Source of the DNA: Fibrobacter sp.
GTDB taxonomy: Bacteria; Fibrobacterota; Fibrobacteria; Fibrobacterales; Fibrobacteraceae
DNA length: 64,000 bases
Assembly: GCA_017503015.1 (NCBI GenBank)
Contig: JAFVTX010000031.1
Span: forward strand, 14,022-78,021
Reading direction: 5' to 3'
In this document: in pieces, positions 1 through 64,000 of the stretch
How the letters are laid out: every line of letters begins with the position of its first letter
Position numbering within the stretch: the stretch's first letter is position 1
Translations under genes and position numbers: made by a program
Notes under the pieces: model-generated
What the model was told of the DNA's origin: nothing
The model's input: the letters and a program-made list of their open reading frames with translations, nothing else
Database searches by the model: none

Positions 1-48
1 TTTTCGCAAAAATGCTATGATTTATCGTGTATAAATAGGAGAGTCTTT

Positions 49-801
49 ATGAACCTGCTCGATATTATTAATAAAGCCAAGGCCGAAAAAGCCAAAACCC
101 TGGACCTATCCCAGCAGGGACTTCGCCTGTTACCCCCCGAACTTTTCGAAATCCAGTCCCTGGAGGAGCTGAACCTGGACCGGAACAAGCTGGTGGAGCT
201 CCCCGACGACATCGGGCTCCTGAAGAACCTGAAAAGCCTTTCCGTCAGTGAAAACGACCTGATGGAGCTTCCGGACACCATCGGGAACCTTACCACCCTG
301 GAACACCTTTACCTGGGCTACAACAGCCTGTCGGAACTCCCCGCCACCGTCGGAAAGCTCACGAACCTCCATACGGTGAATATCGCAAAGAACCAGCTTC
401 TGGAACTCCCCGACGAAATCGGCAACTGGACCAAGGTGGTAAAACTCTCCCTCCACGACAACATGCTCACCACCATCCCCGATTCCATCGGCAAGCTGAA
501 AAGCCTGGTGAAGCTGTACCTGGACAACAACGACCTGACCGAGGTCCCCGCCACCCTCGGGAACCTCGCAAGCCTCGAAATCCTGATGATTTCCGGCAAC
601 CAGCTGAGCGTGATTCCTCAGGAATTCGGCAAGCTTTCCAAGCTCCGGGAACTGGTGCTGGACGCAAACCAGCTGGAGACACTGCCCGAGGCCCTCGCCG
701 ACTGCAAGAGCCTCGAGACCATCTCCATTAACGAGAACCCCATGGAAGACGGCCTGCCCCGAGCGATTCTTGACAAGAAGGGGCTGAAGATAGACCAGTA
801 G
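49..801 (+). CDS. Leucine-rich repeat protein (about ten 23-residue LRRs), no signal peptide
   Basis: Complete ORF. Tandem LxxLxLxxNxLxxLPxxIGxL units, e.g. LEELNLDRNKLVELPDDIGLLKNL and LKSLSVSENDLMELPDTIGNLTTL. Confidence 0.85.
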   Translation: MNLLDIINKAKAEKAKTLDLSQQGLRLLPPELFEIQSLEELNLDRNKLVELPDDIGLLKNLKSLSVSENDLMELPDTIGNLTTLEHLYLGYNSLSELPATVGKLTNLHTVNIAKNQLLELPDEIGNWTKVVKLSLHDNMLTTIPDSIGKLKSLVKLYLDNNDLTEVPATLGNLASLEILMISGNQLSVIPQEFGKLSKLRELVLDANQLETLPEALADCKSLETISINENPMEDGLPRAILDKKGLKIDQ

Positions 802-846
802 CGCGCCAAGGGCGCGGTGGTTAGTGGTTGGGGTGTGAGGTGTGAA

Positions 847-2202
847 ATGACAAGTGAGAAATCAGTAATTCCACATTCCACATTCCACATAGCCATTCTC
901 TCCCTCCTCTTGCTTGCTGCCTGTGGGGACTTTATGGAGCCGGTGGAAAGCACTCCGGAGCCCACCGCCTACGAGTTCAACTACTGGCTGATCAACCAGA
1001 CCTACCTCTACGAAGAAGAACTGAAAAATCTTCCCGAAACGGGGGACAGCATCCCCCTGTTGTACGAATCGCTCAGCGACCGATACACCCGCTACTACCC
1101 GCCCTCCAAAAGCGAGGCCGCCGAAAACCAGATGAACACCTCCATTGTAGAAGGCGATCTGGGCATGGAATACCTGGTCATCTACACCGAAGGGGATGAC
1201 CACCCCTACCCCATCTTGATATCGAGAGTCTATGCCGATAGTCCTGCCGGCAGGGCCAAGATTCCCCGCTACGGACGGATCATTTCGGCAAACGGCATTT
1301 CAATGGAGGGTTACAACTCCAAGATGGTGTATGATTCCATTGTCGCCTACAGTGCCGATGTTTCGCTCACGATTTTCTTTGACGACAGCCTGTTTCAGTT
1401 TGACCTGACCAAGGAAACGGTTTACGCCCCTACCGTGTTTTTGGACACCATCGAGGGAATCACCTTCGTAACCATCACCGAATTCAAGGAATCCACCGCC
1501 GATAGGGAGAATGGCACCTTTGGCGAGCTTAGGGCATACCTGGATTCTACGGCTGGTGTTTCCGAGCCCAGGGTGTTAGACCTGCGGAACAATCCCGGCG
1601 GGCTAATCAGCCAGTGCCTGCCTGCCGCAGACCTCTTTGTAAAAGAAGGCCTCTTGTCTAGGCGGCAATTTGTAAGCCTAACCCCCGACGGAAAAAGGAC
1701 GCACCAGTCCCTGGATGTTTTGGCAAACCCCGGCGACTTCGGCGAAAACGGGAAATTCCTAATGCTTGCCAACAGGGCTTCGGCCTCCTGTGCCGAAATA
1801 TTCATCGCCGCAGCCAAGGAACAGGGAGGCATTCCCCTGGCAGGCGAAACCACCTTCGGCAAGGGCATAGGGCAAAGCCAGTGGAAGACCCTAGAAGGTG
1901 GGCTTGCCGTCATTACCAACCTGGAATTCTACACGCCCAAGGGCAACAGCTATCACAAAAAAGGAATCGCCCCCGATATGGACTGTCCGGAAGGAGCTTC
2001 AAGGACATGCGCCCTAAATGCCGTCAAAACCCTATATGGTAATTCACCCAAGACACAAAGTGCCAAAATGTCTGTGGCAGAGCGTGCCATCAAGGAATCT
2101 TTGCTGGCCTCGACAAAAACAACTATTCCTGCAAAGAGTTTCGACATGGGTGGCGCTTTGGATTCCGTCGTCCATTTTGTAAATTATCCCTATTCACCGT
2201 AG
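847..2202 (+). CDS. S41 family C-terminal processing peptidase, lipoprotein
   Basis: Motifs LDLRNNPGG, SASCAEIF and TFGKGIGQ (S41 Ser/Lys region). Lipobox LLLAAC after the ATG at 847. The ORF track starts at a GTG at 817. Confidence 0.8.
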   Translation: MTSEKSVIPHSTFHIAILSLLLLAACGDFMEPVESTPEPTAYEFNYWLINQTYLYEEELKNLPETGDSIPLLYESLSDRYTRYYPPSKSEAAENQMNTSIVEGDLGMEYLVIYTEGDDHPYPILISRVYADSPAGRAKIPRYGRIISANGISMEGYNSKMVYDSIVAYSADVSLTIFFDDSLFQFDLTKETVYAPTVFLDTIEGITFVTITEFKESTADRENGTFGELRAYLDSTAGVSEPRVLDLRNNPGGLISQCLPAADLFVKEGLLSRRQFVSLTPDGKRTHQSLDVLANPGDFGENGKFLMLANRASASCAEIFIAAAKEQGGIPLAGETTFGKGIGQSQWKTLEGGLAVITNLEFYTPKGNSYHKKGIAPDMDCPEGASRTCALNAVKTLYGNSPKTQSAKMSVAERAIKESLLASTKTTIPAKSFDMGGALDSVVHFVNYPYSP

Positions 2203-2208
2203 GTCGTT

Positions 2209-3615
2209 ATGAATTTCAAGAAAATTTCACTTTATAGTCTTGTTTCTGTTTCACTTGCGCTATGGACTGGTTGCACGGTCAAGCATGCCGACAGCGAAAT
2301 CGCAATGCCCGACGAAGAGGAGGAAATTCCACAGGAACTTACTGTCGCTGAACAGGAACTGGTCGAAAACCACCAATTGCTCCATTTCTTCTTTTTAAAC
2401 GCCAATCAAAAGCTTGGCGACATCAATAGCTATAACGGTCACGGCGAAGATGCGGGATATTCTCCCGACTATTATGAATTTCCAGACGTCTATTATATGT
2501 ATAGCCAAATGGACGACAATTATACCAGGTATTTCGGGCCCTACTATGTAAGCAAATACGATTTGGATATGGCATCGGAGCCCATATACAGTATCGCCGT
2601 TTCCGTACAGCCCGCCGATTCCCAGCTGGTAATCACCCAGGTGTATCCTAACGGTCCGGGCGACAAGGCCGGACTCAAGGCTGGTGACACCGTACTCTAC
2701 GTGGGCTCTACCAAGCCCGGCGACGAAAAGAGTTTCGAAAAGCTCACCTCCGGAAGCGAAGGGGACAGTATTTCCTTTAAAATCTTAAGAGGTAGCGACA
2801 CGCTGGATATCTCGGCGGAACTTTTCTGCTACCTTGAGCCAACCGTGCACATCAGCTATCATGATTCTATCCCCGTCATCAAAATCACTTCCTTTGAAAA
2901 TTTCAGTGGCATAAGTTGCAACGAGGCAAACTCCGCCAGCGAAGACAGCACCAAAGGAACCTCGGACGAAGTCAAAGCGGCTCTTCAAGCCACCAAAGGA
3001 GCCGCCATCATCGACCTGAGAGGTAACCCTGGCGGTGCCCTTGACGCATGCCTTAAAGCTACCGAGCTATTTCTTTCCAAAGGAGACACCATCGGATCTC
3101 TCGAATACACGGAGATTGCACCCGACGAAGTCAACCAGATGATCCTTTCAGACCGCATGGTGGCCACCGAAGACGGCGTTGCCAAAGGGCGGTACTTTGT
3201 ATTTATGGCAGACACCAATAGCGCAAGTTGCTCAGAAACCATGCTCATGGGCGTCACCAATACCACTCAGGCTCCCATTGTAGGCATGCTGACTTACGGA
3301 AAGGGAATCGGGCAATACAACATACCGACTAGTGCCGGCGGACTCAGCATGATTACCGCCATGAAACTTTACGACAAAAACGACATTTCGTACCACGACA
3401 AGGGTATCGTACCGGACTACGATATCCCCGACTCTCTAAAGGCCCTGGACAAGGCGGTAGAAATTGCCAAACTCGGAAAAGAAAAGAGAACCAAGGGGTA
3501 TGGCGCTGAAAATCAGGGTCACTTCGAGAACTCCCTTGCCAAAAAGGCATTTTCATCAAAGGAACCAGCCAGAGGCGGGGCGTATAAGGTGATAAAGAAC
3601 CCGCTGATGAAGTAG
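2209..3615 (+). CDS. S41 family peptidase with PDZ-like segment, lipoprotein (tandem paralog)
   Basis: IIDLRGNPGG, SASCSETM and TYGKGIGQ motifs. PDZ-like VITQVYPNGPGDKAGLKAGDTVLYVG. Lipobox LWTGC. Confidence 0.8.
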   Translation: MNFKKISLYSLVSVSLALWTGCTVKHADSEIAMPDEEEEIPQELTVAEQELVENHQLLHFFFLNANQKLGDINSYNGHGEDAGYSPDYYEFPDVYYMYSQMDDNYTRYFGPYYVSKYDLDMASEPIYSIAVSVQPADSQLVITQVYPNGPGDKAGLKAGDTVLYVGSTKPGDEKSFEKLTSGSEGDSISFKILRGSDTLDISAELFCYLEPTVHISYHDSIPVIKITSFENFSGISCNEANSASEDSTKGTSDEVKAALQATKGAAIIDLRGNPGGALDACLKATELFLSKGDTIGSLEYTEIAPDEVNQMILSDRMVATEDGVAKGRYFVFMADTNSASCSETMLMGVTNTTQAPIVGMLTYGKGIGQYNIPTSAGGLSMITAMKLYDKNDISYHDKGIVPDYDIPDSLKALDKAVEIAKLGKEKRTKGYGAENQGHFENSLAKKAFSSKEPARGGAYKVIKNPLMK

Positions 3616-3833
3616 TGAGTAGTGAGTTATGGGTTATGAGTTGTGAGTTATGAGTTGTGAGTAATGTGGGATGGGAAATGAATTCGTCATCCTCACGCAG
3701 GTGAGGATCCGCTTACTGCAATCTAGCAGATCCTCGCCTTGATTCGACTTCGCTCACCACAGGTCGCGAGGATGACATCCCTCAAAGCGAAGCGACCTCA
3801 AACCCCTAGCCCCTAGATCCTAAGCCCTAAGCC
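3616..3833. repeat. Convergent intergenic region filled with repeats
   Basis: GTGAGTT/ATGAGTT heptamer tract (3616-3680). Hairpin cgtcatcctcacgcaggtgaggatccgc (3685-3712). Long-loop hairpin variant (3726-3776, reverse of 21884-21934). CCCTAAG/CCCCTAG tract (3804-3836). Confidence 0.85.
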
Positions 3834-5159
3834 CTATTTCACCACCCGCATGTGGACCATCACGTCGGTAGTGTCGTTGGCACGAACCGCCGGGGCCGCC
3901 TGCGTGAGTTCTATCTGCTTGCGGATTTCAGCCACCTGCTTCTTGAGTCGGGCAAGACGGGCGCCTTCTAGCTTGGGCGTTGCAATCATAGTCTTGCTCA
4001 GAGGGTTTATCCAGGCGCCATTTGCATCCTTGAATCCAAAGTGCAGGTGAGGCCCAGTGCTGCGGCCCGTGGAGCCTACACGACCGATGGCCTGGCCCGG
4101 AGACACCTTGGCCCCGACAGCGACACCCCTAGATTGCAGATGCATATACCAGCTTACAGAATTGTCCCTGTGCTTAATGGCAATCTTATTTCCGCTCAGA
4201 TCGTCGTACCCAGACACGGTTACGTTACCTTCGGCCACGGCATGGACAACAGTTCCCGTTGGAGCACCATAGTCCACGCCATAGTGAACCTTGCGCTGAC
4301 CCGTAATCGGGTGAATACGGGAACCAAATGAACTGGTGATACGCAGGTGTTCCAGCGGATAGCGGAGTCCATCAAAGACCAGGGCGTCGCCCGCTTCGGT
4401 ATAATGGGCGTTATAGGAACTCTTGGGATCTTCGTCCTCGTAGCGGAAGGCCTCGTGATGGCCAACGTTCCTGCCGTCAAATTCAGCGTAGATAACCTTA
4501 CCACTCACCCAGATGGAATCCTGGTAGTAGGAATCTTCCAGCAATACGCGGAACCTGTCTCCTGGGCGGGCCAATGGGAAGGCCACCTTGCACTGCAGCA
4601 CCCCACTCACTATACCAACCATACGGCCAGGAATACCAACCTTGAAAAGGATACCGTTCAGAGTGCTATTCTCTTCAAGCATGCCCTCGTAAAAAGACTG
4701 CTTCTTGACTACAGGTTTCTCAATAAGTTGATAAACATAACCCGTATCCGTTTTGCTTACCAGATGAACAGTTATGGGGTTGGGCGCATAGCGGAAACGC
4801 TGTACCCTATTAGTCGAATCTACGGAGACATAAAAAATTTCGCCAACGCGGAGCTTGAATTCCACACTGTCTTGCATGGCGGCATAGACGCGGCCCAAGT
4901 CTTCTTCGCCATGGCTTACCTGGGCCTTAAGCCTTGTAAACAGGTGGAAAGGGCCCTCCCCCGCGCGGACCGTGTCGCGAATGACTCGGACATTTTTGAC
5001 AAGGGCTTCGGCCGAGGCAATTTCTGCATTCAGGGAGTCCACTCGGCTGCGGAGAACTTCCCGCTCCGTCTTTAAATTCTGGATAATTTCTTCTTCGTTA
5101 CAGGCGATTAACGGAAGAATAAGGAATATGGAAAGTGCGAAGCGCAAGAAAAAGTTCAT
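3834..5159 (-). CDS. M23 family metallopeptidase (peptidoglycan endopeptidase-like), probable lipoprotein
   Basis: HYGVDYGAPTGT (HxxxD) and GSTGRSTGPHLHF (HxH) motifs. N-terminal coiled-coil region. MNFFLRFALSIFLILPLIAC signal from the ATG at 5159; the ORF track start is 5186. Confidence 0.85.
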   Translation of the reverse strand: MNFFLRFALSIFLILPLIACNEEEIIQNLKTEREVLRSRVDSLNAEIASAEALVKNVRVIRDTVRAGEGPFHLFTRLKAQVSHGEEDLGRVYAAMQDSVEFKLRVGEIFYVSVDSTNRVQRFRYAPNPITVHLVSKTDTGYVYQLIEKPVVKKQSFYEGMLEENSTLNGILFKVGIPGRMVGIVSGVLQCKVAFPLARPGDRFRVLLEDSYYQDSIWVSGKVIYAEFDGRNVGHHEAFRYEDEDPKSSYNAHYTEAGDALVFDGLRYPLEHLRITSSFGSRIHPITGQRKVHYGVDYGAPTGTVVHAVAEGNVTVSGYDDLSGNKIAIKHRDNSVSWYMHLQSRGVAVGAKVSPGQAIGRVGSTGRSTGPHLHFGFKDANGAWINPLSKTMIATPKLEGARLARLKKQVAEIRKQIELTQAAPAVRANDTTDVMVHMRVVK

Positions 5160-5220
5160 GGAGTAAATATAAAAAATCCCCTGCAAAATGCAGGGGAATT
5201 CAAATCGTCAAGAAATACGA

Positions 5221-5640
5221 TTACTGAGCAGCAGCCGGGGCAGCAGGAGCAGCAGCGGGCTGTGCGGCAGGAGCCGGAGCTGCAGCGGGCTTAGCGGCGG
5301 GAGCGGCAGCAGGCTGAGCTGCAAGAGCAGCGGCAGCAGCAGGCTTAGCAGCCGGAGCAGCTGCGGGCTTAGCGGCAGGGGCGGGAGCTGCGGCAGCGGG
5401 CTTGGCTTCAGCCTTAGCAGGAGCGGCCTTCGGGGCAGCTGCGGGAGCAGCGGCAGCGGGCTTAGCTTCGGCCTTAGCAGGAGCAGCTGCGGGCTTAGCG
5501 GCAGGTGCGGGAGCAGCGGCAGCAGGCTTGGCTTCAGCCTTAGCGGCAGCGGGAGCTGCGGCAGGAGCAGCCTTTTCGGCGGGCTTAGCTTCGGCCTTAG
5601 CATCTTCCTTAGCAGGTTCAGCAGCGGCGATGGCGTTAGA
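5221..5640. repeat. Imperfect in-frame tandem repeats encoding the Ala/Pro/Lys tail of the FKBP gene
   Basis: The unit gcgggagc(a/t)gcggcagc(g/a)ggcttggcttcagccttagc recurs several times. GC-rich low complexity creates long spurious ORFs on both strands. Confidence 0.8.
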
Positions 5641-6381
5641 AGGTGCGCCCGGAGCGTGGGTATCAATCAGTTCCATCTCGAAAATCAGCATGCTGTTGCC
5701 GGGAATCTGCGGGCCACGACCGCGGGGGCCGTAAGCGAGGTCGCTAGGAATCCAGGCGGTGACCTTCTCGCCCACCTTCATGAGCTTGAGCATTTCGGTC
5801 CAGCCGGGGATCACGGCGCCGATGGGGAACTCCAAGGGTTCGCCACGATCAACAGAGCTATCGAACTTGGTGCCGTCCAGGAGAGTGCCGGTGTAATGAA
5901 CCTTCACCACGTCGGTATCGGAAGGAGTCACGCCAGTACCTTCGGTAATCACCTTGTACTGGAGTCCACTTTCGGTGGTCACCACGCCTTCGGCAGTCTT
6001 GTTCTGAGCCAGGAAGGCTTCGCCCTTGGCCTTGTTCTCGGCGGCGGCGACGCTATCCTTACGGGCCTTTTCGGCCTGGCGGGACTGGGAAAGTTCGGTC
6101 AATGTCTGGAAAATGGTGGAATCGGCCATCAGGTACTTGGCGCTATCCTGCTTGTAGCGTTCCACAAAAGCCTGGATAAAGAGGTCCAAATCCAAATCGA
6201 TGGAATCGCGGGCCACCAGCTGGAACTGGGCTTGGTTTCCGAAATGGGCACCCAGAGCATAGCTATACTTATCCTTTTCGGTGACCAGAGCGGTCTTGGT
6301 CTTGGGGCCCTGGCACAACTGATCACAACCTGTCAAGAGCAGGGCAAGAGCACCTGCAGCAACAATCACTTTTTTATTCAT
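5221..6381 (-). CDS. FKBP-type peptidyl-prolyl isomerase (FkpA/Mip-like) lipoprotein with long Ala/Pro/Lys-rich C-terminal tail
   Basis: FKBP core VKVHYTGTLLDGTKFDSSVDRGEPLEFPIGAVIPGW...IPSDLAYG. Signal MNKKVIVAAGALALLLTGC. About 140 aa of AKAEAKPAAAAPA-type repeats at the C-terminus. Confidence 0.85.
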   Translation of the reverse strand: MNKKVIVAAGALALLLTGCDQLCQGPKTKTALVTEKDKYSYALGAHFGNQAQFQLVARDSIDLDLDLFIQAFVERYKQDSAKYLMADSTIFQTLTELSQSRQAEKARKDSVAAAENKAKGEAFLAQNKTAEGVVTTESGLQYKVITEGTGVTPSDTDVVKVHYTGTLLDGTKFDSSVDRGEPLEFPIGAVIPGWTEMLKLMKVGEKVTAWIPSDLAYGPRGRGPQIPGNSMLIFEMELIDTHAPGAPSNAIAAAEPAKEDAKAEAKPAEKAAPAAAPAAAKAEAKPAAAAPAPAAKPAAAPAKAEAKPAAAAPAAAPKAAPAKAEAKPAAAAPAPAAKPAAAPAAKPAAAAALAAQPAAAPAAKPAAAPAPAAQPAAAPAAPAAAQ

Positions 6382-6509
6382 AAGTTGTCCTCTTCTTTTG
6401 AATTGACCCCCATAAAATAGCAAATCCTGCGAAAAAAGGGACCTAAAATGCTAAATTTTACTTATAAGTTTTCATATATTGTGTAAAACGAGTTTTTCAA
6501 GGATTCTAT

Positions 6510-8339
6510 ATGTGCGGAATAGTCGCCTATATCGGTCAAAATGAAGCTCTTCCTGTTCTCGTGGGCGGTCTTAAGAAGCTGGAATATCGTGGCTACGACA
6601 GCTCGGGGGTATCCCTTATCGACCACGGGAAAATCAAGACCGTCCGTGCTTCCGGTAAAATCAGCGCCCTGGAATCCAAGCTCAAGGAAACTCCCGTCCA
6701 AGGAAACATCGGTATCGCCCACACCCGCTGGGCCACCCACGGTGCCCCTACCGAACAAAATGCCCACCCCCACATGAGTTTTGACGGGAAAATTTCCATC
6801 GTCCACAACGGCATTATCGAAAACTACGCGAGCCTCAAGGCGAAACTTATTGAAAAAGGCGTCACCTTCAAGTCCGAAACAGATACCGAAGTGGTTGCCC
6901 ACCTGATTGCCAAGAACTACAACGGCAACCTGAAAGAGGCAGTCCTCAAGGCCCTTTCCCTTATCGAGGGCACATTTGGCCTTGCGGTGATATGCAGCGA
7001 CGAACCCGACACCCTGATTGGCGCCCGCCGAGGGAGCCCCCTGATTCTCGGTATCGGGAACGAAGGTGAATTTTTCTTGGCCAGCGACGTGTCCGCCATC
7101 ATCAACCACACCCAGAAGGTGGTGTACCTGGACGACAACGACGTGGTGGAAATCAAGCGGAGCGGATACTCCATCGTGAACATGAACAGCCACGAAGTGA
7201 CCCGCGACATCCAAGACGTGGACTTTGACGCCGAATCCATCGCCAAGGGCGGGTTCGCCCACTTCATGCTGAAAGAAATTTTTGAGCAACCCGAAGTGCT
7301 CAAGAACACCATGCGCGGCCGCCTGCTCATCGCCGAAGGAAACGCCAAACTGGCAGGCCTCGACACCAACATCAAGGAACTGAGAAACATCAACCGCATT
7401 ATCATCACCGCCTGCGGCACCAGCTACTATGCGGGCATGGTCGGCGAATACATGATAGAGGATTTGGCCGGTGTTCCCGTAGAGGTGGAATACGCCTCGG
7501 AGTTCCGCTACCGCAACCCCATCATCAAGCCGGGGACCTTGGTCCTCGCCATTTCCCAATCCGGCGAAACCGCCGACACACTTGCGGCATTGAAAGAAGC
7601 CCAGCAAAAAGGCGCTACCGCCCTTGCCATCTGTAACGGTGTGGGTTCCACCATCGCCCGCACCAGCGACGGCGGCGTGTATCTGCACGCAGGTCCAGAA
7701 ATCGGTGTGGCCAGCACCAAGGCATTCACCAGCCAGGTGACGGTGCTTGCCATGATCGCCCTCTTGCTCGGCCGCCAGCGTAGGCTAAGTTTCGAGACCG
7801 GAGCAGACATCGCCCGAGCTCTCACTGAACTCCCTGCCCTGGTAGAAGAAACCCTCAAGCTTTCTGACAGCATTGCCGAAATCGCCAAACAGTACGTGAA
7901 GGCCAACAACTTCTTGTACCTGGGTCGCCACTTCAACTATCCCGTGGCCATGGAAGGAGCCCTGAAGCTCAAGGAAATCAGTTACATCCACGCCGAGGGC
8001 TACCCCGCCGCCGAAATGAAGCACGGCCCTATCGCCCTCATCGACGAGAACATGCCCGTGGTGGTCATCGCCCCCAAGGACGCCCTGTTCGACAAGGTCA
8101 TCAGCAACGTGCGCGAAATCAAGGCCCGCGGCGGCCGAGTCATCGCCGTCACTACCGAAGACTGCAAGCCCCTGGACGAATTTGCGGACCACCTGATCAA
8201 GGTACCAAAAACCATCCCCATGCTCATGCCTATCGTCACTTGCGTGCCGCTGCAGCTTTTGGCCTACCACATCGCCGTGCTCCGCGGAAACGACGTGGAC
8301 CAGCCGAGGAACCTGGCTAAGAGTGTGACGGTGGAATAG
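6510..8339 (+). CDS. glmS: Glutamine--fructose-6-phosphate aminotransferase (isomerizing)
   Basis: 609 aa starting MCGIVAYIG (N-terminal Cys nucleophile), two SIS domains, C-terminal ...DQPRNLAKSVTVE. Confidence 0.97.
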   Translation: MCGIVAYIGQNEALPVLVGGLKKLEYRGYDSSGVSLIDHGKIKTVRASGKISALESKLKETPVQGNIGIAHTRWATHGAPTEQNAHPHMSFDGKISIVHNGIIENYASLKAKLIEKGVTFKSETDTEVVAHLIAKNYNGNLKEAVLKALSLIEGTFGLAVICSDEPDTLIGARRGSPLILGIGNEGEFFLASDVSAIINHTQKVVYLDDNDVVEIKRSGYSIVNMNSHEVTRDIQDVDFDAESIAKGGFAHFMLKEIFEQPEVLKNTMRGRLLIAEGNAKLAGLDTNIKELRNINRIIITACGTSYYAGMVGEYMIEDLAGVPVEVEYASEFRYRNPIIKPGTLVLAISQSGETADTLAALKEAQQKGATALAICNGVGSTIARTSDGGVYLHAGPEIGVASTKAFTSQVTVLAMIALLLGRQRRLSFETGADIARALTELPALVEETLKLSDSIAEIAKQYVKANNFLYLGRHFNYPVAMEGALKLKEISYIHAEGYPAAEMKHGPIALIDENMPVVVIAPKDALFDKVISNVREIKARGGRVIAVTTEDCKPLDEFADHLIKVPKTIPMLMPIVTCVPLQLLAYHIAVLRGNDVDQPRNLAKSVTVE

Positions 8340-8362
8340 GCCTTCGGCCAGTGATTAAGCTA

Positions 8363-8482
8363 GTCATCCTCGCGCAGGCGAGGATCCGCTAGAGAACTTG
8401 CAAGCGGATCCTCACATTCGTGAGGATGACGAAAAAAAATGATTTATTTTTCATATCTCACTACTCACAACTCATAACCGAC
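8363..8482. repeat. Two oppositely oriented GTCAT...ATGAC hairpin repeats plus a heptamer tract downstream of glmS
   Basis: gtcatcctcgcgcaggcgaggatccgc (8363-8389). gcggatcctcacattcgtgaggatgac (8404-8430). ctcactactcacaactcataac (8457-8480) is the reverse of the 3616-3650 tract. Confidence 0.85.
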
Positions 8483-8527
8483 AACTGAAAACTCGTAGCC
8501 GAATTTCTTTTTCTACATTATCTCACA

Positions 8528-9817
8528 ATGACCGATATCGAAGAACAGGAAGATTACGAAGTACGCATCGGGTCCTTCAACGGCCCTATGGATTTGCTTT
8601 TGTACCTGGTCCAGAAAAAGGAAATGTCCCTGGACCAGATTCCTATCGCCGAAATTGCCGACGATTTTTTGATGTGGGTCAACAAGATCGGAGTCACCGA
8701 CCTTTCCAAGGCGGGCGATTTTCTGTACATGGCGAGCCGCCTCATGGCCCTGAAGGTCCAGGAGCTGTTGCCTGCCGAAGAACGTGACCCGGCCATCATC
8801 GAAGAATACAACGAAGACCGCGAACAGCTCATGCGGGAAATGCTGGAATACCAGCGTTACAAGCAGGTGGCAGGCGGCCTCCAAGAGATGGAAAGCGAGA
8901 ACTACGGCACCTACAGCCGTGGCCGCCTGGAAAAGACCCAGAACGACGACGAGACCCTGGCCGATGCAAACATCTGGCAGCTGTTCCGGGCCTACCAGAA
9001 AAGCTTAAAGACAAAGATTTCGGAGACCATCCACCATATTGAACTGGACTACGTGACCATCCAGGACCGTCAGCAGGCCATCAACAACTACCTGAACGTC
9101 CATGGCCGAGCCCTTTTCGAAGACCTGCTGGACAACGACAGCCACCCCATCGTGGCGGCGGTGACTTTTATGGCCCTGCTGGAGATGATCAAGACCGACG
9201 AGCTGGTGTTCCGCCAGAGCGAACTCTTTGGCCCCATCTGGATCTACCGCAAAAAGAACAACGAGGAATACGCCGAAGAAATGGCCCACGAGACGGTGTT
9301 CCTTTCCAAGGATCCGGACGTAAAGCCCGGCCTTGTAGAAGAAATCCGGCGGGAGGCCACGGCACGCTCCCAGGCTGGGAGCGTGGGCGACATCGCTGCC
9401 GTGATGCGCGAGGCCCTTTTATGGGCCAGCCGTGGCCGGGACGTAACCGAAGACGACCTGATAGCCATGCTGGAAGGCCGGGAAGACCTGAGCGAAGTGC
9501 AAGAGGACCCCTTCGGAGACAAGGACGACGACACCCCGGCAGGTACTGCCTCCACGGAACAGCCGCAGGAACCCGCACCGTCCGTTGAACAGCCTGTGGA
9601 GCAACCGCAACAGGCGCAACCGACAGCGGATCCTCGCCTACGCGAGGATGACGAAAAAGGAACTGCTCAGGATGGCGCCGCCGGCGTCACTCCGGACCTC
9701 GGGCAAGACGTCATTCCGGGCTACGACACGGAACCCGGAACCCCTGTCGAACATTCTACTCCAGAGAATAACGAAACATCCCAAGATGACGAAGGCCCCG
9801 TCGTTTACGGAGCCTAA
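8528..9817 (+). CDS. scpA: Segregation and condensation protein A with atypical ~150-aa acidic/Pro-rich C-terminal extension
   Basis: N-terminal FNGPMDLLLYLVQKKEMSLDQIPIAEIADDFL is ScpA-like. The last ~65 codons run through hairpin-repeat DNA (9626-9740). Confidence 0.8.
   Translation: MTDIEEQEDYEVRIGSFNGPMDLLLYLVQKKEMSLDQIPIAEIADDFLMWVNKIGVTDLSKAGDFLYMASRLMALKVQELLPAEERDPAIIEEYNEDREQLMREMLEYQRYKQVAGGLQEMESENYGTYSRGRLEKTQNDDETLADANIWQLFRAYQKSLKTKISETIHHIELDYVTIQDRQQAINNYLNVHGRALFEDLLDNDSHPIVAAVTFMALLEMIKTDELVFRQSELFGPIWIYRKKNNEEYAEEMAHETVFLSKDPDVKPGLVEEIRREATARSQAGSVGDIAAVMREALLWASRGRDVTEDDLIAMLEGREDLSEVQEDPFGDKDDDTPAGTASTEQPQEPAPSVEQPVEQPQQAQPTADPRLREDDEKGTAQDGAAGVTPDLGQDVIPGYDTEPGTPVEHSTPENNETSQDDEGPVVYGA
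9626..9740. repeat. Hairpin repeats embedded in the 3' coding end of scpA
   Basis: gcggatcctcgcctacgcgaggatgac (9626-9652). gtcactccggacctcgggcaagacgtcattccgggc...cccggaa (9686-9740), repeated at 9893-9940. Confidence 0.8.
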
Positions 9818-9825
9818 GAGTAAAG

Positions 9826-10017
9826 GCTAGATGGCGTGTCGGAGCACGCCATGACGTTTAACTTTTTCGTCATTCCGGGCCATGTACAAAACGTCACTCC
9901 GGACCTCGGGCAAGACGTCATTCCGGGCCACGACCCGGAATCTAGATGGCGGCTCATGGCCGCCATGACGTTTAACTTTTTCGTCATTCCGGGCCACGAC
10001 CCGGAACCTAGACTAGA
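9826..10017. repeat. Composite tandem array of hairpin repeats between convergent scpA and the fibro-slime gene
   Basis: Unit ctagatggcg..gccatgacgtttaactttttcgtcattccgggcc occurs twice (9827, 9941). A gtcactccggacctcgggcaagacgtcattccgggccacgacccggaat unit lies between them. Confidence 0.85.
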
Positions 10018-13000
10018 TTACTTCACAATACCCTTGCCGCGCTTGGCGCCCCACATGTCGGTCTCTTCGGCCTTACTGGACTTGGCCTTGCCAAGCTGAG
10101 CAAGTTTCACGAAGGAGGAAAGCTTCGCGATATAGGCACCGGTACCCACCAGGCGCTTCTTATCGGAAAGCATATTCCAAGCAATGTAGAAGTTTCCTTG
10201 GGTAGAGCGGCAATCCTTGCCTCCGAAGTACTGCTTGTGATACTTTTCTTCGTTCTTGCTGTCCAAGCAGTAAATCTTGTCGCTCTGGCCAGCAACGTAC
10301 GTACCCAAGTTAGTATAGTACTTTACATCGTACTGGAAGTACACATCAGCCAAGGCTTCTGGGTGTTCGTTGAAGAACTTCTCCGTCACAGAGTCCTTGC
10401 TCATGAACGATGCCATGTCAGACTTCACGATAAAGCCTAAGGTGTTAGGATACAGAGCCGCAATTTCGTCCTTACCCATAGTGGTAGGAATCGTGAACAC
10501 CTCCACAGCAGGCGTATTCTTGGCGTCGATATCCTTGTTCATGGTAGCAAGCTTGATAGCCGACACTTCTACGGAGTAGTCGCCCACGATGGTCACCCAA
10601 GGAGACGGAAGTCTCTTGGTGGAGTTGTAGTCCGTGGGAGAATTCCAGTGCATGGCGCTATCACCAGCAACACGCTGGGCAACATCACTTGAAACATTAG
10701 CTGTATCACTCCACATCCAGGAATCGGCGCGGAAACGGATAAAGTCTCCCAGACGCGGTGTGGGGTTCTTGGTGCTCTGGGTCTTGTCGAACACCAAGGT
10801 CAGCTTTTCGGAACCAAGTCCGCCGGGGGCTGCGTTAGCCGTAGGCGAAGCATAACGGGCCGCCTCGGCCACTTCCGTCGCAGAGTTCATATAGAAGGTG
10901 AAGGGAGCCTTGCTATTGGTTTCGTCAATCATCTTTACCGGTTCTGAGAGCGTCACCGTCAAACGGTTCAGCTGTTCAGAGAAGTTGTCCACACGAGCAG
11001 AAACAATCACGGGAGCCATACGGTCGGTAATGCTACCGTCGAAGTGGCCCTTGGTAATCTTCTTACGGTCTTCGTAGGTGGCAAAGTTCAGAACCTTTCC
11101 GCGGCCGTATGTCTTTACCAGAGACGAGAAGGTAGAATCCGAAACAAAGGAAAGAACGCTGTCACTCTTGTTGCCGTTAGCCTTGTACTTGGCCATGAAA
11201 GTATTGTAGATTGTCACGGAGTCGATCATGTAGGAGCACGCCACGGCGGTATCCTTCTTGGTCTTGGAGAATCCCTTCTCCACAAAGTTTATTTCTTCGT
11301 AAACGTTTTCATCCCAGTCGATACATATCAAGAACGGCAAGGAGTCCTTGTAATCACCCTGGGGGTTCGGAACGAAAGGCCTGTCGTAGTGGATAACGAT
11401 AGAGTCGCCCTTACCGTCCAGGTACTCCTTGGACTGCGAGTAATAGGGTTCAGGAATGCTGATGGCGCCCAAAGAAGCACCACGGACGTCGAACATATCC
11501 ACCAGCTGCGGGAACGGTACCGGCGGCTTGCGGAAACGCAGGTTGGTATAAGAGGACAGGCTCAGGCCCTTGGCATCTTCGGCAGTCGAAATCGTGATAT
11601 AAGCCGTGGAATCCATATATTCCTTGCGGGAACGAATAGAAATCACATAGGCACCGTCGCCGAGAGAAATGGCATCGCCAGGCATAGTCACACCGGCAGA
11701 AGCATCAGTCATAGTCAGAGTCATCTGGCAATCCGTGCAAATCTCATTGGTAGCCGGGTTCACAATCAACACATACAGATCCACATCGGAACCAATCCAG
11801 TGGAAGTATTCGTCGCCGTCCAAGCTATCCGGGTCACCCGCAATCGGGTGTTTCCAGGCCGTCACCTTTCCAGTAGAATCAACGGTCACCGGTTCGGCAA
11901 AGTCCAAGCGCGGAGCATAGAACTTGATCTTGGCCTGGGACTTCAAGGACACCGTCTTTTCTTCGGGGTTTGTCGTCAGGCCATCCAGTCCTTGATAAAT
12001 CCAAATGGTATCAATACCCGATTCACCAATGGTCTTGGGCCAGGTTATGGGCGTTTCTCCGGTCTTGGTGGCATAGGCTGTCATGCCCTTGTCCAGCACC
12101 AGAGTGTACTTCTGGCCAACAGCACTCAGCAGGTCTACGCCGCCATCGGCAAAGGCAGATACATACACCGGCACGCGGCTACCAGCCAGGCCCTCGCCTA
12201 CGAAGGTCCACTTGGAGCCCGACGCATAGAAGGGGCTCTTTTCGTCGCCGGCATTCACCGTATAGGTAGAGGTCTGGGTCATCACATCCAGGTTACCCTT
12301 GATGCGGAAGTTGATGTAGGTACGAGCCTTTTCGTCAAGATTTCCACTCAAATCGTAGAAATCAATCACCAGGCGGTAGCTACCCGGAGCCAGTCCGTTA
12401 ATCTTATCGGTATTCACAATGGGCTTGAACGGGTTACCGACATCGATACCGCCATACTGCCAGCCAGTTTTCGCCTCAAGAGTTGCAATTTCCTGACCTG
12501 CCCTAGTAGTAATCTTGTACTTCAAGGTACCATACTGCTTGATAGCCTCGTCGCAGGCATGGACAGTTCCACCATCGCCACCACCAGCCTGGCCAAGAGC
12601 TACAGAGGCACAGGAGCCATCACCGCTCTTGTCGTAGCAGACGCTATAACTCGTCGTACCGTCAGAATTCTTTTTACCATTGGCGTTCAAGCCGCTGGTC
12701 TGCTTGATGAACATGTTGGTCTTGATAATCACGTTACTCATGGTGGTTCTGCGGTCGCAGAAGAAAATATCCAAGGAGTAGTCTTGTCCAGGGACCAGGA
12801 AGCCGGCACCATACGTGGTGTTCAAGTTTTTCAGCACCACATGCCCCGGAGCGGCAAGGTGTGCACCGCCGTTATCCACGGCAAGCCTCTTGTTGATGAA
12901 CACCCAGATGTCGTCGTCACCACGGAAGGTGAATTCCTGATCTTCACTGTAGGTGAAGGTGGCATGGGATTCAAAGCAGAAGTGCTGGTTACGGGTTTGG

Positions 13001-14475
13001 CTACCCCAGCGGCCACCACCACCTGCACCCTGGTCCCAGTTCCATTTAACGTAGCCGGCATCATCAGAGATGAACATGCCTTCGCAATCCACACCGCCAG
13101 ACCAGCCAGGGCCGTTGCACAGGTAGTCGAGGTTCGTGATTCCCGGATATTCAACCGTATACGTCACAGGGCCTTCGGCATTGCGCTTTGTACGGCACGC
13201 CGGGCACTTTTGCGGACTTATGGAGGTAATCACGTCATTACCGGCGGTAGTCGGAGTTTCGTCTTCACGGGGAGAAAAGCCTCCTATGACGGTTCCATTC
13301 TTAACATGGTCGGAATCAAACGCCCAACGGCCATCGGCGGCACGGGAGAAAGGCATGTTGTAGCACACCACCTCGTTCTTGCCTGGAGAATAATTGAACA
13401 GCGTTGCAAAATCAGCTTCACTGGTGAAGCAAGTCGGTCCATTGGACCCACTCATGTTAAGGTGAGGTTTGTCGTCGGTGCCTAACTGATCCTGGACAAT
13501 ACCATGATGCACGCCAACACAATTTGTCGCCCGCGAACTTGAAATACCCTGGTACTCCGAGAATAGGTCATTCACGCTCACATCAGAGTCATAGATAATA
13601 GCAGCAAGGTCGAAGGAGCAGACACCGCTTACGCCGGGGTCCGTCACAAACAGGCCCTGGGCATCTTCCATACCCTCAGGCCATTGTGAATCGTCCGGGA
13701 TAAAATACAACCTGTCCGTTCCAAGGGCTTCCAAAATGGATTTCAGTGGCAAAGGAGTCGGTTCAGCTTCGTTGCCCCACAAGCCCGTGGCGCCAAGCTT
13801 CTCATCGGGCTTATTCTTGAGGTACACTAGCACTTCGTCGGGGACCTTGCTCTCTTCAAAGACCATCATCATCCAGCCGCACATATCCGGGGCCGTCGTC
13901 ATCTGCACACCAGCGCCACCGTTGGCACTGACCATCATGTTGTCGGACTGCCACTCCTTGTCGTCGGGAGTAAGCACGTAGAGATACTTGGCAGAAGGCG
14001 GAACCGTACCCATATAGGTCTTAGGCGTGGCGCTCAAAGGATCCTGTGCAATGAAGATGGTATTGCCAGCACCCGGGCAGGCAAAAACAGCATTGTTCGT
14101 AAGAGCGTTCTGAGGAGCCTCGCCAGCACCGACTGACGTTTCCCATGCAGTTCTAGATATCATGGAAATGCTACCCTGCGTAACACTGCTGAGAATACTG
14201 AAGCTAGTCGCACCGTTTTCCTGGTGGCCGATACCGCTCAAGTCAAACGTAAAGTATCCATCTGCATCTAGGGTAGTGGCATGACCAGCTTCTGCTGCAG
14301 AACAATTTCGTGTACCAAAATACGCCTGAGTCCAACTAGTAGGGGGCTTAAAGCGCACTGTTCCCGCGCACTGAGCGTCTGCAGTGCCGCTAAACGCACC
14401 TACAGTGACCAGCAGTACCGGTAAGACCTTTCCAAACACGTTCCCTAATCCCGATATGGAAAATCTTTTTGACAT
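10018..14475 (-). CDS. Giant secreted fibro-slime / PA14-like domain protein (1485 aa)
   Basis: Signal peptide ...AFSGTADAQ. Block HFCFESHATFTYSEDQEFTFRGDDDIWVFINKRLAVDNGGAHL...DYSLDIFFCDRR matches my recollection of the fibro-slime/PA14 signature. Basic C-terminal tail. Confidence 0.75.
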   Translation of the reverse strand: MSKRFSISGLGNVFGKVLPVLLVTVGAFSGTADAQCAGTVRFKPPTSWTQAYFGTRNCSAAEAGHATTLDADGYFTFDLSGIGHQENGATSFSILSSVTQGSISMISRTAWETSVGAGEAPQNALTNNAVFACPGAGNTIFIAQDPLSATPKTYMGTVPPSAKYLYVLTPDDKEWQSDNMMVSANGGAGVQMTTAPDMCGWMMMVFEESKVPDEVLVYLKNKPDEKLGATGLWGNEAEPTPLPLKSILEALGTDRLYFIPDDSQWPEGMEDAQGLFVTDPGVSGVCSFDLAAIIYDSDVSVNDLFSEYQGISSSRATNCVGVHHGIVQDQLGTDDKPHLNMSGSNGPTCFTSEADFATLFNYSPGKNEVVCYNMPFSRAADGRWAFDSDHVKNGTVIGGFSPREDETPTTAGNDVITSISPQKCPACRTKRNAEGPVTYTVEYPGITNLDYLCNGPGWSGGVDCEGMFISDDAGYVKWNWDQGAGGGGRWGSQTRNQHFCFESHATFTYSEDQEFTFRGDDDIWVFINKRLAVDNGGAHLAAPGHVVLKNLNTTYGAGFLVPGQDYSLDIFFCDRRTTMSNVIIKTNMFIKQTSGLNANGKKNSDGTTSYSVCYDKSGDGSCASVALGQAGGGDGGTVHACDEAIKQYGTLKYKITTRAGQEIATLEAKTGWQYGGIDVGNPFKPIVNTDKINGLAPGSYRLVIDFYDLSGNLDEKARTYINFRIKGNLDVMTQTSTYTVNAGDEKSPFYASGSKWTFVGEGLAGSRVPVYVSAFADGGVDLLSAVGQKYTLVLDKGMTAYATKTGETPITWPKTIGESGIDTIWIYQGLDGLTTNPEEKTVSLKSQAKIKFYAPRLDFAEPVTVDSTGKVTAWKHPIAGDPDSLDGDEYFHWIGSDVDLYVLIVNPATNEICTDCQMTLTMTDASAGVTMPGDAISLGDGAYVISIRSRKEYMDSTAYITISTAEDAKGLSLSSYTNLRFRKPPVPFPQLVDMFDVRGASLGAISIPEPYYSQSKEYLDGKGDSIVIHYDRPFVPNPQGDYKDSLPFLICIDWDENVYEEINFVEKGFSKTKKDTAVACSYMIDSVTIYNTFMAKYKANGNKSDSVLSFVSDSTFSSLVKTYGRGKVLNFATYEDRKKITKGHFDGSITDRMAPVIVSARVDNFSEQLNRLTVTLSEPVKMIDETNSKAPFTFYMNSATEVAEAARYASPTANAAPGGLGSEKLTLVFDKTQSTKNPTPRLGDFIRFRADSWMWSDTANVSSDVAQRVAGDSAMHWNSPTDYNSTKRLPSPWVTIVGDYSVEVSAIKLATMNKDIDAKNTPAVEVFTIPTTMGKDEIAALYPNTLGFIVKSDMASFMSKDSVTEKFFNEHPEALADVYFQYDVKYYTNLGTYVAGQSDKIYCLDSKNEEKYHKQYFGGKDCRSTQGNFYIAWNMLSDKKRLVGTGAYIAKLSSFVKLAQLGKAKSSKAEETDMWGAKRGKGIVK

Positions 14476-14623
14476 AGATTTTTCACCTTTTTAATATGCA
14501 ACTAAATGCGGCAAGCATAAACTCGCCACATAATACCCCCCAAAATCTATTCTTTTATTATTGAAAAAGCAAACGAAAAAATGAAAAAAAAAGGCAAATT
14601 TCAAAAATATGTGACTTATTACA

Positions 14624-14660
14624 AGGCAAAAGGCTCCCTGCAATATCTGCGGGAGGCCTG
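14624..14660 (-). terminator. Rho-independent terminator after lipoprotein paralog 1
   Basis: Minus strand: ggcctcccgcagatattgcagggagcc followed by ttttgcc. Confidence 0.7.
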
Positions 14661-14693
14661 TTTGTAAAAATCTGTTAACCGAAACTATTCTGA

Positions 14694-16517
14694 TTACTCA
14701 ACTTCGTATTCTACTTCACAGACCGTGTTGCCGTGGAAGTCGAGGCGGAATACATGGGTACCGGTCTCAGTAGATGGAGTATACTGGTACCAATCCCCAT
14801 TTGAATATCGGCTCACTGCCTTATCAGCGACTTCTTCATTGTCGTGATATAGAGTCATATTCAGCGATGCACCAATGACATTCGCATCCCAGTTACCAAA
14901 GCTTGCTCCAGGAGTAAAGTAGTGCGTATGGTCCCAACTGTGTTCAGTCAAAGCGCAACTCGTCGAGGTAATCGCGGGATATGCGGTCGTAACGGAACCG
15001 GCGCAAACCTCCTTACCCCCATAGGTAACTGTATAGTTGTACGCGCCAAGCGCATCGGGGACTTTAATTTTACCACTATAGCCATTCCAGCGATCAACAC
15101 TCAAATTGGAGGTTGTACCATCCAGCGTAAGCACCATTGTTGCACTACCACCCATAGCATCTGTCCAGCCAGAGCACTTGGCCATGTTGAACTGGACAGA
15201 ACTTCCAGGCATTACGGGCGTTCCCCAGGAACATGTCGTAGTCAAGGTAGGGTATTCCACCGTCACATTGGCAGAGCACACTTCCTCGCCATCCACGGAA
15301 AGAGTATAGGGATACGCCCCCAAATCGGTGGGTGCAGTCAGTTCCGTAGCCGAATTGTTGGTTCCGTTGGCAACGGAAATGGTCTTGGAAGAACCGCCAC
15401 CGGCCAAAGTCATGCTCATGGTTCCGGTAACACCCGTTACATTGTTAGGCTTAAAATAGAAGGTTTGTCCAGGAACCACACTCATAGATGCCTTGTTGGC
15501 ATCGTAATTATGCTCACCAACATTACACGCCGCCCCCGGCAACTCCGAAGCCGACACCGAGTTGCAGGTGGGGCTCATAGTCATGCCATCGCTATTGGTG
15601 ATGGTGACCGTCGGGGCATATGTCCCGACACTCTTGAGGGTCATGCTGGCAGACGCTTCCGTTCCCGAAGCACCGCCCGCCCACGCATAGGTGAAAGGCT
15701 CTGCACCGGTACAACCACTAACGGACCAGGTCACATCCTTGGGCTTGGAAGAAGACACCACCACGGATGTGGATGGCGTTGTACAAGTACAGCCGCTCAC
15801 CTTGATGCCAGTCACTTCCACCTTGGACTGGCACTTGACCTCTTTCTCCGTGGCAAGCCCCTTGTTTATCACCACCATGGCGCCATAGGATCCCTTTGCG
15901 GCATAACTTACACTGGGCGTGGCATCCTTGCTAGTCGTTATGGAGCTCCCTTCGTCAAAGGTCCAGTCGTAGCTTTCGATGGTGACTGTCGAATTGATGG
16001 CCACATACTTCCAGATAGTAGAACCACCCCTCTCTACGCTGTTGGGGGTCGGGCTGCAGATTCCGTTGACTATAGGTGTCGTTGACTTGGAAGACGAGGA
16101 TGCTACCGTCGTGCTGCTACCGGGATTCACGGCAGAACAGCTGGACGCTACCGACGAAGTATCAGCCTTTATCGACGAGGAGCTAGGGATTACAGGACCC
16201 TTCTGGGCAGACGAGGAGCTCCCCTTAGCAGAGGAATCTGCAGCAGAACTGGTCGCTTCTTCTTGAGCTTCGCTAGAACTGAGGATCAGCTCGCCGTTGC
16301 CGGCGGCCTTCTCCATGGCGGCCACGCATTCGGGGTCGTCGTTACAGGCGGCCATGGCGTCGGGAATGAGGTTCGCCATGCCGTCTTCGTTGAATTCACC
16401 ATAGTTCAATAGGGCCATTTCGTCTTCTAGGCCTTTGGCCTCTACGGCACCCATGTCGCAGGCCCACAAGATAGCCACTACGCATACGAAAAATACGCTT
16501 AAAAACACCCGTTTCAT
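14694..16517 (-). CDS. Cys-rich surface lipoprotein, paralog family member 1 (PKD/Ig-like repeats)
   Basis: MKRVFLSVFFVCVVAILWAC lipobox. Conserved N-module LEDEMALLNYGEF...AACNDDPECVAAMEKA, a Ser-rich linker, then Cys-bounded beta-repeat units. Confidence 0.7.
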   Translation of the reverse strand: MKRVFLSVFFVCVVAILWACDMGAVEAKGLEDEMALLNYGEFNEDGMANLIPDAMAACNDDPECVAAMEKAAGNGELILSSSEAQEEATSSAADSSAKGSSSSAQKGPVIPSSSSIKADTSSVASSCSAVNPGSSTTVASSSSKSTTPIVNGICSPTPNSVERGGSTIWKYVAINSTVTIESYDWTFDEGSSITTSKDATPSVSYAAKGSYGAMVVINKGLATEKEVKCQSKVEVTGIKVSGCTCTTPSTSVVVSSSKPKDVTWSVSGCTGAEPFTYAWAGGASGTEASASMTLKSVGTYAPTVTITNSDGMTMSPTCNSVSASELPGAACNVGEHNYDANKASMSVVPGQTFYFKPNNVTGVTGTMSMTLAGGGSSKTISVANGTNNSATELTAPTDLGAYPYTLSVDGEEVCSANVTVEYPTLTTTCSWGTPVMPGSSVQFNMAKCSGWTDAMGGSATMVLTLDGTTSNLSVDRWNGYSGKIKVPDALGAYNYTVTYGGKEVCAGSVTTAYPAITSTSCALTEHSWDHTHYFTPGASFGNWDANVIGASLNMTLYHDNEEVADKAVSRYSNGDWYQYTPSTETGTHVFRLDFHGNTVCEVEYEVE

Positions 16518-16621
16518 AAGCAACTCCATACCCTATATTACACCTAAACCTTAATATATACTTTTTTTTACCAACGTAAACAAAAATTTTGATTTGTTGA
16601 TAAAAAACACAAAAAAGTGCA

Positions 16622-16650
16622 AAAAAAACCTCCCGGGGAGGGAGGGGGCG
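16622..16650 (-). terminator. Rho-independent terminator after the Rpn-like gene 16669-17688
   Basis: Minus strand: ccctccctccccgggagg followed by tttttttt. Confidence 0.7.
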
Positions 16651-16668
16651 TCTGGCTATATGGCGTTG

Positions 16669-17688
16669 CTACGGTTTGCTAGGAGATTCCTTGGCCTTTT
16701 CCGCTGCGATTTTCCGAGCTTTTTCGATTAGGTTGGCCGGCACGCCAAGGGACTCCAGAATGTCGATTCCTTTGGCAAGACCTTTGGCAAGACCTTTGGC
16801 AAGGCCTTCGGCACTAGCTTTCTCACAGGCTTCGGCACAGGCTTTTTCCGTGCCACGACGTATGCCGCTGGCAATAATCGTATCTATCTCTTCCCGCGTT
16901 ACCATGTCCTTCTCCTGCCTCGTCAAGAGTTCGTCGTCTGCGTTGTCCACCCGGATGCGTTCCAGGGCCTCCTCCAGAATCTCGTTGCCAAAATGCGGCA
17001 GTTCCTTGCCATCGCCGGCGTGGTTCAGCAGGTACAGCCAAGCGTCCACGGATCCTGAGACTTCGCTTTCGGATTTCTTGAACTTGGGCAGACTAATCAT
17101 AATATACTTATTTTTCCCGAAAACGGGTGCCGCACTGCCTTTTTTTAGCGCATTGCGACTATATAGCGCCCATTCGTCTATGTATTCATCATTACCGTAG
17201 TCGCCCGAGTCAAAGTCGCAAATCCAGATGGAGACCGTTTCCGGAAGCTCGTACCGCTTGCTTTCTCGTATATCCCTGGGAAGTGCCTGGAACTCCTTGG
17301 TCCGTTCCATCTCCTGCTTGCCCTTGATAATCAAGAAAGCCTTGTAAAGAACAGCCCTGTCGGTAAAGAAGTCGTGTTCGGCCTTCTGCATCTCTATGTC
17401 GATAAAGCGTCCTGTGCCCGTGGTGGCGAAGATATCCAGGATTACCTTCTTGCTGCGGGCAGAACGCATCGTTATGGTCTTGTCGAAGGTGAAGGTGAGG
17501 TTCTTGATTTTGTCGTCGCCTTCCAGTTGCAGGACTCCGTCCAGAAAATCCTTGAGGGCGCTTTCGCTGTCAAAGAGTTCCTTGAAGCCCGTATCGTATC
17601 TAGGGTCCAGATAGACTTGACCCTGTAGCGATTCGGGGATAGGTCTCTTGCGGACGGGTTTGGTTTTTCTTTGCCTGTTTTTTCTCAT
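16669..17688 (-). CDS. PD-(D/E)XK nuclease family putative transposase (Rpn-like, PDDEXK_2 type)
   Basis: YLDPRYDTGFKELF N-terminus, ILDIFATT...FIDIEMQKAEH nuclease motif, C-terminal (GLAK)x3 repeat. Confidence 0.8.
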   Translation of the reverse strand: MRKNRQRKTKPVRKRPIPESLQGQVYLDPRYDTGFKELFDSESALKDFLDGVLQLEGDDKIKNLTFTFDKTITMRSARSKKVILDIFATTGTGRFIDIEMQKAEHDFFTDRAVLYKAFLIIKGKQEMERTKEFQALPRDIRESKRYELPETVSIWICDFDSGDYGNDEYIDEWALYSRNALKKGSAAPVFGKNKYIMISLPKFKKSESEVSGSVDAWLYLLNHAGDGKELPHFGNEILEEALERIRVDNADDELLTRQEKDMVTREEIDTIIASGIRRGTEKACAEACEKASAEGLAKGLAKGLAKGIDILESLGVPANLIEKARKIAAEKAKESPSKP

Positions 17689-17800
17689 AGCGTCTTAATC
17701 CGGGTGCGCCCCGGTGAACGGCGAGGCGGAATGCCCCGTACTGTATAAGACGCTTTTTTGAAACGAAAAAGGCCCTGTAAAGAATCTTTTTACAAAGTGA
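17689..17800 (-). promoter_or_regulatory. Conserved 5' flank shared by Rpn-like genes (copy 1)
   Basis: Contains ggcggaatgccccgtactgtataagacgcttttttg, as in the other copies. Confidence 0.45.
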
Positions 17801-17801
17801 A

Positions 17802-17828
17802 CAAAAAAGACCCTCCCGGGAGGGAGGG
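17802..17828 (-). terminator. Rho-independent terminator after lipoprotein paralog 2
   Basis: Minus strand: ccctccctcccgggaggg followed by tctttttt. Sequence-related to the terminator at 16622-16650. Confidence 0.7.
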
Positions 17829-17855
17829 AATGAACTTTTTAAGGGTAATGCCGAA

Positions 17856-19091
17856 TTACCAGCAAGATATCGAGTACCCATCACAAGCGGACATCACCGT
17901 GTATGTTCCGGGACTTGTATCCACCTGTAGGTTCCAACCGACACTCTGACTGACTCCATTAATTTCAACAGAACAATTTCCATTACCCTGAGGAGGCGCA
18001 ATCTGCATCTTTTGTGAACAAGAATGGGTAACCGTATATTCCACATTTGCCTTTAACGGATCTGAGTAAGGCAACGTAATCTTGTCTTCAGGATTATTAC
18101 CATCAATCACCTTTGGCGACGGGCAAGTAATGACGGTATCCGATTCCGCCGTGCTTACAGTAACCTTCGGCGAAAGCGGCTGCTTTTGGGTAAACGTATA
18201 CTCTGCAGTTGTCGCGGTTCCAAGGTTATTATCCCACTTATATCCTGTAATCGTTTCATTGTTCTCATCTATACAAGCAACACTCCAAGCCCCCTTTGCA
18301 GGGTATTCTATACCTGCTATATCAACAATCGGCGTTGTCGCTTCGCATGAGCACCCCTTGATGGGCAGACCGTTCACCTTGACAGAACCACAATCAATGG
18401 TCTTATCCCCAATTTTCAGCGTTGCAGAATACCTATCCGCCTTGGTGTAGGTGGCCGTCGCCGTATTGGTCTTGCAGGGAGCGCTAGCCGTCCCTTCGGT
18501 TGACCCTGTCATGGTCCATTCACAGGTAGCGGCATTCACCATGTTGTTGTAATCCATCACCTGTTGTACGCTAGAACCAGCAGGCAGGCTAGCCTTGGTG
18601 AACGTCCAGGTTACAGAGCCCCCCTTCTGGATAGAGGCCGGAACGGGAGCGCAGGAACCGTCGGGCTTGGTGCCGTCCGAAATGACTGCACTAGACGGTG
18701 GCGGATTGTTGCCACCGGAGGCCGAACTGCCGGTGGGGGTTGACGAAGTGGAAACCGGACCGGAGTTGGTGCTGACAGGTCCCGATGCGGAACTCTTCGG
18801 GGCCTCGCCGCCTTCACCACCTTCCCCGCCTTCGGCGCTGCTCTCAGGCGGAACGTATTCGGCACCTTCCATCTTGGCTGCGCAGGCCTCGTCGGCAGCG
18901 CAGTCAGCCATGGCCTGGTTCAACAGGGTCTTCATGTTGCCCTCGTCACCTTCGGCGAACGGGGGGCCGTAGTTCAACAGGGCCAGCTCGTCGTCGCCGC
19001 CCTTGGTAATCACATCACCGTCACCGCAGGCCCAGAAAGCCGCAGCGGCAACGCCCAAAACAGAAAATCCCACAAGAAATTTCTTGTTCAT
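17856..19091 (-). CDS. Cys-rich surface lipoprotein, paralog family member 2
   Basis: Lipobox AAFWAC. N-module GGDDELALLNYGPPFAEGDEGNM...CAADEACAAKMEGA, a Ser/Gly linker and Ig-like repeats. Ends ...CDGYSISCW. Confidence 0.7.
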   Translation of the reverse strand: MNKKFLVGFSVLGVAAAAFWACGDGDVITKGGDDELALLNYGPPFAEGDEGNMKTLLNQAMADCAADEACAAKMEGAEYVPPESSAEGGEGGEGGEAPKSSASGPVSTNSGPVSTSSTPTGSSASGGNNPPPSSAVISDGTKPDGSCAPVPASIQKGGSVTWTFTKASLPAGSSVQQVMDYNNMVNAATCEWTMTGSTEGTASAPCKTNTATATYTKADRYSATLKIGDKTIDCGSVKVNGLPIKGCSCEATTPIVDIAGIEYPAKGAWSVACIDENNETITGYKWDNNLGTATTAEYTFTQKQPLSPKVTVSTAESDTVITCPSPKVIDGNNPEDKITLPYSDPLKANVEYTVTHSCSQKMQIAPPQGNGNCSVEINGVSQSVGWNLQVDTSPGTYTVMSACDGYSISCW

Positions 19092-19293
19092 AATAAACCT
19101 CTTTGAGGTAAATATATGCTTTTTCAGGAGAAATTTCTAGTAAAAAGTTTCAAATAAAAGCTCACAGCGAGTGTTTTACGCTTTTACGTGAGCTATTTCC
19201 CGCTTTTTTGTAAAGCGGGATTTACCTTGTACCGTAACGATGGTTCAACCCATATTTCCAAAGAGGCAAAAAACAGGGAACATCTTTACCTTT

Positions 19294-20619
19294 TTACCAT
19301 AAAGCCATCACAAAATTGAAGTCTCCTACAGGATACATATACATAGTGCAGCTAGATCCATCTTGATACCCTGTTTGTAATCCTGAAAAGCCTCCAGTTT
19401 TCAAGGATTCCGTTTTTTTCTCGCCACTGCAGTCAGTGAAGTATATCTTCTGTTCGTTTCCACTCCAGTTTCCACCTTGAACAGTTGCATTGTAGCCCTT
19501 AGAGGCTTTTATGCTTATCGCATAACACTGGTTAGCCGTGACTGCAAATTCAATTTGGTTTCCATCAAAATTCTTCGCCGTGCTGTTGCCAGAATTGCAC
19601 TTGAAGGGAGTATTGTCTATAATGGTCGCTGCAGGGCAAGAAACGATAGCCGAATTGCCATCGGGATTTTTGACCGTCGCAGAAACAGTGTAGGAACCCA
19701 GTTCAGTGAAACTCGCCGTGGCGGTCGCCCCCGAACCAGTCGCACCGGTCCAGCTATAATCAAACCTTTCCGCCTCCCTGCCTAGACCGTCAACACTTGA
19801 GCACCCGGTAATTTCCCATTTAACCGTTACAGGACTGCCATCCTTCAAGTCGGCACTAGACGGCGTGTATACCGGAGCCCCGCAAGTACACCCCGTAACC
19901 TCCGGGCCCACCACGGTCAGCTTGTTGCAGGTGATGGCCTTAGACTCTCCATCGATGGTCAACTTTGGTGTGTAGACACCCGTTTCAGCGAACACGGTAG
20001 TGGGCGATTCCTCCTCGCTGGTAGTAATGTCGGCCCCAGTAAAGCTCCAGCTATAACTTTTGGCGGCCTCACCGTTGGTCCTAAACTGCCACTGGATAGG
20101 CGTCCCCTTGACTACAGTCGTTACACCCCCTGCTGGTTGGCAATATCTGAGCACCACACCTGCAATGGAGGAATTGCTGCTGGTGGCTACACTTGCAGAA
20201 GACGTTTCCGGCACATCGCCAGACCCGCCCTGGGAGTCTGAACTGACCGTAGATATAACGGGAGCTCCCGCAGAGTTGATAACGATGCCACGAGAAGAAC
20301 TGGAGCGTGATTCCGTCGCGGCGCTGCTTTCTTCGAGGACCGCTTCTGAGCTGCTGCTTTCTTCTTCGGGAATGTCCAATTCTCCATCGGCATTCTCCAT
20401 GGCGGCCTTGCAGACGTCGTCGGCTTCGCAGTCCTTGATGGCGTTGTTCCTAAGGGTCCACATGTTACCGGTATCGCCTTCCACAAACGGAGGGCCATAG
20501 TTCAGCAAGGCAAGTTCGTCTTCGCCGCCACGAGCATCTACGGTGCCATCTCCGCAAGCCCAAAAGGTTGCGGTAACCATAACTACAGAGGAAAAAAAGA
20601 TAAAAGGATTCTTACCCAT
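19294..20619 (-). CDS. Cys-rich surface lipoprotein, paralog family member 3
   Basis: Lipobox ATFWAC. N-module GGEDELALLNYGPPFVEGDTGNM...CEADDVCKAAMENA. C-terminal ~100 aa resembles the C-terminus of the 2381-aa pilus-associated giant protein. Confidence 0.7.
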   Translation of the reverse strand: MGKNPFIFFSSVVMVTATFWACGDGTVDARGGEDELALLNYGPPFVEGDTGNMWTLRNNAIKDCEADDVCKAAMENADGELDIPEEESSSSEAVLEESSAATESRSSSSRGIVINSAGAPVISTVSSDSQGGSGDVPETSSASVATSSNSSIAGVVLRYCQPAGGVTTVVKGTPIQWQFRTNGEAAKSYSWSFTGADITTSEEESPTTVFAETGVYTPKLTIDGESKAITCNKLTVVGPEVTGCTCGAPVYTPSSADLKDGSPVTVKWEITGCSSVDGLGREAERFDYSWTGATGSGATATASFTELGSYTVSATVKNPDGNSAIVSCPAATIIDNTPFKCNSGNSTAKNFDGNQIEFAVTANQCYAISIKASKGYNATVQGGNWSGNEQKIYFTDCSGEKKTESLKTGGFSGLQTGYQDGSSCTMYMYPVGDFNFVMALW

Positions 20620-20699
20620 AACCCATACTCCCTAAATTACCCAACCATAAATATATATTTTTTTTTACGAATAGAAGGCGCAGGCAAGGACCCGCTATC

Positions 20700-20817
20700 A
20701 AAAAAGCGCCTGTAAACAAAATTTTCAGGCATATTTCGCCCCAAAGAAACGTCTTATACATAGACGGGACCTTCCCCGTCTGCGATACGGGCGCGTTCCC
20801 GCATTTTTGGAATAAAA
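20700..20817 (+). promoter_or_regulatory. Conserved 5' flank shared by Rpn-like genes (copy 2)
   Basis: In gene orientation: ctgtaaacaaaattttcaggc ... aaagaaacgtcttatacat. Confidence 0.45.
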
Positions 20818-21756
20818 ATGACAAGAGAGGAATTCCTCGCCATGGTCAAGGACGTGCACGAGCATCCCGAACACCTGGCGAAATACCGCAAGAAGTACAA
20901 GAACGTTTACCCGTTCAGCGACGGCATCTTCAAGATGCTCATGGCGAACGAGGCCAAGCCGCAGCGCACCGTAAAGTTCCTGAACGCCATGCTCGGGCTT
21001 ACCGGACGCAAGGCCATCAAGACATACACCCTCGGGGTTCCGGAGAACCCTGGTGTACTGAATGACAAGACCGCCATCTTCGACATCTACGGCACTACGC
21101 AATCCGGTGAGCCGGTGCTTATCGAGGTGCAGCAGACATTCAACAAGCTGTTCGTCGACAGGCTCATCTACTACACCGGCCGCGTCGTCTCGCGCACCGT
21201 CAAGAAATCGCAAGATTACAAGTTGCCACACATCTACGTGCTCTCGCTTTTGACCGAGAACCAGTTCCCGAAGGAACCGGACACCTACCTGCACCATGCG
21301 CAAATCGTGCGGAATCGTCGCATTTTCTACAAAAAAATGGACATCTATCTGGTCGAAATCGAGAAGTTCTTCGCCATCGACAAGCGCACCTCACCGTGCA
21401 AGCGCGAAGCGACCGACAGGGCCGAAATGCTGCGCCTGTTCCGCGACGTGCTCGAGGAAAATGATATCCCCGAGGAAAAGCTGAAGAAACTGCTTGACAA
21501 GGACTTCATGAAAGATGTATCTTTAGTGGGGTACACCGACGAGACACTCCTGAACGAGGTTGACGGGATGACGAATATTATTTACGAAAAACAGGGATCA
21601 TATTTGCAGGGTGGCGAAGACAAGGCGAACGAAATCGCCCTCGCGATGCTTGCCGAAGGCGATTCCGTTGACAAAATTGTCCGTGTAACCAAGCTCCCGA
21701 AGCAGGAAGTGGTCAAACTGAAGCGGCAAGCCGCGAAAGAACTGGCCACAGCGTAG
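20818..21756 (+). CDS. PD-(D/E)XK nuclease family putative transposase (Rpn-like, PDDEXK_2 type)
   Basis: IFDIYGTTQSGEPVLIEVQQ nuclease motif. Family-typical length and C-terminal helical region. Confidence 0.7.
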   Translation: MTREEFLAMVKDVHEHPEHLAKYRKKYKNVYPFSDGIFKMLMANEAKPQRTVKFLNAMLGLTGRKAIKTYTLGVPENPGVLNDKTAIFDIYGTTQSGEPVLIEVQQTFNKLFVDRLIYYTGRVVSRTVKKSQDYKLPHIYVLSLLTENQFPKEPDTYLHHAQIVRNRRIFYKKMDIYLVEIEKFFAIDKRTSPCKREATDRAEMLRLFRDVLEENDIPEEKLKKLLDKDFMKDVSLVGYTDETLLNEVDGMTNIIYEKQGSYLQGGEDKANEIALAMLAEGDSVDKIVRVTKLPKQEVVKLKRQAAKELATA

Positions 21757-21762
21757 CTCCAT

Positions 21763-21934
21763 TGTCATCCCCGACTCGGTCGGGGATCTCCTAGCCCCCC
21801 TTCGTCATCCTCGCGGAGGCGAGGATCCGTGTACATCCCTCCAGCGGATGTTCGCCTACGCGAACATGACGAAAGCCTTCCTTGTCATCCTCGCGACCTG
21901 TGGTGAGCGAAGTCGAACCAAGGCGAGGATCCGC
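21763..21934. repeat. Cluster of four GTCAT...ATGAC-type hairpins between an Rpn-like gene and the left cassette
   Basis: tgtcatccccgactcggtcggggatc, cgtcatcctcgcggaggcgaggatccg, gcggatgttcgcctacgcgaacatgac, and the long-loop tgtcatcctcgcgacctgtggtgagcgaagtcgaaccaaggcgaggatccgc. Confidence 0.85.
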
Positions 21935-21950
21935 TTGAATCAATCAAATG

Positions 21951-21983
21951 GCAAAAGCCCCCGGACGGCGTGCGTCCTGGGGC
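21951..21983 (-). terminator. Terminator of the left pilus cassette
   Basis: Minus strand: gccccaggacgcacgccgtccgggggc followed by ttttgcc. Confidence 0.65.
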
Positions 21984-22063
21984 TTTGTTTGTTTAGGGGT
22001 AAAGGAAAGGCACCCCGACACGGATGTGGGGGAGCCTTGTGCGTAGGAAACTATTCTTTGAGG
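21951..22063. repeat. Outer inverted repeat, left copy (3' flank and terminator of the left cassette)
   Basis: The reverse complement aligns with 45228-45340: aaggctcccccacatc...acccctaaaca..caaag.cccaggac.cac.ccgtccgggg.cttttgcc. Roughly four-fifths identical by eye. Confidence 0.75.
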
Positions 22064-25000
22064 CTACCAGCAGCCAATAGAACACTTCATCACGCCATCA
22101 GTATCACAGGATGTTGTATATGTATTATTTAGATTCTGCCATGCAGCATAGTAATTCAAAGTGTTATTCTTATCTGCAGACTGTGTTCCTACGGTCTTAT
22201 AAAAAGCTCCTGAACAAGATATTACAACATTTCCTGAACAAGTCGCCTTTGCCTTTATATCCACACCACATGGGACATCAACATTCGATGATCCGTTCGT
22301 CAACGAGATTGGACCCAGGTAGCCTACAGTGCAATTTTCGGAGTCTGATCCTTTTGAATTGGTTAGTGTCAATGAATATGTGATATTACCAGCAGAAGTT
22401 GCTCCAGCATCAGTAAAAGAAATTTTTCCACTTCGCCATGTTCCACTAGCAATGGAAACACCCGACTTCTTGATGGAATAATTACATTCTTCCAATGCAA
22501 AACATGCCGGAGCAACAGGCGTTATTGAAGCACTCTTCCCAATACCAACCTGTACTGTAGGACACGAAGATATAGAGGGCGCAACTATAGGCGCACACGG
22601 ATTATACCCAGAAGAGCGAATAGAGACATACTTGTTCGCAATATTGAAATACCATCCACCATCCACTGCCGTATAATTTGCAAGGGCATTTGCACAATTT
22701 GTAGCATTATCATAACACAATTGTCCATTTGACGGAGTACTTCCATTAACTGTATATCCCTGATTTACATCAAGTCTTGTTGCAGATGCTACAAATACAC
22801 ATCCTGTAAACGGGTTTTGATCAATATTGCCTGTTACGATATTATTTTCGCACCCGCTTCCGCAGTAATCCGCACAATGGCATACACTAGTAGGTGACGC
22901 ATATGTCACATCGAAATTGCAGGACTTTGTCGTGGCGACATCGGGGTGCGAGACGGTCAGCGTGTAGGTAACCTTACCAGAACCATTGGCATCCGTGAAA
23001 GTATTTGTAGCGGAATAGCCGTCGTAACTGCTGACTTCGCCTCCATAAACGCTCGTTCCACCCTTGGTGATATTGTACGTGCAGTTCCCTCCGCAGCCAG
23101 TGTAGCTGGTATTGCTGCTGCCCGCTTTGGTCTTGACAGGCGTTATTGTGGTTCCGGCGGCGACAGGCGTGCTCGCTCCAGGATCCGTCCAAGAATCGCA
23201 ATCTAGGTTCAACGGGTAGTTTATGGTGTAGGAGCCCGAACAATCAACAGCACCTTCGGAATCTCGCGTTACCGATGCCGTATAGGTATGGGAACCCGCC
23301 TCGATTGCTCCGTTGCTAATAGAGAATCCGTATGTGTCAGAGTAGGTGCCGCTACCCACAGTTGAACCGTTCTCCTTGACGGTATAGGTACAGGTGCCTT
23401 CGGGGCAACTGACGCTTATCTTATTTGACGGAATTTCTGCCGAACCACCAAGATCCGCAGCAGAGGCATTTGTTGTTCCGCTCGTAATGCTACATGTCAC
23501 CGGATCCTTCACATGCTCAACAACTTTGAATGTCTGGTCGCAAGCATCTAGGCTCTTGATTTCGGTAGCCGAGCCCGCAGGGTTCCTTACCTCGTACTTG
23601 TACAGGTTATCGCTCACGGCCATCTGGGTCGGGCCCACAACATGGGGGTTCTTTGAACAGCCCGTGCTTGCGGCCTGGGCATTTGTACATTCGGAAATCT
23701 TCGTCCCGTTGAGGTAGACCTCGTAGGCGCATCCCTTGGTGGGGCAGCCGCTCAACTCGAAAGAATACTCAGGGTTCCCCTCACCGTACTCGATCTCGTT
23801 GGATGCGTTCATCTTATTGTGTTGCAGGGTCGCGTCGCCACAGGTAATGGAACCGATGGAACAGTCGTTGCCTGGGCAGGTACACGCCACCCACTCACTC
23901 GTGTAGTTGTTCAGTTCCGAATACACCTGGGCACTAAATGTGTAGGTCTTGCCGGCATTGGCGAATGCACCCGGGTCAGCGATTCCGTATTCAAGCCCAG
24001 CATAGTCGCGTTCTATGTCGGAGAGGTAACTTGCACCATTGACATCGGCCTTCAATCTGACTTTTGCCAGCTTATCTGCATTTTCGGGAACGCTGAGCGT
24101 CACCTTCCATTCCGTTTCACCGGCGCGAGTCACCGTACACCCGTCAAACCTGACGGAGTTCTTGCAGAGGGCCTCCGCCGATGTGATCGTCACGGGGTTG
24201 CTCCCGTTATTCCTAAAGGACATGGCGACAATGTTTTCCGGGTCAAACCCTGCGGCATTGTCTGCAAAGTCTTCGTAGGCCGAAGTGCTTGCCGCAACGC
24301 TGAAATGCTTGGTAATCGTCGAGCCAGAGCCGGTTATCCTTACATGGCGGCTTTCGTGGTCTTCGCCACCCCATGCGGCACTGTTACTGATGAGCCAAAC
24401 TTCAAGGTCGACATCGGCATAGTCGTTCGAAAGGGTGATAGCGAGATCCTTTATGCCTCGCAGGTCCTTTGCGGGGGTGAATGTCGGTGTATAGGTTTCG
24501 CCAGCTATAACGGACCTTTCGTTGGCAAGCAACGAAACATCGGCCTGGCACTCATTGAATTTTCCTGTCCAGAAGGGGCCGCAATGGGCCGGGTCTACCG
24601 TTGATTCCCAAGCCAGCACATCCGTCTTCGCGTACTTGCAGTTTGCAAGGGTGGCATAGGCGGTCTTTACATCTTGATCGTTGTTGTCCCTGTAGCCATG
24701 CGCACCGACTCCACTTTCGTCGAAATAGTAGCCGTTTTCACTATCTACAGTGGCATCGTTTGTGGCAGAGCCTGCCACATAGGAGTAGGACACAGAACAA
24801 TCCTTGCTGTCGAACCAGCCGGAATGGCCGACCCAGGGCCTCTGGTAGTCGTTGGACTGGCCAAGACCCGTACCGTAAGTGGGCACAACCCCGTCTACCG
24901 CCACGGCGGCAAAGGAGCACTTGACAGACGGAGGGCCGTCAAAGCATTCTGAACCGTAGTCGTCACTCTGCCAGCCGATACCGTATATTTTGAAATCGCG

Positions 25001-28000
25001 GTCGGCCAAGCTGAATCCCACATACTGATAGTTCATGATGGCGTGGTTGTTCCCTATAGAGGAGAGGATGAACACAGCCTTGTAATAATCAGATTCTTCG
25101 AAGACACTGCTGCTGTAGAAATTGTCAGTGATAGCCTTGATCTTGAGGGAGTCGCTTCCCTTGAGTGTGACAGAGAGCATGACCATACTGGAAGTAGTTA
25201 CGCTAGCCTTGGAATAGTTGTCTTTAGCGAGTTCAACTTCGGCACTGCAACTGCCGGCAGCATCAAGGCATACCCGTGCGGCAAGGTGGCCTGAAGTGTT
25301 CTCGTAAACATTCAATCTCCAGAAGCTGCTTCCATCGTCTTCGGCTCGGAACAGGAATCCCGAATTCTTGATTCTCGGAGAATCCTTTCCATAGCTAGAA
25401 GTTGCATGGGGCGGCTGGAACAGGGCCTTAAGTGTACCATGGATACCCGCATGTACGGTGCTCATGATTTTGACACCTTCCTTTGGGGCGTCCTTTGACG
25501 CCACAATGTACCCCTGGTAGGGGTCCCTCTCAACATAGGTCGTGTCGCTAATGTGTCCGCTGGCAAAGCTCCACTTGGCACTAGCTCCACTTCCGATGCA
25601 ATACGCGGTTTCCGTTTCTCCCGGCTTGCTACAGGCATGCCGGTCGTTGTGTTGAGCGGTTTTCCTGAATTCGTCAAAGAAGCAATGATTGTCATTCTCG
25701 CCGAAATGGGCGTAGATGATAGCGTTATTGTCCTTCACTGTGAATCCGTTTTTATCTTCGCTAGCACTGAACTTGGCACTGGAAATCGGATCGGTCGTGG
25801 GGCAGGTCATGCCTCCATTGTTATCGCAGGTCCAATAATTGAAATCCTTGTATAGATCCCTATCGATACTTATGAACACGGAATCTCCGTCAAAAACGGA
25901 AACAGGACAAACGACATCCTTGTTCACATAGTCGCAATCGGTTGTGTGACCTCCAGCAACGACCGTTACTTTGGGCGAGCCCACTATACTACCGGTAAAC
26001 TTAATACCAATCTTGCGGAGCTTCGCCTTAGCAGTAGCGCATAGGGAGATATTCTCGTTGACCTCAATTGGGGCCGATTTGGAAGCCTCGGGAATGATAA
26101 CCACGCACTCACCCGCATCATCGCCCTCCGTAAGGGAGAGTGTGCCTGTACCGCTGGTGACCACATTCCACAGGCTGTTCCTTGTTTCCGTAGAGTAACC
26201 CGGTGACCAGGAGGGTTTTACCCATTCCTTCGATGTGCTGTTGATGATTGGGCAATCGGGCCAAGCATTTATCATTGAATTTTCAGGACAAAGGTCGGCA
26301 TTCTCGCTCTTGTTACAGAAATCTTTGATGTCGTTTATATCGCTTACATTGCAACGCGTGAGACTTGCCGTGGAAGCCATGAGAAGCGTCGATGTCCATG
26401 GACTTGCCAACTGGTATGCATCTCCAGGTTGCAAGGTGAAGGTCACCGAGCCATTGGAGGCATCCCCAGCCGGCGTCAGAGTGAACAGCGTGGGAGTTTG
26501 GTGATTGACATCCACCCCAAAGTGGAATGTGTAAACATCATTCTCCGGCTCTACGTTGTCCTTCACTTGCAGAGTCCAGCCAGAAGGGACGGAAGATCTG
26601 TGCACCTTGACATTAATTTCGTTGGAGTGGGGTGGGAGATTTATCTTGACTTCGTGGGGGGCGCCTGCAGTGAGGTTGGCTGAAGGTTCCAAGAAGTTGA
26701 CTGGCGGGGCTGCACTCTGCGAGCCCTTGACCCAGACATAGAAGGGAACCGACTTGTAACCATCCGCAGAGGCGGTACAGGTATAAAGTCCCTCATCCAG
26801 TTTGGCATCCCCAGAAACCAGGTTGGAACTTATATTAAGCGAGGGGGAGCAACTATAACTAGCCGTTGCTTTGCTGACATTAGCTCCATTCAACGGAAGC
26901 ACATTAAAGTAGTCGATAAGTTTCCCGTAAGGATCCTTGGTCAGGTAAATGATACGGGGCAACACGATAAACGACTGGCTCAACGGGGAGATTCCATTGG
27001 CCGCATCAACAACCGGCACCATCTCGCTGGATTCGTATTGCGTTTCCAAAGTCACGCCTAACTGCGGAGCCATGGAAATGTAGTAGGGGTCCTTACCTGC
27101 GGACTTGAACACGGCCTGAGTATTTCCGCCTGCTGCTGCAGCGGCGGCGTTTACAGCGTCGGCACCACAGGGCTTACCCTTATCGCAGACAATACCGTTT
27201 TTACCCAAATCCTTCAACAATTCTCTGTCTGTAACAAACGCTGCATTTTCGAATCGATTGTTAGCACACTTTGCCGCCGGGAAATAGAGCGTTCCCGTAA
27301 GCTTGATTTTACTTCCCTCACTAAATCCCTGATCCGTGTCCATGAAGATGAACACATGCTTGATAGTTGCTGAAGTGGATAACTTATCCGCACCCTTCTT
27401 TAGGTAAAGCAAGACAAAAGAACCAGGATCAGAGGTGCCCATGATACCGTTGTCGGAGGCCGTTATCAAGGAGTTTTGTGCAGTAATTTGATCCTTGACG
27501 ATGATAACAAATTTTCCAACCAATGTTCCACTGATATTGTTCATCGCACCTGGTATTTTTACAACCAGATATTCCTTATTGTACAGCTTGTTGGCCCGAC
27601 TGGTAGAGTCTAGATAAAGCCTCGAATAACAAGCATTCAAGGAATCAACCAGCGTACTATTCCACCCCGTTGCAGTGGGGCAGGCATTCTTAGATTCTGC
27701 GAAAGATTCTAGCTCATCCAGGGGAATTTCTATGGGGTCATCCACAAAGTAATCTGCCCCGCATTTTTGTGTAGTTAGCTTATTTCCCCAAATTTTCCTA
27801 CATTTTTCTTCAACGGCATCCCCACAGGCAAAATCAGGCTTTGCAACCCAATCCGACTTGTTGTGCATGTTTCCGCCGATTTTGAACCAGGGGTTCACCC
27901 CGCAAGTCGGTCGGTTGGCGTCTCCGCTACTGCTCTTGCAGAAGGGGGATCCCGTAATTCTGGACTCTTCGTAATTGTAGAAATTATAGGTGGCGTTTGT

Positions 28001-29980
28001 GGCATCATAAAAATACTGTCCACCGACCTTGTACAGGCCTGCTGTTACGGCACTCTTGAAATAATTGTCAAACTTGTTATTGTCATTGGACCACATCGGT
28101 ATGGGGAACCAGCCACCACCCTTGTCGCCCTTCCACCCGCTAATGGGAGTTACATCGTACTTTCTCCAGTCGCTAGTGCTATAGGTCTTTTGTTCAAAAG
28201 CGACAAAGCCCGTTTGTGTTTTTGTGTTATCAAAAATGTAATATCTATCGCTGTTTACCGGTCGACCAGAAGGGAAAATACCAGAAACCGTGGCAGTCGT
28301 CCAATCTTCCCAGCCTTTAGAATAGTCGGTCCACTCGTTCAACCCTTCAGAACCATACGTATATGTGATGTATTCCCCATTGTCTTTAGCCAGCTCGCCG
28401 CAAACCAACGGCCCTTCTGTCGGGTTCTTCTTTATAAAATGACCGATATTACTCCCCGGATTCACCCTCTCCCAGTTGTCGGAATTATCACCATAAATTC
28501 TGAACCTCTTGTTTTCCGGACAGCGTTTTTTTCCGGTTTCTGTGTAGGTCTTGCTGGAAAGACTTGAATAATCTGACGACGCGCGGGCTGATTTGATATA
28601 GACCTCGGAGCCGGACGTACCCATAACTATCTGGTCGTAATTATCCGTATTTTCCTGGAAATTATTTATTCTGACTACGCTTTCCGTAGCGCATCCGATA
28701 AAGTCCTCATCTCCATAGTTACAGGATTTTGTACCCGTTAGCACGCATCCGATATTTTCTTTTTCGACCCAATACAGGTTATTACCGTTTGTCTTATAAT
28801 TCCTTGCACAAGCATAAGTCTTACCTCCATTATACCAGTCGTAATCCTTGCACTGGCATGAAGAATACGCCTGACATGTGCAACCACTTCTAGCTGTAGT
28901 CTTGGCCGTACTACCCCAACCCAGGGGTTGCTTTCCCGGCATCCATACATTGCCTTCCACAACAAAAGTACTATTGTTGTTAAAATGAAGAACTACCGCA
29001 CCGTCTTCATCAACACAGAGGTTTCCTTTTATCTTGGCTTTTTTTGACCTGTCATACGAAGACATGTATCCCTTTAAGGTAACATTGCTATCTATTAGCA
29101 AATTATAGTTAGCATCAGTAGTTATGCCTGTGGCCCCGAGGATGACATCTCCACTAAAGTAGGCGCTCCCCGACAGATCAAAGGAACTTGCGGTGGGGAT
29201 TCCTGCATCCTTACCCACAAACAAATCTTTGCCCTTAATACCGTCGTTTTGTGCAGAGAGATTCCCGCCAATACAGGTAAGCTCGCCCAGATTCATGCCG
29301 GATCCGCTCAAATTTGCGTTTCCCGTGACAATCCAGTTACTCGTTGCTGTCGGCGGGTTCACGCCTGTTTCTTCAGTACCCCAGTTTCCATTTACTACGG
29401 CCGACTCATAGTCCGTCCCCGTTCCCGAAACACCGCCTCCAAAGTATGAGTAGTCAAAGTCAGGAGGATCACCATCGTATTCCTCCTGTACCGTGGGTTT
29501 GTCTACCTGGTAAAGACCCGATATATTGAGAATGGCCACCTCGGTGTGCCTGGCTAATCCGTCCCGAGAAATGCCTTCAGAGAGAATTTTCACCTTGTAC
29601 AAGCCGTTTTGTGTAGTTACACCTGTGACCCACACATGGTGGTCCTGGGTCCCCCCCTGGACAAAGCTCCTTATCTGGTTATCCAGGTTGATTGGTTTCT
29701 TTTGGGACTTCGGTTCGTCAGTATTCAAATCATAGATGTACTGCCTAATAAGGGCTCCCACATCGTTGGCGTGGAATGTCATCCAAGCGCGAGTATTCTC
29801 GATACCCGCTACGGCACTCTGGTAGGCCTCCCGCTGCATCATACGGCTGGCACTGGAGTGGCCCTCGCTGGTAATCCACTTGTAGGTGGCGGTGGCCGCG
29901 ATGGTGGCCACCAGCATGAACATGAGAACGGTGACTAAGGAGACACCCGCTCTTTTCTTGTTTTTCATTCCAAATTTCAT
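22064..29980 (-). CDS. Giant PilX-N-terminal-domain protein (2638 aa), left cassette; candidate pilus-tip adhesin
   Basis: N-terminus KKRAGVSLVTVLMFMLVATIAATATYKWITSEGHSSASRMMQREAYQSAVAGIENTRAWM is PilX_N-like. Strong RBS AGGAGGGAATTATG. Very Cys-rich, with many Ig-like repeats. Paralog of 38082-45227. Confidence 0.8.
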   Translation of the reverse strand: MKFGMKNKKRAGVSLVTVLMFMLVATIAATATYKWITSEGHSSASRMMQREAYQSAVAGIENTRAWMTFHANDVGALIRQYIYDLNTDEPKSQKKPINLDNQIRSFVQGGTQDHHVWVTGVTTQNGLYKVKILSEGISRDGLARHTEVAILNISGLYQVDKPTVQEEYDGDPPDFDYSYFGGGVSGTGTDYESAVVNGNWGTEETGVNPPTATSNWIVTGNANLSGSGMNLGELTCIGGNLSAQNDGIKGKDLFVGKDAGIPTASSFDLSGSAYFSGDVILGATGITTDANYNLLIDSNVTLKGYMSSYDRSKKAKIKGNLCVDEDGAVVLHFNNNSTFVVEGNVWMPGKQPLGWGSTAKTTARSGCTCQAYSSCQCKDYDWYNGGKTYACARNYKTNGNNLYWVEKENIGCVLTGTKSCNYGDEDFIGCATESVVRINNFQENTDNYDQIVMGTSGSEVYIKSARASSDYSSLSSKTYTETGKKRCPENKRFRIYGDNSDNWERVNPGSNIGHFIKKNPTEGPLVCGELAKDNGEYITYTYGSEGLNEWTDYSKGWEDWTTATVSGIFPSGRPVNSDRYYIFDNTKTQTGFVAFEQKTYSTSDWRKYDVTPISGWKGDKGGGWFPIPMWSNDNNKFDNYFKSAVTAGLYKVGGQYFYDATNATYNFYNYEESRITGSPFCKSSSGDANRPTCGVNPWFKIGGNMHNKSDWVAKPDFACGDAVEEKCRKIWGNKLTTQKCGADYFVDDPIEIPLDELESFAESKNACPTATGWNSTLVDSLNACYSRLYLDSTSRANKLYNKEYLVVKIPGAMNNISGTLVGKFVIIVKDQITAQNSLITASDNGIMGTSDPGSFVLLYLKKGADKLSTSATIKHVFIFMDTDQGFSEGSKIKLTGTLYFPAAKCANNRFENAAFVTDRELLKDLGKNGIVCDKGKPCGADAVNAAAAAAGGNTQAVFKSAGKDPYYISMAPQLGVTLETQYESSEMVPVVDAANGISPLSQSFIVLPRIIYLTKDPYGKLIDYFNVLPLNGANVSKATASYSCSPSLNISSNLVSGDAKLDEGLYTCTASADGYKSVPFYVWVKGSQSAAPPVNFLEPSANLTAGAPHEVKINLPPHSNEINVKVHRSSVPSGWTLQVKDNVEPENDVYTFHFGVDVNHQTPTLFTLTPAGDASNGSVTFTLQPGDAYQLASPWTSTLLMASTASLTRCNVSDINDIKDFCNKSENADLCPENSMINAWPDCPIINSTSKEWVKPSWSPGYSTETRNSLWNVVTSGTGTLSLTEGDDAGECVVIIPEASKSAPIEVNENISLCATAKAKLRKIGIKFTGSIVGSPKVTVVAGGHTTDCDYVNKDVVCPVSVFDGDSVFISIDRDLYKDFNYWTCDNNGGMTCPTTDPISSAKFSASEDKNGFTVKDNNAIIYAHFGENDNHCFFDEFRKTAQHNDRHACSKPGETETAYCIGSGASAKWSFASGHISDTTYVERDPYQGYIVASKDAPKEGVKIMSTVHAGIHGTLKALFQPPHATSSYGKDSPRIKNSGFLFRAEDDGSSFWRLNVYENTSGHLAARVCLDAAGSCSAEVELAKDNYSKASVTTSSMVMLSVTLKGSDSLKIKAITDNFYSSSVFEESDYYKAVFILSSIGNNHAIMNYQYVGFSLADRDFKIYGIGWQSDDYGSECFDGPPSVKCSFAAVAVDGVVPTYGTGLGQSNDYQRPWVGHSGWFDSKDCSVSYSYVAGSATNDATVDSENGYYFDESGVGAHGYRDNNDQDVKTAYATLANCKYAKTDVLAWESTVDPAHCGPFWTGKFNECQADVSLLANERSVIAGETYTPTFTPAKDLRGIKDLAITLSNDYADVDLEVWLISNSAAWGGEDHESRHVRITGSGSTITKHFSVAASTSAYEDFADNAAGFDPENIVAMSFRNNGSNPVTITSAEALCKNSVRFDGCTVTRAGETEWKVTLSVPENADKLAKVRLKADVNGASYLSDIERDYAGLEYGIADPGAFANAGKTYTFSAQVYSELNNYTSEWVACTCPGNDCSIGSITCGDATLQHNKMNASNEIEYGEGNPEYSFELSGCPTKGCAYEVYLNGTKISECTNAQAASTGCSKNPHVVGPTQMAVSDNLYKYEVRNPAGSATEIKSLDACDQTFKVVEHVKDPVTCSITSGTTNASAADLGGSAEIPSNKISVSCPEGTCTYTVKENGSTVGSGTYSDTYGFSISNGAIEAGSHTYTASVTRDSEGAVDCSGSYTINYPLNLDCDSWTDPGASTPVAAGTTITPVKTKAGSSNTSYTGCGGNCTYNITKGGTSVYGGEVSSYDGYSATNTFTDANGSGKVTYTLTVSHPDVATTKSCNFDVTYASPTSVCHCADYCGSGCENNIVTGNIDQNPFTGCVFVASATRLDVNQGYTVNGSTPSNGQLCYDNATNCANALANYTAVDGGWYFNIANKYVSIRSSGYNPCAPIVAPSISSCPTVQVGIGKSASITPVAPACFALEECNYSIKKSGVSIASGTWRSGKISFTDAGATSAGNITYSLTLTNSKGSDSENCTVGYLGPISLTNGSSNVDVPCGVDIKAKATCSGNVVISCSGAFYKTVGTQSADKNNTLNYYAAWQNLNNTYTTSCDTDGVMKCSIGCW

Positions 29981-29989
29981 AATTCCCTC

Positions 29990-31366
29990 CTAGTCGCGGG
30001 GTCCGTTGCTTGGGATAGGTATAACTACAATAGTTTCGCCGGTTTCTCCCGCGCCTCGAGTAATCTGCAGCGACAGCTGCAAAGCCTTGATGTTCTGCTT
30101 GTCGGCCTTATGTGCTTCCGGGTTGTAAGCCGTTTCAAAACTGTAGTTCAAGCCGGGTACTTCCGTAACCTTCAGGTTCTTGATTTTCAGTATCGCCTGA
30201 GAAGCCTTCGGCGAATAGCAGGCAAAGGTAAATGCAATGCAGCCAGAAACATCTGTCGGTACGGTGAACCTCATATTACGCTTGCCTGTTCCTTGTGAGT
30301 TATACGGTGGAAAAAACAAAAAGTCGTCGAGCATTCTCTTTGGCGGGTCAGCGGCAGCGTCCATCAGGTAATTACCGTTAATATCCCTGAGCCCAACGGA
30401 CATGTGGTCCTCGCCAGGCACAAAGACCTGCAAGGGTATGTTGGGATCCGAGGACATGTTGGTAAAGGGTATTTCGAAGGATATCTCGTATGTGTGCCCC
30501 TTTTGGAATGTAATCAGACCCAGATTTTGGCAGTATTCCTTCCAAGATCCCGCATCGCCGCTTGATATAACAGCGAATGCCTGGTTCATGTTGTTATGGT
30601 CGGACTTGAGCTGTCCCTGGGCGTTGTCATAGTTGGTATAGAACTGCGAAAGCGTAATCTCTTCTCCAGCCCCCATTTCTTCTTTGCCATCGTTTTCCGA
30701 CTTGAAGTTGAAGAAATGCTCGTCGCCAGTCCTTGGTATCAGGCGGAACGAGTTCCCAGGAGTCGGGAAAATCTGCTCCTCGGCCCCGGTTACGGGGTTC
30801 GGAGCCACAACCTGGAACAACCCCACATTCGTTGAAATTTCCACAGCATCTGCGCGGGCCGCATCGGCGCTCCTTGACGGACACGCCTCTTCGGCCTCGC
30901 CCGAAACCGTACGACAACTGCGTTTAAGAACCTGGCCCTCATCAACAAACCAGCAAATCTCTTCCACAGCCTTGTAAAGGCCGTTGGCATCATAACGGGC
31001 CCGCCTAAAGTACAGAACACTCTGCCCATTAAGGGGAATCGTATCTATAAAGAATGAGGAAGAATCCCCGCTGGCCTTGTCCCAATAGACATCATCATAA
31101 ATACTGCTAAAGTTGTCACCAAAGGAACTTCCATCAGTGGCATCGCCCGCCTCTTTTGAACTCTTTGCCCCCATCTGAGATGCATCTGCTTTAAAAAGCG
31201 TTGCTACATTCTCGACCTCCTGGGTGGCCTTGAGGATATTCTGGGTGCGCACACGGAACTTGGTGGAGTCGCTGAAGGCGCGCCCCGCCACGATGACAAT
31301 AATGCCGAGGATGGCCATATAGACCATCAGTTCCATGAGGGTGAACCCGTTCTTGCGTCTAATCAT
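29990..31366 (-). CDS. PilW/GspJ-like minor pilin, left cassette
   Basis: Prepilin leader and cleavage/methylation motif MIRRKNG|FTLMELMVYMAILGIIVIVAG with Glu at +5. Position after the PilV-like gene, with an ATGA overlap. Confidence 0.75.
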   Translation of the reverse strand: MIRRKNGFTLMELMVYMAILGIIVIVAGRAFSDSTKFRVRTQNILKATQEVENVATLFKADASQMGAKSSKEAGDATDGSSFGDNFSSIYDDVYWDKASGDSSSFFIDTIPLNGQSVLYFRRARYDANGLYKAVEEICWFVDEGQVLKRSCRTVSGEAEEACPSRSADAARADAVEISTNVGLFQVVAPNPVTGAEEQIFPTPGNSFRLIPRTGDEHFFNFKSENDGKEEMGAGEEITLSQFYTNYDNAQGQLKSDHNNMNQAFAVISSGDAGSWKEYCQNLGLITFQKGHTYEISFEIPFTNMSSDPNIPLQVFVPGEDHMSVGLRDINGNYLMDAAADPPKRMLDDFLFFPPYNSQGTGKRNMRFTVPTDVSGCIAFTFACYSPKASQAILKIKNLKVTEVPGLNYSFETAYNPEAHKADKQNIKALQLSLQITRGAGETGETIVVIPIPSNGPRD

Positions 31367-31872
31367 CTGATTACCCCCGAAACTGAAATGGACTGGATGG
31401 AACCTTTGTAGGGCCAGCTAACCGTGACATTGACCCGCTTGGCGTAAACATGAGCAGCGCCATTTTCACCCACAAGAAGGCTACTCGAATTCGCCTCAAA
31501 TGTTTCGTCGCCGGAAACTTTTACATTGACTGTGTAAGTAATGCTTATGTTGTGTTGCACAATTCCTGGCTGACCTTTCCACTCCTGGACAATTTCTTGC
31601 GGAGGAAGGCTCCAAGTCCCGTCCTCGTTGTTGGTGAGGTGAGCGTCCGTAAAGCTCGCAAGCCCCTTGGAACTCAAATCGTCAATCACATTTTGGGCCA
31701 CCTCGGTAGCGCCATCGCGGCCACGGATACGCAACAAGGCGTCACGGTTGCCCGTCTGCAGGTTGCAGACCGCGGTGTACAGAAGTCCAAGCACCAGTGC
31801 CGCAACAATGACCTCCATGATGCCAAAACCGCGCTTGGGCTTGCACAAAACTGGTAAACGCTGAACGAACAT
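31363..31872 (-). CDS. PilV/GspI-like minor pilin, left cassette
   Basis: MFVQRLPVLCKPKRG|FGIMEVIVAALVLGLLY. The ATG at 31872 is chosen by comparison with the paralog; the ORF track start is 31911. Confidence 0.7.
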   Translation of the reverse strand: MFVQRLPVLCKPKRGFGIMEVIVAALVLGLLYTAVCNLQTGNRDALLRIRGRDGATEVAQNVIDDLSSKGLASFTDAHLTNNEDGTWSLPPQEIVQEWKGQPGIVQHNISITYTVNVKVSGDETFEANSSSLLVGENGAAHVYAKRVNVTVSWPYKGSIQSISVSGVIR

Positions 31873-31882
31873 TGTGGCCTCC

Positions 31883-32422
31883 CTATAGCTTCGACCAGTC
31901 ATCCGATCCACTCTTCAACTTGGATATAAACACATTTTTAGTCCTTTCTTTAACCGCGGCTGCATACAAGTCGCGGTCGCCATATTTCACCACTATGTAA
32001 CCCTCGTAAGGGGCGGTAGAAAGTCCTGGACGCGGGATAAAGGATGCCTGGGCTTCCGTCGAAGATACTAGGTTATAGCCATCAAGCCCACCAAAATCAC
32101 TAGTGATAATCGAGGACTGAGCATCAAGCACCAAACTATCGATAGGGGTGTCGAAATTGCCAGAGGCACACGACGCTCTGTAAGTTTTGAGCATTCTGTC
32201 CCCGTCATTTCGGACGCACAGAGAATCGTTAATCTGGCGAGCCTTGTTGGCAACCATTTCTAGGTAGGCCGCTACATTGAGAGCCGAATCCTTGGTTCGA
32301 GCATTAGCCACCGCACTTTGAAACCCGACCACACCCATGCCCGATAGGATGCCCATAATAGAAATCACCGCCAGTAACTCGACCAGCGTGTATCCCGCTT
32401 TTTTATGTGGTTTGCTCTGCAT
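31883..32422 (-). CDS. GspH/FimT-FimU-like minor pilin, left cassette
   Basis: MQSKPHKKAG|YTLVELLAVISIMGIL followed by ALNVAAYLEMVANKARQ (GspH/FimT-like helix). ATG at 32422; the ORF track start 32446 is a GTG inside the conserved leader. Confidence 0.7.
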   Translation of the reverse strand: MQSKPHKKAGYTLVELLAVISIMGILSGMGVVGFQSAVANARTKDSALNVAAYLEMVANKARQINDSLCVRNDGDRMLKTYRASCASGNFDTPIDSLVLDAQSSIITSDFGGLDGYNLVSSTEAQASFIPRPGLSTAPYEGYIVVKYGDRDLYAAAVKERTKNVFISKLKSGSDDWSKL

Positions 32423-32520
32423 ATACAGTTCCCTATTCAAAATCACCCTACGACCAAAAACTGGGTGGGCACACCTCCCTAAGCCCGGAAACCCAGTTTC
32501 CCTTCCTGCTTAAAATAGCT
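32413..32520. repeat. Inner inverted repeat, left copy (leader plus first 3 codons of the left cassette)
   Basis: The reverse complement matches 35554-35661 with 2 mismatches in 108 nt by hand alignment (90 nt uninterrupted). Identity stops abruptly at both ends. Confidence 0.9.
32456..32502 (-). promoter_or_regulatory. Identical leader hairpin and T-run in the left cassette 5' leader
   Basis: Mirror copy of 35572-35618 within the inner inverted repeat. Confidence 0.45.
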
Positions 32521-32528
32521 TTTTTTTT
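32520..32528. repeat. T9 (A9 on the coding strand) homopolymer at the inner edge of the left inverted repeat
   Basis: In cassette orientation: gcgAAAAAAAAAgcTATTTTAAGC. An A-tract directly upstream of a TAT-rich -10-like box. The right-hand copy lacks the tract (acatacaagcTATTTTAAGC). Confidence 0.8.
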
Positions 32529-32560
32529 CGCAAATAGTTCACATTTTTTTACAAAGGGGA

Positions 32561-32590
32561 CAAAAACCGCCTTTTCGAGGTAAAAAAGGC
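32561..32590 (-). terminator. Terminator after the central Rpn gene, insulating it from the left cassette
   Basis: Minus strand: gccttttttacctcgaaaaggc followed by ggtttttg. Confidence 0.6.
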
Positions 32591-32650
32591 AGTTTGTGAC
32601 GAGTGATGGGGTGGAATACGCTTGTTTAACGCAAGAAATGCGTCAAATGT

Positions 32651-33610
32651 TTATTTTAGCGCTTCTGCTTTGGCGATAATGCTCTTGGAAACGCCCTGGG
32701 ACCGGAGCAGTTCAATCACTTTGTCTATTCCTTTCTCCATTCCTTTCTCCATTCCTTTCTCCATTCCCTTTTTCATGCCTGCACGACGGCCTGCCCGCTC
32801 TGCGGCACGTCGAGCATCGCCGGCACTTACAAATCCCAGTCTTTGTCCTATGCTTTTCCATGCCATCTGCAATTCCTCCAGGCTTTCCTCGTCGATGAAC
32901 TCTCCTAAATATAAATTAATTTTGTCAAGAAAGACATTCTTGCCGTAATTCCCCAACATCCAAAGACGCTCTCCTATGGCTCGCGCCAAGTCTGACAGTC
33001 CTCGCTTATCAAAGGCATATTTCAGTATAAGCGCTCCAATCGCTGCTTCCACATTGTCGTCGGCGAGACACGATTCATCGTTCAGTTCAGACATGTTCAC
33101 CATCACGAGTTCAAACGGAAGATCTTTTCCCTGAAATTTTGCGCGATTCTTACGCTTGAAGGCTGCCACCGGGTCCCAGCTTCGTTTTCCGTTGTAGATT
33201 ATTATCGCTTTGGTCGGATACCAGCGGAATTCCGGGTCGTTTTTGTTTACCATTACATTGAACGCATATCGCCCCACCTGGTCGAGAAGTGCTCTGTCGG
33301 AAGCGGACTTGTGTTCTAACAGGATTCCCACGAACACATCTTTGCCCCTATACGCCTTCGCCGTGAACGCGAGATCCGATTCGCCCTTCTCGCCAACTTC
33401 GTTGTAAAAGCCGGGAAACAGCGTAAGTGTGTCGAGGTTCACGTCTTCGAGCATGGCATCTAGCTCCCTGTTGGCTTCACGTGCAAGGGTCAGGAGAGTC
33501 TTTGCGTTGGTCGGTTTGGAATAGATGTAACGGAAGAACCCGTCATGGTTCCTTCTTGTTGGATTGTTGCGTTTCTTCAAGTTTCTTGAATCCACCTGCT
33601 TGTTATTCAT
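32651..33610 (-). CDS. Rpn family recombination-promoting nuclease / putative transposase (YhgA-like)
   Basis: N-terminus ...RRNHDGFFRYIYSKPTNAKTLL resembles the RpnA/YhgA HDxxFK start. ILLEHKS nuclease block. C-terminal (GMEK)x3 repeat. Confidence 0.75.
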   Translation of the reverse strand: MNNKQVDSRNLKKRNNPTRRNHDGFFRYIYSKPTNAKTLLTLAREANRELDAMLEDVNLDTLTLFPGFYNEVGEKGESDLAFTAKAYRGKDVFVGILLEHKSASDRALLDQVGRYAFNVMVNKNDPEFRWYPTKAIIIYNGKRSWDPVAAFKRKNRAKFQGKDLPFELVMVNMSELNDESCLADDNVEAAIGALILKYAFDKRGLSDLARAIGERLWMLGNYGKNVFLDKINLYLGEFIDEESLEELQMAWKSIGQRLGFVSAGDARRAAERAGRRAGMKKGMEKGMEKGMEKGIDKVIELLRSQGVSKSIIAKAEALK

Positions 33611-33735
33611 TTCATTGTCGTGTGCGTCCCGTTAAACGGTAGGGCGGAATGGCCCTACATTGTATAAACGCTTTTTTGGGCCAAAACTTGCCTGAAAATT
33701 TTGTTTACGTACGATGTTTTACAAATGAAAGGGGA
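33611..33735 (-). promoter_or_regulatory. Conserved 5' flank shared by Rpn-like genes (copy 3)
   Basis: Plus strand: ggcggaatggccctacattgtataaacgcttttttgggccaaaacttgcctgaaaattttgtttacgtacgatgttttacaaatgaaagg. Confidence 0.45.
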
Positions 33736-33740
33736 TGGCG

Positions 33741-33781
33741 ATGGTAGGGATAGGAGATCCCGGCACTGTGGCCGGGATGAC
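33741..33781. repeat. Hairpin repeat with gatggtagggataggagat leader upstream of the central Rpn gene
   Basis: gatggtagggataggagatcccggcactgtggccgggatgac. The same leader recurs at 46688 and 46749. Confidence 0.75.
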
Positions 33782-34155
33782 AATGAAAGAGCGCGAGTAA
33801 AACGAGGAAGATGTTCGTCATGTTCGTCCTGGAACACTGGTGGTGTGAGCGCTTGCAAATGTTGTTTTTTGAGAATTGGACCTATAAAACGGCGCGTTTT
33901 GCCACTTTTATATGCCCCTGAAATCAAAAAAATGCCTCGGAGTGGCCTTTTTGAGGCATCATGCTCAGAAAAAGGGCCGAAAAACGGTCTGTTTTGACGG
34001 AATTCTGTTAGTTTGTATGGAAAAAGGGCATATAAGAAGACATTTTTCCCAGTTTTATAGGTACATGTCGAACGCACCGCCTTCTTGGAGACATATAAAT
34101 CGCCTCAAAAAACTGGTTTTATAGGTCCGTCGGGAGAAATCGGGGGTGTTAGGGG

Positions 34156-34244
34156 GTCCCGGCACTAGGCCGGGATGACAACCCCCTAGGGGAAGGGGGT
34201 GATGAAAGACACGGCTAGATGGCGGGTCGTGGCCCGCCATGACG
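34156..34244. repeat. Two hairpin repeats upstream of the recombinase gene
   Basis: gtcccggcactaggccgggatgac and ctagatggcgggtcgtggcccgccatgacg. Confidence 0.75.
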
Positions 34245-34345
34245 CCGTGGCTGCAATCAGGGGGAAGGCTTTCCCCCTTTTTTAGGTAGGAAAGAGTCGC
34301 TCCTTTTGGCGAAAAACGGGGATTTTGCGGGTGGTGTGACATTCC

Positions 34346-35356
34346 GTGCACACCGCTTTGCCTATTATTTGGGGCATGGAGTGGAAACGTTTGTCGGTGG
34401 TACAGCGGCACAAGAGTCGCGGGATAAAGACCTGGTACCTCCGGGAAAATTCGGGCGGCGTGATTTCGTACAGGTCGCTGGGGACCACGTGCAAGAGGGT
34501 GGCGGAGGAGTGCCTGCAGAGGCTTCTGGTGCTGCGTTTCGCCATGCCCGGGGAGGTGCTGGAGGGGGTGCCCATGGAGGGTGCTATGCGGGAGTTTCTG
34601 GAGCGTCCGGGCCTGAAAATGGGCAGCGTGGAGCAGTACCGCCGTATTCTGGAGCATTTTTCGGGGTGGTGCAAGGCCCAGCGGGTCCATGACCTGCTTT
34701 CTGTGGACGAGAGGCTCGCGCGGAAGTACTATGCGTCGCTCCGGGGGAAGTCGGCGCGGCACAAGTGTCGCGTGTGCGGGTGCTTTTTGAGCTGGGTTTA
34801 CCGGGAAAATCGGGTGGAGCGGGCCCAGCCTTTCAAATTCGTGGATTTTCGGCGGGTGGCGAAGGTGGAAAGGGACGCCTGGAGTGTCGATGAGGTGGAG
34901 CGCATCGTGGAGACGGCGCCTACGGCCGAGATGCGGATGCTGTGGGCGCTGATGGCCTACGCGGGGCTTCGGGTCCACGAGGCGGCGGGGCTTAGGCAGG
35001 CCGACATTCTGGGGGACCGTTTCCAGGTTGTGGGAAAGGGGGACAAGTTCGCGGTGCTGCCCATAAACGGGCGGCTCCGGCGGGAACTGGAGCGGTTCGG
35101 AAGCCTGGGAGACGGGCTGAAAATCGACAAGCAGAAATCTATTCGTGAAATCAAGAAGGTCTGCGCGCGGCTGAAGATTGAAGGCTGGGCGTCGAACCAC
35201 AAGTTCCGTCACAGTTTCGCGACGAATCTCGCGGCCAGCGGGTGCCCTGTGGCGGTGGCCATGCGGCTGTTGCGGCACAGTTCCAGCGCCATGACGCTGG
35301 ACGTTTATACCCACATTGTGCCCGCCGATATGCGGGAGTGGGCGGAAAAAGTGTAA
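34346..35356 (+). CDS. Tyrosine site-specific recombinase (XerC/D-phage integrase family)
   Basis: Catalytic pattern AGLRVHEA (Arg), HKFRHSFAT (HxxR), LLRHSS and LDVYTHI (Tyr). Alternative ATG start at 34376. Markedly GC-rich relative to its neighbours. Confidence 0.85.
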   Translation: MHTALPIIWGMEWKRLSVVQRHKSRGIKTWYLRENSGGVISYRSLGTTCKRVAEECLQRLLVLRFAMPGEVLEGVPMEGAMREFLERPGLKMGSVEQYRRILEHFSGWCKAQRVHDLLSVDERLARKYYASLRGKSARHKCRVCGCFLSWVYRENRVERAQPFKFVDFRRVAKVERDAWSVDEVERIVETAPTAEMRMLWALMAYAGLRVHEAAGLRQADILGDRFQVVGKGDKFAVLPINGRLRRELERFGSLGDGLKIDKQKSIREIKKVCARLKIEGWASNHKFRHSFATNLAASGCPVAVAMRLLRHSSSAMTLDVYTHIVPADMREWAEKV

Positions 35357-35373
35357 AAGTTGCGCCGAACTGG

Positions 35374-35505
35374 GCGCAAAAATCATGCCAAATACAGGTG
35401 GGCGCGGACCTGGCTCCGGTTAGCTTCGATTAGCTCCGGGTGCAAAAATCGAGCCAAATGCGGATAAACGCGGGTAGGCTCAGACGCAAAAACTGTGCCC
35501 AAATA
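35374..35505 (+). promoter_or_regulatory. Three direct ~20-bp iterons between the recombinase gene and the right inverted repeat
   Basis: gcgcaaaaatcatgccaaata (35374), gtgcaaaaatcgagccaaatg (35440), acgcaaaaactgtgcccaaata (35484). GCAAAAA cores are 66 and 44 bp apart. A weaker copy gcaagaaatgcgtcaaatg lies near 32625-32645. Confidence 0.5.
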
Positions 35506-35553
35506 ATGCACACAACGCGCCAATTCCTTTATTCTAAAGGGAAAATACATACA

Positions 35554-35661
35554 AGCTATTTTAAGCTGGACGGGAAACTGGGTTTCCGGGCTTAGGGAGG
35601 TGTGCCCACCCAGTTTTTGGTCGTAGGGTGATTTTGAATAGGGAACTGTATATGCAGAGCA
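35554..35661. repeat. Inner inverted repeat, right copy (leader plus first 3 codons of the right cassette)
   Basis: agctattttaagctggacgggaaactgggtttccgggcttagggaggtgtgcccacccagtttttggtcgtagggtgattttgaatagggaactgtatatgcagagca. Confidence 0.9.
35572..35618 (+). promoter_or_regulatory. Leader hairpin followed by a T-run (possible attenuator) in the right cassette 5' leader
   Basis: gggaaactggg ... cccagttttt arms enclose an inner gggc/gccc stem. Competing small palindrome ggaaactgggtttcc (35573-35587). Confidence 0.45.
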
Positions 35662-36188
35662 CATCGCATAAAAAGGCAGGCTTTACGCTAGTGGAAATGC
35701 TGGCGGTTATTTCCATTATGGGTATCCTTGCTGGCATGGGGGTTGTCGGTTTCCAAACCGCCGTGGCGCACGCCCGCACTAAAGACGCCGCCCTCAATGT
35801 GGCTGCCTTCTTGGAGCGCACGGCCAACGAGGCCCGCAAGTTGAACACCTCCCTGTGTATCCGCAATGACGGCACCAGCAAGCTGGTGGTCTACAAGTCC
35901 GCCTGCAATGCCGGTACCATGGGCGATGCTGTGGACCAGCTGGTTCTGGAAAGTCAGGTTACAGTTGTTGTTAGCGATGTGGATGATGTTGGCGGTGGCG
36001 GAATCAACTTAATCACTTCGACAGACGCCAAAGCCACGTTCAAACCGCGCCTGGGGCTTTCATCGGCACCCTATGAAGGGTATGTAGTCGTGAAGTACGG
36101 CAGTGAACGCGGAGCGGCGGTCAAGGAAAAGACAAAGAATTCGTTCAAACCCAAGTGGAGCCCTTCGGGGTCCTGGTCGGATTTGTAG
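35652..36188 (+). CDS. GspH/FimT-FimU-like minor pilin, right cassette
   Basis: MQSTSHKKAG|FTLVEMLAVISIMGIL...ALNVAAFLERTANEARK. Paralog of 31883-32422. Confidence 0.7.
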   Translation: MQSTSHKKAGFTLVEMLAVISIMGILAGMGVVGFQTAVAHARTKDAALNVAAFLERTANEARKLNTSLCIRNDGTSKLVVYKSACNAGTMGDAVDQLVLESQVTVVVSDVDDVGGGGINLITSTDAKATFKPRLGLSSAPYEGYVVVKYGSERGAAVKEKTKNSFKPKWSPSGSWSDL

Positions 36189-36198
36189 GGGGCCTACG

Positions 36199-36705
36199 AT
36201 GCACGTGCAGAATGACATAAAGCAATCCCGCAAGCGTGGCTTCGGCATCATGGAAGTCATGGTGGCGGCTTTGGTGCTTGGCCTCTTGTATGCTGCAATC
36301 TGCCAGCTACAGAAAGGTAACCGCGATGCGTTGCTGCGCATCCGTGGACGCGACGGCGCTACTGAGGTGGCTCAGAATGTGATTGACGATTTGAGCTCTA
36401 AGGGACTTGCAAGTTTTGCAGACATGAACCTCACCGAAAACGGTGACGGGACCTATAGCCTCGAGCCACAGACAATTGTCAGGGAGTGGAAAGGTCAACC
36501 GGGAACAGTACCTTATACCATAAGCATCGATTATACGGTCAATGTGAAAGTCTCTGGTGACGACGAATACAAGGCAAACACAGGGAGCCTTCTTTTGGGA
36601 GCAAACAGCGTCTCCCACATTTATGCCAAACGGGTGGACGTCACAGTTAGCTGGCTCTACAAGGGGTCCACCCAGTCCATCTCTGTCTCGGGGGTAATCA
36701 GATGA
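36199..36705 (+). CDS. PilV/GspI-like minor pilin, right cassette
   Basis: MHVQNDIKQSRKRG|FGIMEVMVAALVLGLLY. Closely similar to 31363-31872 along its whole length. Confidence 0.7.
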   Translation: MHVQNDIKQSRKRGFGIMEVMVAALVLGLLYAAICQLQKGNRDALLRIRGRDGATEVAQNVIDDLSSKGLASFADMNLTENGDGTYSLEPQTIVREWKGQPGTVPYTISIDYTVNVKVSGDDEYKANTGSLLLGANSVSHIYAKRVDVTVSWLYKGSTQSISVSGVIR

Positions 36706-38072
36706 TTAGACGAGAAAAAGCCGGTTTCACCCTCATGGAACTGATGGTCTACATGGCCATTTTGGGCATTATCGTTATTGTGGCTGGCCGTGCCTTTAGC
36801 GACTCCACTAAATTCCGCATACGTACCCAGAACATACTCAAAGCTACCCAGGAGGTTGAAAATGTGGCGACGCTGTTCAAGTCAGATGTGGCTCAGATGG
36901 GAGCGAAGAGCTCAAAAGAAGCAACCGTAGCTGGAGGAAATGACTCTTTTGAAAAAATCACAAACTGCACTTCCACTGCAGATTGCATTTACATGGACCC
37001 CAACAACGCTTCAGCGAACAATAAGGATTCTTCTTCTTTTGCAATCACAAGCAAGGAAAAGAATAAATATGACAGCATTGCGTTATTGCGCATTCGCTAC
37101 GATGAACAGGGAAAATACCAAGCGCTAGAAAAAGTGGAGTGGTACGTAGAGGATGAAGTTTTGAAACGAAGCTGCCGACTAATGCAAAAGATAAGCAGCC
37201 TTAATGTAACCGACGACCCATGTTCCAATGGGCCAAATTCAACACCTACACCTGTTGAAATGGCGACAGGTGTAAAAAAATTTACTGTCATTCCGGGATT
37301 GCCAAATATCCGCAGCAACGCTGCCGCAGGCTATACAGAAGAACAACTGTTTCCTCCTGGAGGGGGTGAATCCTTTAAATTTCTTTCTCGCTATGGTGAG
37401 ACAGACTATATCATACTTTCCATTCTGGATAATGGAACTTCGTCTACTTTGAGCGGATTCAAGCGAAATTACGACCTTACCGATGCGACAATAACCACAG
37501 AAAGTAAACAAATGAACCAGGTTTTTGCGGCAACAAACGAGGACTTGGAAGGCGATTGGAAGGATCGATGCTACAAGTTTAAGCTAGAGCCGGGAATAGA
37601 GTATGAAATCTCTTTTGATATGCCGTATCCTACATCCGCAAAAGACATGGCACAACTTTTCGTTCCTGGTCGAGACCACATGTCTGTGGGGTTCCGTGAC
37701 ATTAATGGGGATGCACCTGCAACAATTGACGACTTCCTCTTTTATCCGCCAACAAGCAACGAATCCGTTGGTAAGCGAGCTATGCGCTTTACAGTACCAG
37801 ATACACTAAAAAATCAGTGTTTGGCATTCACATTTTCAACTTACTCACCAAAAGCTGCAGAAGGGACAGTCACTATTTCAAATCTAAGGCTTAGGCGAGT
37901 TGCCAGTTCCACCTACAATTTTAATCCATCAGTTAGTTTGCCCATTAAGGACAAGAAAAATGTCAAGGCTTTGAAAATCAATCTGCAGATTGCTCGAGGC
38001 GACAAGAACCCCGGTGAAACAGGTGAAATTGAAGTGGTTATACCAACTCCCAGCAATGGCCCCAGGGACTAG
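36702..38072 (+). CDS. PilW/GspJ-like minor pilin, right cassette
   Basis: MIRREKAG|FTLMELMVYMAILGIIVIVAGRAFSDSTKF. N-terminal ~60 aa and the C-terminal ...VVIPTPSNGPRD are conserved with the left copy; the middle is diverged. Confidence 0.75.
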   Translation: MIRREKAGFTLMELMVYMAILGIIVIVAGRAFSDSTKFRIRTQNILKATQEVENVATLFKSDVAQMGAKSSKEATVAGGNDSFEKITNCTSTADCIYMDPNNASANNKDSSSFAITSKEKNKYDSIALLRIRYDEQGKYQALEKVEWYVEDEVLKRSCRLMQKISSLNVTDDPCSNGPNSTPTPVEMATGVKKFTVIPGLPNIRSNAAAGYTEEQLFPPGGGESFKFLSRYGETDYIILSILDNGTSSTLSGFKRNYDLTDATITTESKQMNQVFAATNEDLEGDWKDRCYKFKLEPGIEYEISFDMPYPTSAKDMAQLFVPGRDHMSVGFRDINGDAPATIDDFLFYPPTSNESVGKRAMRFTVPDTLKNQCLAFTFSTYSPKAAEGTVTISNLRLRRVASSTYNFNPSVSLPIKDKKNVKALKINLQIARGDKNPGETGEIEVVIPTPSNGPRD

Positions 38073-38081
38073 GAGGGAATT

Positions 38082-41000
38082 ATGATGTTCGGAATTCAAA
38101 ATTCAAAAATAGGAACGAAAGCCGGTGTATCCTTAGTTACCGTACTTTTGTTTATGCTGGTAGCCACCATCGCGGCTACTGCTACCTACAAGTGGATTAC
38201 CAGCGAAGGTAAATCTAGCACGAGTCGTATGATAGAACGTGAGGCGTACCAAAGCGCTATTGCGGGTATTGAAAACGCCCGTAGCTGGATGACATATCAT
38301 GCAAACGATGTAGGTGCGTTGATTAAGCAATATAAAGAAAATGGTAGTAAGCCAGTGAAACTGGATGGACAGTTGGCTGAGTTTATGCGTGCGGGACAAA
38401 CTTTTCATGTTTGGCTTACTGGCGTAAATACAGAAAGTTCAACATATAAGTTGAAGATCGTATCACAGGGCATTGCTCGCGATGGCGGAGCAACACATAG
38501 CGAAGTGGCGATTCTTGATGTAAATGGGCTATACCAGGTAAAGATTCCCTCAGTAAAATATACAGGAGAGGCGATATTCAACGAGGCTTTCTTTGGTTCT
38601 GCAAAAAATGGAATCAGTCTAGAAGTGAACTCGGCGATTTTCAATGGCGATACAAAGTTCAACACAAAATTTAATGCATCTGATTACGTTATCGTTACAG
38701 GAAATGTTAACGTTAATAGCAATACGAATGTAGGGGACCTTTATGTTAAAGGAAATTTATGCTCTTGTACAAACCTTAATGTAAGTGGCAACACCTATGT
38801 AGAAAGTAAGATGTACATAAATGGAACACATGTATACAATGGTGACATTTATGCAAAAGGAGGAATAGACCTATCAAAGAAAGGCGCAACGGGGTGTCAG
38901 TGTAACACTGGCTATGGAGGCGATTTTACCGTTGGTGGAAATGTTTCAACAGAGGGGGATCTCGTAATGTCACGGGCAACCTCACCAAATGTAAATACAT
39001 TTGGTGGAAATCTCGTCTTAAAAAATGGTGCAAAAATCGATTTCCCTACTCTTTCGGAGTTCTCGTATAGCACTGCAGGGGGATTGCCGACTCAAACACA
39101 TATTAGCGGGAATGTTTTTCTAGATGGTGGATTTTCAAACGGATGGTTCATGGGATATGCAAGAGCTGGTCAGGTGTCGCTTACCTCCGCAGGAAAAACA
39201 TTTTACTCATCAACCCCAATGTATCGGGTTTCTGACGCAAATCAGAATGTCGTGTATAGTTGGTGGAAAAAAGCAAATAACGAGCATCAAGATACTGATA
39301 TTTCAGGAGACGCAGATGGGCTTTATGCAATCGATAAAGGTGGCCGCAGCTACAAACTGACGGCGGTTCCCAAAAACACTTTTTGCAACAAGTCTAATTG
39401 CCAACCTACAGATGATTTTTCTGACACTTACTTTTGGGACAACGCACATTTTTACTGTCCAAGTTGGGAACAAAAGGGATATTGGGAGGGATTTAACTGG
39501 ATTACGTATAGTGAGCCATCTGGATGTGGAAATTGTTCTTGGTATCAAGAAAAAGCTGGTGTAGGGGACCGGAATGGCTACAGATGGAAATGCGATACAA
39601 AAGGAAAGCAAACAAGCCGAAATGAAATCTTTGTGCAAATCAACGGAACATACTCCGCTACTAAACCGGATACCACCGGCTGGGGAGCAGACAGATTAAT
39701 GGACTATGAGAATAAAATTACTGATGAGAATACGGGGTCGGGATGCGGAACATCAAATCATGTAGCAGATCCTATACAGTTCAATAAGGATCTTCTCACC
39801 CACAACTTGATGCATACGAAAGATAAGCCGATGGAATGTGATGATGCGACGCTTTGGAATTCTTGGCCAAATGATCCCTGGGGTCAGTTGAACTCCTGCT
39901 ATCAGAAAGCGAAGGCGGCCAATAAGCTTTATGACAATCAGTGGCTTTTAATAAATGTCGGCAAGGCGGTTTGGGCAACGGAAAATTCTCATTATCTGCA
40001 AGGCAACTTTATAATTGTGATTGAAGGCGATAATGGCTACGGTTTATATTTGCCACAAACAAGGGCTCAGGCCGATGAGTCCCCTTCCCATGTAATTCTT
40101 TATTTCCCCAATGGATATGACAAAACGCTCAATAGCAAAGCATCCTCTGGCCCAATGAATTATTTTGTCTTCAGCGACGGAGATTTAAAGAATACACAGC
40201 TGGGCGGAACAAAAATCAACGGCTCGGTTTTCCTGACAGATTGCCATAATATGGGAAGCGACCAAACGATTAAAATCGAGTTCAATCCAGACCTTGTCGC
40301 AGCCCTTGAAGGCTCCGGCGTCATCTGTACTAATGATGGTACTGATAAGTGTTCTCCCAACGCAGGTAGCTCATCGTCCGCCGCTTCTTCGGCTTCTTCT
40401 GAAACAATTTCTTTCGGTGGAACAGACAGTTACTATATCTCTACAGCTCCGCAGCTTTCTATCACGCTGGAAAGCCAGTATGCAAACAACGAAAATGTTG
40501 AAAATATTGCTAGCACAGGGGAAGACTCTAAGGGGAGTTTCGTAGTTCTGCCCCGTGTCATCTATTTGCCAACCGACCCACCAGGAAAACTTGAACATTA
40601 CTACAATGTAATTCCGCTTAATTCAAAACAAACTGTGGAATCCCAGTCCATTACTTGTGAGGGCGGAATTCCGACCAGCGGCAAGCTTTACGACGGAACA
40701 ACATCCCTTGTAGAAGGCTACTACACTTGCAATGTGTCAGGAACTGTTTCTGGAGTAAGTTCCACCGTCCCGTTATATGTTGTAGTTCGTGGAACCGATG
40801 CCACCACCCCGAAGGTTACATTTGTTACAGATGATGTAGAATTGCCCAAAGAAGAGGCTACAACAGTTCAATTAACGGTCCCCAATACCACAGGAGCCGC
40901 CCAAACCTTCAAAGTCAAGGTAGCCCGTAGCGGAACAGAGACTGGCTGGACCGTAACGCCTATAAACCCCATCGGAGCGTGCGATGCAAATAGCGAATGT

Positions 41001-44000
41001 ACCTTCCAAGTCAGCACCACTGGCGGTCCAACGAACATTTTTACGGTCACGAATAATTCCGCAAGTTCTGGAATACTTACCTTCCAGATTTTGGACTGCA
41101 TAGAGGGCGGTTGCAATGTAGGCATCCCCAATATTGAGCTCGTCTACATATTTAGTAGCGTCAAAGTCAAAAGGAAAACACTTGCCGAATGGTGTGCCGA
41201 AAATGGGGATGATGCTGATGCAACGAAATGTGCTAAGAAAAATCAACCTGACTGTCCTTTATCAGACGAATGGATTCGTGCAAATGGAACAAATTGTACC
41301 GCAAATCCAATCAACAATGCTTGGGATTGCGACATTACAGATGACATAAGTCTGGAACTCATTAATTCAAATATTCCCGATGGCTGTGAAGCTATAATTC
41401 CAGGAGACAACCTACTAGAAGCACCTTTTGCCAACAAGTCAACAAGGTATCTTTATGCCTCACTCAAGGCAAAGAAAAAAATGTTCCATACAGGGTTCAA
41501 AATACCTTCTGATATTGACCCTGATCAGACAATTCATATTCTTGCAGAACACAACGGAGTTGCTGATGAAGAAAAGGATTGTTCCTATTCTGATTTCACA
41601 AGCAACACGGATGGTGTCCGAGAAGAACACTGTGATATTGATGTTTACTACGGATCGCGTGTAACCCTGAGCCTAAAGAATGACTCCGACCGAGACAATT
41701 TTAACTACTGGCTATGCACCTCTGGTGTAGATTGTCCTAGCGAAAAGATTCCTGTCAACACCTACACTTACTCTATTTCCATCACTGGTGAGAATACGGT
41801 CTACGCACACTATAACGAAAAAGATAAGCATTGTTTCTTTGACGAGTTTAAAGACAAGAAGAATTCTTACGGAAACCGCGCTACCATGGCGTGTGGAACA
41901 GAAAAAGAGTACTGCATTGATGTATGTAATGGCACATGTTCTAACGCAATTACTACTAGTTCTGGTGATGGCGCCATGCCAGATGCAAAATGGAGACTTA
42001 TTGATGGAGACTTGAGCAATATTGAGTTCTCTGGCGATGGGAAAATCAGCCTAAAATCGAACACCACGCGGGGGCGCAAGGAAAACACCAAGGGTTCCGC
42101 TACAATTATGAGTTCCGTGCAGGCAGGCATCTATGGAACACTTAAGGCTCAGTTCCAGGTCCCCCGTGAGGGCGTGAACGAGAATGACGAAGCCAAGTCA
42201 ACAATAAAAAAATCAGGTTTTATGTTACGCTCCAACACCAATGGAAGCAGCTATTTAATGCTGAATATCTTTAGCGACATATCTGGATATCTAAAGGCTA
42301 GAATTTGTTTGAATGGCGGTAATACCTGTAAAGAGAAAAGGATTGGTTCCGCTAGCGCCAATGAGGGTGCCATTGTCACAATTTCTGCGACACTGCAAAA
42401 ACTAGTCAATCCAAGTGATGGAACCTATAAGGACGAACTTGAAATTCGCGCCTATACAAACGCATTTAGCAGCTACTATGAATTCACGACCTTCGATTTA
42501 ACCAATTCAGAACTGAATGGCGTTGAGGATTTGGCAAATCAGACTCATGAATATCTGGGAATGAAGCTTTCTGACCAAAATTTCAAGATTTATGGAATTG
42601 GATGGAAGAGTGACGACTATGTTTCAGAATGCTGGGATGTTTATCCAACAGTTTCATGTTCTTTCAAAGCTGCATACGCAGGCGGCATTGTTCCTCAATC
42701 CACAGCGCTTTCGAGTAAACCCGTTAAGCCATGGGTCGGACTTTCCAGCTGGTTCGAAAATGCTGGTGGATGCACTCGCGTATATTACTACAAGGGAAAC
42801 GACGCCGGTTGTTACGGCAGTGTGACGGGAACCGATGATTACAAGGAATGTACGAATAATTATTATGAATTTACCACAAGTGGCCCCCACGGTGCAACTG
42901 CGGATGGCGATAAAACGGCAAAAGCAGGTGTTAGTGGGTGTACTGTTTATGGAGAGGCTGCCGCCTGGGCGAATAGCGCTGTAGCGGCACACTGTGGTGC
43001 TTTCTGGGTGGGTGAATTTAAGAATTGTAGTCAAAATGTGGCTTTTGGTCATACAGTCGATGGAGCTGACGGTAGTTACTTTGCGCTTGATGCAAATGGA
43101 TCCGGGGCTGCCAATCTTCGAGATGCCGATTTAATCGTCACCCTAGACAATCCCAATGGTGCAGAAGTATCGGTTTATCTATTCAGTAAGAATTCAGAAA
43201 ATGGTTACACCTACGGCAGTGCCCCTGTTTACAGCCAGTCCTATACCACGACTATGCAAGGGACCAATTTCGACATCTCCATAGCCGTATCCAACATCTC
43301 TAATGTGGAGGGATTTGATCCTGAACATGTGGTGGGAGTGTACATAAAGACTGATGACGCAAATGTGAATATCCGTGCGGTACGAAGCAGTTGCGAACAT
43401 GTGTTGAAAATAGCAAGCTGCTCGGCCAGTTGGGATGGAGTAAATCGGAAGTTTAACATTTCTGCCAAAGTGAACAACCATTCCGATGCGGGTAGTTTTA
43501 CAGTTACTGAGAAAAACAGCAACATTACAGGGAGCATTGCAAAGGATTGCAAAAATAGCGAATGCAGCTGGTCGGGAGACAATGCCGAGTTTGAATGGAG
43601 TTACAATGCGTTCGACGATGTTGTCTCTGATCCTTCGGGGTACAGGGATTACTATTTCGTGATAGGCATGAAGGACAAGGAAGGAGGGGATACTGAGGAC
43701 TCCCCCTGCACTACTCCGGCGGTCCGAGTAAGCAAGATTTCTGCCACATGCAGTGTAAATAAGGAATCTGTAGAGAGAGGTACCGGACTACCCGTCTTTA
43801 CCTATTCCATAAGTGGGTGTCCTTCAGATAACACTGGTTGCCCGTATGAAATTAAACTTCAAGATATTGATCAACAACTGATTAGCGCCTCTAGTGGCAA
43901 TTTCAACGGAAAGACAACAGATCCAGAAGCAGCCAACACAAGCGGGAATCCGCTTGATGCGGGAACCTACAAATTTGTCATGAAAAGTACCAATGCCAAC

Positions 44001-45227
44001 CAGCCGTTTGCTGATTGTGAGGAAGAATTTACCGTGACAATTCCGTCAAGCTCATCGGTAGAAAGCAGCAGTAGCATTCCTTCGAGTAGCAGTGTGGCAA
44101 GTAGCAGTTCTGTCGCTTCGAGCAGTAGTGTAAGTGGAGGCGGATTCTCTTGCACTTACACAGGCACAACAGGTGTAAAAATCCAGGGAGGAGTCGGCAA
44201 TCAAAATCTGGCTTCGACCAACGCACCGCATGCACAATATGACTTGTACATTGATGATGAAAAAAAGGTTACCGGTACTTGGGGACTTGGATTCAATTTT
44301 ACTACGCCCACGTCGCTTGGCAATCATACTTATAAGGTTACTAAAATGGGAGAAACAGCTCCACAATGTCAGGGATCTTTCGAAGTGGTCAACCCATTGC
44401 AATGTAGCGTCGATGATGTGATTCCATTAAATGTTGCAAAAACATTTAGTGTATCCGTGATGGACAATTTTAGTTGTTCAAATTGCAATTACACTAATGT
44501 CGATTGCGGATACAGTTGTAGCGGAGGGAGTGTAACCAATTACAGCTTTACGCTAACAAACATGAATACAACAGAATTGAAGGTTCAATGTCAGTGCAAC
44601 GACAACATCAATCAGACATGTGCAAAATCTGTCACTGCAGTTCGTACCGCACCAACATTTAGTTGCAAAACGGGGCTGAAAGCCACCGTAGGTGAAACGA
44701 ACAATGTGAAAATTGTTTTGCTGGGTGTCACTGGTTGTGATGAAAATAGCCCTTGGTGCCGCTCCACCATTACGGGAACAGGAATCAGCGATCAAACAGG
44801 AATTGGCGTTTCTGACGGATCAACTGTAAATCTCACGGCTTTCACGGATAATGGTGGTACTGACGGGGCTACTAAGACCTATACGGTAACTCTTGAAAAT
44901 TCTGTCGGCCTTAGCGATGCCAGAACCTGCAGTGTGGAATTTACCGCAGGTTCCAGCTTTGCGTGCAATAGTGGTAATTCTGCGGCTTTGTCAAGCATGA
45001 CAGTACAGACAAACAAGTGCTACAAATACACTGTCGCGAGTTCGGGCAATTTCTATGTTGGAAACTGGTCTGGATCCGGAGTTGGAATGACCTATACTGA
45101 TTGCGGAGGAACTCCGCATACAGTCACTGTGGCTAATGGTAATTGGACTACATATGCCGTGGGTGGCGGGTGTGAAATCTACGCTGAATTTACAACAAGC
45201 GCCTATGTGCAATTTAACACTTACTAA
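38082..45227 (+). CDS. Giant PilX-N-terminal-domain protein (2381 aa), right cassette; candidate pilus-tip adhesin
   Basis: TKAGVSLVTVLLFMLVATIAATATYKWITSEGKSSTSRMIEREAYQSAIAGIENARSWM. Same RBS as the left copy. Cys-rich with a Ser-rich linker (SSSVESSSSIPSSSSVASSSS). Visibly AT-richer gene. Confidence 0.8.
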   Translation: MMFGIQNSKIGTKAGVSLVTVLLFMLVATIAATATYKWITSEGKSSTSRMIEREAYQSAIAGIENARSWMTYHANDVGALIKQYKENGSKPVKLDGQLAEFMRAGQTFHVWLTGVNTESSTYKLKIVSQGIARDGGATHSEVAILDVNGLYQVKIPSVKYTGEAIFNEAFFGSAKNGISLEVNSAIFNGDTKFNTKFNASDYVIVTGNVNVNSNTNVGDLYVKGNLCSCTNLNVSGNTYVESKMYINGTHVYNGDIYAKGGIDLSKKGATGCQCNTGYGGDFTVGGNVSTEGDLVMSRATSPNVNTFGGNLVLKNGAKIDFPTLSEFSYSTAGGLPTQTHISGNVFLDGGFSNGWFMGYARAGQVSLTSAGKTFYSSTPMYRVSDANQNVVYSWWKKANNEHQDTDISGDADGLYAIDKGGRSYKLTAVPKNTFCNKSNCQPTDDFSDTYFWDNAHFYCPSWEQKGYWEGFNWITYSEPSGCGNCSWYQEKAGVGDRNGYRWKCDTKGKQTSRNEIFVQINGTYSATKPDTTGWGADRLMDYENKITDENTGSGCGTSNHVADPIQFNKDLLTHNLMHTKDKPMECDDATLWNSWPNDPWGQLNSCYQKAKAANKLYDNQWLLINVGKAVWATENSHYLQGNFIIVIEGDNGYGLYLPQTRAQADESPSHVILYFPNGYDKTLNSKASSGPMNYFVFSDGDLKNTQLGGTKINGSVFLTDCHNMGSDQTIKIEFNPDLVAALEGSGVICTNDGTDKCSPNAGSSSSAASSASSETISFGGTDSYYISTAPQLSITLESQYANNENVENIASTGEDSKGSFVVLPRVIYLPTDPPGKLEHYYNVIPLNSKQTVESQSITCEGGIPTSGKLYDGTTSLVEGYYTCNVSGTVSGVSSTVPLYVVVRGTDATTPKVTFVTDDVELPKEEATTVQLTVPNTTGAAQTFKVKVARSGTETGWTVTPINPIGACDANSECTFQVSTTGGPTNIFTVTNNSASSGILTFQILDCIEGGCNVGIPNIELVYIFSSVKVKRKTLAEWCAENGDDADATKCAKKNQPDCPLSDEWIRANGTNCTANPINNAWDCDITDDISLELINSNIPDGCEAIIPGDNLLEAPFANKSTRYLYASLKAKKKMFHTGFKIPSDIDPDQTIHILAEHNGVADEEKDCSYSDFTSNTDGVREEHCDIDVYYGSRVTLSLKNDSDRDNFNYWLCTSGVDCPSEKIPVNTYTYSISITGENTVYAHYNEKDKHCFFDEFKDKKNSYGNRATMACGTEKEYCIDVCNGTCSNAITTSSGDGAMPDAKWRLIDGDLSNIEFSGDGKISLKSNTTRGRKENTKGSATIMSSVQAGIYGTLKAQFQVPREGVNENDEAKSTIKKSGFMLRSNTNGSSYLMLNIFSDISGYLKARICLNGGNTCKEKRIGSASANEGAIVTISATLQKLVNPSDGTYKDELEIRAYTNAFSSYYEFTTFDLTNSELNGVEDLANQTHEYLGMKLSDQNFKIYGIGWKSDDYVSECWDVYPTVSCSFKAAYAGGIVPQSTALSSKPVKPWVGLSSWFENAGGCTRVYYYKGNDAGCYGSVTGTDDYKECTNNYYEFTTSGPHGATADGDKTAKAGVSGCTVYGEAAAWANSAVAAHCGAFWVGEFKNCSQNVAFGHTVDGADGSYFALDANGSGAANLRDADLIVTLDNPNGAEVSVYLFSKNSENGYTYGSAPVYSQSYTTTMQGTNFDISIAVSNISNVEGFDPEHVVGVYIKTDDANVNIRAVRSSCEHVLKIASCSASWDGVNRKFNISAKVNNHSDAGSFTVTEKNSNITGSIAKDCKNSECSWSGDNAEFEWSYNAFDDVVSDPSGYRDYYFVIGMKDKEGGDTEDSPCTTPAVRVSKISATCSVNKESVERGTGLPVFTYSISGCPSDNTGCPYEIKLQDIDQQLISASSGNFNGKTTDPEAANTSGNPLDAGTYKFVMKSTNANQPFADCEEEFTVTIPSSSSVESSSSIPSSSSVASSSSVASSSSVSGGGFSCTYTGTTGVKIQGGVGNQNLASTNAPHAQYDLYIDDEKKVTGTWGLGFNFTTPTSLGNHTYKVTKMGETAPQCQGSFEVVNPLQCSVDDVIPLNVAKTFSVSVMDNFSCSNCNYTNVDCGYSCSGGSVTNYSFTLTNMNTTELKVQCQCNDNINQTCAKSVTAVRTAPTFSCKTGLKATVGETNNVKIVLLGVTGCDENSPWCRSTITGTGISDQTGIGVSDGSTVNLTAFTDNGGTDGATKTYTVTLENSVGLSDARTCSVEFTAGSSFACNSGNSAALSSMTVQTNKCYKYTVASSGNFYVGNWSGSGVGMTYTDCGGTPHTVTVANGNWTTYAVGGGCEIYAEFTTSAYVQFNTY

Positions 45228-45340
45228 AAGCAGGTAATACTTAAGGCTCCCCCCACATCAGCACCGGGGGGGCTTCCCTTCACCCCTAAACAATCAAAGT
45301 CCCAGGACACACCGTCCGGGGCTTTTTGCCGTTTTAATAA
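45228..45340. repeat. Outer inverted repeat, right copy (3' flank and terminator of the right cassette)
   Basis: See 21951-22063. Confidence 0.75.
45299..45335 (+). terminator. Terminator of the right pilus cassette
   Basis: gtcccaggacacaccgtccggggc followed by tttttgccgtttt. Homologous to 21951-21983. Confidence 0.65.
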
Positions 45341-45347
45341 GCTCTAG

Positions 45348-45446
45348 CGGATCCTCGCCTTCGCGAGGATGACGAAGGGCGATCCCCGCCTGCGCGGGGA
45401 TGACAAAGAGGGTGTGCGGGGATGACAATGGAGGGGCGAGGATGAC
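45348..45446. repeat. Hairpin-repeat cluster between the right cassette and the Rpn-like pseudogene
   Basis: gcggatcctcgccttcgcgaggatgac, gatccccgcctgcgcggggatgac, then half-sites ...gcggggatgac...gcgaggatgac. Confidence 0.85.
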
Positions 45447-45453
45447 GAGGGGA

Positions 45454-45463
45454 GGGGGGGGGG
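45454..45463. repeat. G10 homopolymer abutting the stop codon of the Rpn-like pseudogene
   Basis: ggaGGGGGGGGGGctattta. Confidence 0.8.
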
Positions 45464-46516
45464 CTATTTACCCAATGCCGCCAATTTTGCCTTGAATTCG
45501 GAAATCTGTTCGGGCGACAAGTCCATGCCCTGCAGCACGGCGATGGCATCGCTGTGCCCCTTAGATTCGCCCTCCCTGCGGGCACGGACCTTCAGTGAGG
45601 CCAGATAGTCCAGTTCTTCTTCCGTGAAAACCATATCCCTTGCCTGCTCCTTGATAAGTTTGTCCGACGCATTCACTACCAAAATACGCTTGATTGCCTG
45701 CGAAATCACGTCGTCGCCGAAATCCGGAAGGTCGTTGGCCCCGCCCGCATGCTTGAGCAGGTACAGCCAGCGGTCTTCGGTGGTCCGGACGGAATCGGTC
45801 GTCTTGTTGAACCGTGTCAGGTCATACAAAATATACTTCACCTTGTCGGTAATTGTCAACCCCCTCTCGTTACGAATTGCCCAGGTGCCGCGGTAACTGT
45901 CTTGTTGTTCAACTGCAAAGTCGCATATCCAGATAGCATAGGTGAGCGGGATTTCGTAGCGACGTTCCTCGCGACGTGCCCGTTCTTCGTCGGTAAGGTC
46001 TTTTTGCGGGTCCTTGAAAAACTCGTGATCCCACTCGTACTTGCTCTGAAGCAAGAAAGCGCTGTGCTGCAGCAGAATGCGGTCGATGAATCGACTGTGC
46101 TTTGCCTTTTGCATTTGACGCCTACGGCGTCCGCGACTGCGCCTCAGAAATAAAAACAAACAAGTTTGTTTTTGCTTCATTCGGCTTGTACGCTATTCGA
46201 TGTTCACGCTTAGCCCGTTGGAAGTGGTGGCGCGGATATCGAGCCTAAAGGATTTTACCTGCGGGAAGATGATGTTCACCTCGGTGTTCTTGACGGTGAC
46301 GGAAGTAATCCGGTTGTCACCTTCCAGATGAAATACCCCGTTCAGAAAACTCACAAGCGCCTGTTCATCGCTCAGGAACGCCTTAAATCCGGTGTCGTAG
46401 AGCGGGTCGATGTAGGTCCGCTTTTTGATTTCTTCGTAGGTCCTCTGCACCCAGAATTCCTGCGAGGTAGCGATGGTGAACTCGGGGCTGATTTCGTTAA
46501 TGTTCGTATTGTTCAT
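45464..46516 (-). pseudogene. PD-(D/E)XK/Rpn-like putative transposase gene interrupted by an 81-nt in-frame insertion carrying a stop codon
   Basis: ORFs 46193-46516 (...RLDIRATTSNGLSVNIE*) and 45464-46180 are in the same frame. Removing 46115-46195 restores VNIE-MQKAKH, matching IDIEMQKAEH of the intact paralog. Confidence 0.7.
46115..46195. repeat. 81-nt insertion with two small palindromes inside the Rpn-like pseudogene
   Basis: Contains gacgcctacggcgtc and aaaaacaaacaagtttgttttt palindromes. Sits exactly within the catalytic IEMQK motif. Confidence 0.6.
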
Positions 46517-46640
46517 ATCTATAACCGGGTACGCTCCGGAAAGCGGGAGCGCAGAATTGCCCTCCTCTTGTATAGACGCTTTTTTGAAGGAAAACTTGCC
46601 TGAAAATTTTGTTTACAGCGAGTGTTTTACAAATGAAAGG
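46517..46640 (-). promoter_or_regulatory. Conserved 5' flank shared by Rpn-like genes (copy 4)
   Basis: Plus strand: cttgtatagacgcttttttgaaggaaaacttgcctgaaaattttgtttacagcgagtgttttacaaatgaaagg. Confidence 0.45.
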
Positions 46641-46641
46641 A

Positions 46642-46790
46642 GATCCCCGCCTTCGCGGGGATGACAATGGAGGAGCGCAAGGATGACGATGGTAGGGATA
46701 GGAGATGCCCGGTCAAGCCGGGCATGACAGCGAGAGGGGCGAGGATGACGATGGTAGGGATAGGAGATCCCCGCCTGCGCGGGGATGACA
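46642..46790. repeat. Three hairpin repeats in the Rpn-pseudogene / SulP intergenic region
   Basis: gatccccgccttcgcggggatgac, gatgcccggtcaagccgggcatgac, gatccccgcctgcgcggggatgac, each preceded by gaggatgacgatggtagggataggag-type spacers. Confidence 0.85.
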
Positions 46791-46816
46791 AAGAGAGTGT
46801 GCGGGGACGCCCGCCC

Positions 46817-48727
46817 CTACTTCCCGGGTTTTTCCTCGATCTTCACGATGGGTTCGTCCATCATGCGCTCGGCGATAACCTCGGGAGTCTCTTCGGCAAC
46901 AGCAGCGTTGGATTCTTCGGGCATCCAGGGCTTGTCCAGGCTCTTTTCCCAAGAAACGGTAGGCGCCTGCACCACCTCGTGGGACGTATCCACCACGGGG
47001 AGGCCCAGAATTTCGCGGGCACGGTTCAGGGCGGCATCGATATTGCCCAGGGCGTTCTCCTCACCGAGCTGCTTGAGCACCCCTGCGCGGGTCAGGGCCA
47101 CCACGGGCTGGGCATGCACACCGCTCAAGAGCAGCTGGGTGCCTTCGCTATTGCAGCGATTCAGCAGATCCTCGATCATCTGGATACCGGCGGCATCAAT
47201 ACTGGACACGCTACGCATACGCAAGATAAGAATCTTCGGTTTGTCGGAGATACGGGCCATGGTATCCTTGAACTTGTCCACGGCCCCAAAGAACAGGGAA
47301 CCGGCCAGTTCGTACACCGCCACGCCCTTGGGCACCTGGCGGCTGAGCTCGTTGTGGGCAGCCTCTTCGTCGTCTTCCCTGAGGGCCTCGGTCACCGTCT
47401 CCATCTCGGACACATCGCTCATGCGCTTAATGAACAGCACCGCAGCAAGGAGCACGCCCACCTCGATAGCTACCGTCAGGTCGATAATCACCGTAAGGAA
47501 GAAGGCCACCAGCATCACGATGGCATCGCTCTTGGGAGCCTTGAACATCTTGATAAAGCTGCGATAGCCACACATGTTAAAGGCCACCTGGAAAAGCACC
47601 GCAGCCAGCGCCGCCATGGGGATCATCTCGGCATACTTGCCCAGCACCAGCATAATGAGCAGAAGCACCACCGCATGCACCAGGCCCGAAACCGGGCTCA
47701 CGGCGCCATTACGAATGTTGGTAGCCGTACGGGCAATGGCGCCCGTAGCGGGAATACCGCCGAACACAGGGGATAAAATGTTGGCGATACCCTGGCCAAA
47801 AAGTTCGGTATTGGAGCGGTGCTTGGTACTGGTCATACCGTCGGCCACCACGGCACTGAGCAAAGACTCTATAGCACCCAGCATGGCGATGGTAAGGGCC
47901 GGCTGGAACACCTTCTGCATCATCTCGAGGCTAATGTTCGGCAAATGGGGCACCGGGAAACCGCTGGGGATATGGTTCTTCATGCCGATGGTCACTACGC
48001 CGTGACCGTTAATCGGATCGTCCCAGCCCAGCACCTTCACAAGGACCGTCGCCACCACGATAGCCACCAGGGAACCCGGAACCTTCGTGGTAATTTTCGG
48101 CCACAAGATACAAACCGCCAGAGCAACAAGCCCCACGATAACGGCATACATATTTACAGTGTCAAAAGAGGATGCGTAAAGCTTGATTTTCCCAACTGCA
48201 TCGGCAGGGTCCTTGGCCAAGAAACGCAGGCCAAAGAAGTTGGGCACCTGGCCCAGGGCGATGATGATGGCAATACCCGCCGTAAAGCCCACCGTCACAG
48301 GGTACGGGATGAACTTGATAATGGCACCAAACTTAGCCAGCCCAAAAATCACGAGGAAAATACCGGCAAGCAATGTAGCAGAAGCAAGACCGTCATAGCC
48401 GTACTGTGAAACGATGCCGTAGACAATCACGATGAAGGCGCCGGTGGGGCCGCCAATCTGGAAACGGGAGCCGCCCAACAGGGAAATGGCAAAGCCTGCG
48501 ATGATGGCCGTATAAAGGCCCTGCTCAGGACCCACGCCCGAGGCGATAGCAAAAGCGATGGCCAGGGGGAGCGCCAAAATGCCCACGATAAGCCCGCTCA
48601 TCAGGTCGCGGGTCAAATCCTTGCGGGTGTAGCCACGCCTTACGACGCGGGCAAATTCAGGGGTAATAGTCGCCACGACACCGTTCAGATAGTTCTTGAC
48701 GGAATTCTTGGCATCAATAGTCTGCAT
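46817..48727 (-). CDS. SulP family inorganic anion transporter with C-terminal STAS domain
   Basis: GLIVGILALPLAIAFAIASGV and multiple TM segments. STAS-like ILILRMRSVSSIDAAGIQMIEDLL...LLLSGVHAQP. Start taken at MQTIDAK; the ORF track start is 48757. Confidence 0.85.
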   Translation of the reverse strand: MQTIDAKNSVKNYLNGVVATITPEFARVVRRGYTRKDLTRDLMSGLIVGILALPLAIAFAIASGVGPEQGLYTAIIAGFAISLLGGSRFQIGGPTGAFIVIVYGIVSQYGYDGLASATLLAGIFLVIFGLAKFGAIIKFIPYPVTVGFTAGIAIIIALGQVPNFFGLRFLAKDPADAVGKIKLYASSFDTVNMYAVIVGLVALAVCILWPKITTKVPGSLVAIVVATVLVKVLGWDDPINGHGVVTIGMKNHIPSGFPVPHLPNISLEMMQKVFQPALTIAMLGAIESLLSAVVADGMTSTKHRSNTELFGQGIANILSPVFGGIPATGAIARTATNIRNGAVSPVSGLVHAVVLLLIMLVLGKYAEMIPMAALAAVLFQVAFNMCGYRSFIKMFKAPKSDAIVMLVAFFLTVIIDLTVAIEVGVLLAAVLFIKRMSDVSEMETVTEALREDDEEAAHNELSRQVPKGVAVYELAGSLFFGAVDKFKDTMARISDKPKILILRMRSVSSIDAAGIQMIEDLLNRCNSEGTQLLLSGVHAQPVVALTRAGVLKQLGEENALGNIDAALNRAREILGLPVVDTSHEVVQAPTVSWEKSLDKPWMPEESNAAVAEETPEVIAERMMDEPIVKIEEKPGK

Positions 48728-48822
48728 CTGGGCTCTCCTAGGTAAAGGCGGGCCCAAACTTAGAAAACTTTACATTGTTCGTTAAGGGCGATAAGAAAAA
48801 AGAATGCTTAATGTGGAAGCCG

Positions 48823-49155
48823 CTACAGAAGGCCCTTCTTAGCAGAACGCATCAGGTTCTTGACCTGCTTGTTGGAAAGCTGGGGAACCTCGGCATCCCG
48901 TTCACGGCGGGACTTGGGTGCACATTCCTCGCACAAAAGCCTGGTCACCGTACCAAAGCTGGTGGCACCGTCCATCTTGTCGGCCTGGCGAGAACGGTAG
49001 GGCCGGACTAGGGCTTCGCGGTGGCACTTGTCGCACACACCCATTTTCGGAGGAAGCGGTTCACGCTTGTCCCTTTTCTTCTTTTCTTCGTCCATGGCCC
49101 AGGCGCGAGCGCTCGCGGCATTCTTTGCGGCAAAATGATCATCAAAAAGACTCAT
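48823..49155 (-). CDS. Small basic hypothetical protein with CxxC...CxxC zinc-ribbon-like pattern
   Basis: 110-aa ORF with CDKCH...CEEC and a Lys/Arg-rich sequence. Confidence 0.5.
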   Translation of the reverse strand: MSLFDDHFAAKNAASARAWAMDEEKKKRDKREPLPPKMGVCDKCHREALVRPYRSRQADKMDGATSFGTVTRLLCEECAPKSRRERDAEVPQLSNKQVKNLMRSAKKGLL

Positions 49156-49168
49156 GGCAACTCCTTTT

Positions 49169-49753
49169 CTACTTTAGCTCCCTCAATATACAATCTTCCA
49201 GGAACATGGACAGCAAAGTCACGCACAAAGAGGTGGGTTTAGAGGCCTCCGAGAAGAGACTGCGACCAAACTTGCCTCGTTCTTCCTGCTTGGCCTGGAA
49301 CTTTTGCACGTGGGCCTCCCAGTCAAAAATTTTCACACGGTCTGGTGCCATGTCTACGAAGTCCCGAATGGACTGGTTCAGCGCCGCCACCTGGTCTCCC
49401 CCTTCAGGAAGCATTTCGGTAGGAATTGTAAGCAGGTCCAAGCCGGACTGGGTCTTTTTCAAGAGTTCTTCCAGCAGGGTGCGGTAATGTTCCGCCACCA
49501 CCTCGGCCACGCCACGCTCACGCTTCAAGTCGTTATAGCCGAGCCCAAGCACAATGCGACCCGCCTTCTTGCCGATAATGTCGGAAGAGGCGCGGGCAAA
49601 GAGCTGCGGAATAGACAGCGACATGGGAGCGTTGATAGAAAACTGCATGGGCCGGTTGGGCTCTGCGCACAGGAGCATTTCGGAACAGCGGAAGGCAGCC
49701 TCGCCCTCGCTTCCAAGCAGTTCGTCACCGATTATCAGAATCCGGTTTTCCAC
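49169..49753 (-). CDS. Hypothetical protein, SGNH/GDSL-hydrolase-like fold (block I reads GDE rather than GDS)
   Basis: ILIIGDELLG and LGLGYNDL blocks. Weak assignment. Confidence 0.4.
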   Translation of the reverse strand: MENRILIIGDELLGSEGEAAFRCSEMLLCAEPNRPMQFSINAPMSLSIPQLFARASSDIIGKKAGRIVLGLGYNDLKRERGVAEVVAEHYRTLLEELLKKTQSGLDLLTIPTEMLPEGGDQVAALNQSIRDFVDMAPDRVKIFDWEAHVQKFQAKQEERGKFGRSLFSEASKPTSLCVTLLSMFLEDCILRELK

Positions 49754-49762
49754 ACTTCTAAT

Positions 49763-50299
49763 CTACACATTCTCATCCGGCTTGACCACCGAGAGCACCC
49801 AATAATTTCCCGTTTTCTTCCGGGAAAGCACCTTTATGCCGTCGGCCACCAGGGAGCCCGGCACGTTTTCGATAGGGGAACCATCATCCAGGTATATTTC
49901 CAGCGGCCGCCCCGCAGGAAACCCCGCCATCACCAGGCGGGACCGGACCGAGTTCCCGGGGCAGGCCACGCCCCGCAAGTCCAGCACCTTCGGAAACTCC
50001 ATCTTCAGGCTCTCCGGAATGGGCGCCGTCTTGGACCGCTCGCAAAAGTCCACGATGGCCTCCGCATGTTCTTCCGGACTCTGCACCCACTCCCCCATGG
50101 GGATTTCGGCAGGGGCCTTCGCCAAAAACCAGGCTAGACCATCGGTGCCGGTAAGACTTGCAGAACACTCCCTGCGGATCCAGTCCGTGCAGGCGTACCC
50201 CAAGAGCTGGACCAGAGACTTGCCGAAGCCCTCTTTTTTCCGGTTGTTTTCAACCCAAACTAAAAGCGGATTTTTGTCCATCTGGCGGTGCCTTGTCAA
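49763..50299 (-). CDS. Protein with C-terminal TusA/SirA-like sulfurtransferase domain
   Basis: VLDLRGVACPGNSVRSRLVMAGFPAGRPLEIYLDDGSPIENVPGSL resembles the LDxRGxxCPxP TusA signature. The N-terminal ~95 aa are uncharacterised. Confidence 0.55.
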   Translation of the reverse strand: MTRHRQMDKNPLLVWVENNRKKEGFGKSLVQLLGYACTDWIRRECSASLTGTDGLAWFLAKAPAEIPMGEWVQSPEEHAEAIVDFCERSKTAPIPESLKMEFPKVLDLRGVACPGNSVRSRLVMAGFPAGRPLEIYLDDGSPIENVPGSLVADGIKVLSRKKTGNYWVLSVVKPDENV

Positions 50300-50448
50300 G
50301 GGGTAAAACCGAGAAAATTTTCTTTTTTTTCAAAATTTTCAAAAGCGATAAAAAAACTATCAAAAAATTCGTATAAGGTGTAGAAAAGTTTTGTTAACCT
50401 TTCTATAATTGGCGTCAAGCATTCAAGAATGCAAAGGTTTTTGGAATT

Positions 50449-51984
50449 ATGATAAACAGTGTCCTACTCTATGCGATGTTCGTGGTATACGTCATCGCAG
50501 GCGTTGGCTTGGTCATTTACGGTTTTAGCTGCTATTACAGTATTTACCTGTTCCTGAAGAACAGCCGAAAGACCCGTCTTACCGACCGCAAGAACATTCT
50601 CCAGTTTTACCGTGAACATTCCATGGCGGACCTGCCCCAGGTTACCACCCAGCTGCCCGTGTTCAATGAGGCCAACTGCGTGGAGCGACTGCTGGAGGCG
50701 GTCTGCGCTATCGACTACCCCAAGGACAAGCACGAAATCCAGGTCCTGGACGACTCCACCGACGAATGCTACGAAGTAGCCAAGAAAAAGGTGGAAGAAC
50801 TGGCCGCCAAGGGTTACGACATCAAGCTTATCCACCGCACGAACCGTTCCGAATTCAAGGCCGGCGCCCTCAAGGAGGCCATGCAGGTTGCCAAGGGCGA
50901 TTTCCTCGCCATATTCGACGCGGACTTCGTGCCCGAGAAGGACTTCCTCCTCAAGACCATCCCCTACCTGGTGATGGACGAAAAGATTGGTCTGGTCCAG
51001 GGACGCTGGGGCCACCTGAACCGCACCGAGTCCGGTTTGACCCTCGCCCAGTCCATCGGTATCGACGGACACTTCGTGGTGGAACAGTCGGCCCGTAGCT
51101 GGGGCAAGCTGTTCATGAACTTCAACGGCACCGCCGGCGTGTGGCGCAAGCAGGCCATCTACGGCGGTGGCGGCTGGGAAGGCGACACCCTGACCGAAGA
51201 CATGGACCTCTCCTACCGGTCCCAGCTGGCCGGCTGGAAAATGAAGTTCGTGTTCGACGTAATCGTTCCCGCCGAACTCCCCAACGACATCAACGCCTTC
51301 AAGGCGCAGCAGTTCCGCTGGGCCAAGGGTTCTATCCAGACCGCCATCAAGATCCTGCCCCGTGTGCTCAAGGCGAAGGTCCCGCTCCGCGTAAAGATCG
51401 GCGCCATCCTCCACACGACCCACTACTCGATTCACCCCTGCATGTTGTTTACCGCCCTCTGCGCCTGGCCTCTGCTCGCCTTCTTTGAGCCGGTGGCACA
51501 CCTGCCGGGCTGGGCCTACACCATCGGTTTCAGCTTTATCTTCCTCGCCGCTATCGCTCCTTCCGTGCTTTACTTTGTGGCCCAGCGCTGCTCCGGCTAT
51601 ACCGGCTGGAAAATCCGCCTGCTGAGTCTGCCTATCTTGATGGCCCTCGGCGTGGGCATCGCCGTGAGCAACTCCCGTGCCGTGTTCTCCGCCATCATCG
51701 GAAGCAAGGGCAGCTTCGTGCGCACCCCCAAGAGCGGCGGCTCCAAGAAAAAGGCCAAGAGCCACTATGCCCAGAAGTTCCCTTGGCAGGCCGTGGTGGA
51801 ACTGGGTGTGGGCGCTTACTGCATTTTCGGTCTTCTGGAATACATCGGCGCACAAAAGTTCATTATCGGGCCGTTCCTCGCCCTCTACGCCATCGGGTTC
51901 CTTTCTGTTGGCGTACTCTCCTTTATGCACTACATCGGAAACATCATCGAGATGCACCGGGCAAAGAAGAATTCGGAATCCTGA
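50449..51984 (+). CDS. Processive family-2 glycosyltransferase (BcsA/CslA-like beta-glycan synthase)
   Basis: D,D,D,QxxRW pattern: VLDDSTD, IFDADFVP, TEDMDLSYR, QQFRWAKG. TM helices flank the catalytic domain. Confidence 0.8.
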   Translation: MINSVLLYAMFVVYVIAGVGLVIYGFSCYYSIYLFLKNSRKTRLTDRKNILQFYREHSMADLPQVTTQLPVFNEANCVERLLEAVCAIDYPKDKHEIQVLDDSTDECYEVAKKKVEELAAKGYDIKLIHRTNRSEFKAGALKEAMQVAKGDFLAIFDADFVPEKDFLLKTIPYLVMDEKIGLVQGRWGHLNRTESGLTLAQSIGIDGHFVVEQSARSWGKLFMNFNGTAGVWRKQAIYGGGGWEGDTLTEDMDLSYRSQLAGWKMKFVFDVIVPAELPNDINAFKAQQFRWAKGSIQTAIKILPRVLKAKVPLRVKIGAILHTTHYSIHPCMLFTALCAWPLLAFFEPVAHLPGWAYTIGFSFIFLAAIAPSVLYFVAQRCSGYTGWKIRLLSLPILMALGVGIAVSNSRAVFSAIIGSKGSFVRTPKSGGSKKKAKSHYAQKFPWQAVVELGVGAYCIFGLLEYIGAQKFIIGPFLALYAIGFLSVGVLSFMHYIGNIIEMHRAKKNSES

Positions 51985-52042
51985 ATTCGGGGTTCGGAAT
52001 TATCGAAGGACTCAAGAAGTTCTGAGAAATTCGAGAAAGTAA

Positions 52043-52267
52043 TTAATAACGATTAGAGATTGATTTCGGGTCTGGATTCACCACGAGCCGGTTTTTAGTT
52101 TGTATCAAGTCCTGCAAGAGCGCTCCCGTGCTGGTCTGGTAATCCCTCTGCAGCCGCACGTAATCCCCATGCATGCCTTTCCACACACCAAAGGCCACCA
52201 GTGCCACAATTCCCGCACAGGCCATGGTCACTATCAGTTCCATCAATGTGAATCCGTCTCTTCGCAC
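52043..52267 (-). CDS. Very short prepilin-type protein (about 74 aa)
   Basis: (V)RRDG|FTLMELIVTMACAGIVALVAF with Glu at +5. The GTG at 52267 is preferred because the ORF-track start 52330 overlaps the upstream gene by 88 nt. Confidence 0.6.
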   Translation of the reverse strand: MRRDGFTLMELIVTMACAGIVALVAFGVWKGMHGDYVRLQRDYQTSTGALLQDLIQTKNRLVVNPDPKSISNRY

Positions 52268-52629
52268 CGCACAATCCTTTTCAAGGTCAAGTCGCTCCAG
52301 TATCCCGAAGTTTCGTGAACGGCCACCCACTGCAAGGGGGCACCTCCCGGGACACGTTCAAACGACAGTGAAAAATCAATCCCCTGCCTCGATACCGAAA
52401 CCATGGTCAAGGCAGTGTCGGCCTGGTCGCGCCTAGGCTTTACGCAGGGGGCCGGCTTTGCCACATTCTCTTCTATCAGGGCCACCGCCTCCAAAATGGC
52501 ATGGCCCTTTTTGGACTCCCTCTCCTTTATCTGCGAAAAACTGACAATGGTGTGTCCGATTCCCATGGCTCCGATAGAGAGCACCACCACGGCCACCATG
52601 ACCTCCATCAAGGTAAAGCCCCGTTTCAT
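52243..52629 (-). CDS. Prepilin-type pseudopilin (PilV/GspI-like)
   Basis: MKRG|FTLMEVMVAVVVLSIGAMGIG. Confidence 0.7.
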   Translation of the reverse strand: MKRGFTLMEVMVAVVVLSIGAMGIGHTIVSFSQIKERESKKGHAILEAVALIEENVAKPAPCVKPRRDQADTALTMVSVSRQGIDFSLSFERVPGGAPLQWVAVHETSGYWSDLTLKRIVRCEETDSH

Positions 52630-53504
52630 AGGCGCCCCCAGATTTTGCGTTTGCCCTCTATAAAGGCAGGGAACAGAATCCCGCCAGGATCATCCTCAGA
52701 GTTCTGCGCAGTCTCATTCTCGTCACTTTCGGACCAGGTTGCCACTATAGCCGTCGGAAATAGACTCCGGGCACGGTCTTGCATCCGGAAACTTGAAGCA
52801 AGTACCACCCCCCGAAAACACGCATCCTCTTCGGCGCGAAAACCACCTCGAGTGAAGAGTTCCAGGTACCCGACAGACATTTCTCCCTGAAACACAACAT
52901 CGCCCAAGGAATATAACCGGAGGGTATCAAAATGGGCCTTCCCGCGGACAAGGGCGGTCCCTTCCACCCAGAAGCTAGCCGAACGAACGCTATCGGAAAA
53001 ATTCATCTCGAGATCGCCCTGATGAATAGCGCCCGACATAAACTGTTCGCCCTGGAAATAGCGTCTATTTCCGTACAGGTCTTTTTCCGCCGTCATCTCC
53101 TGCAGCCGCTTTTCCAAATCGGCCCTGTAAGCAGAAATCCCGTTCGACCATTCCCAAAAAGAAACGTCGTGAGGTTCCGTTCCCGCCACAAAGCAAAGCT
53201 CCCCCACGCCCGACGTCTTGCCGGAACTGTCCACGACAGCAGAAGCGCAAATCTTTTCCCAAGGGCCGAAGGGTTCCGCCTGCACGGGAGGCAGCTCCGG
53301 ATAATACCCCGACGGAAACCCCTGCAAATGGAGCAGCACGGCGGATTCCGCCTTGTAGAAATTCTCGAAATCCGACTTGAACCGGGCATACACCGGATTC
53401 ATGTGTCCTGCCGTTTTCAGCAGGGTGGTAAAAAGCAGCGTCAGGCTCAGCAGCAGAACCGCCACCAGGGGCAGCACGAACCCTCGGGAACTAGGGCGCA
53501 CCAT
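52626..53504 (-). CDS. PilX_N/GspK-like minor pseudopilin candidate
   Basis: N-terminus SSRGFVLPLVAVLLLSLTLLFTTLL resembles the PilX_N hydrophobic segment. ATGA overlap with the downstream pseudopilin gene. Confidence 0.5.
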   Translation of the reverse strand: MVRPSSRGFVLPLVAVLLLSLTLLFTTLLKTAGHMNPVYARFKSDFENFYKAESAVLLHLQGFPSGYYPELPPVQAEPFGPWEKICASAVVDSSGKTSGVGELCFVAGTEPHDVSFWEWSNGISAYRADLEKRLQEMTAEKDLYGNRRYFQGEQFMSGAIHQGDLEMNFSDSVRSASFWVEGTALVRGKAHFDTLRLYSLGDVVFQGEMSVGYLELFTRGGFRAEEDACFRGVVLASSFRMQDRARSLFPTAIVATWSESDENETAQNSEDDPGGILFPAFIEGKRKIWGRL

Positions 53505-54540
53505 TGAGCACCTCCCACTGCGTACCTCCGCACTCCAGCACCACCCGGTCCCGGAGCACGGATTTCACCCGGTACGACTCCAGGGAATCTCCCGCCCTTT
53601 TCACGACCCGCGCACCGACAAACACACCCGAAAACAGCTTGTCCCCTACGATTCCCTGAACGGAAATAGACGGCCTTGGGCACTCGGTAGCCGCCTCTCT
53701 GGCTTTCGGGCGCGAGCTTTTTGCATTTTTTTGGATACGGGGTTCTTTTGATATGGGCCCTGTCGCGGGTGTGGATAGCACAGGGGCCTCCGGACCAGGC
53801 ATCGCCACGCCACCGACATCAAGATTTTCCCGCACAAGGATTCCCGCAAACATCATCAGGAAAAATAGAATTAAAGAAAGTCCCGCCGCCCTCCCCCGCT
53901 TCCTGGATTCAAGATGCAGGGCCTTCCAGAACGGATCCTTTGCAGCTTTTCCAAGCTGTACCACCCATACCGCCGCAGGGTCGCCGAAGTCCACTTCCAG
54001 GAATTCCAGCTCGCCCTGCCGGAAGTTTCCCGCCTTTGAAAACAGCGGGTCCTGCCGCAAGAATTCGTCCATCCGCTGCAGGCGACCGACAGCCATTTCC
54101 TTCCCGCAAGCACCCCCGTAGCCCCGTTCTTCGGACCAGTGGCAAAGCCGGCCTTCGTAAAAGACCAGCACGAACAAGATGCCGTTCACGATAGCGGCAT
54201 AGCGAAAGTTCTCGTAGCTCTCCCAGGATTCCATCTGGGCGTCGGCCCTGGCGTACAGGAACAGGGAGCGAGGCAGGGCGCGCCTCCCCCGCCAACAACG
54301 CTTGCCGAAACCTTTTTCGCCGTCGCTTGACCTAGGCGAGCCGAGGATTACCAGGTATCGGTGCCTGCGGCCCTCCGGCGAATTGAAGGAAACCATCTTC
54401 CAGAATTTCGGCGAGCCCTCCACTTCCGGAAAATCCCTTCGGAAATATTCCAGCAGGTTTTCGGGTGCAAGACTTTCTTCAAATCCCGTCACCAGCTCCC
54501 AGGTGCAAATCCGGGCGTCAACGCCCTGAACGCGGGCCAT
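53491..54540 (-). CDS. Bitopic membrane protein, possible pilus/T2SS alignment component (GspL/GspC/PilP-like C-terminus)
   Basis: Single TM GLSLILFFLMMFAGILV. C-terminal beta-rich region SVQGIVGDKLFSGVFVGARVVKRAGDSL...VVLECGG. Located immediately downstream of the secretin gene. Confidence 0.4.
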   Translation of the reverse strand: MARVQGVDARICTWELVTGFEESLAPENLLEYFRRDFPEVEGSPKFWKMVSFNSPEGRRHRYLVILGSPRSSDGEKGFGKRCWRGRRALPRSLFLYARADAQMESWESYENFRYAAIVNGILFVLVFYEGRLCHWSEERGYGGACGKEMAVGRLQRMDEFLRQDPLFSKAGNFRQGELEFLEVDFGDPAAVWVVQLGKAAKDPFWKALHLESRKRGRAAGLSLILFFLMMFAGILVRENLDVGGVAMPGPEAPVLSTPATGPISKEPRIQKNAKSSRPKAREAATECPRPSISVQGIVGDKLFSGVFVGARVVKRAGDSLESYRVKSVLRDRVVLECGGTQWEVLNGAP

Positions 54541-56249
54541 CAGAACTTCACCTCCGGTGTGATGAAGATGGCAAGCTCGCTTTCTTCCTCTTCTTCACTC
54601 TCGTAACTGAACAGCCTGCCGATGAACGGGATGCTCCCCAGGAAGGGCACGGCCGTGCGCACCTCGGTCTTGTTCTTGCGCACCAGTCCCCCGAGGCAAA
54701 GGGTTTCCCCGTTTTTCAAAAGCACCATGGTCTTTAGGTTCCGGGTGCTGATGTCCCGCGGGCCGTCACCGGAGCTGCGTCCCGCCGTCTTGATTTCGGG
54801 AGCCACGTCCAGAGTGATTACGCCCTCCCGGGTTACCGATGGCGTGAGCTCCAGAGAAATGCCGTCGTTGAAGGAACGGTAGTCTGTAATGGGGTAACCT
54901 TCGGCGCTGACCTGGCTCACCAGGTAATAGACAGTATTGGTCACGTTCAGCTCCGCCTTGTTGCCGTTCAGGGTGGTAAGCCGCGGGCGGGCAAGGACCT
55001 TCGCCTGGTTGTTTTCTTCCATGGAGGCAAGTTCCAGCTCGAATCGGTCCGGCAAGATGCCGATTTTACCGACGGCCCCCTTGCCCGAAGCATCCTTTCC
55101 CAAAAAGTCCAGGAAACCTTTCAGTCCCAAATCGCCCTCCTTGGTACGGCGGCCAGAGCCTCCCCGTAGCCCGATTTCAAAAGCGCTCCCCTTCCGGAAT
55201 TCCACGATTACGCAAGAAAGCGTCACCTGCATCAGGGGAACGTCTATTTTCTGTAAAAGGGCCTCCGCCGATTCAATCCGGTCCGTCGCTCCCGAAAGCA
55301 GCACGGCGTTCTGCTCCTTCACTTCCGAAACAGTCATCTCCGTTCCAGAAAACATCTTTCCCAGCTGTTGCAGGGCGTGCTCGCAAGAGACGTGTTTCAG
55401 CGCGTAAAGTTTCGTCACCGAAAGGGGATTTCGGTTTCCGCCCTCCGATACAGAAAGCGTATTGGAATCCAGCCGGAAGGTGTATCGGCTCCCCCGGAAC
55501 AGGGCCTCCAAAAAATCCTGGAGCCTTACGTTTGTAAAATCCAGGCGGACCTTTTCGTCCAGGTTCCCGTACATGGCAAGGTTCAGCTCTGCAAGGGCGG
55601 CAAGCTCCTTCACGGCCTCCCCTACGGGGACGCCGTCCAGATGGGCTTCGTAGAGCGAATCCTCTTTCCAGATTCGTGCAGACGATTCCGGCTGTGCGCC
55701 CGCGGCCTCCCTGCGGTCCCCCGCCTGCACCATCCGGACCATCAGGCAGCCGTTCTTCTTTTCTACCCCAAAGCCGTTGATTTCTAGCAGGGAGCGAAAC
55801 GCACGCTCCGCAGGCAGACTGCGGATACTTCCGGAGAGATTCCCCTGCACATCCGGCTTCCACAAGACGTTCAGCCCCGTGGTGGCGCTGAACTCTTCCA
55901 GAAATTCAAGAACGTCCTTATCCTGCACCTGGACCGACACCAGGGAATCCTGCAGGCGGATGTCGCTTTTCCCGCGAAGCTTTTGAGGCTGGATTACCAG
56001 CAGGTTCTCCTTCTGGACCAGTTCCAGCCCGTTGGATTCGCACAGGGCGGACAAGCCCTCCAAAAGGGAAACCCCTTCCAGATGGAATGTGACTCGACGG
56101 TCCACGCCGGCATCCACCATCACGGGAACATCGTAGGCCAGCGACAGAGAACGGGCCACCTCCTGCACGGGAGTGTCCACAAAATCAAGGGTTACGGCGC
56201 CCGACGCAAGGGCGCCCAACAAAAGAACTAGGGGGAAAAGGGCACGCAC
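54540..56249 (-). CDS. Secretin (GspD/PilQ family outer-membrane channel)
   Basis: C-terminal secretin signature ...LCLGGLVRKNKTEVRTAVPFLGSIPFIGRLF...LAIFITPEV. Signal peptide and N0/N1-like repeats. Confidence 0.85.
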   Translation of the reverse strand: MRALFPLVLLLGALASGAVTLDFVDTPVQEVARSLSLAYDVPVMVDAGVDRRVTFHLEGVSLLEGLSALCESNGLELVQKENLLVIQPQKLRGKSDIRLQDSLVSVQVQDKDVLEFLEEFSATTGLNVLWKPDVQGNLSGSIRSLPAERAFRSLLEINGFGVEKKNGCLMVRMVQAGDRREAAGAQPESSARIWKEDSLYEAHLDGVPVGEAVKELAALAELNLAMYGNLDEKVRLDFTNVRLQDFLEALFRGSRYTFRLDSNTLSVSEGGNRNPLSVTKLYALKHVSCEHALQQLGKMFSGTEMTVSEVKEQNAVLLSGATDRIESAEALLQKIDVPLMQVTLSCVIVEFRKGSAFEIGLRGGSGRRTKEGDLGLKGFLDFLGKDASGKGAVGKIGILPDRFELELASMEENNQAKVLARPRLTTLNGNKAELNVTNTVYYLVSQVSAEGYPITDYRSFNDGISLELTPSVTREGVITLDVAPEIKTAGRSSGDGPRDISTRNLKTMVLLKNGETLCLGGLVRKNKTEVRTAVPFLGSIPFIGRLFSYESEEEEESELAIFITPEVKF

Positions 56250-56349
56250 CGCAAGACCTCCATGAAAGACATATTCAAAAGAGATTCCTGCGGAATCCGC
56301 CGAAGAACGCTGCTAAAGGGACCCTTTAGGCATTCCGCGGGATAAAATA

Positions 56350-56384
56350 CAAAAAAAGAATTCCCCGAGACTAGCCCGGGGAAG
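56350..56384 (-). terminator. Terminator after pilT
   Basis: Minus strand: ttccccgggctagtctcggggaa followed by ttcttttttt. Separates the Trm112-TPR-pilT unit from the secretin operon. Confidence 0.7.
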
Positions 56385-56409
56385 TAAAAAAATGACGATC
56401 CGAATAAAA

Positions 56410-57510
56410 TTACATCCAGCCGCGCTCGGACGTGCCGGTAATACCGCGAATCTTCAGTTCGAAGTCATCCCTGTTGGTAGCCGCATTCAGGGCCACGTCC
56501 AGAGAAATCTTTTCTTCGTTGTAGAGTTCCAGCAGGGACTGGTCGAAGGTCTGGCTATGGTACTGCATGTGGCCTTCGGCAATGGCCGTTTCCACCATAG
56601 GAAGCTTGTCCTTGTCCTTGATGTATTCCTTGATGGCCGCCGTATTCACCAAAATTTCGGCAGCAGGCACGCGGCCCTTGCCGTCCTTGGTGGGCAACAG
56701 GCGGAGCGAAATAATGCCAGCCAGAACTTCTGCCAGCAGCAAGCGGATTTCGTCGTGCTGGTGGGGCGGGTACATAGAAAGCACACGCTGAATTGTTTCG
56801 GTAGCGTTGGTGGTATGGATGGTGGCGAACACCATGTGGCCCGTATCCGCTGCCGTAAGCGCAATGGCCATAGTCTCCAGGTCACGAATTTCACCCACCA
56901 GAAGCACATCCGGGTCCTGACGAAGCGCCGCACGCAAGGCATTCGCGTAAGACAGGGTATCCACGCCAAGCTCACGCTGAGAGATAATGGCCTTGTTGTC
57001 GTTGTACAGGTATTCGATAGGGTCTTCTACCGTAATGATGTTCACCGACTCGTTCTGGTTGATGTAATCCAGCATAGAGGCCAAGGTCGTAGACTTACCG
57101 GAACCCGTCGTACCCGTCACCAGAATAAGGCCACGGCGGGTCAAGGCCAAGTCCTTCACCACATCGGGGAGTCCCAGCTCTTCGAAAGGAGGAATCTTCG
57201 CCTTGATATGACGAATCACCACGGCAATGGTGCCGCGCTGGCGGAACACGTTCACACGAAAACGGCCCATGTCGCGGGCGCCTACGGCAAAGTCACATTC
57301 CTTGTTGGTTTCAAAGCGCTGTTTCTGGTCCCGGTTCATGATATCGTCCAAGAAGGAATCCATCATGGCGGGGTCGATGCGGGTATCAAAAATTTTTACC
57401 AGGGAGCCGTTGATGCGGAAAATAGGAGGAGTCCCGACGCGAATGTGCAAGTCAGAGGCCTTGCTCTTTACCATTTCGCGAAGTAACTGCTCAATCCTTA
57501 AATCAGCCAT
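56410..57510 (-). CDS. pilT: Type IV pilus retraction ATPase PilT
   Basis: ASDLHIRVGTPPIFRINGSL, Walker A GTTGSGKSTT, LLVGEIRDLETM, FATIHT, AIAEGHMQYHSQTFDQSL. Confidence 0.9.
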   Translation of the reverse strand: MADLRIEQLLREMVKSKASDLHIRVGTPPIFRINGSLVKIFDTRIDPAMMDSFLDDIMNRDQKQRFETNKECDFAVGARDMGRFRVNVFRQRGTIAVVIRHIKAKIPPFEELGLPDVVKDLALTRRGLILVTGTTGSGKSTTLASMLDYINQNESVNIITVEDPIEYLYNDNKAIISQRELGVDTLSYANALRAALRQDPDVLLVGEIRDLETMAIALTAADTGHMVFATIHTTNATETIQRVLSMYPPHQHDEIRLLLAEVLAGIISLRLLPTKDGKGRVPAAEILVNTAAIKEYIKDKDKLPMVETAIAEGHMQYHSQTFDQSLLELYNEEKISLDVALNAATNRDDFELKIRGITGTSERGWM

Positions 57511-57513
57511 CTA

Positions 57514-60165
57514 CTAGCCTCCAAACTTTTCGTTGTAAATCTTGCGAACCTGTTCCAGGCGATCCTGAATTTCCTTGTTCTCGGGTTCCTTCTTGGCCAG
57601 GTCCTGGTAGATTTCCAGAGCCTTGTCGCAGATTCCCTGTTCCAAGTAGATTTCAGCCATGGTACGGGTATTCTGGCTTGCTTCCAGGTCAGCATTGACA
57701 CTGTCCAGAGTAGCCGAAGGATCCTTCACAAGGCCTGCAGAGACTTCGTCATCGGAATCGCCGGACATCAAAAAGTCAACGCCCTTGTTCGAAGGCTTTT
57801 CGACCGGAAGGTCATCATCATCGCTTTCAAAAAGACCCTTGAAGGCCCCCGAAACTTCAGATTCCAAATTGTCGAAATCCGTTTTCGGAGTGGCAGCTTC
57901 GGCCTGAGGCGCGGCAGGCTTTTCTTCAACAGGAACGTCTGCCGCCACATCGTCGCTTTCTCCGAACAAATTATCAAAGGACTTGTCCAGGCCTTCTTCC
58001 AGGGATTCTGTCGAGATGTTCTTTTCTTCGACAGCCGCACCGGTACTTTCTTCTTCGCTACCGAACAGGCTATCGAAGGCACCGCCCATCTCCTTCTCGA
58101 AATCGCTTGCATTCTGAGAGAAAGATTCTGCACTAGTGGCGGGTTCAACGGCAGGCTCTTCGGCAGGTACTTCTGCAACCGGTTCTGCAGCAGGCAGCTC
58201 TTCCGTAGTCGCTGTCTCACCGCCCACGGCAAGGTCTTCTTGCGGCAGGTCGTCGTCGCTTCCGAAAATGGAACTGAAAGCATTGTCTACACTGCTTTCC
58301 ACTTCCTTGGTTTCTTCGGCAGGCATTTCCAATTCTGCAGTCGGTTCCTCGATTGCAGGTTCCGCAGTCTGTTCAACCGGAGATTCCTCTATGTCCGGTT
58401 CTTCGGGCAAGGTTTCGGCTGCAGGCTCAGTTGCATCAATCGAAGGGGCCGAAATTTCGGCAGACTTCTGGAAAAGGCCAGACGACTCTTCGGGCAGGTC
58501 TTCGTCGGCACCGAAGAGAGAATCAAAGGCTCCACCAACACTGTCAGAGGATTCTTCCTTGGCCGGTTCTGTCTCCGCAGACTTTTCGAACAGGGAATCT
58601 CCAGATGCAGGAGCCTCTTCAACAGGCGTTTCTTCAATCGTAGTATCCGCGGATTTCTGGAACGGAGACCAGTCACTTGCGTCTACAGGAGTATCGTCAA
58701 GATTCAAAGAGTCATCGCCTGCAAGCGACAATTCGTCTGCGGCAGGTTCAACCGTTTCAGCCACTGCAGGAGCATCTCCCGTCAGGTTCATCGATTCATC
58801 TGCAGACTTCTGGAATGCCGCAGGTTCTTCGGGCAGTTCATCTTCACCGAAAATATCACCAAAGGCATCGTCGATGCTCTGGGGCTTGTCTGCAGCAGGA
58901 GCTGCAGGAGCCGACTCTGCCACTGGCGGTTCAACTTCGGCAGGAGGTTCCACCTCTGCAGACTTCTGGAACGCAGCCGGTTCTTCGGGCAGTTCGTCTT
59001 CGCCGAAAATATCACCGAAAGCATCATCGATGCTCTGGGGCTTATCTGCTGCAGGAGCTGCGGTCGCAGAAGGTTCTTCGGGCAGTTCGTCTTCGCCAAA
59101 GATGGAGCCGAAAGCGTCGTCCACGCTCTGAGGTTTGTCTTCGGGTGCAGGAGAGCTGAACACCTTATTTGCGTTTTCCGCCGCCGCAGGTTCGTCGTCG
59201 ATACCCGCCGAAAGGTTCAGGTTGGAGAACGGAGAGGCCGGGGCCGCCGGTTCTTCGGGTTCCAGGTCGTCGTCCACGCCAAAGAAGTTGGACATGGCGG
59301 AATTCACGTCGCCGCCAGAAATGTCGTCGTCGGCAGGGAATACCTCCGGAGCCGACGGTTCTTCGGCACTGATGGATTCCATAGCGGAATCCAGAGATGC
59401 CTGCAGGCTATCCATTGCGGCCTCGTCACCGGCATCGGAGTCAGGAATCAAGGCCGACAAAGCAGCAAAGGGATCATCCGCATTGCTAGCTTCCGCGGCC
59501 AGAGATTCAAATGCAGTTGTTTCCGGAGTCGCAGATTCAGGCTCCGGCGTTGCAGTAGCCGCAGCAGGTTCCTCGTTTACAAACTCAAAGCCACTGCCAA
59601 ACTTGGGCCCCTTTTCTTCAGGAACCACAGCCTCTTCGGGGGATTTTTCAAAGAAGGGAGCCTCTTCACCCATAGAGTAGTTCATAGAGGCGTCGGCATT
59701 TGCGGGTTCCAAGCCAGGCATGGTCAGATCCATCTCTCCCAGTTCCGCACCCGCAGCAGCGGCTGTGGCGGCAGCCACAACATCGTACTCGTCTTTCCAG
59801 AACTGGTCCAGCGGATCCATATCGTGGACCTTGCGGTAGCACTGGTTGCGCTCGTTAATCTTCTCCACCTTCTCATAGGCATCGCCCATACGTTTCTGGG
59901 CAGACAGGCAGAAAGGATCCATCTTGAGGACCTTGGCGCACTCTTCTATACAGCCCTCATAGTCACCCTTCTCAAACAAAATCTTGGTACGGACAAGGTG
60001 AGCGGCCAAATCTCCAGGATACAGGGTCAACCCACCGTCAATGCGCTCTAATGAGGTGTCCAGGTCACCCGCTTCTCTCTCAAAATCGGCAAGCCAAGCA
60101 AAGGCCTGGGTATTTACCTTCTTTTTACCGATGGTCTTTCTCAAAGATTCCAGCGTTACCGTCAT
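57514..60165 (-). CDS. TPR protein with ~650-aa highly acidic repeat region and FimV-C-like terminal TPR
   Basis: N-terminal TPRs. Repeated DDAFGxIFGEDELPEEP and FQKSA motifs. C-terminus MAEIYLEQGICDKALEIYQDLAKKEPENKEIQDRLEQV. Ends 4 nt upstream of pilT. Confidence 0.7.
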   Translation of the reverse strand: MTVTLESLRKTIGKKKVNTQAFAWLADFEREAGDLDTSLERIDGGLTLYPGDLAAHLVRTKILFEKGDYEGCIEECAKVLKMDPFCLSAQKRMGDAYEKVEKINERNQCYRKVHDMDPLDQFWKDEYDVVAAATAAAAGAELGEMDLTMPGLEPANADASMNYSMGEEAPFFEKSPEEAVVPEEKGPKFGSGFEFVNEEPAAATATPEPESATPETTAFESLAAEASNADDPFAALSALIPDSDAGDEAAMDSLQASLDSAMESISAEEPSAPEVFPADDDISGGDVNSAMSNFFGVDDDLEPEEPAAPASPFSNLNLSAGIDDEPAAAENANKVFSSPAPEDKPQSVDDAFGSIFGEDELPEEPSATAAPAADKPQSIDDAFGDIFGEDELPEEPAAFQKSAEVEPPAEVEPPVAESAPAAPAADKPQSIDDAFGDIFGEDELPEEPAAFQKSADESMNLTGDAPAVAETVEPAADELSLAGDDSLNLDDTPVDASDWSPFQKSADTTIEETPVEEAPASGDSLFEKSAETEPAKEESSDSVGGAFDSLFGADEDLPEESSGLFQKSAEISAPSIDATEPAAETLPEEPDIEESPVEQTAEPAIEEPTAELEMPAEETKEVESSVDNAFSSIFGSDDDLPQEDLAVGGETATTEELPAAEPVAEVPAEEPAVEPATSAESFSQNASDFEKEMGGAFDSLFGSEEESTGAAVEEKNISTESLEEGLDKSFDNLFGESDDVAADVPVEEKPAAPQAEAATPKTDFDNLESEVSGAFKGLFESDDDDLPVEKPSNKGVDFLMSGDSDDEVSAGLVKDPSATLDSVNADLEASQNTRTMAEIYLEQGICDKALEIYQDLAKKEPENKEIQDRLEQVRKIYNEKFGG
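58795..59140. repeat. Near-identical ~156-nt tandem duplication (plus a partial third copy) within the acidic TPR gene
   Basis: Encodes APAADKPQSIDDAFGDIFGEDELPEEPAAFQKSA twice, with a related KPQSVDDAFGSIFGEDELPEEP copy. Confidence 0.8.
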
Positions 60166-60422
60166 TTTTCCTCCAATGAGAGCAAAATCGCTTCGTCAAC
60201 CAACAGAACAGGGATTCCTTCACGGATGGGGTACACCCGTTTCCCGTCCATTGTGACCAGGGCCTCATCCAAAATTTCGGCCACTTTCTCGCCACCAATG
60301 TTCTTTGTCGTACCGGCAGCAATGGCACTATTCAGCGTCGAAAGAGTACTTTCATCCGCCATTTTGAGTTTACCCCTGGTTTCGGGGCAACATAGAATAT
60401 CTAAAAGGGACTGATCGAACAT
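60162..60422 (-). CDS. Trm112/UPF0434 family small zinc-ribbon-like protein
   Basis: LLDILCCPETRGKL ... YPIREGIPVLLVDEA. 4-nt overlap with the downstream TPR gene. Confidence 0.8.
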   Translation of the reverse strand: MFDQSLLDILCCPETRGKLKMADESTLSTLNSAIAAGTTKNIGGEKVAEILDEALVTMDGKRVYPIREGIPVLLVDEAILLSLEEK

Positions 60423-60499
60423 AACACCTTAAAAATCAACAACTTACACAAGAGTAAAAATAACTCTATTTTGGCAAAAACGAAAAAAAGAAACTGTAT

Positions 60500-62206
60500 T
60501 TATTGCAAATATTTAAGGTTTATTAAGGCAAAATTGCCGTTTTTACCGTTTCCGATGAGCAAATAGACCCTCAGGCCGAGTTTGCCGAGCCAATTGATGT
60601 CAAAATCCTCGCGATAACCCGAGAAATTGGACACCACCAGGAGCTCGCGGCAGCCCGTGCGGTTGCAGATGGATTCCATGTCCGAAAGGGGCCCGAGCAG
60701 GTGCTTGCGGTTCTCTTCGGAAAGCTTTTCGGGTTCGCCACTCACGCAGCCGAGAATCTCAATGCCGGGAATCACGTTGTAGCTATCGAACCAGTTATTG
60801 AGAGAATCTTCGCGACCGCCGAGCAGAATGGAGCGGTGGCGCTTTTTCGCAAAGATACGGTAGAAATAGTTTATCCAGAATGCGACGCGGCGCCAGGCAA
60901 GGAGTGCCAGCGGGATAAAGAGGCTGGAACAGACGGCAAAAAGGGCAAGACCGGGGAAATACGGCAAGCCATCTACGGCATCGCCAATAGACGGTCGCTG
61001 CGTAAGATAAGCAAAAGTCTCATAACCCGCGATTGCCAAGATATTCAGCGGTACTAAATAGCGTAGGAACTTCTCCCCCTTGAGGTTCGATTCCGTATAT
61101 TCCCCGCGAAAAACGAGGAACACCATATTCACTAGGGCGACTATGACGATAAGCCACAAATCCATGAACTGATTGAAATCCCAAATACAGTTAGTCGGAG
61201 CGGAATCTGGTCCACCGCAATCCCCCATACCAACAATACGGCCAACAGAATTCACCTCAAAACTGCAACCACCGACATCGTAGCATTCCATACGCAGGCT
61301 TACAATCGCCCACACGGCGATCATGCCCAAATCCAGGAACATCTTCCAAAACTTGGGAATCAGGCGCGAGAACATGCCCACAAAAGCCGCAAACATGATA
61401 CCAAACGACACGAGAAAATTCGGAACAAAGTAAAGGTCCTTGTGTTTCTTTACAAAGATAAGCATGGCCTTATAAAAATCCACATAGGACCCCCAGCGAC
61501 GAGTACGACAGCTCTGGCCCTTGAAATGCAAGATGTTCGTGACCGGAGTGTAGTAATTGTGGAGTCCCATTTCCTTGGTGCGAAAACAGAGGTCCAGATC
61601 TTCGCCATACATGAAAAAGTCTTCATCAAAGCCATTCAGCTTTTCATAAACATCGCGGCGGATGCAGAAAAACGAGCCGCTTATGGCATCGACCTCGATC
61701 ATCTCATCGGGATCGGCGTATGTCATGTTGTAGCTCGCCAGCGTCTTGCTTTTCGGGAAAAGTGAAGCAAGACCTATCGTCTTAGACACCGCAGAAACAA
61801 TCGTAGGAAAAGACCTACGACAAGCCCACTGAAGAGAACCATCTTCATTCAAGATACGGCAGCCCACTGTTCCCGCTTCAGGGTGCTCCTTCATAAAGTC
61901 CAGCGCCCTGGTAAAGGAATCACGTGACACCACCGTATCGGGATTCACAAAGAACAAATAGGGGTTGGTCGCATGCTTCTCGGCTAAATTACAGCCTTTA
62001 CCAAATCCTAAGTTTTCCTTGGATTCCAACCAAGTGACTTCGGGGAAAAACTCCTTTATTTCAGGAAGCACCGGTTCCTTGGAACCGTTGTCCAGAACAA
62101 TCACCTGGGCATCCACATTCTCACAAGCATTCCGAATGGACTTTAGACAGGCCGGAATAAAGTCGCAGGAATTATAGGCGATAATGATAACAGAGCAAGA
62201 ATACAT
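60500..62206 (-). CDS. Family-2 glycosyltransferase fused to a multi-TM and Rossmann-like C-terminal region
   Basis: SVIIIAYNSCDFIPACL...VLDNGS...GEDLDLCFR GT2 core. C-terminal TM helices, then ILLGGRE...ILGCVSG...ELLVVS. Confidence 0.7.
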   Translation of the reverse strand: MYSCSVIIIAYNSCDFIPACLKSIRNACENVDAQVIVLDNGSKEPVLPEIKEFFPEVTWLESKENLGFGKGCNLAEKHATNPYLFFVNPDTVVSRDSFTRALDFMKEHPEAGTVGCRILNEDGSLQWACRRSFPTIVSAVSKTIGLASLFPKSKTLASYNMTYADPDEMIEVDAISGSFFCIRRDVYEKLNGFDEDFFMYGEDLDLCFRTKEMGLHNYYTPVTNILHFKGQSCRTRRWGSYVDFYKAMLIFVKKHKDLYFVPNFLVSFGIMFAAFVGMFSRLIPKFWKMFLDLGMIAVWAIVSLRMECYDVGGCSFEVNSVGRIVGMGDCGGPDSAPTNCIWDFNQFMDLWLIVIVALVNMVFLVFRGEYTESNLKGEKFLRYLVPLNILAIAGYETFAYLTQRPSIGDAVDGLPYFPGLALFAVCSSLFIPLALLAWRRVAFWINYFYRIFAKKRHRSILLGGREDSLNNWFDSYNVIPGIEILGCVSGEPEKLSEENRKHLLGPLSDMESICNRTGCRELLVVSNFSGYREDFDINWLGKLGLRVYLLIGNGKNGNFALINLKYLQ

Positions 62207-62223
62207 TGCAAATGCGGAATTGC

Positions 62224-62955
62224 TTAAGCCAGCCCAAGGCGAAGTTTAAGAACCAGGAAGAACGCCTCGGAAATGATACCGCCGCTCATCTTGGAGGTCC
62301 CGCGGGTGCGGTCCGTAAACACGATGGGGATTTCCTTAACCCGAAGGCCCTTTTTCCAGATTTTGAAGGTGGTTTCAATCTGAAAGCAATAGCCGTCGCT
62401 CTTCATCTTGTCGAGATTCAGGGCCTGCAGGGCCTCGCGACGAAAGCACTTGAAACCACCGGTAGCATCACTTACCGGAAGCCTAGTCACTAAACGGGTG
62501 TAGACATTAGCACCGTAGCTCAAGATAAGGCGGCGCAAATCCCAGTTCACCACGCTGATACGACGGTCCTGATAGCGGCTACCCAAAACCAGGTCGGCAT
62601 CTTCAGCCATTTCCAAAAAACGGCTCAAGTCCGCAGGGGAATGACTAAAGTCCGCATCCATCTCAACGACGCGCTCGTAATCCCGTTCCAAAGCCCACTT
62701 AAAGCCCGTCACGTATGCCGAGCCAAGGCCCATCTTACCCTTGCGACGAATCAAGTGGATTCTCGGGTTCTTTTCCGATTCAGCCTGTACCAGGTCACCC
62801 GTACCATCGGGACTTCCGTCATCCACCACCAGAATTTCCAGACAGGGATTCTGCTCCAGAATGGCCGGCATAATGAGAAGGATGTTTTCCTTTTCGTTAT
62901 AGGTGGGTATAATGACCAGGCTTTTCGGGTAAGACATAAATTCCTCTACATTCAC
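62224..62955 (-). CDS. Polyprenol-phosphate mannosyltransferase-like GT2 (Dpm1/Ppm1 type)
   Basis: IIPTYNEKENI, VVDDGSPDGTGD, MDADFSHSP, LVLGSRY. Confidence 0.8.
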   Translation of the reverse strand: MNVEEFMSYPKSLVIIPTYNEKENILLIMPAILEQNPCLEILVVDDGSPDGTGDLVQAESEKNPRIHLIRRKGKMGLGSAYVTGFKWALERDYERVVEMDADFSHSPADLSRFLEMAEDADLVLGSRYQDRRISVVNWDLRRLILSYGANVYTRLVTRLPVSDATGGFKCFRREALQALNLDKMKSDGYCFQIETTFKIWKKGLRVKEIPIVFTDRTRGTSKMSGGIISEAFFLVLKLRLGLA

Positions 62956-62970
62956 TTACAATCTACAAAA

Positions 62971-63897
62971 TCATTCCTCACCGAGAGTATCAGCAATGGG
63001 GAAAGTCTGCTTGCGGTGACCGTTTACCATCTCTCCAAGAAGTCCCAAGGAGAAAAACTGCACGCTCATGACCAGGGCAAAACCGCCTGCAAGCAGGAGC
63101 GGACGCACATGGAGCGCCCCCGTCTGGAGCCATTCGTAGCCAAAATAGCCGCAAATGCCCAGGCCCACCAGCATAAACAAGAGGCCGATCAGGCCAAAGA
63201 AATGAAGGGGCTTAGTCGAAAAGCTCCGCATGAACATTAGGGACACCAAATCAAGGAATCCTGACACCAAGCGGGAAATGCCATACTTGGACACCCCATG
63301 AACGCGGGCCCTGTGGGCCACGGGCATTTCGGTAATGCGGAATCCCTGCCATTTGGCCATGACAGGAATAAAGCGATGGTAATCGCCATAAAGTTCGATA
63401 TAGCGCACCACGGAGCGGCGGTAGGCCTTGATTCCGCAGTTAAAGTCGTGAAGGCGCTTGCCGCAGACCATGGAAACGGTCAAGTTGAAAAGCTTGGAAG
63501 GCCAGGTCTTGTGCCAAGGATCCAGACGACGAATTTTCCAGCCGGATACTAGGTCGTAGCCTTCGTCCAAAATCTTGATCATCTTGGGGATTTCTAGAGG
63601 GTCGTCCTGAAGGTCCCCATCCAAAGTGGCCACATAGTTGCCCTTGGCCTTCGAAAAGCCCAAGGCAAGAGCATCGGCCTTGCCGCAGTTGAACTGGAAA
63701 CGGAACCCGCGAATAAAGGGATATTCCTTAGAAAGGCTTTCTACAACATCCCAAGTGTTATCCCTGCTGCCATCATCGATAATGATGACTTCGTAACTAA
63801 AACCCGTAGGCTCTATGGCGGCTACGATTTCCTTGAGCAGTTCCGGAAGGTTTTCGCTTTCTTCCTTGACCGGGATGACCATCGACAAATCCATCAT
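62971..63897 (-). CDS. Polyprenyl-phosphate glycosyltransferase (GtrB/ArnC-like GT2 with two C-terminal TM helices)
   Basis: VIPVKEESENL, IIIDDGSRDNT, LDGDLQDDP. C-terminal hydrophobic helices. Confidence 0.8.
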   Translation of the reverse strand: MMDLSMVIPVKEESENLPELLKEIVAAIEPTGFSYEVIIIDDGSRDNTWDVVESLSKEYPFIRGFRFQFNCGKADALALGFSKAKGNYVATLDGDLQDDPLEIPKMIKILDEGYDLVSGWKIRRLDPWHKTWPSKLFNLTVSMVCGKRLHDFNCGIKAYRRSVVRYIELYGDYHRFIPVMAKWQGFRITEMPVAHRARVHGVSKYGISRLVSGFLDLVSLMFMRSFSTKPLHFFGLIGLLFMLVGLGICGYFGYEWLQTGALHVRPLLLAGGFALVMSVQFFSLGLLGEMVNGHRKQTFPIADTLGEE

Positions 63898-63906
63898 GAC
63901 CTCGAT

Positions 63907-64000
63907 TTACTGAGCCATCGCTACTGTAGGAGTGGAATCAGAAGTTTCAACGGTAGAATCCGTCTCAGGAAGAGGTTCCTCTACCTGCAAAGGTTCATCC
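63907..64000 (-). CDS. 3' end of an unidentified gene running off the window
   Basis: Open frame ...DEPLQVEEPLPETDSTVETSDSTPTVAMAQ* ending at TAA (63907-63909). Too short to assign. Confidence 0.3.
   Translation of the reverse strand, partial: DEPLQVEEPLPETDSTVETSDSTPTVAMAQ

Follow-up and report, generated by a model that had tools for sequence, protein, structure and literature searches.

Rpn-family nuclease genes with a shared upstream leader at recurrent positions of a pilus-like locus in Fibrobacter

Four Rpn-family genes lie within 29.8 kb of a pilus-like locus in a gut Fibrobacter sp., and a leader of about 100 nt stands upstream of every one of them, across three subfamilies. We hypothesize that the genes are Rpn toxin/defence modules, each complete in itself and equipped with a reusable leader, and that they reside where a hypervariable locus tolerates them, a reading to which we assign a probability of roughly 60%. 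Each module would consist of the conserved leader, an ORF without a Shine-Dalgarno sequence, and its own terminator. The modules occupy three recurrent sites of the locus in one Fibrobacter subclade, namely the recombinase-bearing core between inverted repeats, and the two outer ends just past the giant tip-protein genes. These sites are retained from species to species, with occupants being swapped among Rpn subfamilies, lost, or broken. Coordinates are collected in Table 1; the window denotes the whole 64-kb stretch of DNA that was analysed.

Table 1. Features of the Rpn-bearing pilus-like locus, in positions of the window
Feature	Position	Strand	Description	Evidence
rpn1	16669-17688	-	339 aa, intact Rpn-family PD-(D/E)XK nuclease gene	Pfam PDDEXK_2, E 6e-26, 91.9 bits
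rpn1 leader	17689..17810	-		alignment; nhmmer E 1.6e-25; model R1/R2 matches
rpn2 leader	20700..20817	+		alignment; nhmmer; model match
rpn2	20818-21756	+	312 aa, intact, FSDGIFK subfamily	Pfam PDDEXK_2, E 4e-26, 92.6 bits
Three REP-like hairpins	21764..21870		between rpn2 and left giant gene end	
Left inverted repeat of core	32413..32520			repeat pair I2, 32259-32521 vs 35553-35815
rpn3	32651-33610	-	319 aa, intact, YhgA-like, within core	Pfam Transposase_31, E 1.5e-14, 54.6 bits
rpn3 leader	33611..33740	-		alignment; nhmmer; repeat D3, 84% identical to rpn4 leader
REP-like hairpin	33756-33781		upstream of rpn3 leader	
Core tyrosine recombinase	34346..35356	+		Pfam Phage_integrase, E 7e-18
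Right inverted repeat of core	35554..35661		near-perfect, 108-bp	repeat pair I2
REP-like hairpin cluster	45350..45404		between right giant gene end and rpn4	
rpn4	45464-46516	-	pseudogene, rpn1-like subfamily	PDDEXK_2 as two pieces, 37.5 + 37.8 bits
rpn4 leader	46517..46630	-		alignment; nhmmer
Three REP-like hairpins	46642-46789		upstream of rpn4 leader, before SulP gene 3' end	

The four Rpn genes

The first-pass annotation had placed four Rpn genes in the window, and all of them are present as ORFs with Pfam matches above the curated cut-offs (27.4 bits for PDDEXK_2, PF12784; 21 bits for Transposase_31, PF04754). Among the four genes searched, NCBIfam TIGR01784 displays an above-cut-off match with rpn1 only. 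Translations read by eye display the motifs YDTGFK, LDIFATT and IEMQK in rpn1, SDGIFK, FDIY and IEVQ in rpn2, and HDGFFRY, SDLAF and LEHKS in rpn3. The catalytic signature D..D..ExQ/K, with D11, D63, E82 and Q84 of RpnA as reference residues (PMC5350276), is complete in rpn1, rpn2 and rpn3 by the same reading, and split by an insertion in rpn4. More than one subfamily is present, as had been proposed, but the number is three and not two: rpn1 together with rpn4 (DP.YDTGFK), rpn2 (YPFSDGIFK), and rpn3 (HDGFFRY).

In E. coli, Rpn genes have been described as antiphage genes encoding a toxin and an intragenic antitoxin (RpnL/RpnS) that are enriched in defence islands; the toxic nuclease RpnL is restrained by its own separately translated C-terminal domain, and four-residue C-terminal repeats are a hallmark of RpnS (PMC10400941). 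Such repeats are found in rpn1 ((KGLA)x3), in rpn3 ((KGME)x3), and in the rpn4-type gene of the related genome G004 ((EGRA)x5); none are evident in the translations of rpn2 and of the rpn4 of the window. With Met as the only start considered, the translations of rpn1 and rpn3 contain no in-frame Met 8-20 residues ahead of the repeats. The four genes have no significant match among the profiles of PADLOC-DB 2.0, a library dated 2023 that may lack Rpn, and no further recognised defence gene was identified within the 64-kb window. We infer a toxin/defence function of the four Rpn genes.

Transposase genes or insertion sequences were considered as an identity of the units and rejected. The unit ends, aligned over four genomes, display neither terminal repeats nor duplications, and there are no near-identical copies, the closest paralogs being only 72% identical at the amino acid level (rpn2 and a paralog on contig C32, tblastn).

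In the last gene, where a disruption had previously been noticed, about 81 nt (~46115-46195) are inserted in frame. The insert includes a TAG codon and splits the catalytic motif of rpn4 between E and MQ (IE/MQK); the lesion is not a point nonsense mutation. An intact ortholog is found in G005 (L013, 95-98% amino acid identity), and contigs identical at rpn4 are found in three other metagenome runs. Judged by sequence, rpn4 is inactivated in the lineage of the window, and this state is fixed in several samples.

Architecture of the locus

The locus consists of two inverted copies of a four-gene pilin cassette about a core, the product of an old duplication. The core, bracketed by the inverted repeats, carries a tyrosine recombinase and rpn3. 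A 443-aa minus-strand ORF overlapping the recombinase was rejected as spurious. Logan contigs end at the core inverted repeats, and the depth of the repeat contig is about doubled. Orthologs of the recombinase (59-99% identical) are found in the same place in eight syntenic Fibrobacter loci (L001-L008); a ninth match (L009, 34%) is without cassette genes. The recombinase is likely the agent of any inversion of the locus, an inversion that is itself predicted. The first-pass annotation had not connected this recombinase with the Rpn genes.

Fimbrial and capsule invertons and pilin shufflons are phase-variation switches operated by tyrosine recombinases. The setting of the Rpn genes, rather than the genes themselves, resembles these switches, with inverted repeats around a short recombinase-bearing segment that faces two alternative surface-protein cassettes. 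We know of no tyrosine-recombinase switch reported with Rpn genes as cargo.

As the earlier description had it, rpn2 and rpn4 point inward, toward the 3' ends of the left and right giant genes, respectively, with hairpin clusters in between, and rpn3 sits in the core. The REP-like hairpins have the form GTCAT-stem-loop-stem-ATC; counted by perfect stems, the genome contains at least 241 copies and the window 17. They share with REP/BIME elements the intergenic position, the covarying stems, and the frequent clustering at gene ends. A boundary of conserved and variable DNA lies at about 45437, at the right REP-like cluster near rpn4.

Conserved positions and changing occupants

The 2.96-Mb Fibrobacter genome contains ten Rpn-type loci, four of which belong to this locus, and simulation gives a chance of about 7e-4 for at least four of ten falling inside 29.8 kb. 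The remaining six loci are in housekeeping contexts without variable neighbours. Rpn units also adjoin a second locus with pilin and recombinase genes on contig C59, and in G005 all three PDDEXK_2 loci fall at the pilus locus. The suspected association of Rpn genes with a variable surface-protein locus is thus genuine and exceeds chance, and it recurs in G003, G004, G005 and G006, where Rpn genes are located at the core or the outer ends.

Three positions (the core and both outer ends) are kept across related Fibrobacter species, and the subfamily of the occupant differs. The right outer position is held by rpn4 in the window and G005, by an rpn1-type gene in G004, by a YhgA-type remnant in G003, and by a C57-type gene in G006. 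The core is occupied by rpn3 in the window and in L004 (98% amino acid identity, same place), by two PDDEXK_2 genes in L005, by one in L007, and by an Rpn remnant broken up by an IVS-protein gene in L003. Orthologs of rpn1 are found in G003, G004 and G005 (75-93% amino acid identity), and rpn2 is missing from its position in G003. Rpn-empty cores are found in distant relatives; the loci L006, L008, L030 and L031 retain the two-cassette architecture without a core Rpn gene.

Each leader with its Rpn ORF displays 80-93% DNA identity to relatives and ends sharply, and the neighbouring surface-protein DNA is unalignable. The ends of the Rpn units coincide with transitions from conserved to hypervariable DNA. 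Genomes that share a 98% identical recombinase and rpn3 have cassettes with an identity of only 40-56%. This divergence, the location of the units exactly at the boundaries, and the persistence of the association in five genomes and at the second pilin locus would agree with the original proposal that Rpn nucleases locally stimulate RecA-independent or break-induced recombination and so drive replacement and shuffling of pilin, giant-protein and lipoprotein genes, as would the rise in RecA-independent recombination upon overexpression of E. coli RpnA-D (PMC5350276). We nevertheless regard this as unlikely. The E. coli effect stems from an overexpressed, non-specific nuclease; the dual cassettes are equally diverged in the four loci without a core Rpn; the inactivated rpn4 is fixed in several samples; and the other six Rpn loci of the genome lack variable neighbours. 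Diversifying selection on surface proteins combined with purifying selection on Rpn would yield the same pattern of conservation. Furthermore, a tyrosine recombinase belonging to the mirror structure itself lies between its near-perfect inverted repeats, which speaks against Rpn as the generator of the rearrangements. The toxin/antiphage, defence-island nature of Rpn (PMC10400941) explains the presence of these genes in variable regions without a role in recombination, and the Rpn genes appear to reside in a variable region that is permissive for them rather than to cause the rearrangements there.

A stabilising role is likewise improbable, in which Rpn modules of toxin-antitoxin type at the core and ends would, by addiction, keep a locus that is large, rich in repeats and costly from being deleted. 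A stabilisation of this kind has been ascribed to toxin-antitoxin cassettes in chromosomal superintegrons. The kept end and central positions with changing occupants, a leader in common with classical toxin-antitoxin genes (see below), and the description of Rpn as toxin plus intragenic antitoxin (PMC10400941) are consistent with such a role. However, the locus persists despite several relatives lacking the core Rpn, the absence of rpn2 from G003, and a broken rpn4 in the window, and simple residence in a permissive region leads to the same expectations here. To our knowledge, stabilisation of a locus by Rpn genes has never been demonstrated. That Rpn genes stay associated with this one locus in different species could nonetheless reflect a functional link that the notion of a permissive position understates.

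The shared upstream leader

Alignment of the upstream regions displays a shared block before all four Rpn genes, as first reported. The sequence TGTATAAGACGCTTTTTTG, said to be upstream of all of them, is found with at most two mismatches at rpn1 and rpn2 only, and the alignment places a 1-nt deletion in it at rpn3 and rpn4; GCCTGAAAATTTTGTTTAC, ascribed to three of the four copies, is exact at rpn2, rpn3 and rpn4 (0.03 expected by chance). The leader of rpn1 comprises, in order, an AT-rich hairpin with a T-run, an A6-GCGTCT-TATACA box, the hairpins P1 and P2, and a spacer in which a Shine-Dalgarno sequence is absent; its DNA conservation with relatives ends at about 17810.

In hairpin P1, six of seven pairs change on both sides. 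In an alignment that was fitted to the structure, 86.9% of P1 cells are paired, compared with 77% in shuffles (0 of 500 reach 86.9%), and the covariation score is 0.311 versus 0.151. G-U cells are commoner on the sense strand (49, versus 10 on the antisense strand), which suggests that P1 is a hairpin of the sense-strand RNA. Rfam 15 gives no match in the window at gathering scores, and none at E <= 1 for two leaders. A sigma-70 consensus was not found in the leader, and TATACA does not serve generally as a -10 box in this genome. Were it the -10 box here, the transcript would begin within P1, which renders the label "promoter" uncertain, and the leader in its entirety may represent a 5' UTR. 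It nevertheless seems plausible that the leader has promoter or regulatory activity.

About 17 copies of the leader are present in this genome. Of 61 Fibrobacter genomes sampled, 47 contain it, and its copies are often arranged in tandem with a spacing of about 1.2 kb. Rpn genes of all subfamilies account for 25 of 37 ORFs behind it. Among the others are RelB/DinJ-, BrnA/BrnT- and DUF1016-like genes, an IVS-protein gene and a GIY-YIG gene. BrnA/CopG, Gp49/HigB-like, NYN, ComF-like and RadC-like genes are also preceded by the leader, and the non-Rpn genes are mainly of toxin-antitoxin or nuclease type. The idea of a block specific to Rpn or to this locus is therefore not tenable. REP-like hairpins, a family separate from the leader, often lie just upstream of it. 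Given this preference for Rpn genes and, after them, for genes of toxin-antitoxin and nuclease type, the leader probably provides all of these with common expression control.

The tandem leader-gene arrays (three units on C59, two in the core of L005, and several more in genomes of the genus), together with tyrosine recombinases that adjoin the core cargo and lie 2-3 kb from the C59 array, might suggest integron-like capture, with leader-gene units as cassettes inserted by the neighbouring recombinase. This appears very improbable, as the conserved element precedes the genes on their 5' side and resembles an expression leader, unlike a 3' attC site; attC R''/R' cores (GTTRRRY / RYYYAAC) were not seen in the leader by eye; and the unit ends are without recombination-site repeats. 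Moreover, most leader copies are distant from any recombinase, and the core recombinase displays a generic Phage_integrase domain only and has an obvious role at the 108-bp inverted repeats.

The leader resembles the putative mobile promoters of prokaryotes, in which promoter sequences are reused (Matus-Garcia, Nijveen and van Passel, 2012; commentary PMC3575422). Near-identical upstream sequence precedes non-homologous genes within and between genomes, in many copies and across species, outside any recognised transposable element. In contrast to mobile promoters, the Fibrobacter leader strongly favours one class of genes (Rpn, toxin-antitoxin and nuclease genes) and possesses a covarying sense-strand hairpin, often preceded by REP-like hairpins. 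In this view it is a 5' module of the "mobile promoter" kind, spread through the genus in many copies, open to reuse, and equipped with a sense-strand RNA hairpin.

Relation to E. coli Rpn and implications

The genes of the window share with E. coli Rpn (RpnA-E, RpnP2) the Pfam/NCBIfam families and the catalytic signature, a variable C-terminal tail with four-residue repeats (here in rpn1 and rpn3), several paralogs per genome, horizontal transfer, and a location in variable or defence regions. Repeated use of the same intergenic site likewise has a counterpart in two independent rpnC insertions at the single panC-panD site (PMC5350276). In contrast to E. coli Rpn, the genes described here belong to another phylum (Fibrobacterota), three subfamilies have in common a leader, about 100 nt long, that contains a covarying hairpin, and the positions are fixed around a dual pilus-cassette locus that is predicted to be invertible.

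It is conceivable, though we consider it quite unlikely, that the leader is an undescribed Fibrobacter cis-regulatory RNA that puts Rpn and classical toxin-antitoxin genes under one signal (e.g. phage attack or DNA damage), with the Rpn modules of the pilus locus as working parts of a unit for receptor variation and defence. If true, either breaks made by Rpn would help strains to exchange entire pilus cassettes, or Rpn would guard a phage-receptor locus.

Four Rpn genes of three subfamilies surround the pilus locus

Rpn proteins are widespread and poorly understood, with reported roles ranging from promotion of recombination to self-inhibited antiphage toxins. The four Rpn-type genes that the first-pass annotation had located around the pilus locus (rpn1 to rpn4; see table) are open reading frames that score above the curated Pfam thresholds, all in Rpn-type families, and are new members of this known family. 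Its assignment of the genes to at least two subfamilies stands in so far as several are present, but the number found is three, not two. Identity between rpn1 and rpn4 is 32–41%, and the same genome has a paralog of rpn2 on contig C32 (72%) and one of rpn3 on C15 (40%). The PD-(D/E)XK signature, of which residues D11, D63, E82 and Q84 were mutated in E. coli RpnA (Kingston et al., PMC5350276), is recognisable in rpn1, rpn2 and rpn3. Four-residue repeats, a hallmark of the RpnS antitoxin domain (Zhong et al., PMC10400941), are present C-terminally as (KGLA)x3 in rpn1 and (KGME)x3 in rpn3. A PADLOC search of rpn1 to rpn4 and a PDB sequence search with rpn1 and rpn3 returned no match. An isolated fragment on contig C8 shows 53% identity to the C-terminal 85 residues of the Rpn protein encoded on C15; judged by its sequence, it may be either a remnant or an independent small gene of RpnS-like type.

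The whole assembly (2.96 Mb in 74 contigs, 99.9% complete) holds only 10 Rpn-type loci, 4 of which lie within 29.8 kb. The genes are hence clustered, as proposed, and not evenly scattered (P = 7e-4, simulation).

Coordinates of the features discussed (positions refer to the window unless a contig or locus is named)
Feature	Position	Strand	Assignment or remark
rpn1	16669-17688	-	Pfam PDDEXK_2; NCBIfam Rpn model TIGR01784 above cut-off
rpn1 with leader	16666-17810		conserved unit
rpn2	20818-21756	+	Pfam PDDEXK_2
Pilin/giant-protein cassettes	22064-45227		
Core	32413-35661		
Core inverted repeats	32413-32520 and 35554-35661		near-perfect; bracket the core, between the cassettes
rpn3	32651-33610	-	Pfam Transposase_31/YhgA-like
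443-aa ORF	34055-35386	-	spurious
Core tyrosine recombinase	34346-35356	+	Phage_integrase, E 7e-18
rpn4	45464-46516	-	Pfam PDDEXK_2, in two pieces
rpn4 insertion	~46115-46195		
REP-like hairpins	3686-46789		17 copies
Pilin-variation locus	C59:16745-25132		
C59 recombinase	C59:16745-17608		
C59 inverted partial pilin	C59:18170-18547		
C59 pilin	C59:19056-19478		
IVS-protein gene in Rpn remnant	C59:19753-20670		
Same composite in a relative	L003:6903-7708		94% DNA identity
Extra core cargo	L003:7749-9407 and L005:7648-9210		520-552-aa protein
rpn4-type gene of G004	L015:3058-4095		
Stand-alone Rpn fragment	C8:55607-55870		

Organisation of the pilus locus

The two pilus cassettes represent an old inverted duplication (74–83% DNA identity). 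Each comprises four genes. Two of them encode pilin-like proteins, one of ~457 aa, and the other two a ~190-aa protein and a giant protein (2381 or 2638 aa); N-terminal methylation motifs occur in three of these four gene types. The core holds a tyrosine recombinase and rpn3 between its inverted repeats, at the edges of which the first genes of both cassettes start. A 443-aa ORF on the strand opposite to the recombinase has no Pfam match and was discarded. The arrangement of inverted repeats, recombinase and facing cassettes is the classic layout of an inverton. Public metagenome contigs end at the inverted repeats, and the repeat contig has about twofold depth; both core orientations could exist and be invisible in contigs broken at the repeats. 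The pilus locus is probably phase-variable. All relatives of the core recombinase come from metagenome-assembled Fibrobacter genomes of gut or rumen origin.

As had been noted, rpn2 and rpn4 point inward. Each converges on the 3′ end of a giant gene, from which a hairpin-repeat cluster separates it. These REP-like hairpins (GTCAT-stem-loop-stem-ATC) belong to a genome-wide family of at least 241 perfect copies with covarying stems. The copies in the window amount to ~3 times the expected number, and such hairpins frequently stand directly 5′ of the conserved segment upstream of the Rpn genes described below.

The first-pass annotation had suggested that the Rpn genes generate the rearrangements at this locus. 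Such a role is possible but improbable. The boundary positions of the Rpn units and the persistence of the association across species are suggestive; a first point against it is that the locus has its own recombinase and inverted repeats.

Positions and occupants in related genomes

The order of cassette, core with recombinase, and cassette is common to eight related loci. The core cargo of L004 is rpn3, as in the window (98% identity). L005 carries a pair of different Rpn genes of PDDEXK_2 type and L007 a further gene of that type, and in L003 there is an Rpn remnant with its middle replaced by a 23S-rRNA-IVS-protein gene; in L006, L008, L030 and L031 the recombinase stands alone. Relatives with such empty cores are equally diverged, which again speaks against rearrangement by Rpn proteins. 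The cores of L003 and L005 additionally encode a protein with an HExxH motif (VHELCHMFGG) and no Pfam match.

The slot that separates the right giant gene's end from a conserved SulP gene is filled differently from genome to genome: by the broken rpn4 in the window, by its intact counterpart in the related genome G005, by a gene of rpn1 type (79% identity to rpn1) in G004, by a fragment of YhgA type in G003, and in G006 by a gene of the type found on contig C57. On the left side, G003 has an rpn1 ortholog after a lipoprotein gene and is missing rpn2, G005 has an rpn1-type gene converging directly on the giant gene, and G004 has an rpn4-type gene. Compared with the window, the rpn1-type and rpn4-type genes of G004 have thus exchanged places. 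Inversion as the cause was rejected, since orientation relative to SulP is unchanged.

Enrichment of Rpn genes beside the variable surface locus, as had been anticipated, is seen across five genomes taken together, with ~13 of ~41 Rpn loci in a region that accounts for only 1–2% of each genome, although these positions are partly inherited and do not count as independent events, turnover of the occupants being the informative part. All three PDDEXK_2 loci of G005 are at the pilus locus. E. coli rpnC sets a direct precedent for such reuse of a single position, two independent insertions at one panC-panD site having been inferred (Kingston et al., PMC5350276).

In the comparison of the window with L001-L008, the pilin and giant-protein cassettes share only 40–56% protein identity even where core recombinase and rpn3 are 98% identical. 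This implies that cassettes have been replaced wholesale or have diverged very fast.

A conserved leader and its associated genes

All four Rpn genes have in common a conserved upstream segment of ~100 nt (the leader). Both motifs quoted for it in the first-pass annotation are real: GCCTGAAAATTTTGTTTAC occurs exactly 5′ of rpn2, rpn3 and rpn4 (0.03 expected by chance), and TGTATAAGACGCTTTTTTG shows no more than 2 mismatches at rpn1 and rpn2, and aligns at rpn3 and rpn4 in a version that lacks one base. In DNA alignments of the window to contigs of relatives, synteny is normal right of 46.8 kb, from SulP onward; inside the variable region almost only rpn1 with its leader (80–92% identity), the recombinase, and rpn4 with its leader (81–93%) can be aligned. 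This pattern of conservation would equally arise from diversifying selection on surface proteins combined with purifying selection on Rpn genes, a further point against the Rpn genes as generators of rearrangements. The conserved rpn1 unit begins exactly at the first hairpin of the leader and extends to a terminator hairpin a few tens of bases past the stop codon. Its edges have neither terminal inverted repeats nor target duplications. The Rpn genes are thus self-contained modules, each made up of leader, ORF and terminator, and not insertion sequences. Integron-like capture of such units is a weaker explanation.

A profile derived from the upstream DNA of the four genes detects ~17 leader copies in the genome. 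Eight of the sites have the full-length form. Four belong to the window genes, three to consecutive units on contig C59 (an intact Rpn gene, a GIY-YIG gene, and an Rpn remnant holding an IVS-protein gene), and one to a gene on C74, for a BrnA/CopG antitoxin. Shorter matches precede Gp49/HigB-like, NYN, ComF-like and RadC-like genes, and the Rpn loci on C57, C32, C60 and C15 lack the block. With a sequence model, the leader was detected in 47 of 61 sampled Fibrobacter genomes; the subclade of the window has 11–14 copies per genome, and tandem arrays at ~1.2 kb spacing are common. Rpn genes, from every subfamily, follow 25 of the 37 copies with an immediate downstream ORF. Eight of the 12 non-Rpn ORFs were classed by eye as toxin-antitoxin-type or nuclease genes (RelB/DinJ-like, BrnT-like, DUF1016-like, IVS-protein, GIY-YIG), and the remaining 4 are short and probably spurious. 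Leader variants do not follow ORF subfamily: one is common to the YhgA-type rpn3 and the PDDEXK_2-type rpn4 of G005, and three subfamilies share another. Recombination between leader and ORF has therefore taken place repeatedly. Among described concepts, the "putative mobile promoter" (PMC3575422) comes closest.

From 5′ to 3′, the leader consists of an AT-rich hairpin with a T-run, an A6-7-GCGTCT-TATACA box that is invariant among copies, two hairpins (P1 and P2), and a spacer of 15–25 nt without a Shine-Dalgarno sequence before the ATG. P2 is GC-rich (CGGGnCGYnnCCCG) and conserved in sequence only. RNAalifold on a plain MAFFT alignment did not recover the hairpins, their arms being misaligned; this alignment was replaced by a manual one and then by a structure-aware model of 47 copies. 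In that alignment, which is itself fitted to the structure, both sides of P1 have changed at 6 of 7 pairs (one pair with six pair types), paired cells reach 86.9% vs. 77% in shuffles (0 of 500 attaining the observed value), and the covariation score is 0.311 vs. 0.151, with slid controls at most 0.204. G-U cells number 49 on the sense strand and 10 on the antisense strand, an asymmetry indicative of hairpin formation by the sense RNA. An Rfam search gave nothing at gathering scores or at E ≤ 1.

By sequence, the TATACA box is a candidate promoter or, alternatively, the whole block a candidate 5′ UTR. Sigma-70 scans of four leaders gave no consistent consensus site. TATACA as a general -10 box of this genome was rejected, as TATATT/TATATA and not TATACA is enriched upstream of ~1100 ORFs; a sigma-54 reading of GGCA...TTT was dismissed by eye for its inconsistent spacing. 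Metatranscriptome contigs cover rpn3 and its leader thinly and without direction.

A second pilin-associated array

The three-unit leader array on C59 lies immediately next to a tyrosine recombinase and two pilin sequences, one a gene and the other a partial copy in inverted orientation. Past the pilins, the three leader-gene units are followed by genes with HD and RelA/SpoT domains. The other Rpn loci of this genome, outside the window and C59, lie among housekeeping-type genes. Within the C59 array, the 23S-rRNA-intervening-sequence-protein (four-helix-bundle) gene is embedded in an Rpn gene of which the leader and ~80 nt remain at the start and ~240 nt at the end, and the same composite sits in the pilus core of L003.

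The broken copy rpn4

That rpn4 is disrupted proved correct, the cause being an in-frame insertion of ~81 nt with a TAG codon. An intact ortholog in a relative (95–98% identical) reveals the insertion and rules out a simple nonsense mutant. The insert splits the catalytic IEMQK motif exactly between E and MQ. It occurs once in the genome, and a REP or other repeat was rejected for this reason. The lesion is real, since identical sequence is present in contigs of three further metagenome samples. A dead rpn4 is one more argument against Rpn-driven rearrangement here. The insert folds into two small hairpins and supplies an ATG that opens a 238-aa ORF over the remainder of the protein, so that production of a C-terminal polypeptide may have survived. 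In G004, the rpn4-type gene has an (EGRA)x5 repeat and a tail resembling that of rpn1 at its end, without the tail of the window and G005 copies, which indicates exchange of the C-terminal (RpnS-like) domain between paralogs.

Interpretation and significance

The best-supported reading is that toxin- or defence-type Rpn modules with a reusable leader reside in tolerant intergenic positions of a hypervariable pilus locus. Few such positions would hold Rpn modules, and their occupants would be exchanged by recombination or horizontal transfer. A stabilising "addiction" role of the Rpn genes at the locus is a weaker possibility. Two features appear to be undescribed: the conservation of Rpn positions about a dual, invertible pilus locus, and a genus-wide leader that contains a covarying hairpin and prefers toxin-type genes.

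If the Rpn genes are mere residents, the locus cautions against reading a recombination role from proximity alone. The leader, which is absent from Rfam, is a candidate for shared control of toxin-type genes, and illustrates promoter or leader reuse. Three positions with different Rpn subfamilies, empty or with broken copies in related species, constitute a natural comparison set; adjoining surface genes that are replaced wholesale, they allow the presence of Rpn genes to be correlated with cassette turnover.

Follow-up and report, generated by a model that had tools for sequence, protein, structure and literature searches.

Genes and mirror symmetry of the locus

The window, a 64-kb stretch of DNA from an uncultured rumen Fibrobacter, contains two paralogous four-gene sets arranged head-to-head around a 3.04-kb core (32511-35563). 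Each set forms an operon of about 10 kb with a GspH/FimT-like (T), a PilV-like (V), a PilW/GspJ-like (W) and a giant PilX/GspK-like (X) gene. On the minus strand, the left set consists of T (179 aa, 31883-32422), V (169 aa, 31363-31872; the same 169-aa gene call is made in identical contigs), W (458 aa with a large globular part, 29990-31366) and X (2638 aa, 22064-29980), and on the plus strand the right set consists of T (178 aa, 35652-36188), V (168 aa, 36199-36705), W (456 aa, 36702-38072) and X (2381 aa, 38082-45227). The core carries an Rpn gene (YhgA-like, PD-(D/E)XK; 319 aa, 32651-33610, minus strand) and a tyrosine recombinase gene (326 aa, 34376-35356, plus strand; alternative GTG start at 34346), which match Transposase_31 (54.6 bits, cut-off 21) and Phage_integrase, respectively, above cut-off. 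This layout bears out the original prediction of mirror-image paralogous sets around a core with these two genes, and by direct reading the ATGA overlap of V and W and the CTAGGAGGGAATTATG claimed as the ribosome-binding site upstream of the giant gene were likewise present in both copies.

The mirror symmetry extends from about 21757 to about 45455 and takes in a similar terminator hairpin downstream of each giant gene, one at 21940-22063 (minus strand, inverted repeats I7 and I17) that is mirrored by one at 45228-45335 (plus strand, recognized from inverted repeats and sequence reading). Its inner edges are two inverted copies of AAGCTATTTTA, at 32511-32521 and 35553-35563. A third cassette elsewhere in the window was ruled out, since the 64 kb hold only two such sites. 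Besides the core Rpn gene, the window has three more genes of the PDDEXK_2 type. No tRNA gene was found in the window, and Rfam detected no riboswitch or other RNA family either in the window at the gathering threshold or in the core and leaders at E values up to 1.

The prepilin N_methyl models (PF07963, TIGR02532) matched both T and both W proteins above cut-off (for example, 31.8 bits for right T and 31.6 bits for left W) and the V proteins below it (17.9 bits for right V). Cleavage motifs were read directly as G/YTLVE in T, G/FGIME in V and G/FTLME in W, and as G/VSLVT in X, where Glu5 is absent as in GspK/PilX and where a hydrophobic helix follows in the left protein. The specific models missed their family cut-offs: GspH scored 36-40 bits against 80 (35.8 for left T and 39.5 for right T), PilV 13-16 against 52, GspJ 17 against 65, and PilX_N 16-21 against 25.5 on the two X proteins (21.5 for right X). 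Pilin-type N-termini and a Phage_integrase recombinase, as originally predicted, were thus supported by HMMs, whereas the individual minor-pilin families were not, and the assignment of the products as GspH/FimT-, PilV-, PilW/GspJ- and PilX/GspK-like is based on the order and size of the genes, on motifs and on models. The N-terminal helices were originally also described as nearly identical and the globular parts as diverged, and the left/right identities agree with this: T reaches 80% identity over residues 1-60 and 42-58% beyond, W is 95% identical N-terminally and then 28-48% (48% overall), and X is 52% identical in residues 1-250 and then 13-34% (27% overall).

Right W (model pLDDT 84) is predicted to consist of a helix (residues 11-64), a pilin sheet and a CBM4-like beta-sandwich, and Foldseek with this model returned CBM4 modules and SGBP-B at E values of 7e-6 to 5e-4 and a chain of an XcpGHIJK model at 2.6e-3. 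Against CBM4 structures, W gave E values of 4e-5 to 5e-4 at a probability of 1.00, with target-normalised TM-scores of only 0.4-0.5, and left W has a weak CBM_4_9 match in residues 242-308 (18.4 bits, Pfam cut-off 25.9). W models with a CBM4-like module, for which sugar binding has not been shown; some W homologues are named 'GspJ/PulJ family' in source databases. For the giant X proteins, no useful Pfam, NCBIfam or PDB sequence matches were obtained. The model of residues 1-350 of right X (pLDDT 80) has a helix at the N-terminus along with a small sheet and a beta-solenoid, so that X models with a pilin head plus beta-solenoid; in Foldseek the best PDB match of the X N-terminus was the pilin ComZ, which was not significant.

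Recombinase, sites and the two ends of the core

The recombinase matched Phage_integrase (PF00589) with 65.5 bits (cut-off 27.1) over residues 172-314, and its homologues are precomputed as PF00589. In an 18-sequence family alignment, R199, K221, H275, R278 and Y311 were invariant and H301 nearly so, and the motifs HKFRHSF and LDVYTH were read in the protein. By equivalog cut-off it is neither XerD (76 bits against 330) nor XerC (71 against 335). A 443-aa minus-strand ORF (34055-35386), also considered as the recombinase, had no family match and is a GC-rich artefact antisense to the real gene.

The left (minus strand) and right (plus strand) recombination sites form the exact edges of the core, and these are the only two copies of the 11-mer in the window, both of them upstream of start codons. 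The sites are followed outward by the leaders, or 5' untranslated regions, at 32423-32510 (minus strand) and 35564-35651 (plus strand), which account for most of a 90-nt block that is 100% identical between 32413-32502 and 35572-35661. A terminator-like hairpin in the leader (GGAAAC-TGG-GTTTCC on the left) may add a separate layer of control; the leader fold is not significantly stable (z = -1.55). Leader SNPs at +14 and +18 proved not diagnostic when tried as markers of the cassettes.

The inner flanks of the two sites differ. On the A-side (32522-32557, minus strand), the flank reads TTTGTAAAAAAA and has a -35-like GTGAAC (32537-32542) and an A9 tract, with 19 nt from GTGAAC to the TATTTT within the site. 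Inside of this promoter-like region, a terminator-like hairpin with a T-run (32561-32592, minus strand) is found; the same arrangement precedes the promoter-like region in every lineage with differing stem sequences, and the hairpin is likely an insulator. On the Int-side (35495-35552, plus strand), the flank reads GTGCCCAAATAATGCACAC...CCTTTATTCTAAAGGGAAAATACATAC and has two hairpins and no -35-like element. Across lineages, the A-side flank is always kept on the side behind the recombinase, and the GTGCCCAAATAATGCACAC block is conserved and always lies 3' of it; as far as these alignments go, the inner flanks travel together with the recombinase.

In the cultured strain Fibrobacter sp. UWT2 there is a single T-V-W-X operon without a recombinase; neither this strain nor F. 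intestinalis has the switch locus, for which no cultured carrier was found. The sequence upstream of the UWT2 operon can be aligned to the A-side flank and the site: it reads TTTTGAGC and, after 19 nt, TATTTT, while AAGTTATTTTA stands where the recombination site would be, and the site overlaps the -10-like TATTTT of this UWT2-type region. The A-side core end hence resembles the front part of a promoter, an assignment that is based on conservation only, without transcript data. A sigma-70 scan flagged nothing at the A-side because the spacing is 19 nt, and no promoter consensus for Fibrobacter was found in the literature. A crude test for motif enrichment among 18 upstream regions of the window gave no information either way.

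Related loci and junction states

The comparison with related genomes supported the original prediction, in that Fibrobacter genomes and metagenomes retain a recombinase between mirror-image cassettes. In about 20 related Fibrobacter loci, inverted AAGCTATTTTA bounds the core exactly, and the core measures 1.3-6.1 kb (1289 to 6082 bp). Recombinases 59-99% identical to that of the window lie between mirror-image cassettes in L001, L012-L017, L020-L025, L027, L029 and L121. While the recombinase is the constant centrepiece, Rpn is present in some loci only and is absent from the 1.29-1.76 kb cores of L012, L016, L017, L024 and L027. Judged from this comparison, Rpn is dispensable cargo, and the recombinase and the promoter-like core end are the conserved parts. 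A JGI metagenome scan added only three further relevant loci, and no further junctions came from searching for the exact protein sequences of Rpn and of the recombinase in two start variants.

Cassettes 99.6-100% identical to those of the window were found at either core end in different metagenomes. The R cassette (at least 99.95% identical) is on the Int-side in L100-L103 and on the A-side in L099 and L104-L108, and the L cassette is on the A-side in L100, L101, L114-L116 and L118 and on the Int-side in L111-L113; all these junctions map exactly to the motif. For example, R is joined in L106 to an A-side inner flank whose 1036 nt show 0 differences from the window. The contigs L099, L100, L101 and L106 belong to ERZ28593846, ERZ28653793 (SAMN15830008), ERZ28018977 and ERZ14209545, respectively. 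Orthologous W/X pairs also occur on opposite sides in other comparisons (window and L001/L017, L012 and L028, L016 and L020). Both orientations exist across samples, which has not been shown within one population, and there are no read-level data.

Several details qualify this observation. First, a mis-join in L106 cannot be fully excluded, because it is a SPAdes contig at 4.4x and some haplotypes (L114-L116) have 109-nt leaders that are identical between the two arms. Second, the whole 'flipped' core is spanned only by the contigs L099 and L111, both of which have a third cassette as partner and cores that differ by 5-12% from that of the window, and the variation is therefore partly strain-level cassette replacement. 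Third, orientation is partly lineage-linked: two SNPs (40407G and 41481G) common to the A-side-R contigs L099, L104 and L105 are missing from the Int-side-R contigs. A single orientation was seen in five samples of the L001 species and in four L012 assemblies, apparently from one bioreactor sample.

Proposed switch, competing explanations and known systems

Since the core has its own recombinase and a promoter-like half and both of its orientations occur in nature, the cell probably chooses its tip. From the observed anatomy, its conservation, the exact site boundaries and the two junction states found in nature, we consider it probable, with room for doubt, that the core is a split-promoter inversion switch that selects the tip operon. 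The core (32511-35563) would be a site-specific invertible element, cut and rejoined at the two inverted AAGCTATTTTA sites by its own tyrosine recombinase, whose catalysis is inferred. Each site would fall within the -10-like TATTTT of a promoter region that serves a minor-pilin operon, so that each cassette would keep a -10-like element, its leader and its genes. The upstream promoter half, also an inferred assignment, would be on one core end only, made up of an insulating hairpin, a -35-like element (AT-rich TTTGTAAAA...TTGAAC) and the A-tract. The A-side cassette (left in the window) would then have a complete promoter, the Int-side cassette (right in the window), joined to the 3' end of the recombinase, would be without one, and a flip of the core would cause the other four-gene tip set to be made.

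Exclusive expression is likewise inferred: the argument for either/or transcription is that one core end is homologous to the upstream, presumably promoter, region of a locus with a single static operon. As both cassettes retain the -10-like element, the Int-side cassette may not be completely silent. The near-identical N-terminal helices of both tips would make entry into the same filament possible, and because the exposed parts differ (the CBM4-like module on PilW/GspJ and the giant beta-solenoid PilX/GspK), the switch would alter what the tip binds or displays, although the adhesin role is an inference. All of the originally proposed checks that could be made spoke in favour of the predicted recombinase-governed choice between tip complexes, which has thus gained its sites, a conserved layout and both junction states, whereas either/or transcription remains inferred and inversion in a single population unproven.

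The same loci also indicate that cassettes move between strains. Recombinases 98-99% identical flank cassettes of just 40-55% identity, cassettes 99.6-100% identical adjoin cores diverged by 5-12%, and cassette orthologues can be closer than their recombinases (80-83% against 69% for L012/L028 and 70% against 61% for L016/L020). Three cassettes occur in three pairings (L+R, R+Z and L+Z), the W family comprises more than 590 clusters, and in L026 and L028 the site is fused to gene interiors, as in off-target joins. These features would fit an integron-like platform on which the recombinase and the 11-bp site swap whole 10-kb tip cassettes between strains, with both cassettes on their own promoters and the orientations as by-products. 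However, there is no site at the outer cassette end, with only two sites in 64 kb, and circle excision is therefore not evident. Moreover, the asymmetry of the core ends and the homology of one of them to the upstream region of a static locus would be needed by a switch and not by exchange, and homologous recombination via the conserved core and the mirrored outer flanks could equally give exchange. We regard this explanation as unlikely. Cassette alleles are, by these comparisons, hypervariable and common to diverged cores, and the exchange of whole cassettes between strains can be placed on top of the switch as a second process.

The inversion could also be real and result from RecA-type homologous recombination between the long inverted repeats of leaders and 5' gene regions, as in Campylobacter fetus sap, with the recombinase not being the catalyst. 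The inverted arms of the window measure 263 nt at 83% identity and include the perfect 90-nt block, and leader SNP alleles are shuffled between cassettes in L114-L116, which suggests exchange inside the leader. This is nevertheless very unlikely, as the arms share only 11-15 nt in six lineages (L012, L016, L017, L020, L027 and L029), and long homology is therefore not needed. In addition, every junction lies exactly at the motif, the two sites of L029 carry one and the same G-to-T substitution (a concerted change that gives AATCTATTTTA on either arm), and the recombinase is kept in every locus with its catalytic residues intact. Finally, it is likewise very unlikely that these are static divergent paralogous operons between which a prophage-derived integrase and Rpn merely landed, with no movement on a physiological time scale: the closest outgroup recombinases (30-41% identical) are prophage integrases beside tail-fibre-like genes without pilin cassettes, Rpn/PDDEXK_2 genes are multi-copy in the window and orientation is lineage-linked in the available contigs, but the integrase-between-cassettes layout with its exact sites is conserved down to 59% identity, the same cassettes are found at both core ends, and no phage genes lie beside the recombinase in these loci.

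By analogy, with no sequence comparison behind the likeness, the closest known system to the proposed split-promoter switch seems to be the expression-site switching of Mycoplasma Vpma/Xer1. In Mycoplasma agalactiae, the tyrosine recombinase gene adjoins the variable genes, there is one promoter, the sites are in the 5' untranslated regions, and inversions place a different gene behind the promoter (PMC2268961). M. bovis Vsp and M. pulmonis Vsa/HvsR can be grouped with it as expression-site switching. Compared with Vpma, the Fibrobacter locus has two alternatives only, each of them a four-gene 10-kb operon, whereas the Vpma unit is a single lipoprotein gene; the invertible piece itself would carry both the recombinase and half of the promoter, and the site in the -10-like element would split the promoter. 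The phylum (Fibrobacterota) and the cargo (a type IV filament tip set) also differ.

Other switches share single features with the locus. In Salmonella Hin/fljBA, an invertible segment carries the recombinase gene and an outward promoter and chooses between two surface-filament antigens, and the likeness lies in the segment-borne recombinase, the outward promoter (only proposed for the Fibrobacter core) and the choice of a surface filament; however, Hin is a serine recombinase, and the alternative flagellin is silenced indirectly by a repressor and not by its position across the element. In E. coli fimS, the tyrosine recombinases FimB/FimE act on short inverted repeats around a pilus-operon promoter with asymmetric ends, all of which resembles the locus as proposed, but fimS is an on/off switch with nothing on its far side, and the recombinase genes are outside the 314-bp element. 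Campylobacter fetus sap has one promoter on an invertible segment between opposed homologous surface-protein genes, with conserved 5' regions as arms, and its inversion needs RecA and long homology, in contrast to the short conserved sites and dedicated tyrosine recombinase of Fibrobacter. Recombinase-driven variation of type IV pilus adhesins or pilins occurs in the R64/IncI shufflon, where the tyrosine recombinase Rci acts on pilV, and in Moraxella Piv. A related plasmid system appears in the literature (PMC9045228). The R64 shufflon and Piv swap C-terminal coding segments of one gene at several sites inside coding DNA, whereas the Fibrobacter locus has just two sites, each ahead of a complete operon, and its coding sequences stay intact.

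The tip sets themselves resemble FimU-PilVWX and GspHIJK in the order of H/FimU-, I/PilV-, J/PilW- and K/PilX-like genes and in a last subunit without Glu5, and the modelled pilin head carrying a beta-solenoid recalls Thermus ComZ. Unlike those sets, the Fibrobacter proteins match the family HMMs via the N-terminal segment only and below cut-off, the K/X-like subunit is 2400-2600 residues long, a CBM4-like module is predicted in the J/W-like subunit, and a separate PilY1 is absent.

Fibrobacter is one of the main rumen cellulose degraders. Pili figure in current models of its adhesion to fibre (PMC4668043), and our literature searches found no phase-variable system for Fibrobacterota. A tentative extension of the proposed switch, for which we would claim little confidence, is that it toggles between two pilus tips with different glycan-binding modules, as bet-hedging over plant-fibre type or over phage or antibody pressure, and that the same 11-bp site docks 10-kb tip operons traded between strains, so that a phase switch would be combined with cassette exchange at the scale of operons. 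If the switch is real, choosing between two complete tip assemblies by means of a half-promoter carried with the recombinase would be a new inversion-switch layout. It would also offer a way to study how specific adhesion is, how phage receptors or antigens vary, and why these cassettes have such a very high diversity of alleles in gut metagenomes.

Gene content of the cassettes and their core

The arrangement described in the original prediction, mirror-image cassettes around a recombinase, was confirmed by gene layout, motifs and core content. The open reading frames form paired head-to-head four-gene sets, the left cassette (L) on the minus strand (T, 31883-32422; V, 31363-31872; W, 29990-31366; X, 22064-29980) and the right cassette (R) on the plus strand (T, 35652-36188; V, 36199-36705; W, 36702-38072; X, 38082-45227). 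This gene order, H/FimT-like, I/PilV-like, J/PilW-like and K/PilX-like, is that of minor-pilin tip sets, and the genes are termed family-like rather than members because their matches to minor-pilin family HMMs were confined to the N-terminal segment and all fell below cut-off. In an HMM search for the prepilin N-terminal methylation motif, T and W exceeded the curated cut-offs and V and X stayed below them, and direct reading gave the cleavage motifs G/YTLVE (T), G/FGIME (V), G/FTLME (W) and G/VSLVT (X), the last without Glu5, as in GspK/PilX. The ATGA overlap and the CTAGGAGGGAATTATG preceding both giant genes were found as predicted. Left and right W share 95% identity in residues 1-60 and 28-48% thereafter, and left and right X share 52% at the N-terminus and 13-34% thereafter, in agreement with the claim of conserved N-terminal helices and diverged globular parts.

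The core, the segment of about 3.0 kb between the cassettes, carries an Rpn/YhgA-like gene (32651-33610, minus strand) and a tyrosine recombinase gene (34376-35356, plus strand), and HMM scores (54.6 bits and, for Phage_integrase, 65.5 bits) verify both gene calls. With the two genes on these strands, each faces outward toward one cassette. A 443-aa ORF without a family match lies on the strand opposite the recombinase, where GC content is 59% (34055-35386, minus strand); this longer frame was rejected as the recombinase, the Phage_integrase match belonging to the plus-strand ORF. Two related contigs (L102 and L103) have no integrase in their gene tables, which instead place a minus-strand product of 419 aa here; annotations can thus miss the recombinase. 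A tandem GMEK-coding repeat is located inside Rpn, near its C-terminus (32730-32767, minus strand); the Rpn product is 267, 305, 315 or 319 aa long among otherwise near-identical contigs, and contig L105 begins right beside the repeat. Rpn occurs only in some related loci, and cores measure between 1289 and 6082 bp; the one constant component is therefore the recombinase, with Rpn as cargo. Recombinase homologues at least 58% identical were all apparently Fibrobacter-type sequences (Fibrobacteraceae wherever the source gives a name), and mirror-image cassettes flank the recombinase in lineages down to 59% identity, with W and X only on each side in the related locus L016. Farther relatives (30-41% identical) are prophage integrases adjoining tail-fibre-like genes, without pilin cassettes beside them in the gene contexts inspected, and the recombinase thus looks like a domesticated phage integrase.

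Around the locus, three further PDDEXK_2/Rpn-like genes were identified (16669-17688, minus; 20818-21756, plus; 45464-46180, minus), two of which lie just outside the giant genes and point inward, so that the mirror symmetry reaches them. The core and the two outer ends of the locus share recurring palindromic units that are REP-like (GGATCCTCGCC...GCGAGGATGAC and CCCGGC...GCCGGGATGACAA; 21757-21990, 33740-33830, 34140-34185 and 45340-45460). Two PKD-domain proteins are encoded left of the locus (14694-16529 and 19294-20619, both minus), and a 1485-aa ORF is present at 10018-14475 (minus).

Putative recombination sites and core orientation

In the arm-versus-arm alignment, the arms share a 90-nt block with 100% identity (32413-32502 and 35572-35661), the coding DNA around it being 76-83% identical, and similarity ends exactly at the inverted 11-mer AAGCTATTTTA (32511-32521 and 35553-35563), which has only two copies in the whole 64 kb. 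The same inverted 11-mer bounds every related core compared, and in several lineages only 11-15 nt are common to both arms. In the related locus L029 both sites carry the same G-to-T change (AATCTATTTTA; L029:9690-10000 and 10955-11200), as would be expected if two sites must match for strand exchange. The inner flanks of the core in related loci are unlike each other, conserved and fixed in position relative to the recombinase: behind it (A-side) a hairpin that has a T-run is followed by TTTGTAAAATATTTTGAAC and, about 10 nt further on, by an A8-10 tract and GCTATTTT, and 3' of the recombinase (Int-side) lies GTGCCCAAATAATGCACAC...CCTTTATTCTAAAGGGAAAATACATAC. A more diverged site variant is found in L006 and L026. 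At L006:1255-1730 (recombinase 60% identical) the Int-side block ends in the variant CAAGTTATTAT, which faces the 3' end of T2SSF/T2SSE (PilC/PilB-type) genes in place of a second cassette; 15 of the 17 contigs with an L006-lineage recombinase are shorter than 2 kb. The Int-side site is fused to the interior of a giant gene, directly after AAGCTATTT, at L028:10960-12281 and to the final 150 W-gene codons at L026:1905-2700. Both fusions have the appearance of deletions, or of off-target recombination at the site.

Every fetched locus was oriented by its recombinase, so that cassette orthology reveals core orientation. W and X of the window's left (A-side) cassette have their orthologues on the Int-side in L017 (73-74%) and L001 (57% and 44%), the Int-side of L012 matches the A-side of L028 (80-83%), and the A-side of L016 matches the Int-side of L020 (70-71%). 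Junction contigs from many metagenomes were found by exact-protein look-ups of both window T proteins. In L100-L103 the Int-side abuts R (at least 99.95% identical), and in L099 and L104-L108 it is the A-side that abuts R. For L, the neighbour is the A-side in L100, L101, L114-L116 and L118 and the Int-side in L111-L113. The junction falls at the motif in every one of these contigs. Over 12.5 kb, L100 and the window are 100% identical. In L106 the A-side inner flank, with 0 differences from the window in 1036 nt, is joined to R, which is the junction that a flip of the window's own core is predicted to yield; a mis-join cannot be entirely ruled out, because L106 was assembled by SPAdes at 4.4x and there are haplotypes whose leaders are identical over 109 nt (L114-L116). 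The A-side-R contigs L099, L104 and L105 have two SNPs in common that the Int-side-R contigs lack, so orientation is partly lineage-linked. A single orientation was found in the L001 species (5 samples) and in L012-L015 (4 assemblies, two naming the same run, ERR1278103).

Promoter reading and cassette exchange

A search with W found the cultured Fibrobacter sp. UWT2, which has a single T-V-W-X operon after ileS (L201:8959-18387, FRBF01000007.1; X of 2353 aa) with neither recombinase nor twin cassette; in promoter mapping it could serve as a static control. The sequence upstream of this operon can be aligned with the A-side and the site together (TTTTGAGC, 19 nt with an A-tract at the end, TATTTT), and the position of AAGCTATTTTA in the switch loci is taken by AAGTTATTTTA. 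Judged from this alignment, the A-side and the native upstream region of the cassette operon family are homologous; that upstream region is presumably a promoter, and the recombination site lies within its putative -10-like element. After a flip, each cassette would retain TATTTT, the leader and its genes, and the upstream promoter half would be present solely at the cassette adjoining the A-side; the left cassette would then be 'on' in the window. The promoter assignment of the A-side is an inference; a sigma-70 scan did not flag it, a literature search found no Fibrobacter promoter consensus, and a small in-window promoter test was uninformative. The leader starts with a conserved hairpin, GGAAAC-NGG-GTTTCC, whose stem sequence varies among lineages with pairing kept (by eye), which fits a transcript start just after the site. 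Each leader (35572-35620, plus; 32454-32502, minus) folds into a stem, AAACTGGG...CCCAGTTT, followed by TTTTTGG, and this terminator-like hairpin could attenuate transcription; the leader fold was not statistically stable (z = -1.55) and had no Rfam match.

Cassettes also move between strains, as recombinases 98-99% identical flank cassettes merely 40-55% identical and near-identical cassettes sit on diverged cores. Cassette orthologues are sometimes more similar than their recombinases. The sole contigs spanning a 'flipped' core have a third cassette, Z (leader type GAAAGACGGAATGCG; L099:1-3019 and L111:1-2742), as partner, and their cores differ by 5-12% from the window's, yet R or L is 99.6-100% identical. 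The partner of Z is R in one strain and L in another, and the Z copies of these strains are 92.5% identical. Part of the two-state pattern could come from such exchange rather than in-place flipping. The main rival, a cassette-exchange platform without regulatory switching, seems unlikely to us, and the comparative loci, the exact sites and both cassette-core junctions support the original prediction of a recombinase-governed either/or choice between two pilus-tip complexes. We regard a split-promoter inversion switch as the best explanation of the locus, and a fairly probable one, with its promoter and the either/or expression inferred and mixed orientation within one sample not shown. A shufflon was rejected because there are only two sites and coding segments are not swapped.

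Known systems and the pilus tip

The mechanism nearest to a split-promoter inversion switch is Mycoplasma Vpma/Xer1, with a neighbouring tyrosine recombinase, a unique promoter, sites in 5' untranslated regions and inversions that put another gene behind the promoter (PMC2268961). On this proposed reading, the locus also resembles Hin/fljBA in that the invertible piece bears recombinase plus promoter, fimS in combining tyrosine recombinases with a pilus operon, and C. fetus sap in having one promoter between two opposed homologues. Literature searches found no description of this locus arrangement; the layout, in which complete tip operons of 10 kb stand on both sides and the putative promoter is divided at the site, is new, as are the phylum and the link to operon-scale cassette diversity.

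In the W model (pLDDT 84) a long N-terminal helix is combined with a pilin-type sheet and a beta-sandwich. Matches of the sandwich (E 7e-6 to 5e-4) are to CBM4 modules, to the Epf adhesin and to a surface glycan-binding protein of Bacteroides, and the W model resembles one chain of the XcpGHIJK pseudopilus model as well (E 2.6e-3). Independently, Pfam gives a weak CBM_4_9 match for left W. The model of X residues 1-350 (pLDDT 80) contains a helix and a small sheet together with a beta-solenoid; the best PDB match of this model, the Thermus tip pilin ComZ, was not significant, and no family could be recognised in the remainder of X. Pili feature in published models of how Fibrobacter adheres to cellulose (PMC4668043). 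Given these pili and the protein models and matches, we infer that a tip complex with exchangeable glycan-binding parts is plausible.

Follow-up and report, generated by a model that had tools for sequence, protein, structure and literature searches.

Two very long genes, each closing a four-gene cassette of pilin-like genes, lie in the 64,000-nucleotide stretch of Fibrobacter sp. DNA analysed here (the window), and their products, called giants A and B, are probably modular minor pilins of the PilK/PilX type, each displaying an adhesin extension of its own at the tip of a type IVa-like pilus. A preliminary description of this DNA had read the two proteins as a PilX/GspK-type module fused to an adhesin-sized body at the cassette end, in place of a separate PilY1, and this central reading is supported as it is consistent with all the tests run.

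Giant genes at the ends of two pilin cassettes

Both open reading frames were borne out by translation, with the coordinates and lengths first reported (2,638 and 2,381 aa; Table 1). The computed masses are 283 kDa for giant A (pI 5.0) and 256 kDa for giant B, against an earlier figure of roughly 250 kDa. Each giant is encoded by the last gene of its own cassette, after genes for GspH/FimT-, PilV/GspI- and PilW/GspJ-like prepilins (H, I and J), all with canonical G↓F/Y-x-x-x-E prepilin signals (the arrow marks the predicted cleavage point), and the gap between J and the giant gene is only about 10 nt in the window. For the I gene of cassette A the start was re-assigned from the sequence to the likely ATG. 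The H protein of this cassette also matches PRK10506 (E 4.5e-10), the matches of its J protein to GspJ and other pilins are weak, and N_methyl is found in 42 of 42 J orthologues. A carbohydrate-binding module in the J protein was rejected as a family feature, the CBM_4_9 hint being seen in 3 of these 42 only. Among the 98 cassettes seen, the order H-I-J-giant holds in nearly all loci showing the upstream genes, a minority of related loci having J and the giant only.

Table 1. Features of the two cassettes, the spacer between them and the nearby pilus genes; positions refer to the window.
Feature	Position	Strand	Evidence
Giant A gene, PilX/PilK-type minor pilin	22064..29980	-	ORF, PilX_N at residues 11-60, homologues
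Variable C-terminal part of giant A, aa 1981-2638, four Ig-like modules	22067..24040	-	motif count, comparison of C-termini
Conserved core of giant A, aa 780-1980	24041..27643	-	core HMM, alignment, AlphaFold, Foldseek
Variable region of giant A, aa 166-779, beginning with G-N/G-D beta-solenoid-like repeats	27644..29485	-	low conservation
Pilin module of giant A, aa 1-165, GLYxV end	29486..29980	-	alignments, AlphaFold, 62.5% identity to paralog
PilW/GspJ-like minor pilin, cassette A, 458 aa, KNG↓FTLMEL	29990..31366	-	N_methyl E 1e-7
PilV/GspI-like minor pilin, cassette A, 169 aa, KRG↓FGIMEV	31363..31872	-	weak N_methyl, PilV
GspH/FimT-like minor pilin, cassette A, 179 aa from likely ATG, KKAG↓YTLVEL	31883..32422	-	N_methyl, GspH E 8e-9
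Left copy of 109-nt inverted repeat, 14 + 90 nt exact	32413..32521	.	covers H gene leader and first codons
YhgA/Rpn-type PD-(D/E)XK transposase-like gene	32651..33610	-	Transposase_31 E 1.5e-14; weak RpnA
Tyrosine recombinase, Phage_integrase, Xer-like	34346..35356	+	Pfam E 7e-18; NCBIfam Xer-type matches
Conserved non-coding 'Y' element between recombinase and leader	35478..35551	+	alignment
Right copy of inverted repeat/leader	35552..35660	.	repeat comparison, RNA folding
GspH/FimT-like minor pilin, cassette B, 60% identical to A	35652..36188	+	domain searches
PilV/GspI-like minor pilin, cassette B, 78% identical to A	36199..36705	+	domain searches
PilW/GspJ-like minor pilin, cassette B, 456 aa, 47% identical to A	36702..38072	+	domain searches
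Giant B gene, PilX/PilK-type minor pilin	38082..45227	+	ORF, PilX_N, core alignment
Pilin module of giant B	38082-38561	+	within giant B gene
Conserved core of giant B	about 39903-43400	+	core alignment
Secretin, best match PilQ, below PilQ cut-off	54540..56249	-	Secretin/STN/Secretin_N/N0; TIGR02515 E 5e-58
PilT/PilU-family type IVa retraction ATPase, 366 aa	56410..57510	-	TIGR01420 462 bits vs cut-off 319; T2SSE

The N-terminus of giant A reads MKFGMKNKKRAG↓VSLVTVLMFMLVATIAATATYKW...REAYQSAVAGIEN and that of giant B ...TKAG↓VSLVTVLLFMLVATIAATATYKW...REAYQSAIAGIEN. The module of giant A consists of a leader (KKRAG↓V), a hydrophobic helix without Glu5, a small beta-sheet and the invariant GLYxV motif, and both giants show the features of a class III-type signal, namely a short basic leader, Gly at -1, a hydrophobic alpha1-N and no Glu at +5. 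In the alignment Gly-1 is kept by 71 of 72 relatives and position +5 is occupied by T, V or A, Glu being found in none. N_methyl (IPR012902) gave no match in the two giants or in 18 family members, which is expected because K-type subunits lack Glu5. The PilX_N profile (PF14341) aligns over its positions 1-50 of 51, ending at residue 60 of giant A and spanning residues 14-63 of giant B, with scores in the window proteins (13.8 and 18.3 bits) that lie under the Pfam gathering score of 25.5. The same profile is matched by the N-terminal modules of 18 of 21 relatives (best E 4.6e-7) and in 11 of 18 full-length giants; many relatives have a precomputed PF14341 match, and one homologue is named 'pilus assembly PilX N-terminal domain-containing protein' by NCBI. 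Of the roughly 165 aa first said to look like PilX, about 50 match PilX_N, and over residues 60-165 similarity of sequence to PilX or GspK is not detectable. AlphaFold models this module in giant A (pLDDT 85) as helices over residues 15-82 with three antiparallel strands at 113-153. Searching PDB sequences by profile, with either the N-module or the whole family as query, gave nothing significant.

The N-terminal segment might also belong to an unrelated giant surface protein and serve it merely as a signal anchor or Sec signal, in which case its pilin-gene neighbourhood would be meaningless. The shortness of the PilX_N match and its sub-threshold scores in the window proteins are compatible with this, as are a Foldseek search with the N-terminal model that yielded no pilin (best E 0.18) and an hhalign comparison with E. 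coli GspK in which 28 residues were aligned at 6% probability. Yet the giant gene comes directly after a PilW/GspJ-like prepilin gene in every related locus examined, Gly-1 does not vary, and conservation along the protein is highest in the 165-aa module, which never occurs on a short or different protein; together these findings make a mere anchor highly improbable. Indeed, no stand-alone or differently fused N-module was found, the short matches being contig-end fragments or interrupted genes. A natural split into a short PilX-only gene and a separate gene of 2,117 aa, or of 1,764 aa or more, was rejected on reading the junctions at loci L001 and L002, which are a frameshift and an in-frame stop, respectively, within one continuous frame without a homopolymer tract; these are therefore interrupted or mis-assembled copies and not a PilX-plus-adhesin pair.

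As K-type minor pilins, the giants would be anchored in the inner membrane via the N-terminal hydrophobic helix and cleaved by a prepilin peptidase after the invariant Gly. The pilin module, with its helix and three strands, would bind the PilV/GspI-like and PilW/GspJ-like subunits, and the GspH/FimT-like subunit may form the bridge from this tip complex to the major pilin.

The adhesin-sized body

The fusion of pilin module and body is real and not a chance open reading frame, as it is found in all 65 complete homologous ORFs from Fibrobacter/Fibrobacteraceae genomes (1,935-2,893 aa, median 2,391). When the N-terminal profile was searched exhaustively with HMMER, about 320 clusters at 50% identity were obtained, and of the best 150 almost all are 1,650-3,081 aa long. 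The family is limited to Fibrobacteraceae, with several divergent cassettes per genome and about 1,800-2,900 residues of beta-rich extension per pilin module.

In composition the bodies are less extreme than first described. The Cys content of 3.1% (82 and 74 residues) is elevated, but 'extremely Cys-rich' is an overstatement, and so is 'repeat-rich', internal repeats being absent from a BLAST self-comparison. The degenerate motif C-x(2-6)-C-x-Y-x-[IV] occurs four times in the C-terminal part of giant A (0.09 expected from shuffles) and once in giant B, at residue 967. In the variable region of giant A only sub-threshold hints of Bactofilin and gamma-carbonic-anhydrase beta-helices were obtained, and similarity to the paralog ends at about aa 355. 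The C-termini vary across the family, that of giant A being ...KCSIGCW, and Trp or Tyr is the last residue in 38 of the 65.

The core, of about 1,200 aa, is all-beta, with beta-sandwich and jelly-roll domains arranged in a chain (AlphaFold pLDDT 71); it holds the conserved motif D-YYIS-APQL-V-LESQY together with invariant Cys and Trp residues, and every complete giant has a full-length match to the core HMM. This model was built on a 20-sequence alignment; word-indexed searches with the core (6 and 18 matches) were dominated by spurious candidates. Foldseek related the core to chains of Ig-like domains from adhesins, pilins, an S-layer protein and a scaffoldin, and further to laminin LG4-5 (LamG-like) and a sialidase CBM. 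At the level of sequence families, Pfam and NCBIfam revealed no domain beyond PilX_N common to the giants, the matches to Filamin, CBM64, PKD and Big being isolated in single family members. No carbohydrate-binding family was significant in a Pfam search of the window pair and 18 members, and at E<=1 NCBIfam gave one giant no family at all and the other only a chance match to OsmE.

The giants may alternatively be cargo, delivered by a pilus or pseudopilus and with a body that is cut off after export, to be released or passed to the outer membrane or to vesicles. In favour of this, parts of the body are set apart by a low-complexity Ala/Gly/Ser linker at core residues 155-221, modelled with very low confidence, and in sheep, expression profiling indicates that F. 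succinogenes relies heavily on outer-membrane vesicles (PMC8092306). However, one of the most strongly conserved motifs lies within this disordered stretch, which points to a role in interaction more than to a dispensable linker. Moreover, neither a protease site nor a sorting domain was found in the giants, and NCBIfam gave no match to the fibro-slime (TIGR02148), Fib_succ_major (TIGR02145) or T9SS C-terminal sorting families. Delivery as cargo is thus very unlikely.

In pilins that keep it, the body would form an elongated row of domains at the distal tip, beta-sandwiches and lectin-like jelly-rolls stabilised by the conserved cysteines, and its surface ligand would most plausibly be a plant cell-wall polysaccharide. 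Identity between the two paralogous cassettes falls from 78% in I, 62.5% in the N-module, 60% in H and 47% in J to 29% in the core and 22% at the C-terminus. Such a combination of conserved pilin modules and divergent bodies suggests alternative tips.

Pilus machinery and the spacer between the cassettes

A PilT/PilU-type ATPase and a PilQ-like secretin are encoded 9-12 kb from the cassettes. The absence of a PilY1-like gene, as described before, was upheld for this one 64-kb window as distinct from the rest of the genome: no PilY1/PilC-type Pfam match was obtained in the giants (E<=1), in the cassette genes or in 30 further larger ORFs of the window. Likewise, the PilY1-type beta-propeller (PF05567/IPR008707) was not detected at E<=0.1 in 18 family members, and no propeller is among the top fold matches of the modelled core. 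Prepilin peptidase, major pilin and PilB/PilC were not seen in the subset of window ORFs scanned with Pfam or NCBIfam. We infer that each cassette probably encodes the priming and tip complex of a type IVa-like pilus, with the giant as its apical PilK/PilX/GspK-type subunit. As the major pilin polymerises, this complex would be driven through the PilQ secretin with the giant at its head, and retraction by PilT would draw the cell onto its substrate. The giant would thereby take over the jobs that are split between PilX and PilY1 in Pseudomonas and Myxococcus.

Against a tip location speaks the size of the protein, as a multi-domain polypeptide of 256-283 kDa must traverse the secretin, and none of the published tip proteins compared (PilY1; MshQ, about 1,200 aa; CpaL, about 600 aa) is as large. 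The same genes may instead build a T2SS-like pseudopilus, an H-I-J-K-tipped piston that pushes the giant through a secretin for surface display or anchoring. H-I-J-K is also the gene order of T2SS (E. coli gspH-I-J-K), the first cassette gene has GspH and PRK10506 as its best named matches, the giant's leader is similar to that of GspK (RG↓VAL..VL), and for the S85 genome a type II pathway was reported and the completeness of the pilus gene set doubted (PMC3079729). According to a later survey, however, every Fibrobacteres genome has PilB, PilC, PilM-Q and PilT (PMC4704652). In the window, the adjacent ATPase is of the PilT/PilU retraction type, above the family cut-off, the secretin has its best match in PilQ, and GspC, GspL and GspM are missing among the ORFs scanned, and a secretion piston is therefore considered unlikely.

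The spacer between the cassettes contains the recombinase gene just upstream of cassette B and in the same direction. A recombinase 98-99% identical stands beside very different cassettes in eight metagenome contigs, and the 'Y' element occurs once per locus, on the recombinase side. The right repeat copy, read as RNA, forms a long hairpin with a U-run behind it, and a search for Rfam families, over the window as well as at the conserved leader, gave no match. Of 9 divergent loci, only 3 have long perfect leader repeats, and a search for inversions, in which the same cassette is recombinase-proximal in one locus and recombinase-distal in another, returned a single pair (L005 and L077, J proteins 87% identical). 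The evidence for an inversion switch at the cassettes is no more than suggestive, and the link to a recombinase suggests programmed variation of pilus tips. A bolder reading, for which the chances seem rather low, is that the cassettes form a switchable set of alternative 250-300 kDa tips, the largest pilins known, with the PilK fold completed in cis and the choice of tip set by inversion. The strand completing the fold would then come from hundreds to thousands of residues further along the chain, supplied either by the conserved D-YYIS-APQL-V-LESQY segment or by the C-terminus with its aromatic end. Inversion would take place between the perfect inverted repeats of 90-110 nt at the cassette leaders, brought about by the nearly invariant recombinase with its adjacent conserved 'Y' element. 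A single promoter module would then serve one or the other of the two head-to-head cassettes, so that each cell would carry a single type of tip.

Comparison with known systems

Substrate attachment by Fibrobacter, a main rumen cellulose degrader, is still unsettled, and what implicates pilins in it is limited to proteomics and to mutants defective in adhesion (PMC3079729, PMC6851124). In the literature searched, no paper names both Fibrobacter and PilX. As conserved, multi-copy PilK-type pilins with about 2,000 adhesin-like residues, the giants are defined candidates for surface attachment in these bacteria, and they raise the question of how proteins of this kind are primed and then cross a secretin.

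Like the minor pilins PilX, PilK and GspK, the giants stand last in an H-I-J-K operon, have a basic leader ending in Gly and a helix without Glu5, align with the full length of PilX_N and are predicted to possess a helix-plus-sheet module. They differ in length, which is ten to fifteen times greater (1,935-3,081 aa as compared with some 200-330 aa), in lacking similarity beyond about 50 residues as well as the GspK alpha-domain, and in scoring below the Pfam threshold. With PilY1/PilC and MshQ they share a gene position immediately after the minor pilins, the size of an adhesin and a presumed location at the tip and role in adhesion. The PilY1 beta-propeller, however, is absent from the giants as judged from Pfam and from the fold matches of the core, and the body is attached covalently via its own pilin module, whereas PilY1/PilC is attached via a C-terminal strand donated in trans. 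The giants are a natural test case for the cis/trans beta-strand licensing model.

In the Verru_Chthon cassettes of Verrucomicrobia (TIGR02596-TIGR02600), protein A is large. Like these, the cassettes described here are multi-copy sets of four genes that combine prepilin-type N-termini with one large protein. The H and J genes match Verru_Chthon proteins D and C weakly and over the N-terminal pilin helix only, and in NCBIfam the giants gave no match to protein A (TIGR02600).

Modular type IV pilins, such as PilB and PilC of S. sanguinis and CofB of ETEC, also have a pilin module that carries non-pilin modules. They display adhesion modules at the filament tip, lectin-type (concanavalin-like) cargo being common (Raynaud et al. 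2021, PMC8179133). That survey was keyed on the N_methyl motif (IPR012902), which the giants lack, and its most extreme multi-domain example has 860 residues, which the giants exceed 2-3.5 times; a further difference is that the giants are the K-type subunit of a four-pilin cassette. Similar in principle are the PilK homologues with large insertions that stand in for PilY1-type adhesins, namely CpaL/TadG (about 600 aa), Thermus ComZ and the corresponding subunit of the V. cholerae competence pilus, in which the extra region is thought to confer the function of the tip (Ellison et al. 2026, PMC13533445). The giants likewise join a minor-pilin-like N-module to a large extra region without PilY1, but their insertion is 3-5 times larger and made up of many beta-sandwich domains. 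Both ideas, that of the modular pilin and that of a PilK with an insertion, are thereby extended three- to fivefold in size.

The giant genes and their companion minor pilins

Translation recovered both giant genes, A and B, at the positions and lengths given in the preliminary description, and each closes its four-gene cassette, as proposed there; the two cassettes are divergent, pointing away from one another. Both proteins are acidic as computed from sequence. The mass of roughly 250 kDa suggested for them fits giant B (256 kDa), while giant A is heavier (283 kDa). Likewise, cysteine is elevated (3.1%, 82 residues in A and 74 in B) but not extreme as had been stated, and the supposed richness in repeats was not borne out, as BLAST revealed no internal repeats in the giants. 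The C-terminal part of giant A carries a degenerate C-x(2-6)-C-x-Y-x-[IV] motif four times versus 0.09 expected. The G+C content of the giant B gene (window 38001-44000) is 0.43-0.46, far below the 0.55-0.58 of the flank at 46001-56000; that of the giant A gene is 0.48-0.52.

The three genes preceding each giant (H, I and J, of GspH/FimT, PilV/GspI and PilW/GspJ type) carry canonical G-F/Y-x-x-x-E signals (H KKAG-YTLVE, I KRG-FGIMEV, J KNG-FTLMEL) and match N_methyl, GspH, PilV and GspJ-type families, N_methyl being present in 42/42 J orthologs. The order H-I-J-giant holds across the 98 cassettes seen, wherever upstream genes exist, and a minority of loci has J and the giant alone, in tandem or divergent arrays. 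Among related loci on other genomes and metagenome contigs, such pairs lacking H and I are tandem in L024, L030, L052 and L055 and divergent in L054, L064 and L067, and reach three pairs within 20 kb in some genomes.

The giants themselves open on a short basic leader whose last residue is Gly, followed by VSLVTVL(M/L)FMLVATIAATATYKW and REAYQSA(V/I)AGIEN. Pfam PilX_N aligns over profile positions 1-50 of 51 at residues 11-60 (A) and 14-63 (B), scoring 13.8 and 18.3 bits versus a gathering score of 25.5. Across the family it matches more clearly, reaching the N-terminal modules of 18 of 21 relatives (best E 4.6e-7) and 11 of 18 full-length relatives. Precomputed PF14341 matches exist on many database relatives, so automatic annotation already marks this domain, and one homolog is named 'pilus assembly PilX N-terminal domain-containing protein' at NCBI. 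Gly precedes the hydrophobic helix in 71 of 72 relatives, and the lack of Glu5 described for the giants extends to the relatives, position +5 being Thr, Val or Ala. Absence of Glu at +5 is the hallmark setting GspK/PilX-type subunits apart from other pilins. In signal, synteny and architecture, the giants correspond to K-type minor pilins.

An AlphaFold model of giant residues 1-166 (21-sequence alignment, pLDDT 85) has helices spanning residues 15-82 and, at 113-153, a sheet of three antiparallel strands, a predicted minimal pilin-like topology. Foldseek with the model of this N-terminal module retrieved no pilin among solved structures, PDB sequences gave no match in profile searches, and hhalign to E. 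coli GspK aligned the leader and helix alone (RG-VALLIVL versus AG-VSLVTVL). PilX/GspK homology therefore has the support of sequence over the first ~50 residues, and of context, but is not supported over the entire 165-aa module; of the ~165 aa initially called PilX-like, the part aligned by PilX_N is borne out by sequence.

Features of the window and regions of protein A (the giant of cassette A)
Feature	Position	Strand	Details
Giant A	22064-29980	-	2,638 aa
Giant B	38082-45227	+	2,381 aa
PilT/PilU-family ATPase	56410-57510	-	TIGR01420, 462 bits vs cut-off 319
Secretin	54540-56249	-	PilQ is best match
PDDEXK_2 transposase-like gene	16669-17688	-
PDDEXK_2 transposase-like gene	20818-21756	+
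PDDEXK_2 transposase-like gene	45464-46180	-
Pilin module	aa 1-165		protein A
Variable region	aa 166-779		protein A; G-N/G-D beta-solenoid-like repeats at its start
Conserved core	aa 780-1980		protein A; ~1,170 positions, many invariant Cys and Trp
Variable C-terminal part	after core		family alignment

Family and architecture of the giant body

Scanning one genome per species yielded 115 relatives, the best 80 of which fall in 72 loci, nearly all labelled Fibrobacter, Fibrobacteraceae or Hallerella and including F. intestinalis ATCC 43854. The nearest relatives of the window are Fibrobacter sp. UBA4375 (cassette A, 80% in the N-terminal module) and a MAG of F. succinogenes (cassette B, 96% identical in DNA). 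A few loci are named Alistipes, Sodaliphilus, Eggerthellaceae or a methanogen; all stem from one binning study, and the labels probably reflect bin contamination or mis-binned contigs. Typical Fibrobacter cassettes occur in odd bins at L019, L020, L022, L025, L028, L039, L051 and L056 (labels Alistipes, Sodaliphilus, Eggerthellaceae, Senegalimassilia, Oscillospiraceae, Methanomethylophilaceae and Bacteroidales).

The fusion of module and body first described in the window recurs in 65/65 loci with a complete ORF (1,935-2,893 aa). Searched exhaustively with HMMER, 1.84 billion cluster representatives gave 320 proteins, 295 of them at E below 1e-10; nearly all of the best 150 are 1,650-3,081 aa long. 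Short database matches are fragments at contig ends. Two apparent splits into a PilX and a separate giant were rejected, one being a frameshift and the other an in-frame stop inside one reading frame. These interrupted metagenome copies, at L001:3927-5200 (frameshift) and L002:3355-4700 (in-frame TAA), have no homopolymer tract at the site and are assembly errors or pseudogenes.

The regions of the body were drawn from the alignment of the family together with an HMM covering the middle part; this HMM finds the core full-length in every complete giant. Pfam, NCBIfam and PDB-sequence searches gave no match accounting for the body. The AlphaFold model of the core, from a shallow alignment of 20 sequences, is nearly all beta (mean pLDDT 71, most domains 70-88). 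Its Foldseek matches are long beta-sandwich chains (alpha-2-macroglobulins, complement, a mastigoneme, the Gram-positive pilin BcpA, LigA, S-layer SbsC and a cellulosomal scaffoldin), joined by laminin LG4-5 and by a sialidase matched along with its galactose-binding module. No beta-propeller was among the top matches, and by this mark the giants differ from PilY1. As modelled, the core would have the stalk architecture of a bacterial surface adhesin with lectin-like domains, unlike PilY1. The segment D-YYIS-APQL-V-LESQY (core residues ~185-210) is highly conserved and modelled at very low confidence, and therefore may require a partner. The C-termini end in Trp or Tyr in 38/65, preceded by a strand-like C-x-x-x-W pattern.

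Identity between cassettes A and B falls from I (78%), the N-terminal module (62%) and H (60%) to J (47%), the core (29%) and the C-terminus (22%), a sequence gradient to be expected if the assembly interface is conserved while the exposed part diversifies.

PDDEXK_2 (PD-(D/E)XK) transposase-like genes lie repeatedly beside the 3' ends of giant genes, in many other loci too (L005, L007, L013, L075 and others). Beside cassette A, window 10018-20619(-) holds further large surface-type genes, a 1,485-aa PA14-domain protein and two proteins of 611 and 441 aa with PKD domains.

A recombinase between divergent cassettes

The 3.2 kb between cassettes A and B contains a YhgA/Rpn-like gene and a tyrosine recombinase. 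The recombinase is always immediately upstream of one cassette and points the same way as that cassette, the two being separated by a conserved non-coding Y element (~75 nt, single copy per locus); divergent cassette pairs flank it in at least nine loci. In eight metagenome contigs the recombinase protein is 98-99% identical, while the cassette proteins beside it are just 36-65% identical to those of the window. Perfect inverted repeats of 90-110 nt, beginning AAGCTATTTTA, are present at both leaders in the window, L005 and L076, and long repeats are missing from six other divergent loci. One cassette type is recombinase-distal in one genome and proximal in another (the pair L005 and L077), with J proteins 87% identical. 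From these recombinase, repeat and cassette-position observations, a switch by promoter-module inversion or cassette exchange is plausible but unproven.

The arrangement of recombinase and Y element occurs at window 32413-35660 and in L004-L006, L008, L015, L036, L060 and L076-L084, often flanked by two head-to-head cassettes. The shared leader (35552-35660, 32413-32521) is predicted to fold as RNA at -34.3 kcal/mol (z -1.8), with a U-run coming after a long hairpin, GGGAAACUGGGU...ACCCAGUUU; Rfam gave no match to it, and a role as attenuator or 5'-UTR element is possible. A second hairpin, GCCTTTT...AAAAGGC with GGTTTTTG after it, was seen by eye at 32561-32592(-); it lies between the YhgA-like gene and the cassette A leader and therefore faces cassette A, and a consensus terminator scan did not include it.

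Pilus type and relation to known systems

The reported lack of PilY1 agrees with the PilY1/PilC family being unmatched in the genes of both cassettes and in another 30 of the larger ORFs of the 64-kb window. The cassettes could instead serve a type II secretion pseudopilus, in which the H-I-J-K order occurs too, but this is less favoured, as the PilT/PilU ATPase and PilQ-like secretin in the window favour a retractile type IVa pilus. Both genes lie in an apparent operon (52626-60165(-), 7-15 kb off cassette B) with an 883-aa TPR protein and, closing it, two family-less ORFs of 349 and 292 aa.

In the reading with the best support, the giant would sit at the apex of a priming/tip complex as its PilK/PilX-type subunit, with the adhesin part carried in its own polypeptide chain. 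That it is cleaved, enters such a complex, passes the secretin, is located at the tip and binds a ligand there is inferred.

No published description of this family was found, and no paper of the literature searched names Fibrobacter and PilX together. The PilK sheet receives its final strand in trans from PilC/PilY1 or MshQ, and in systems without a tip adhesin in cis, in PilK homologs with large insertions (CpaL, ~600 aa; ComZ; V. cholerae) (PMC13533445). The predicted working of the giants is similar to that of these homologs and of modular pilins (PMC8179133). The 2021 survey of modular pilins, whose most extreme highlighted multi-domain example has 860 residues, relied on a motif absent from the Fibrobacter giants (PMC8179133). 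By analogy, the giants would be an extreme case of insertion-bearing, cis-completing PilK homologs.
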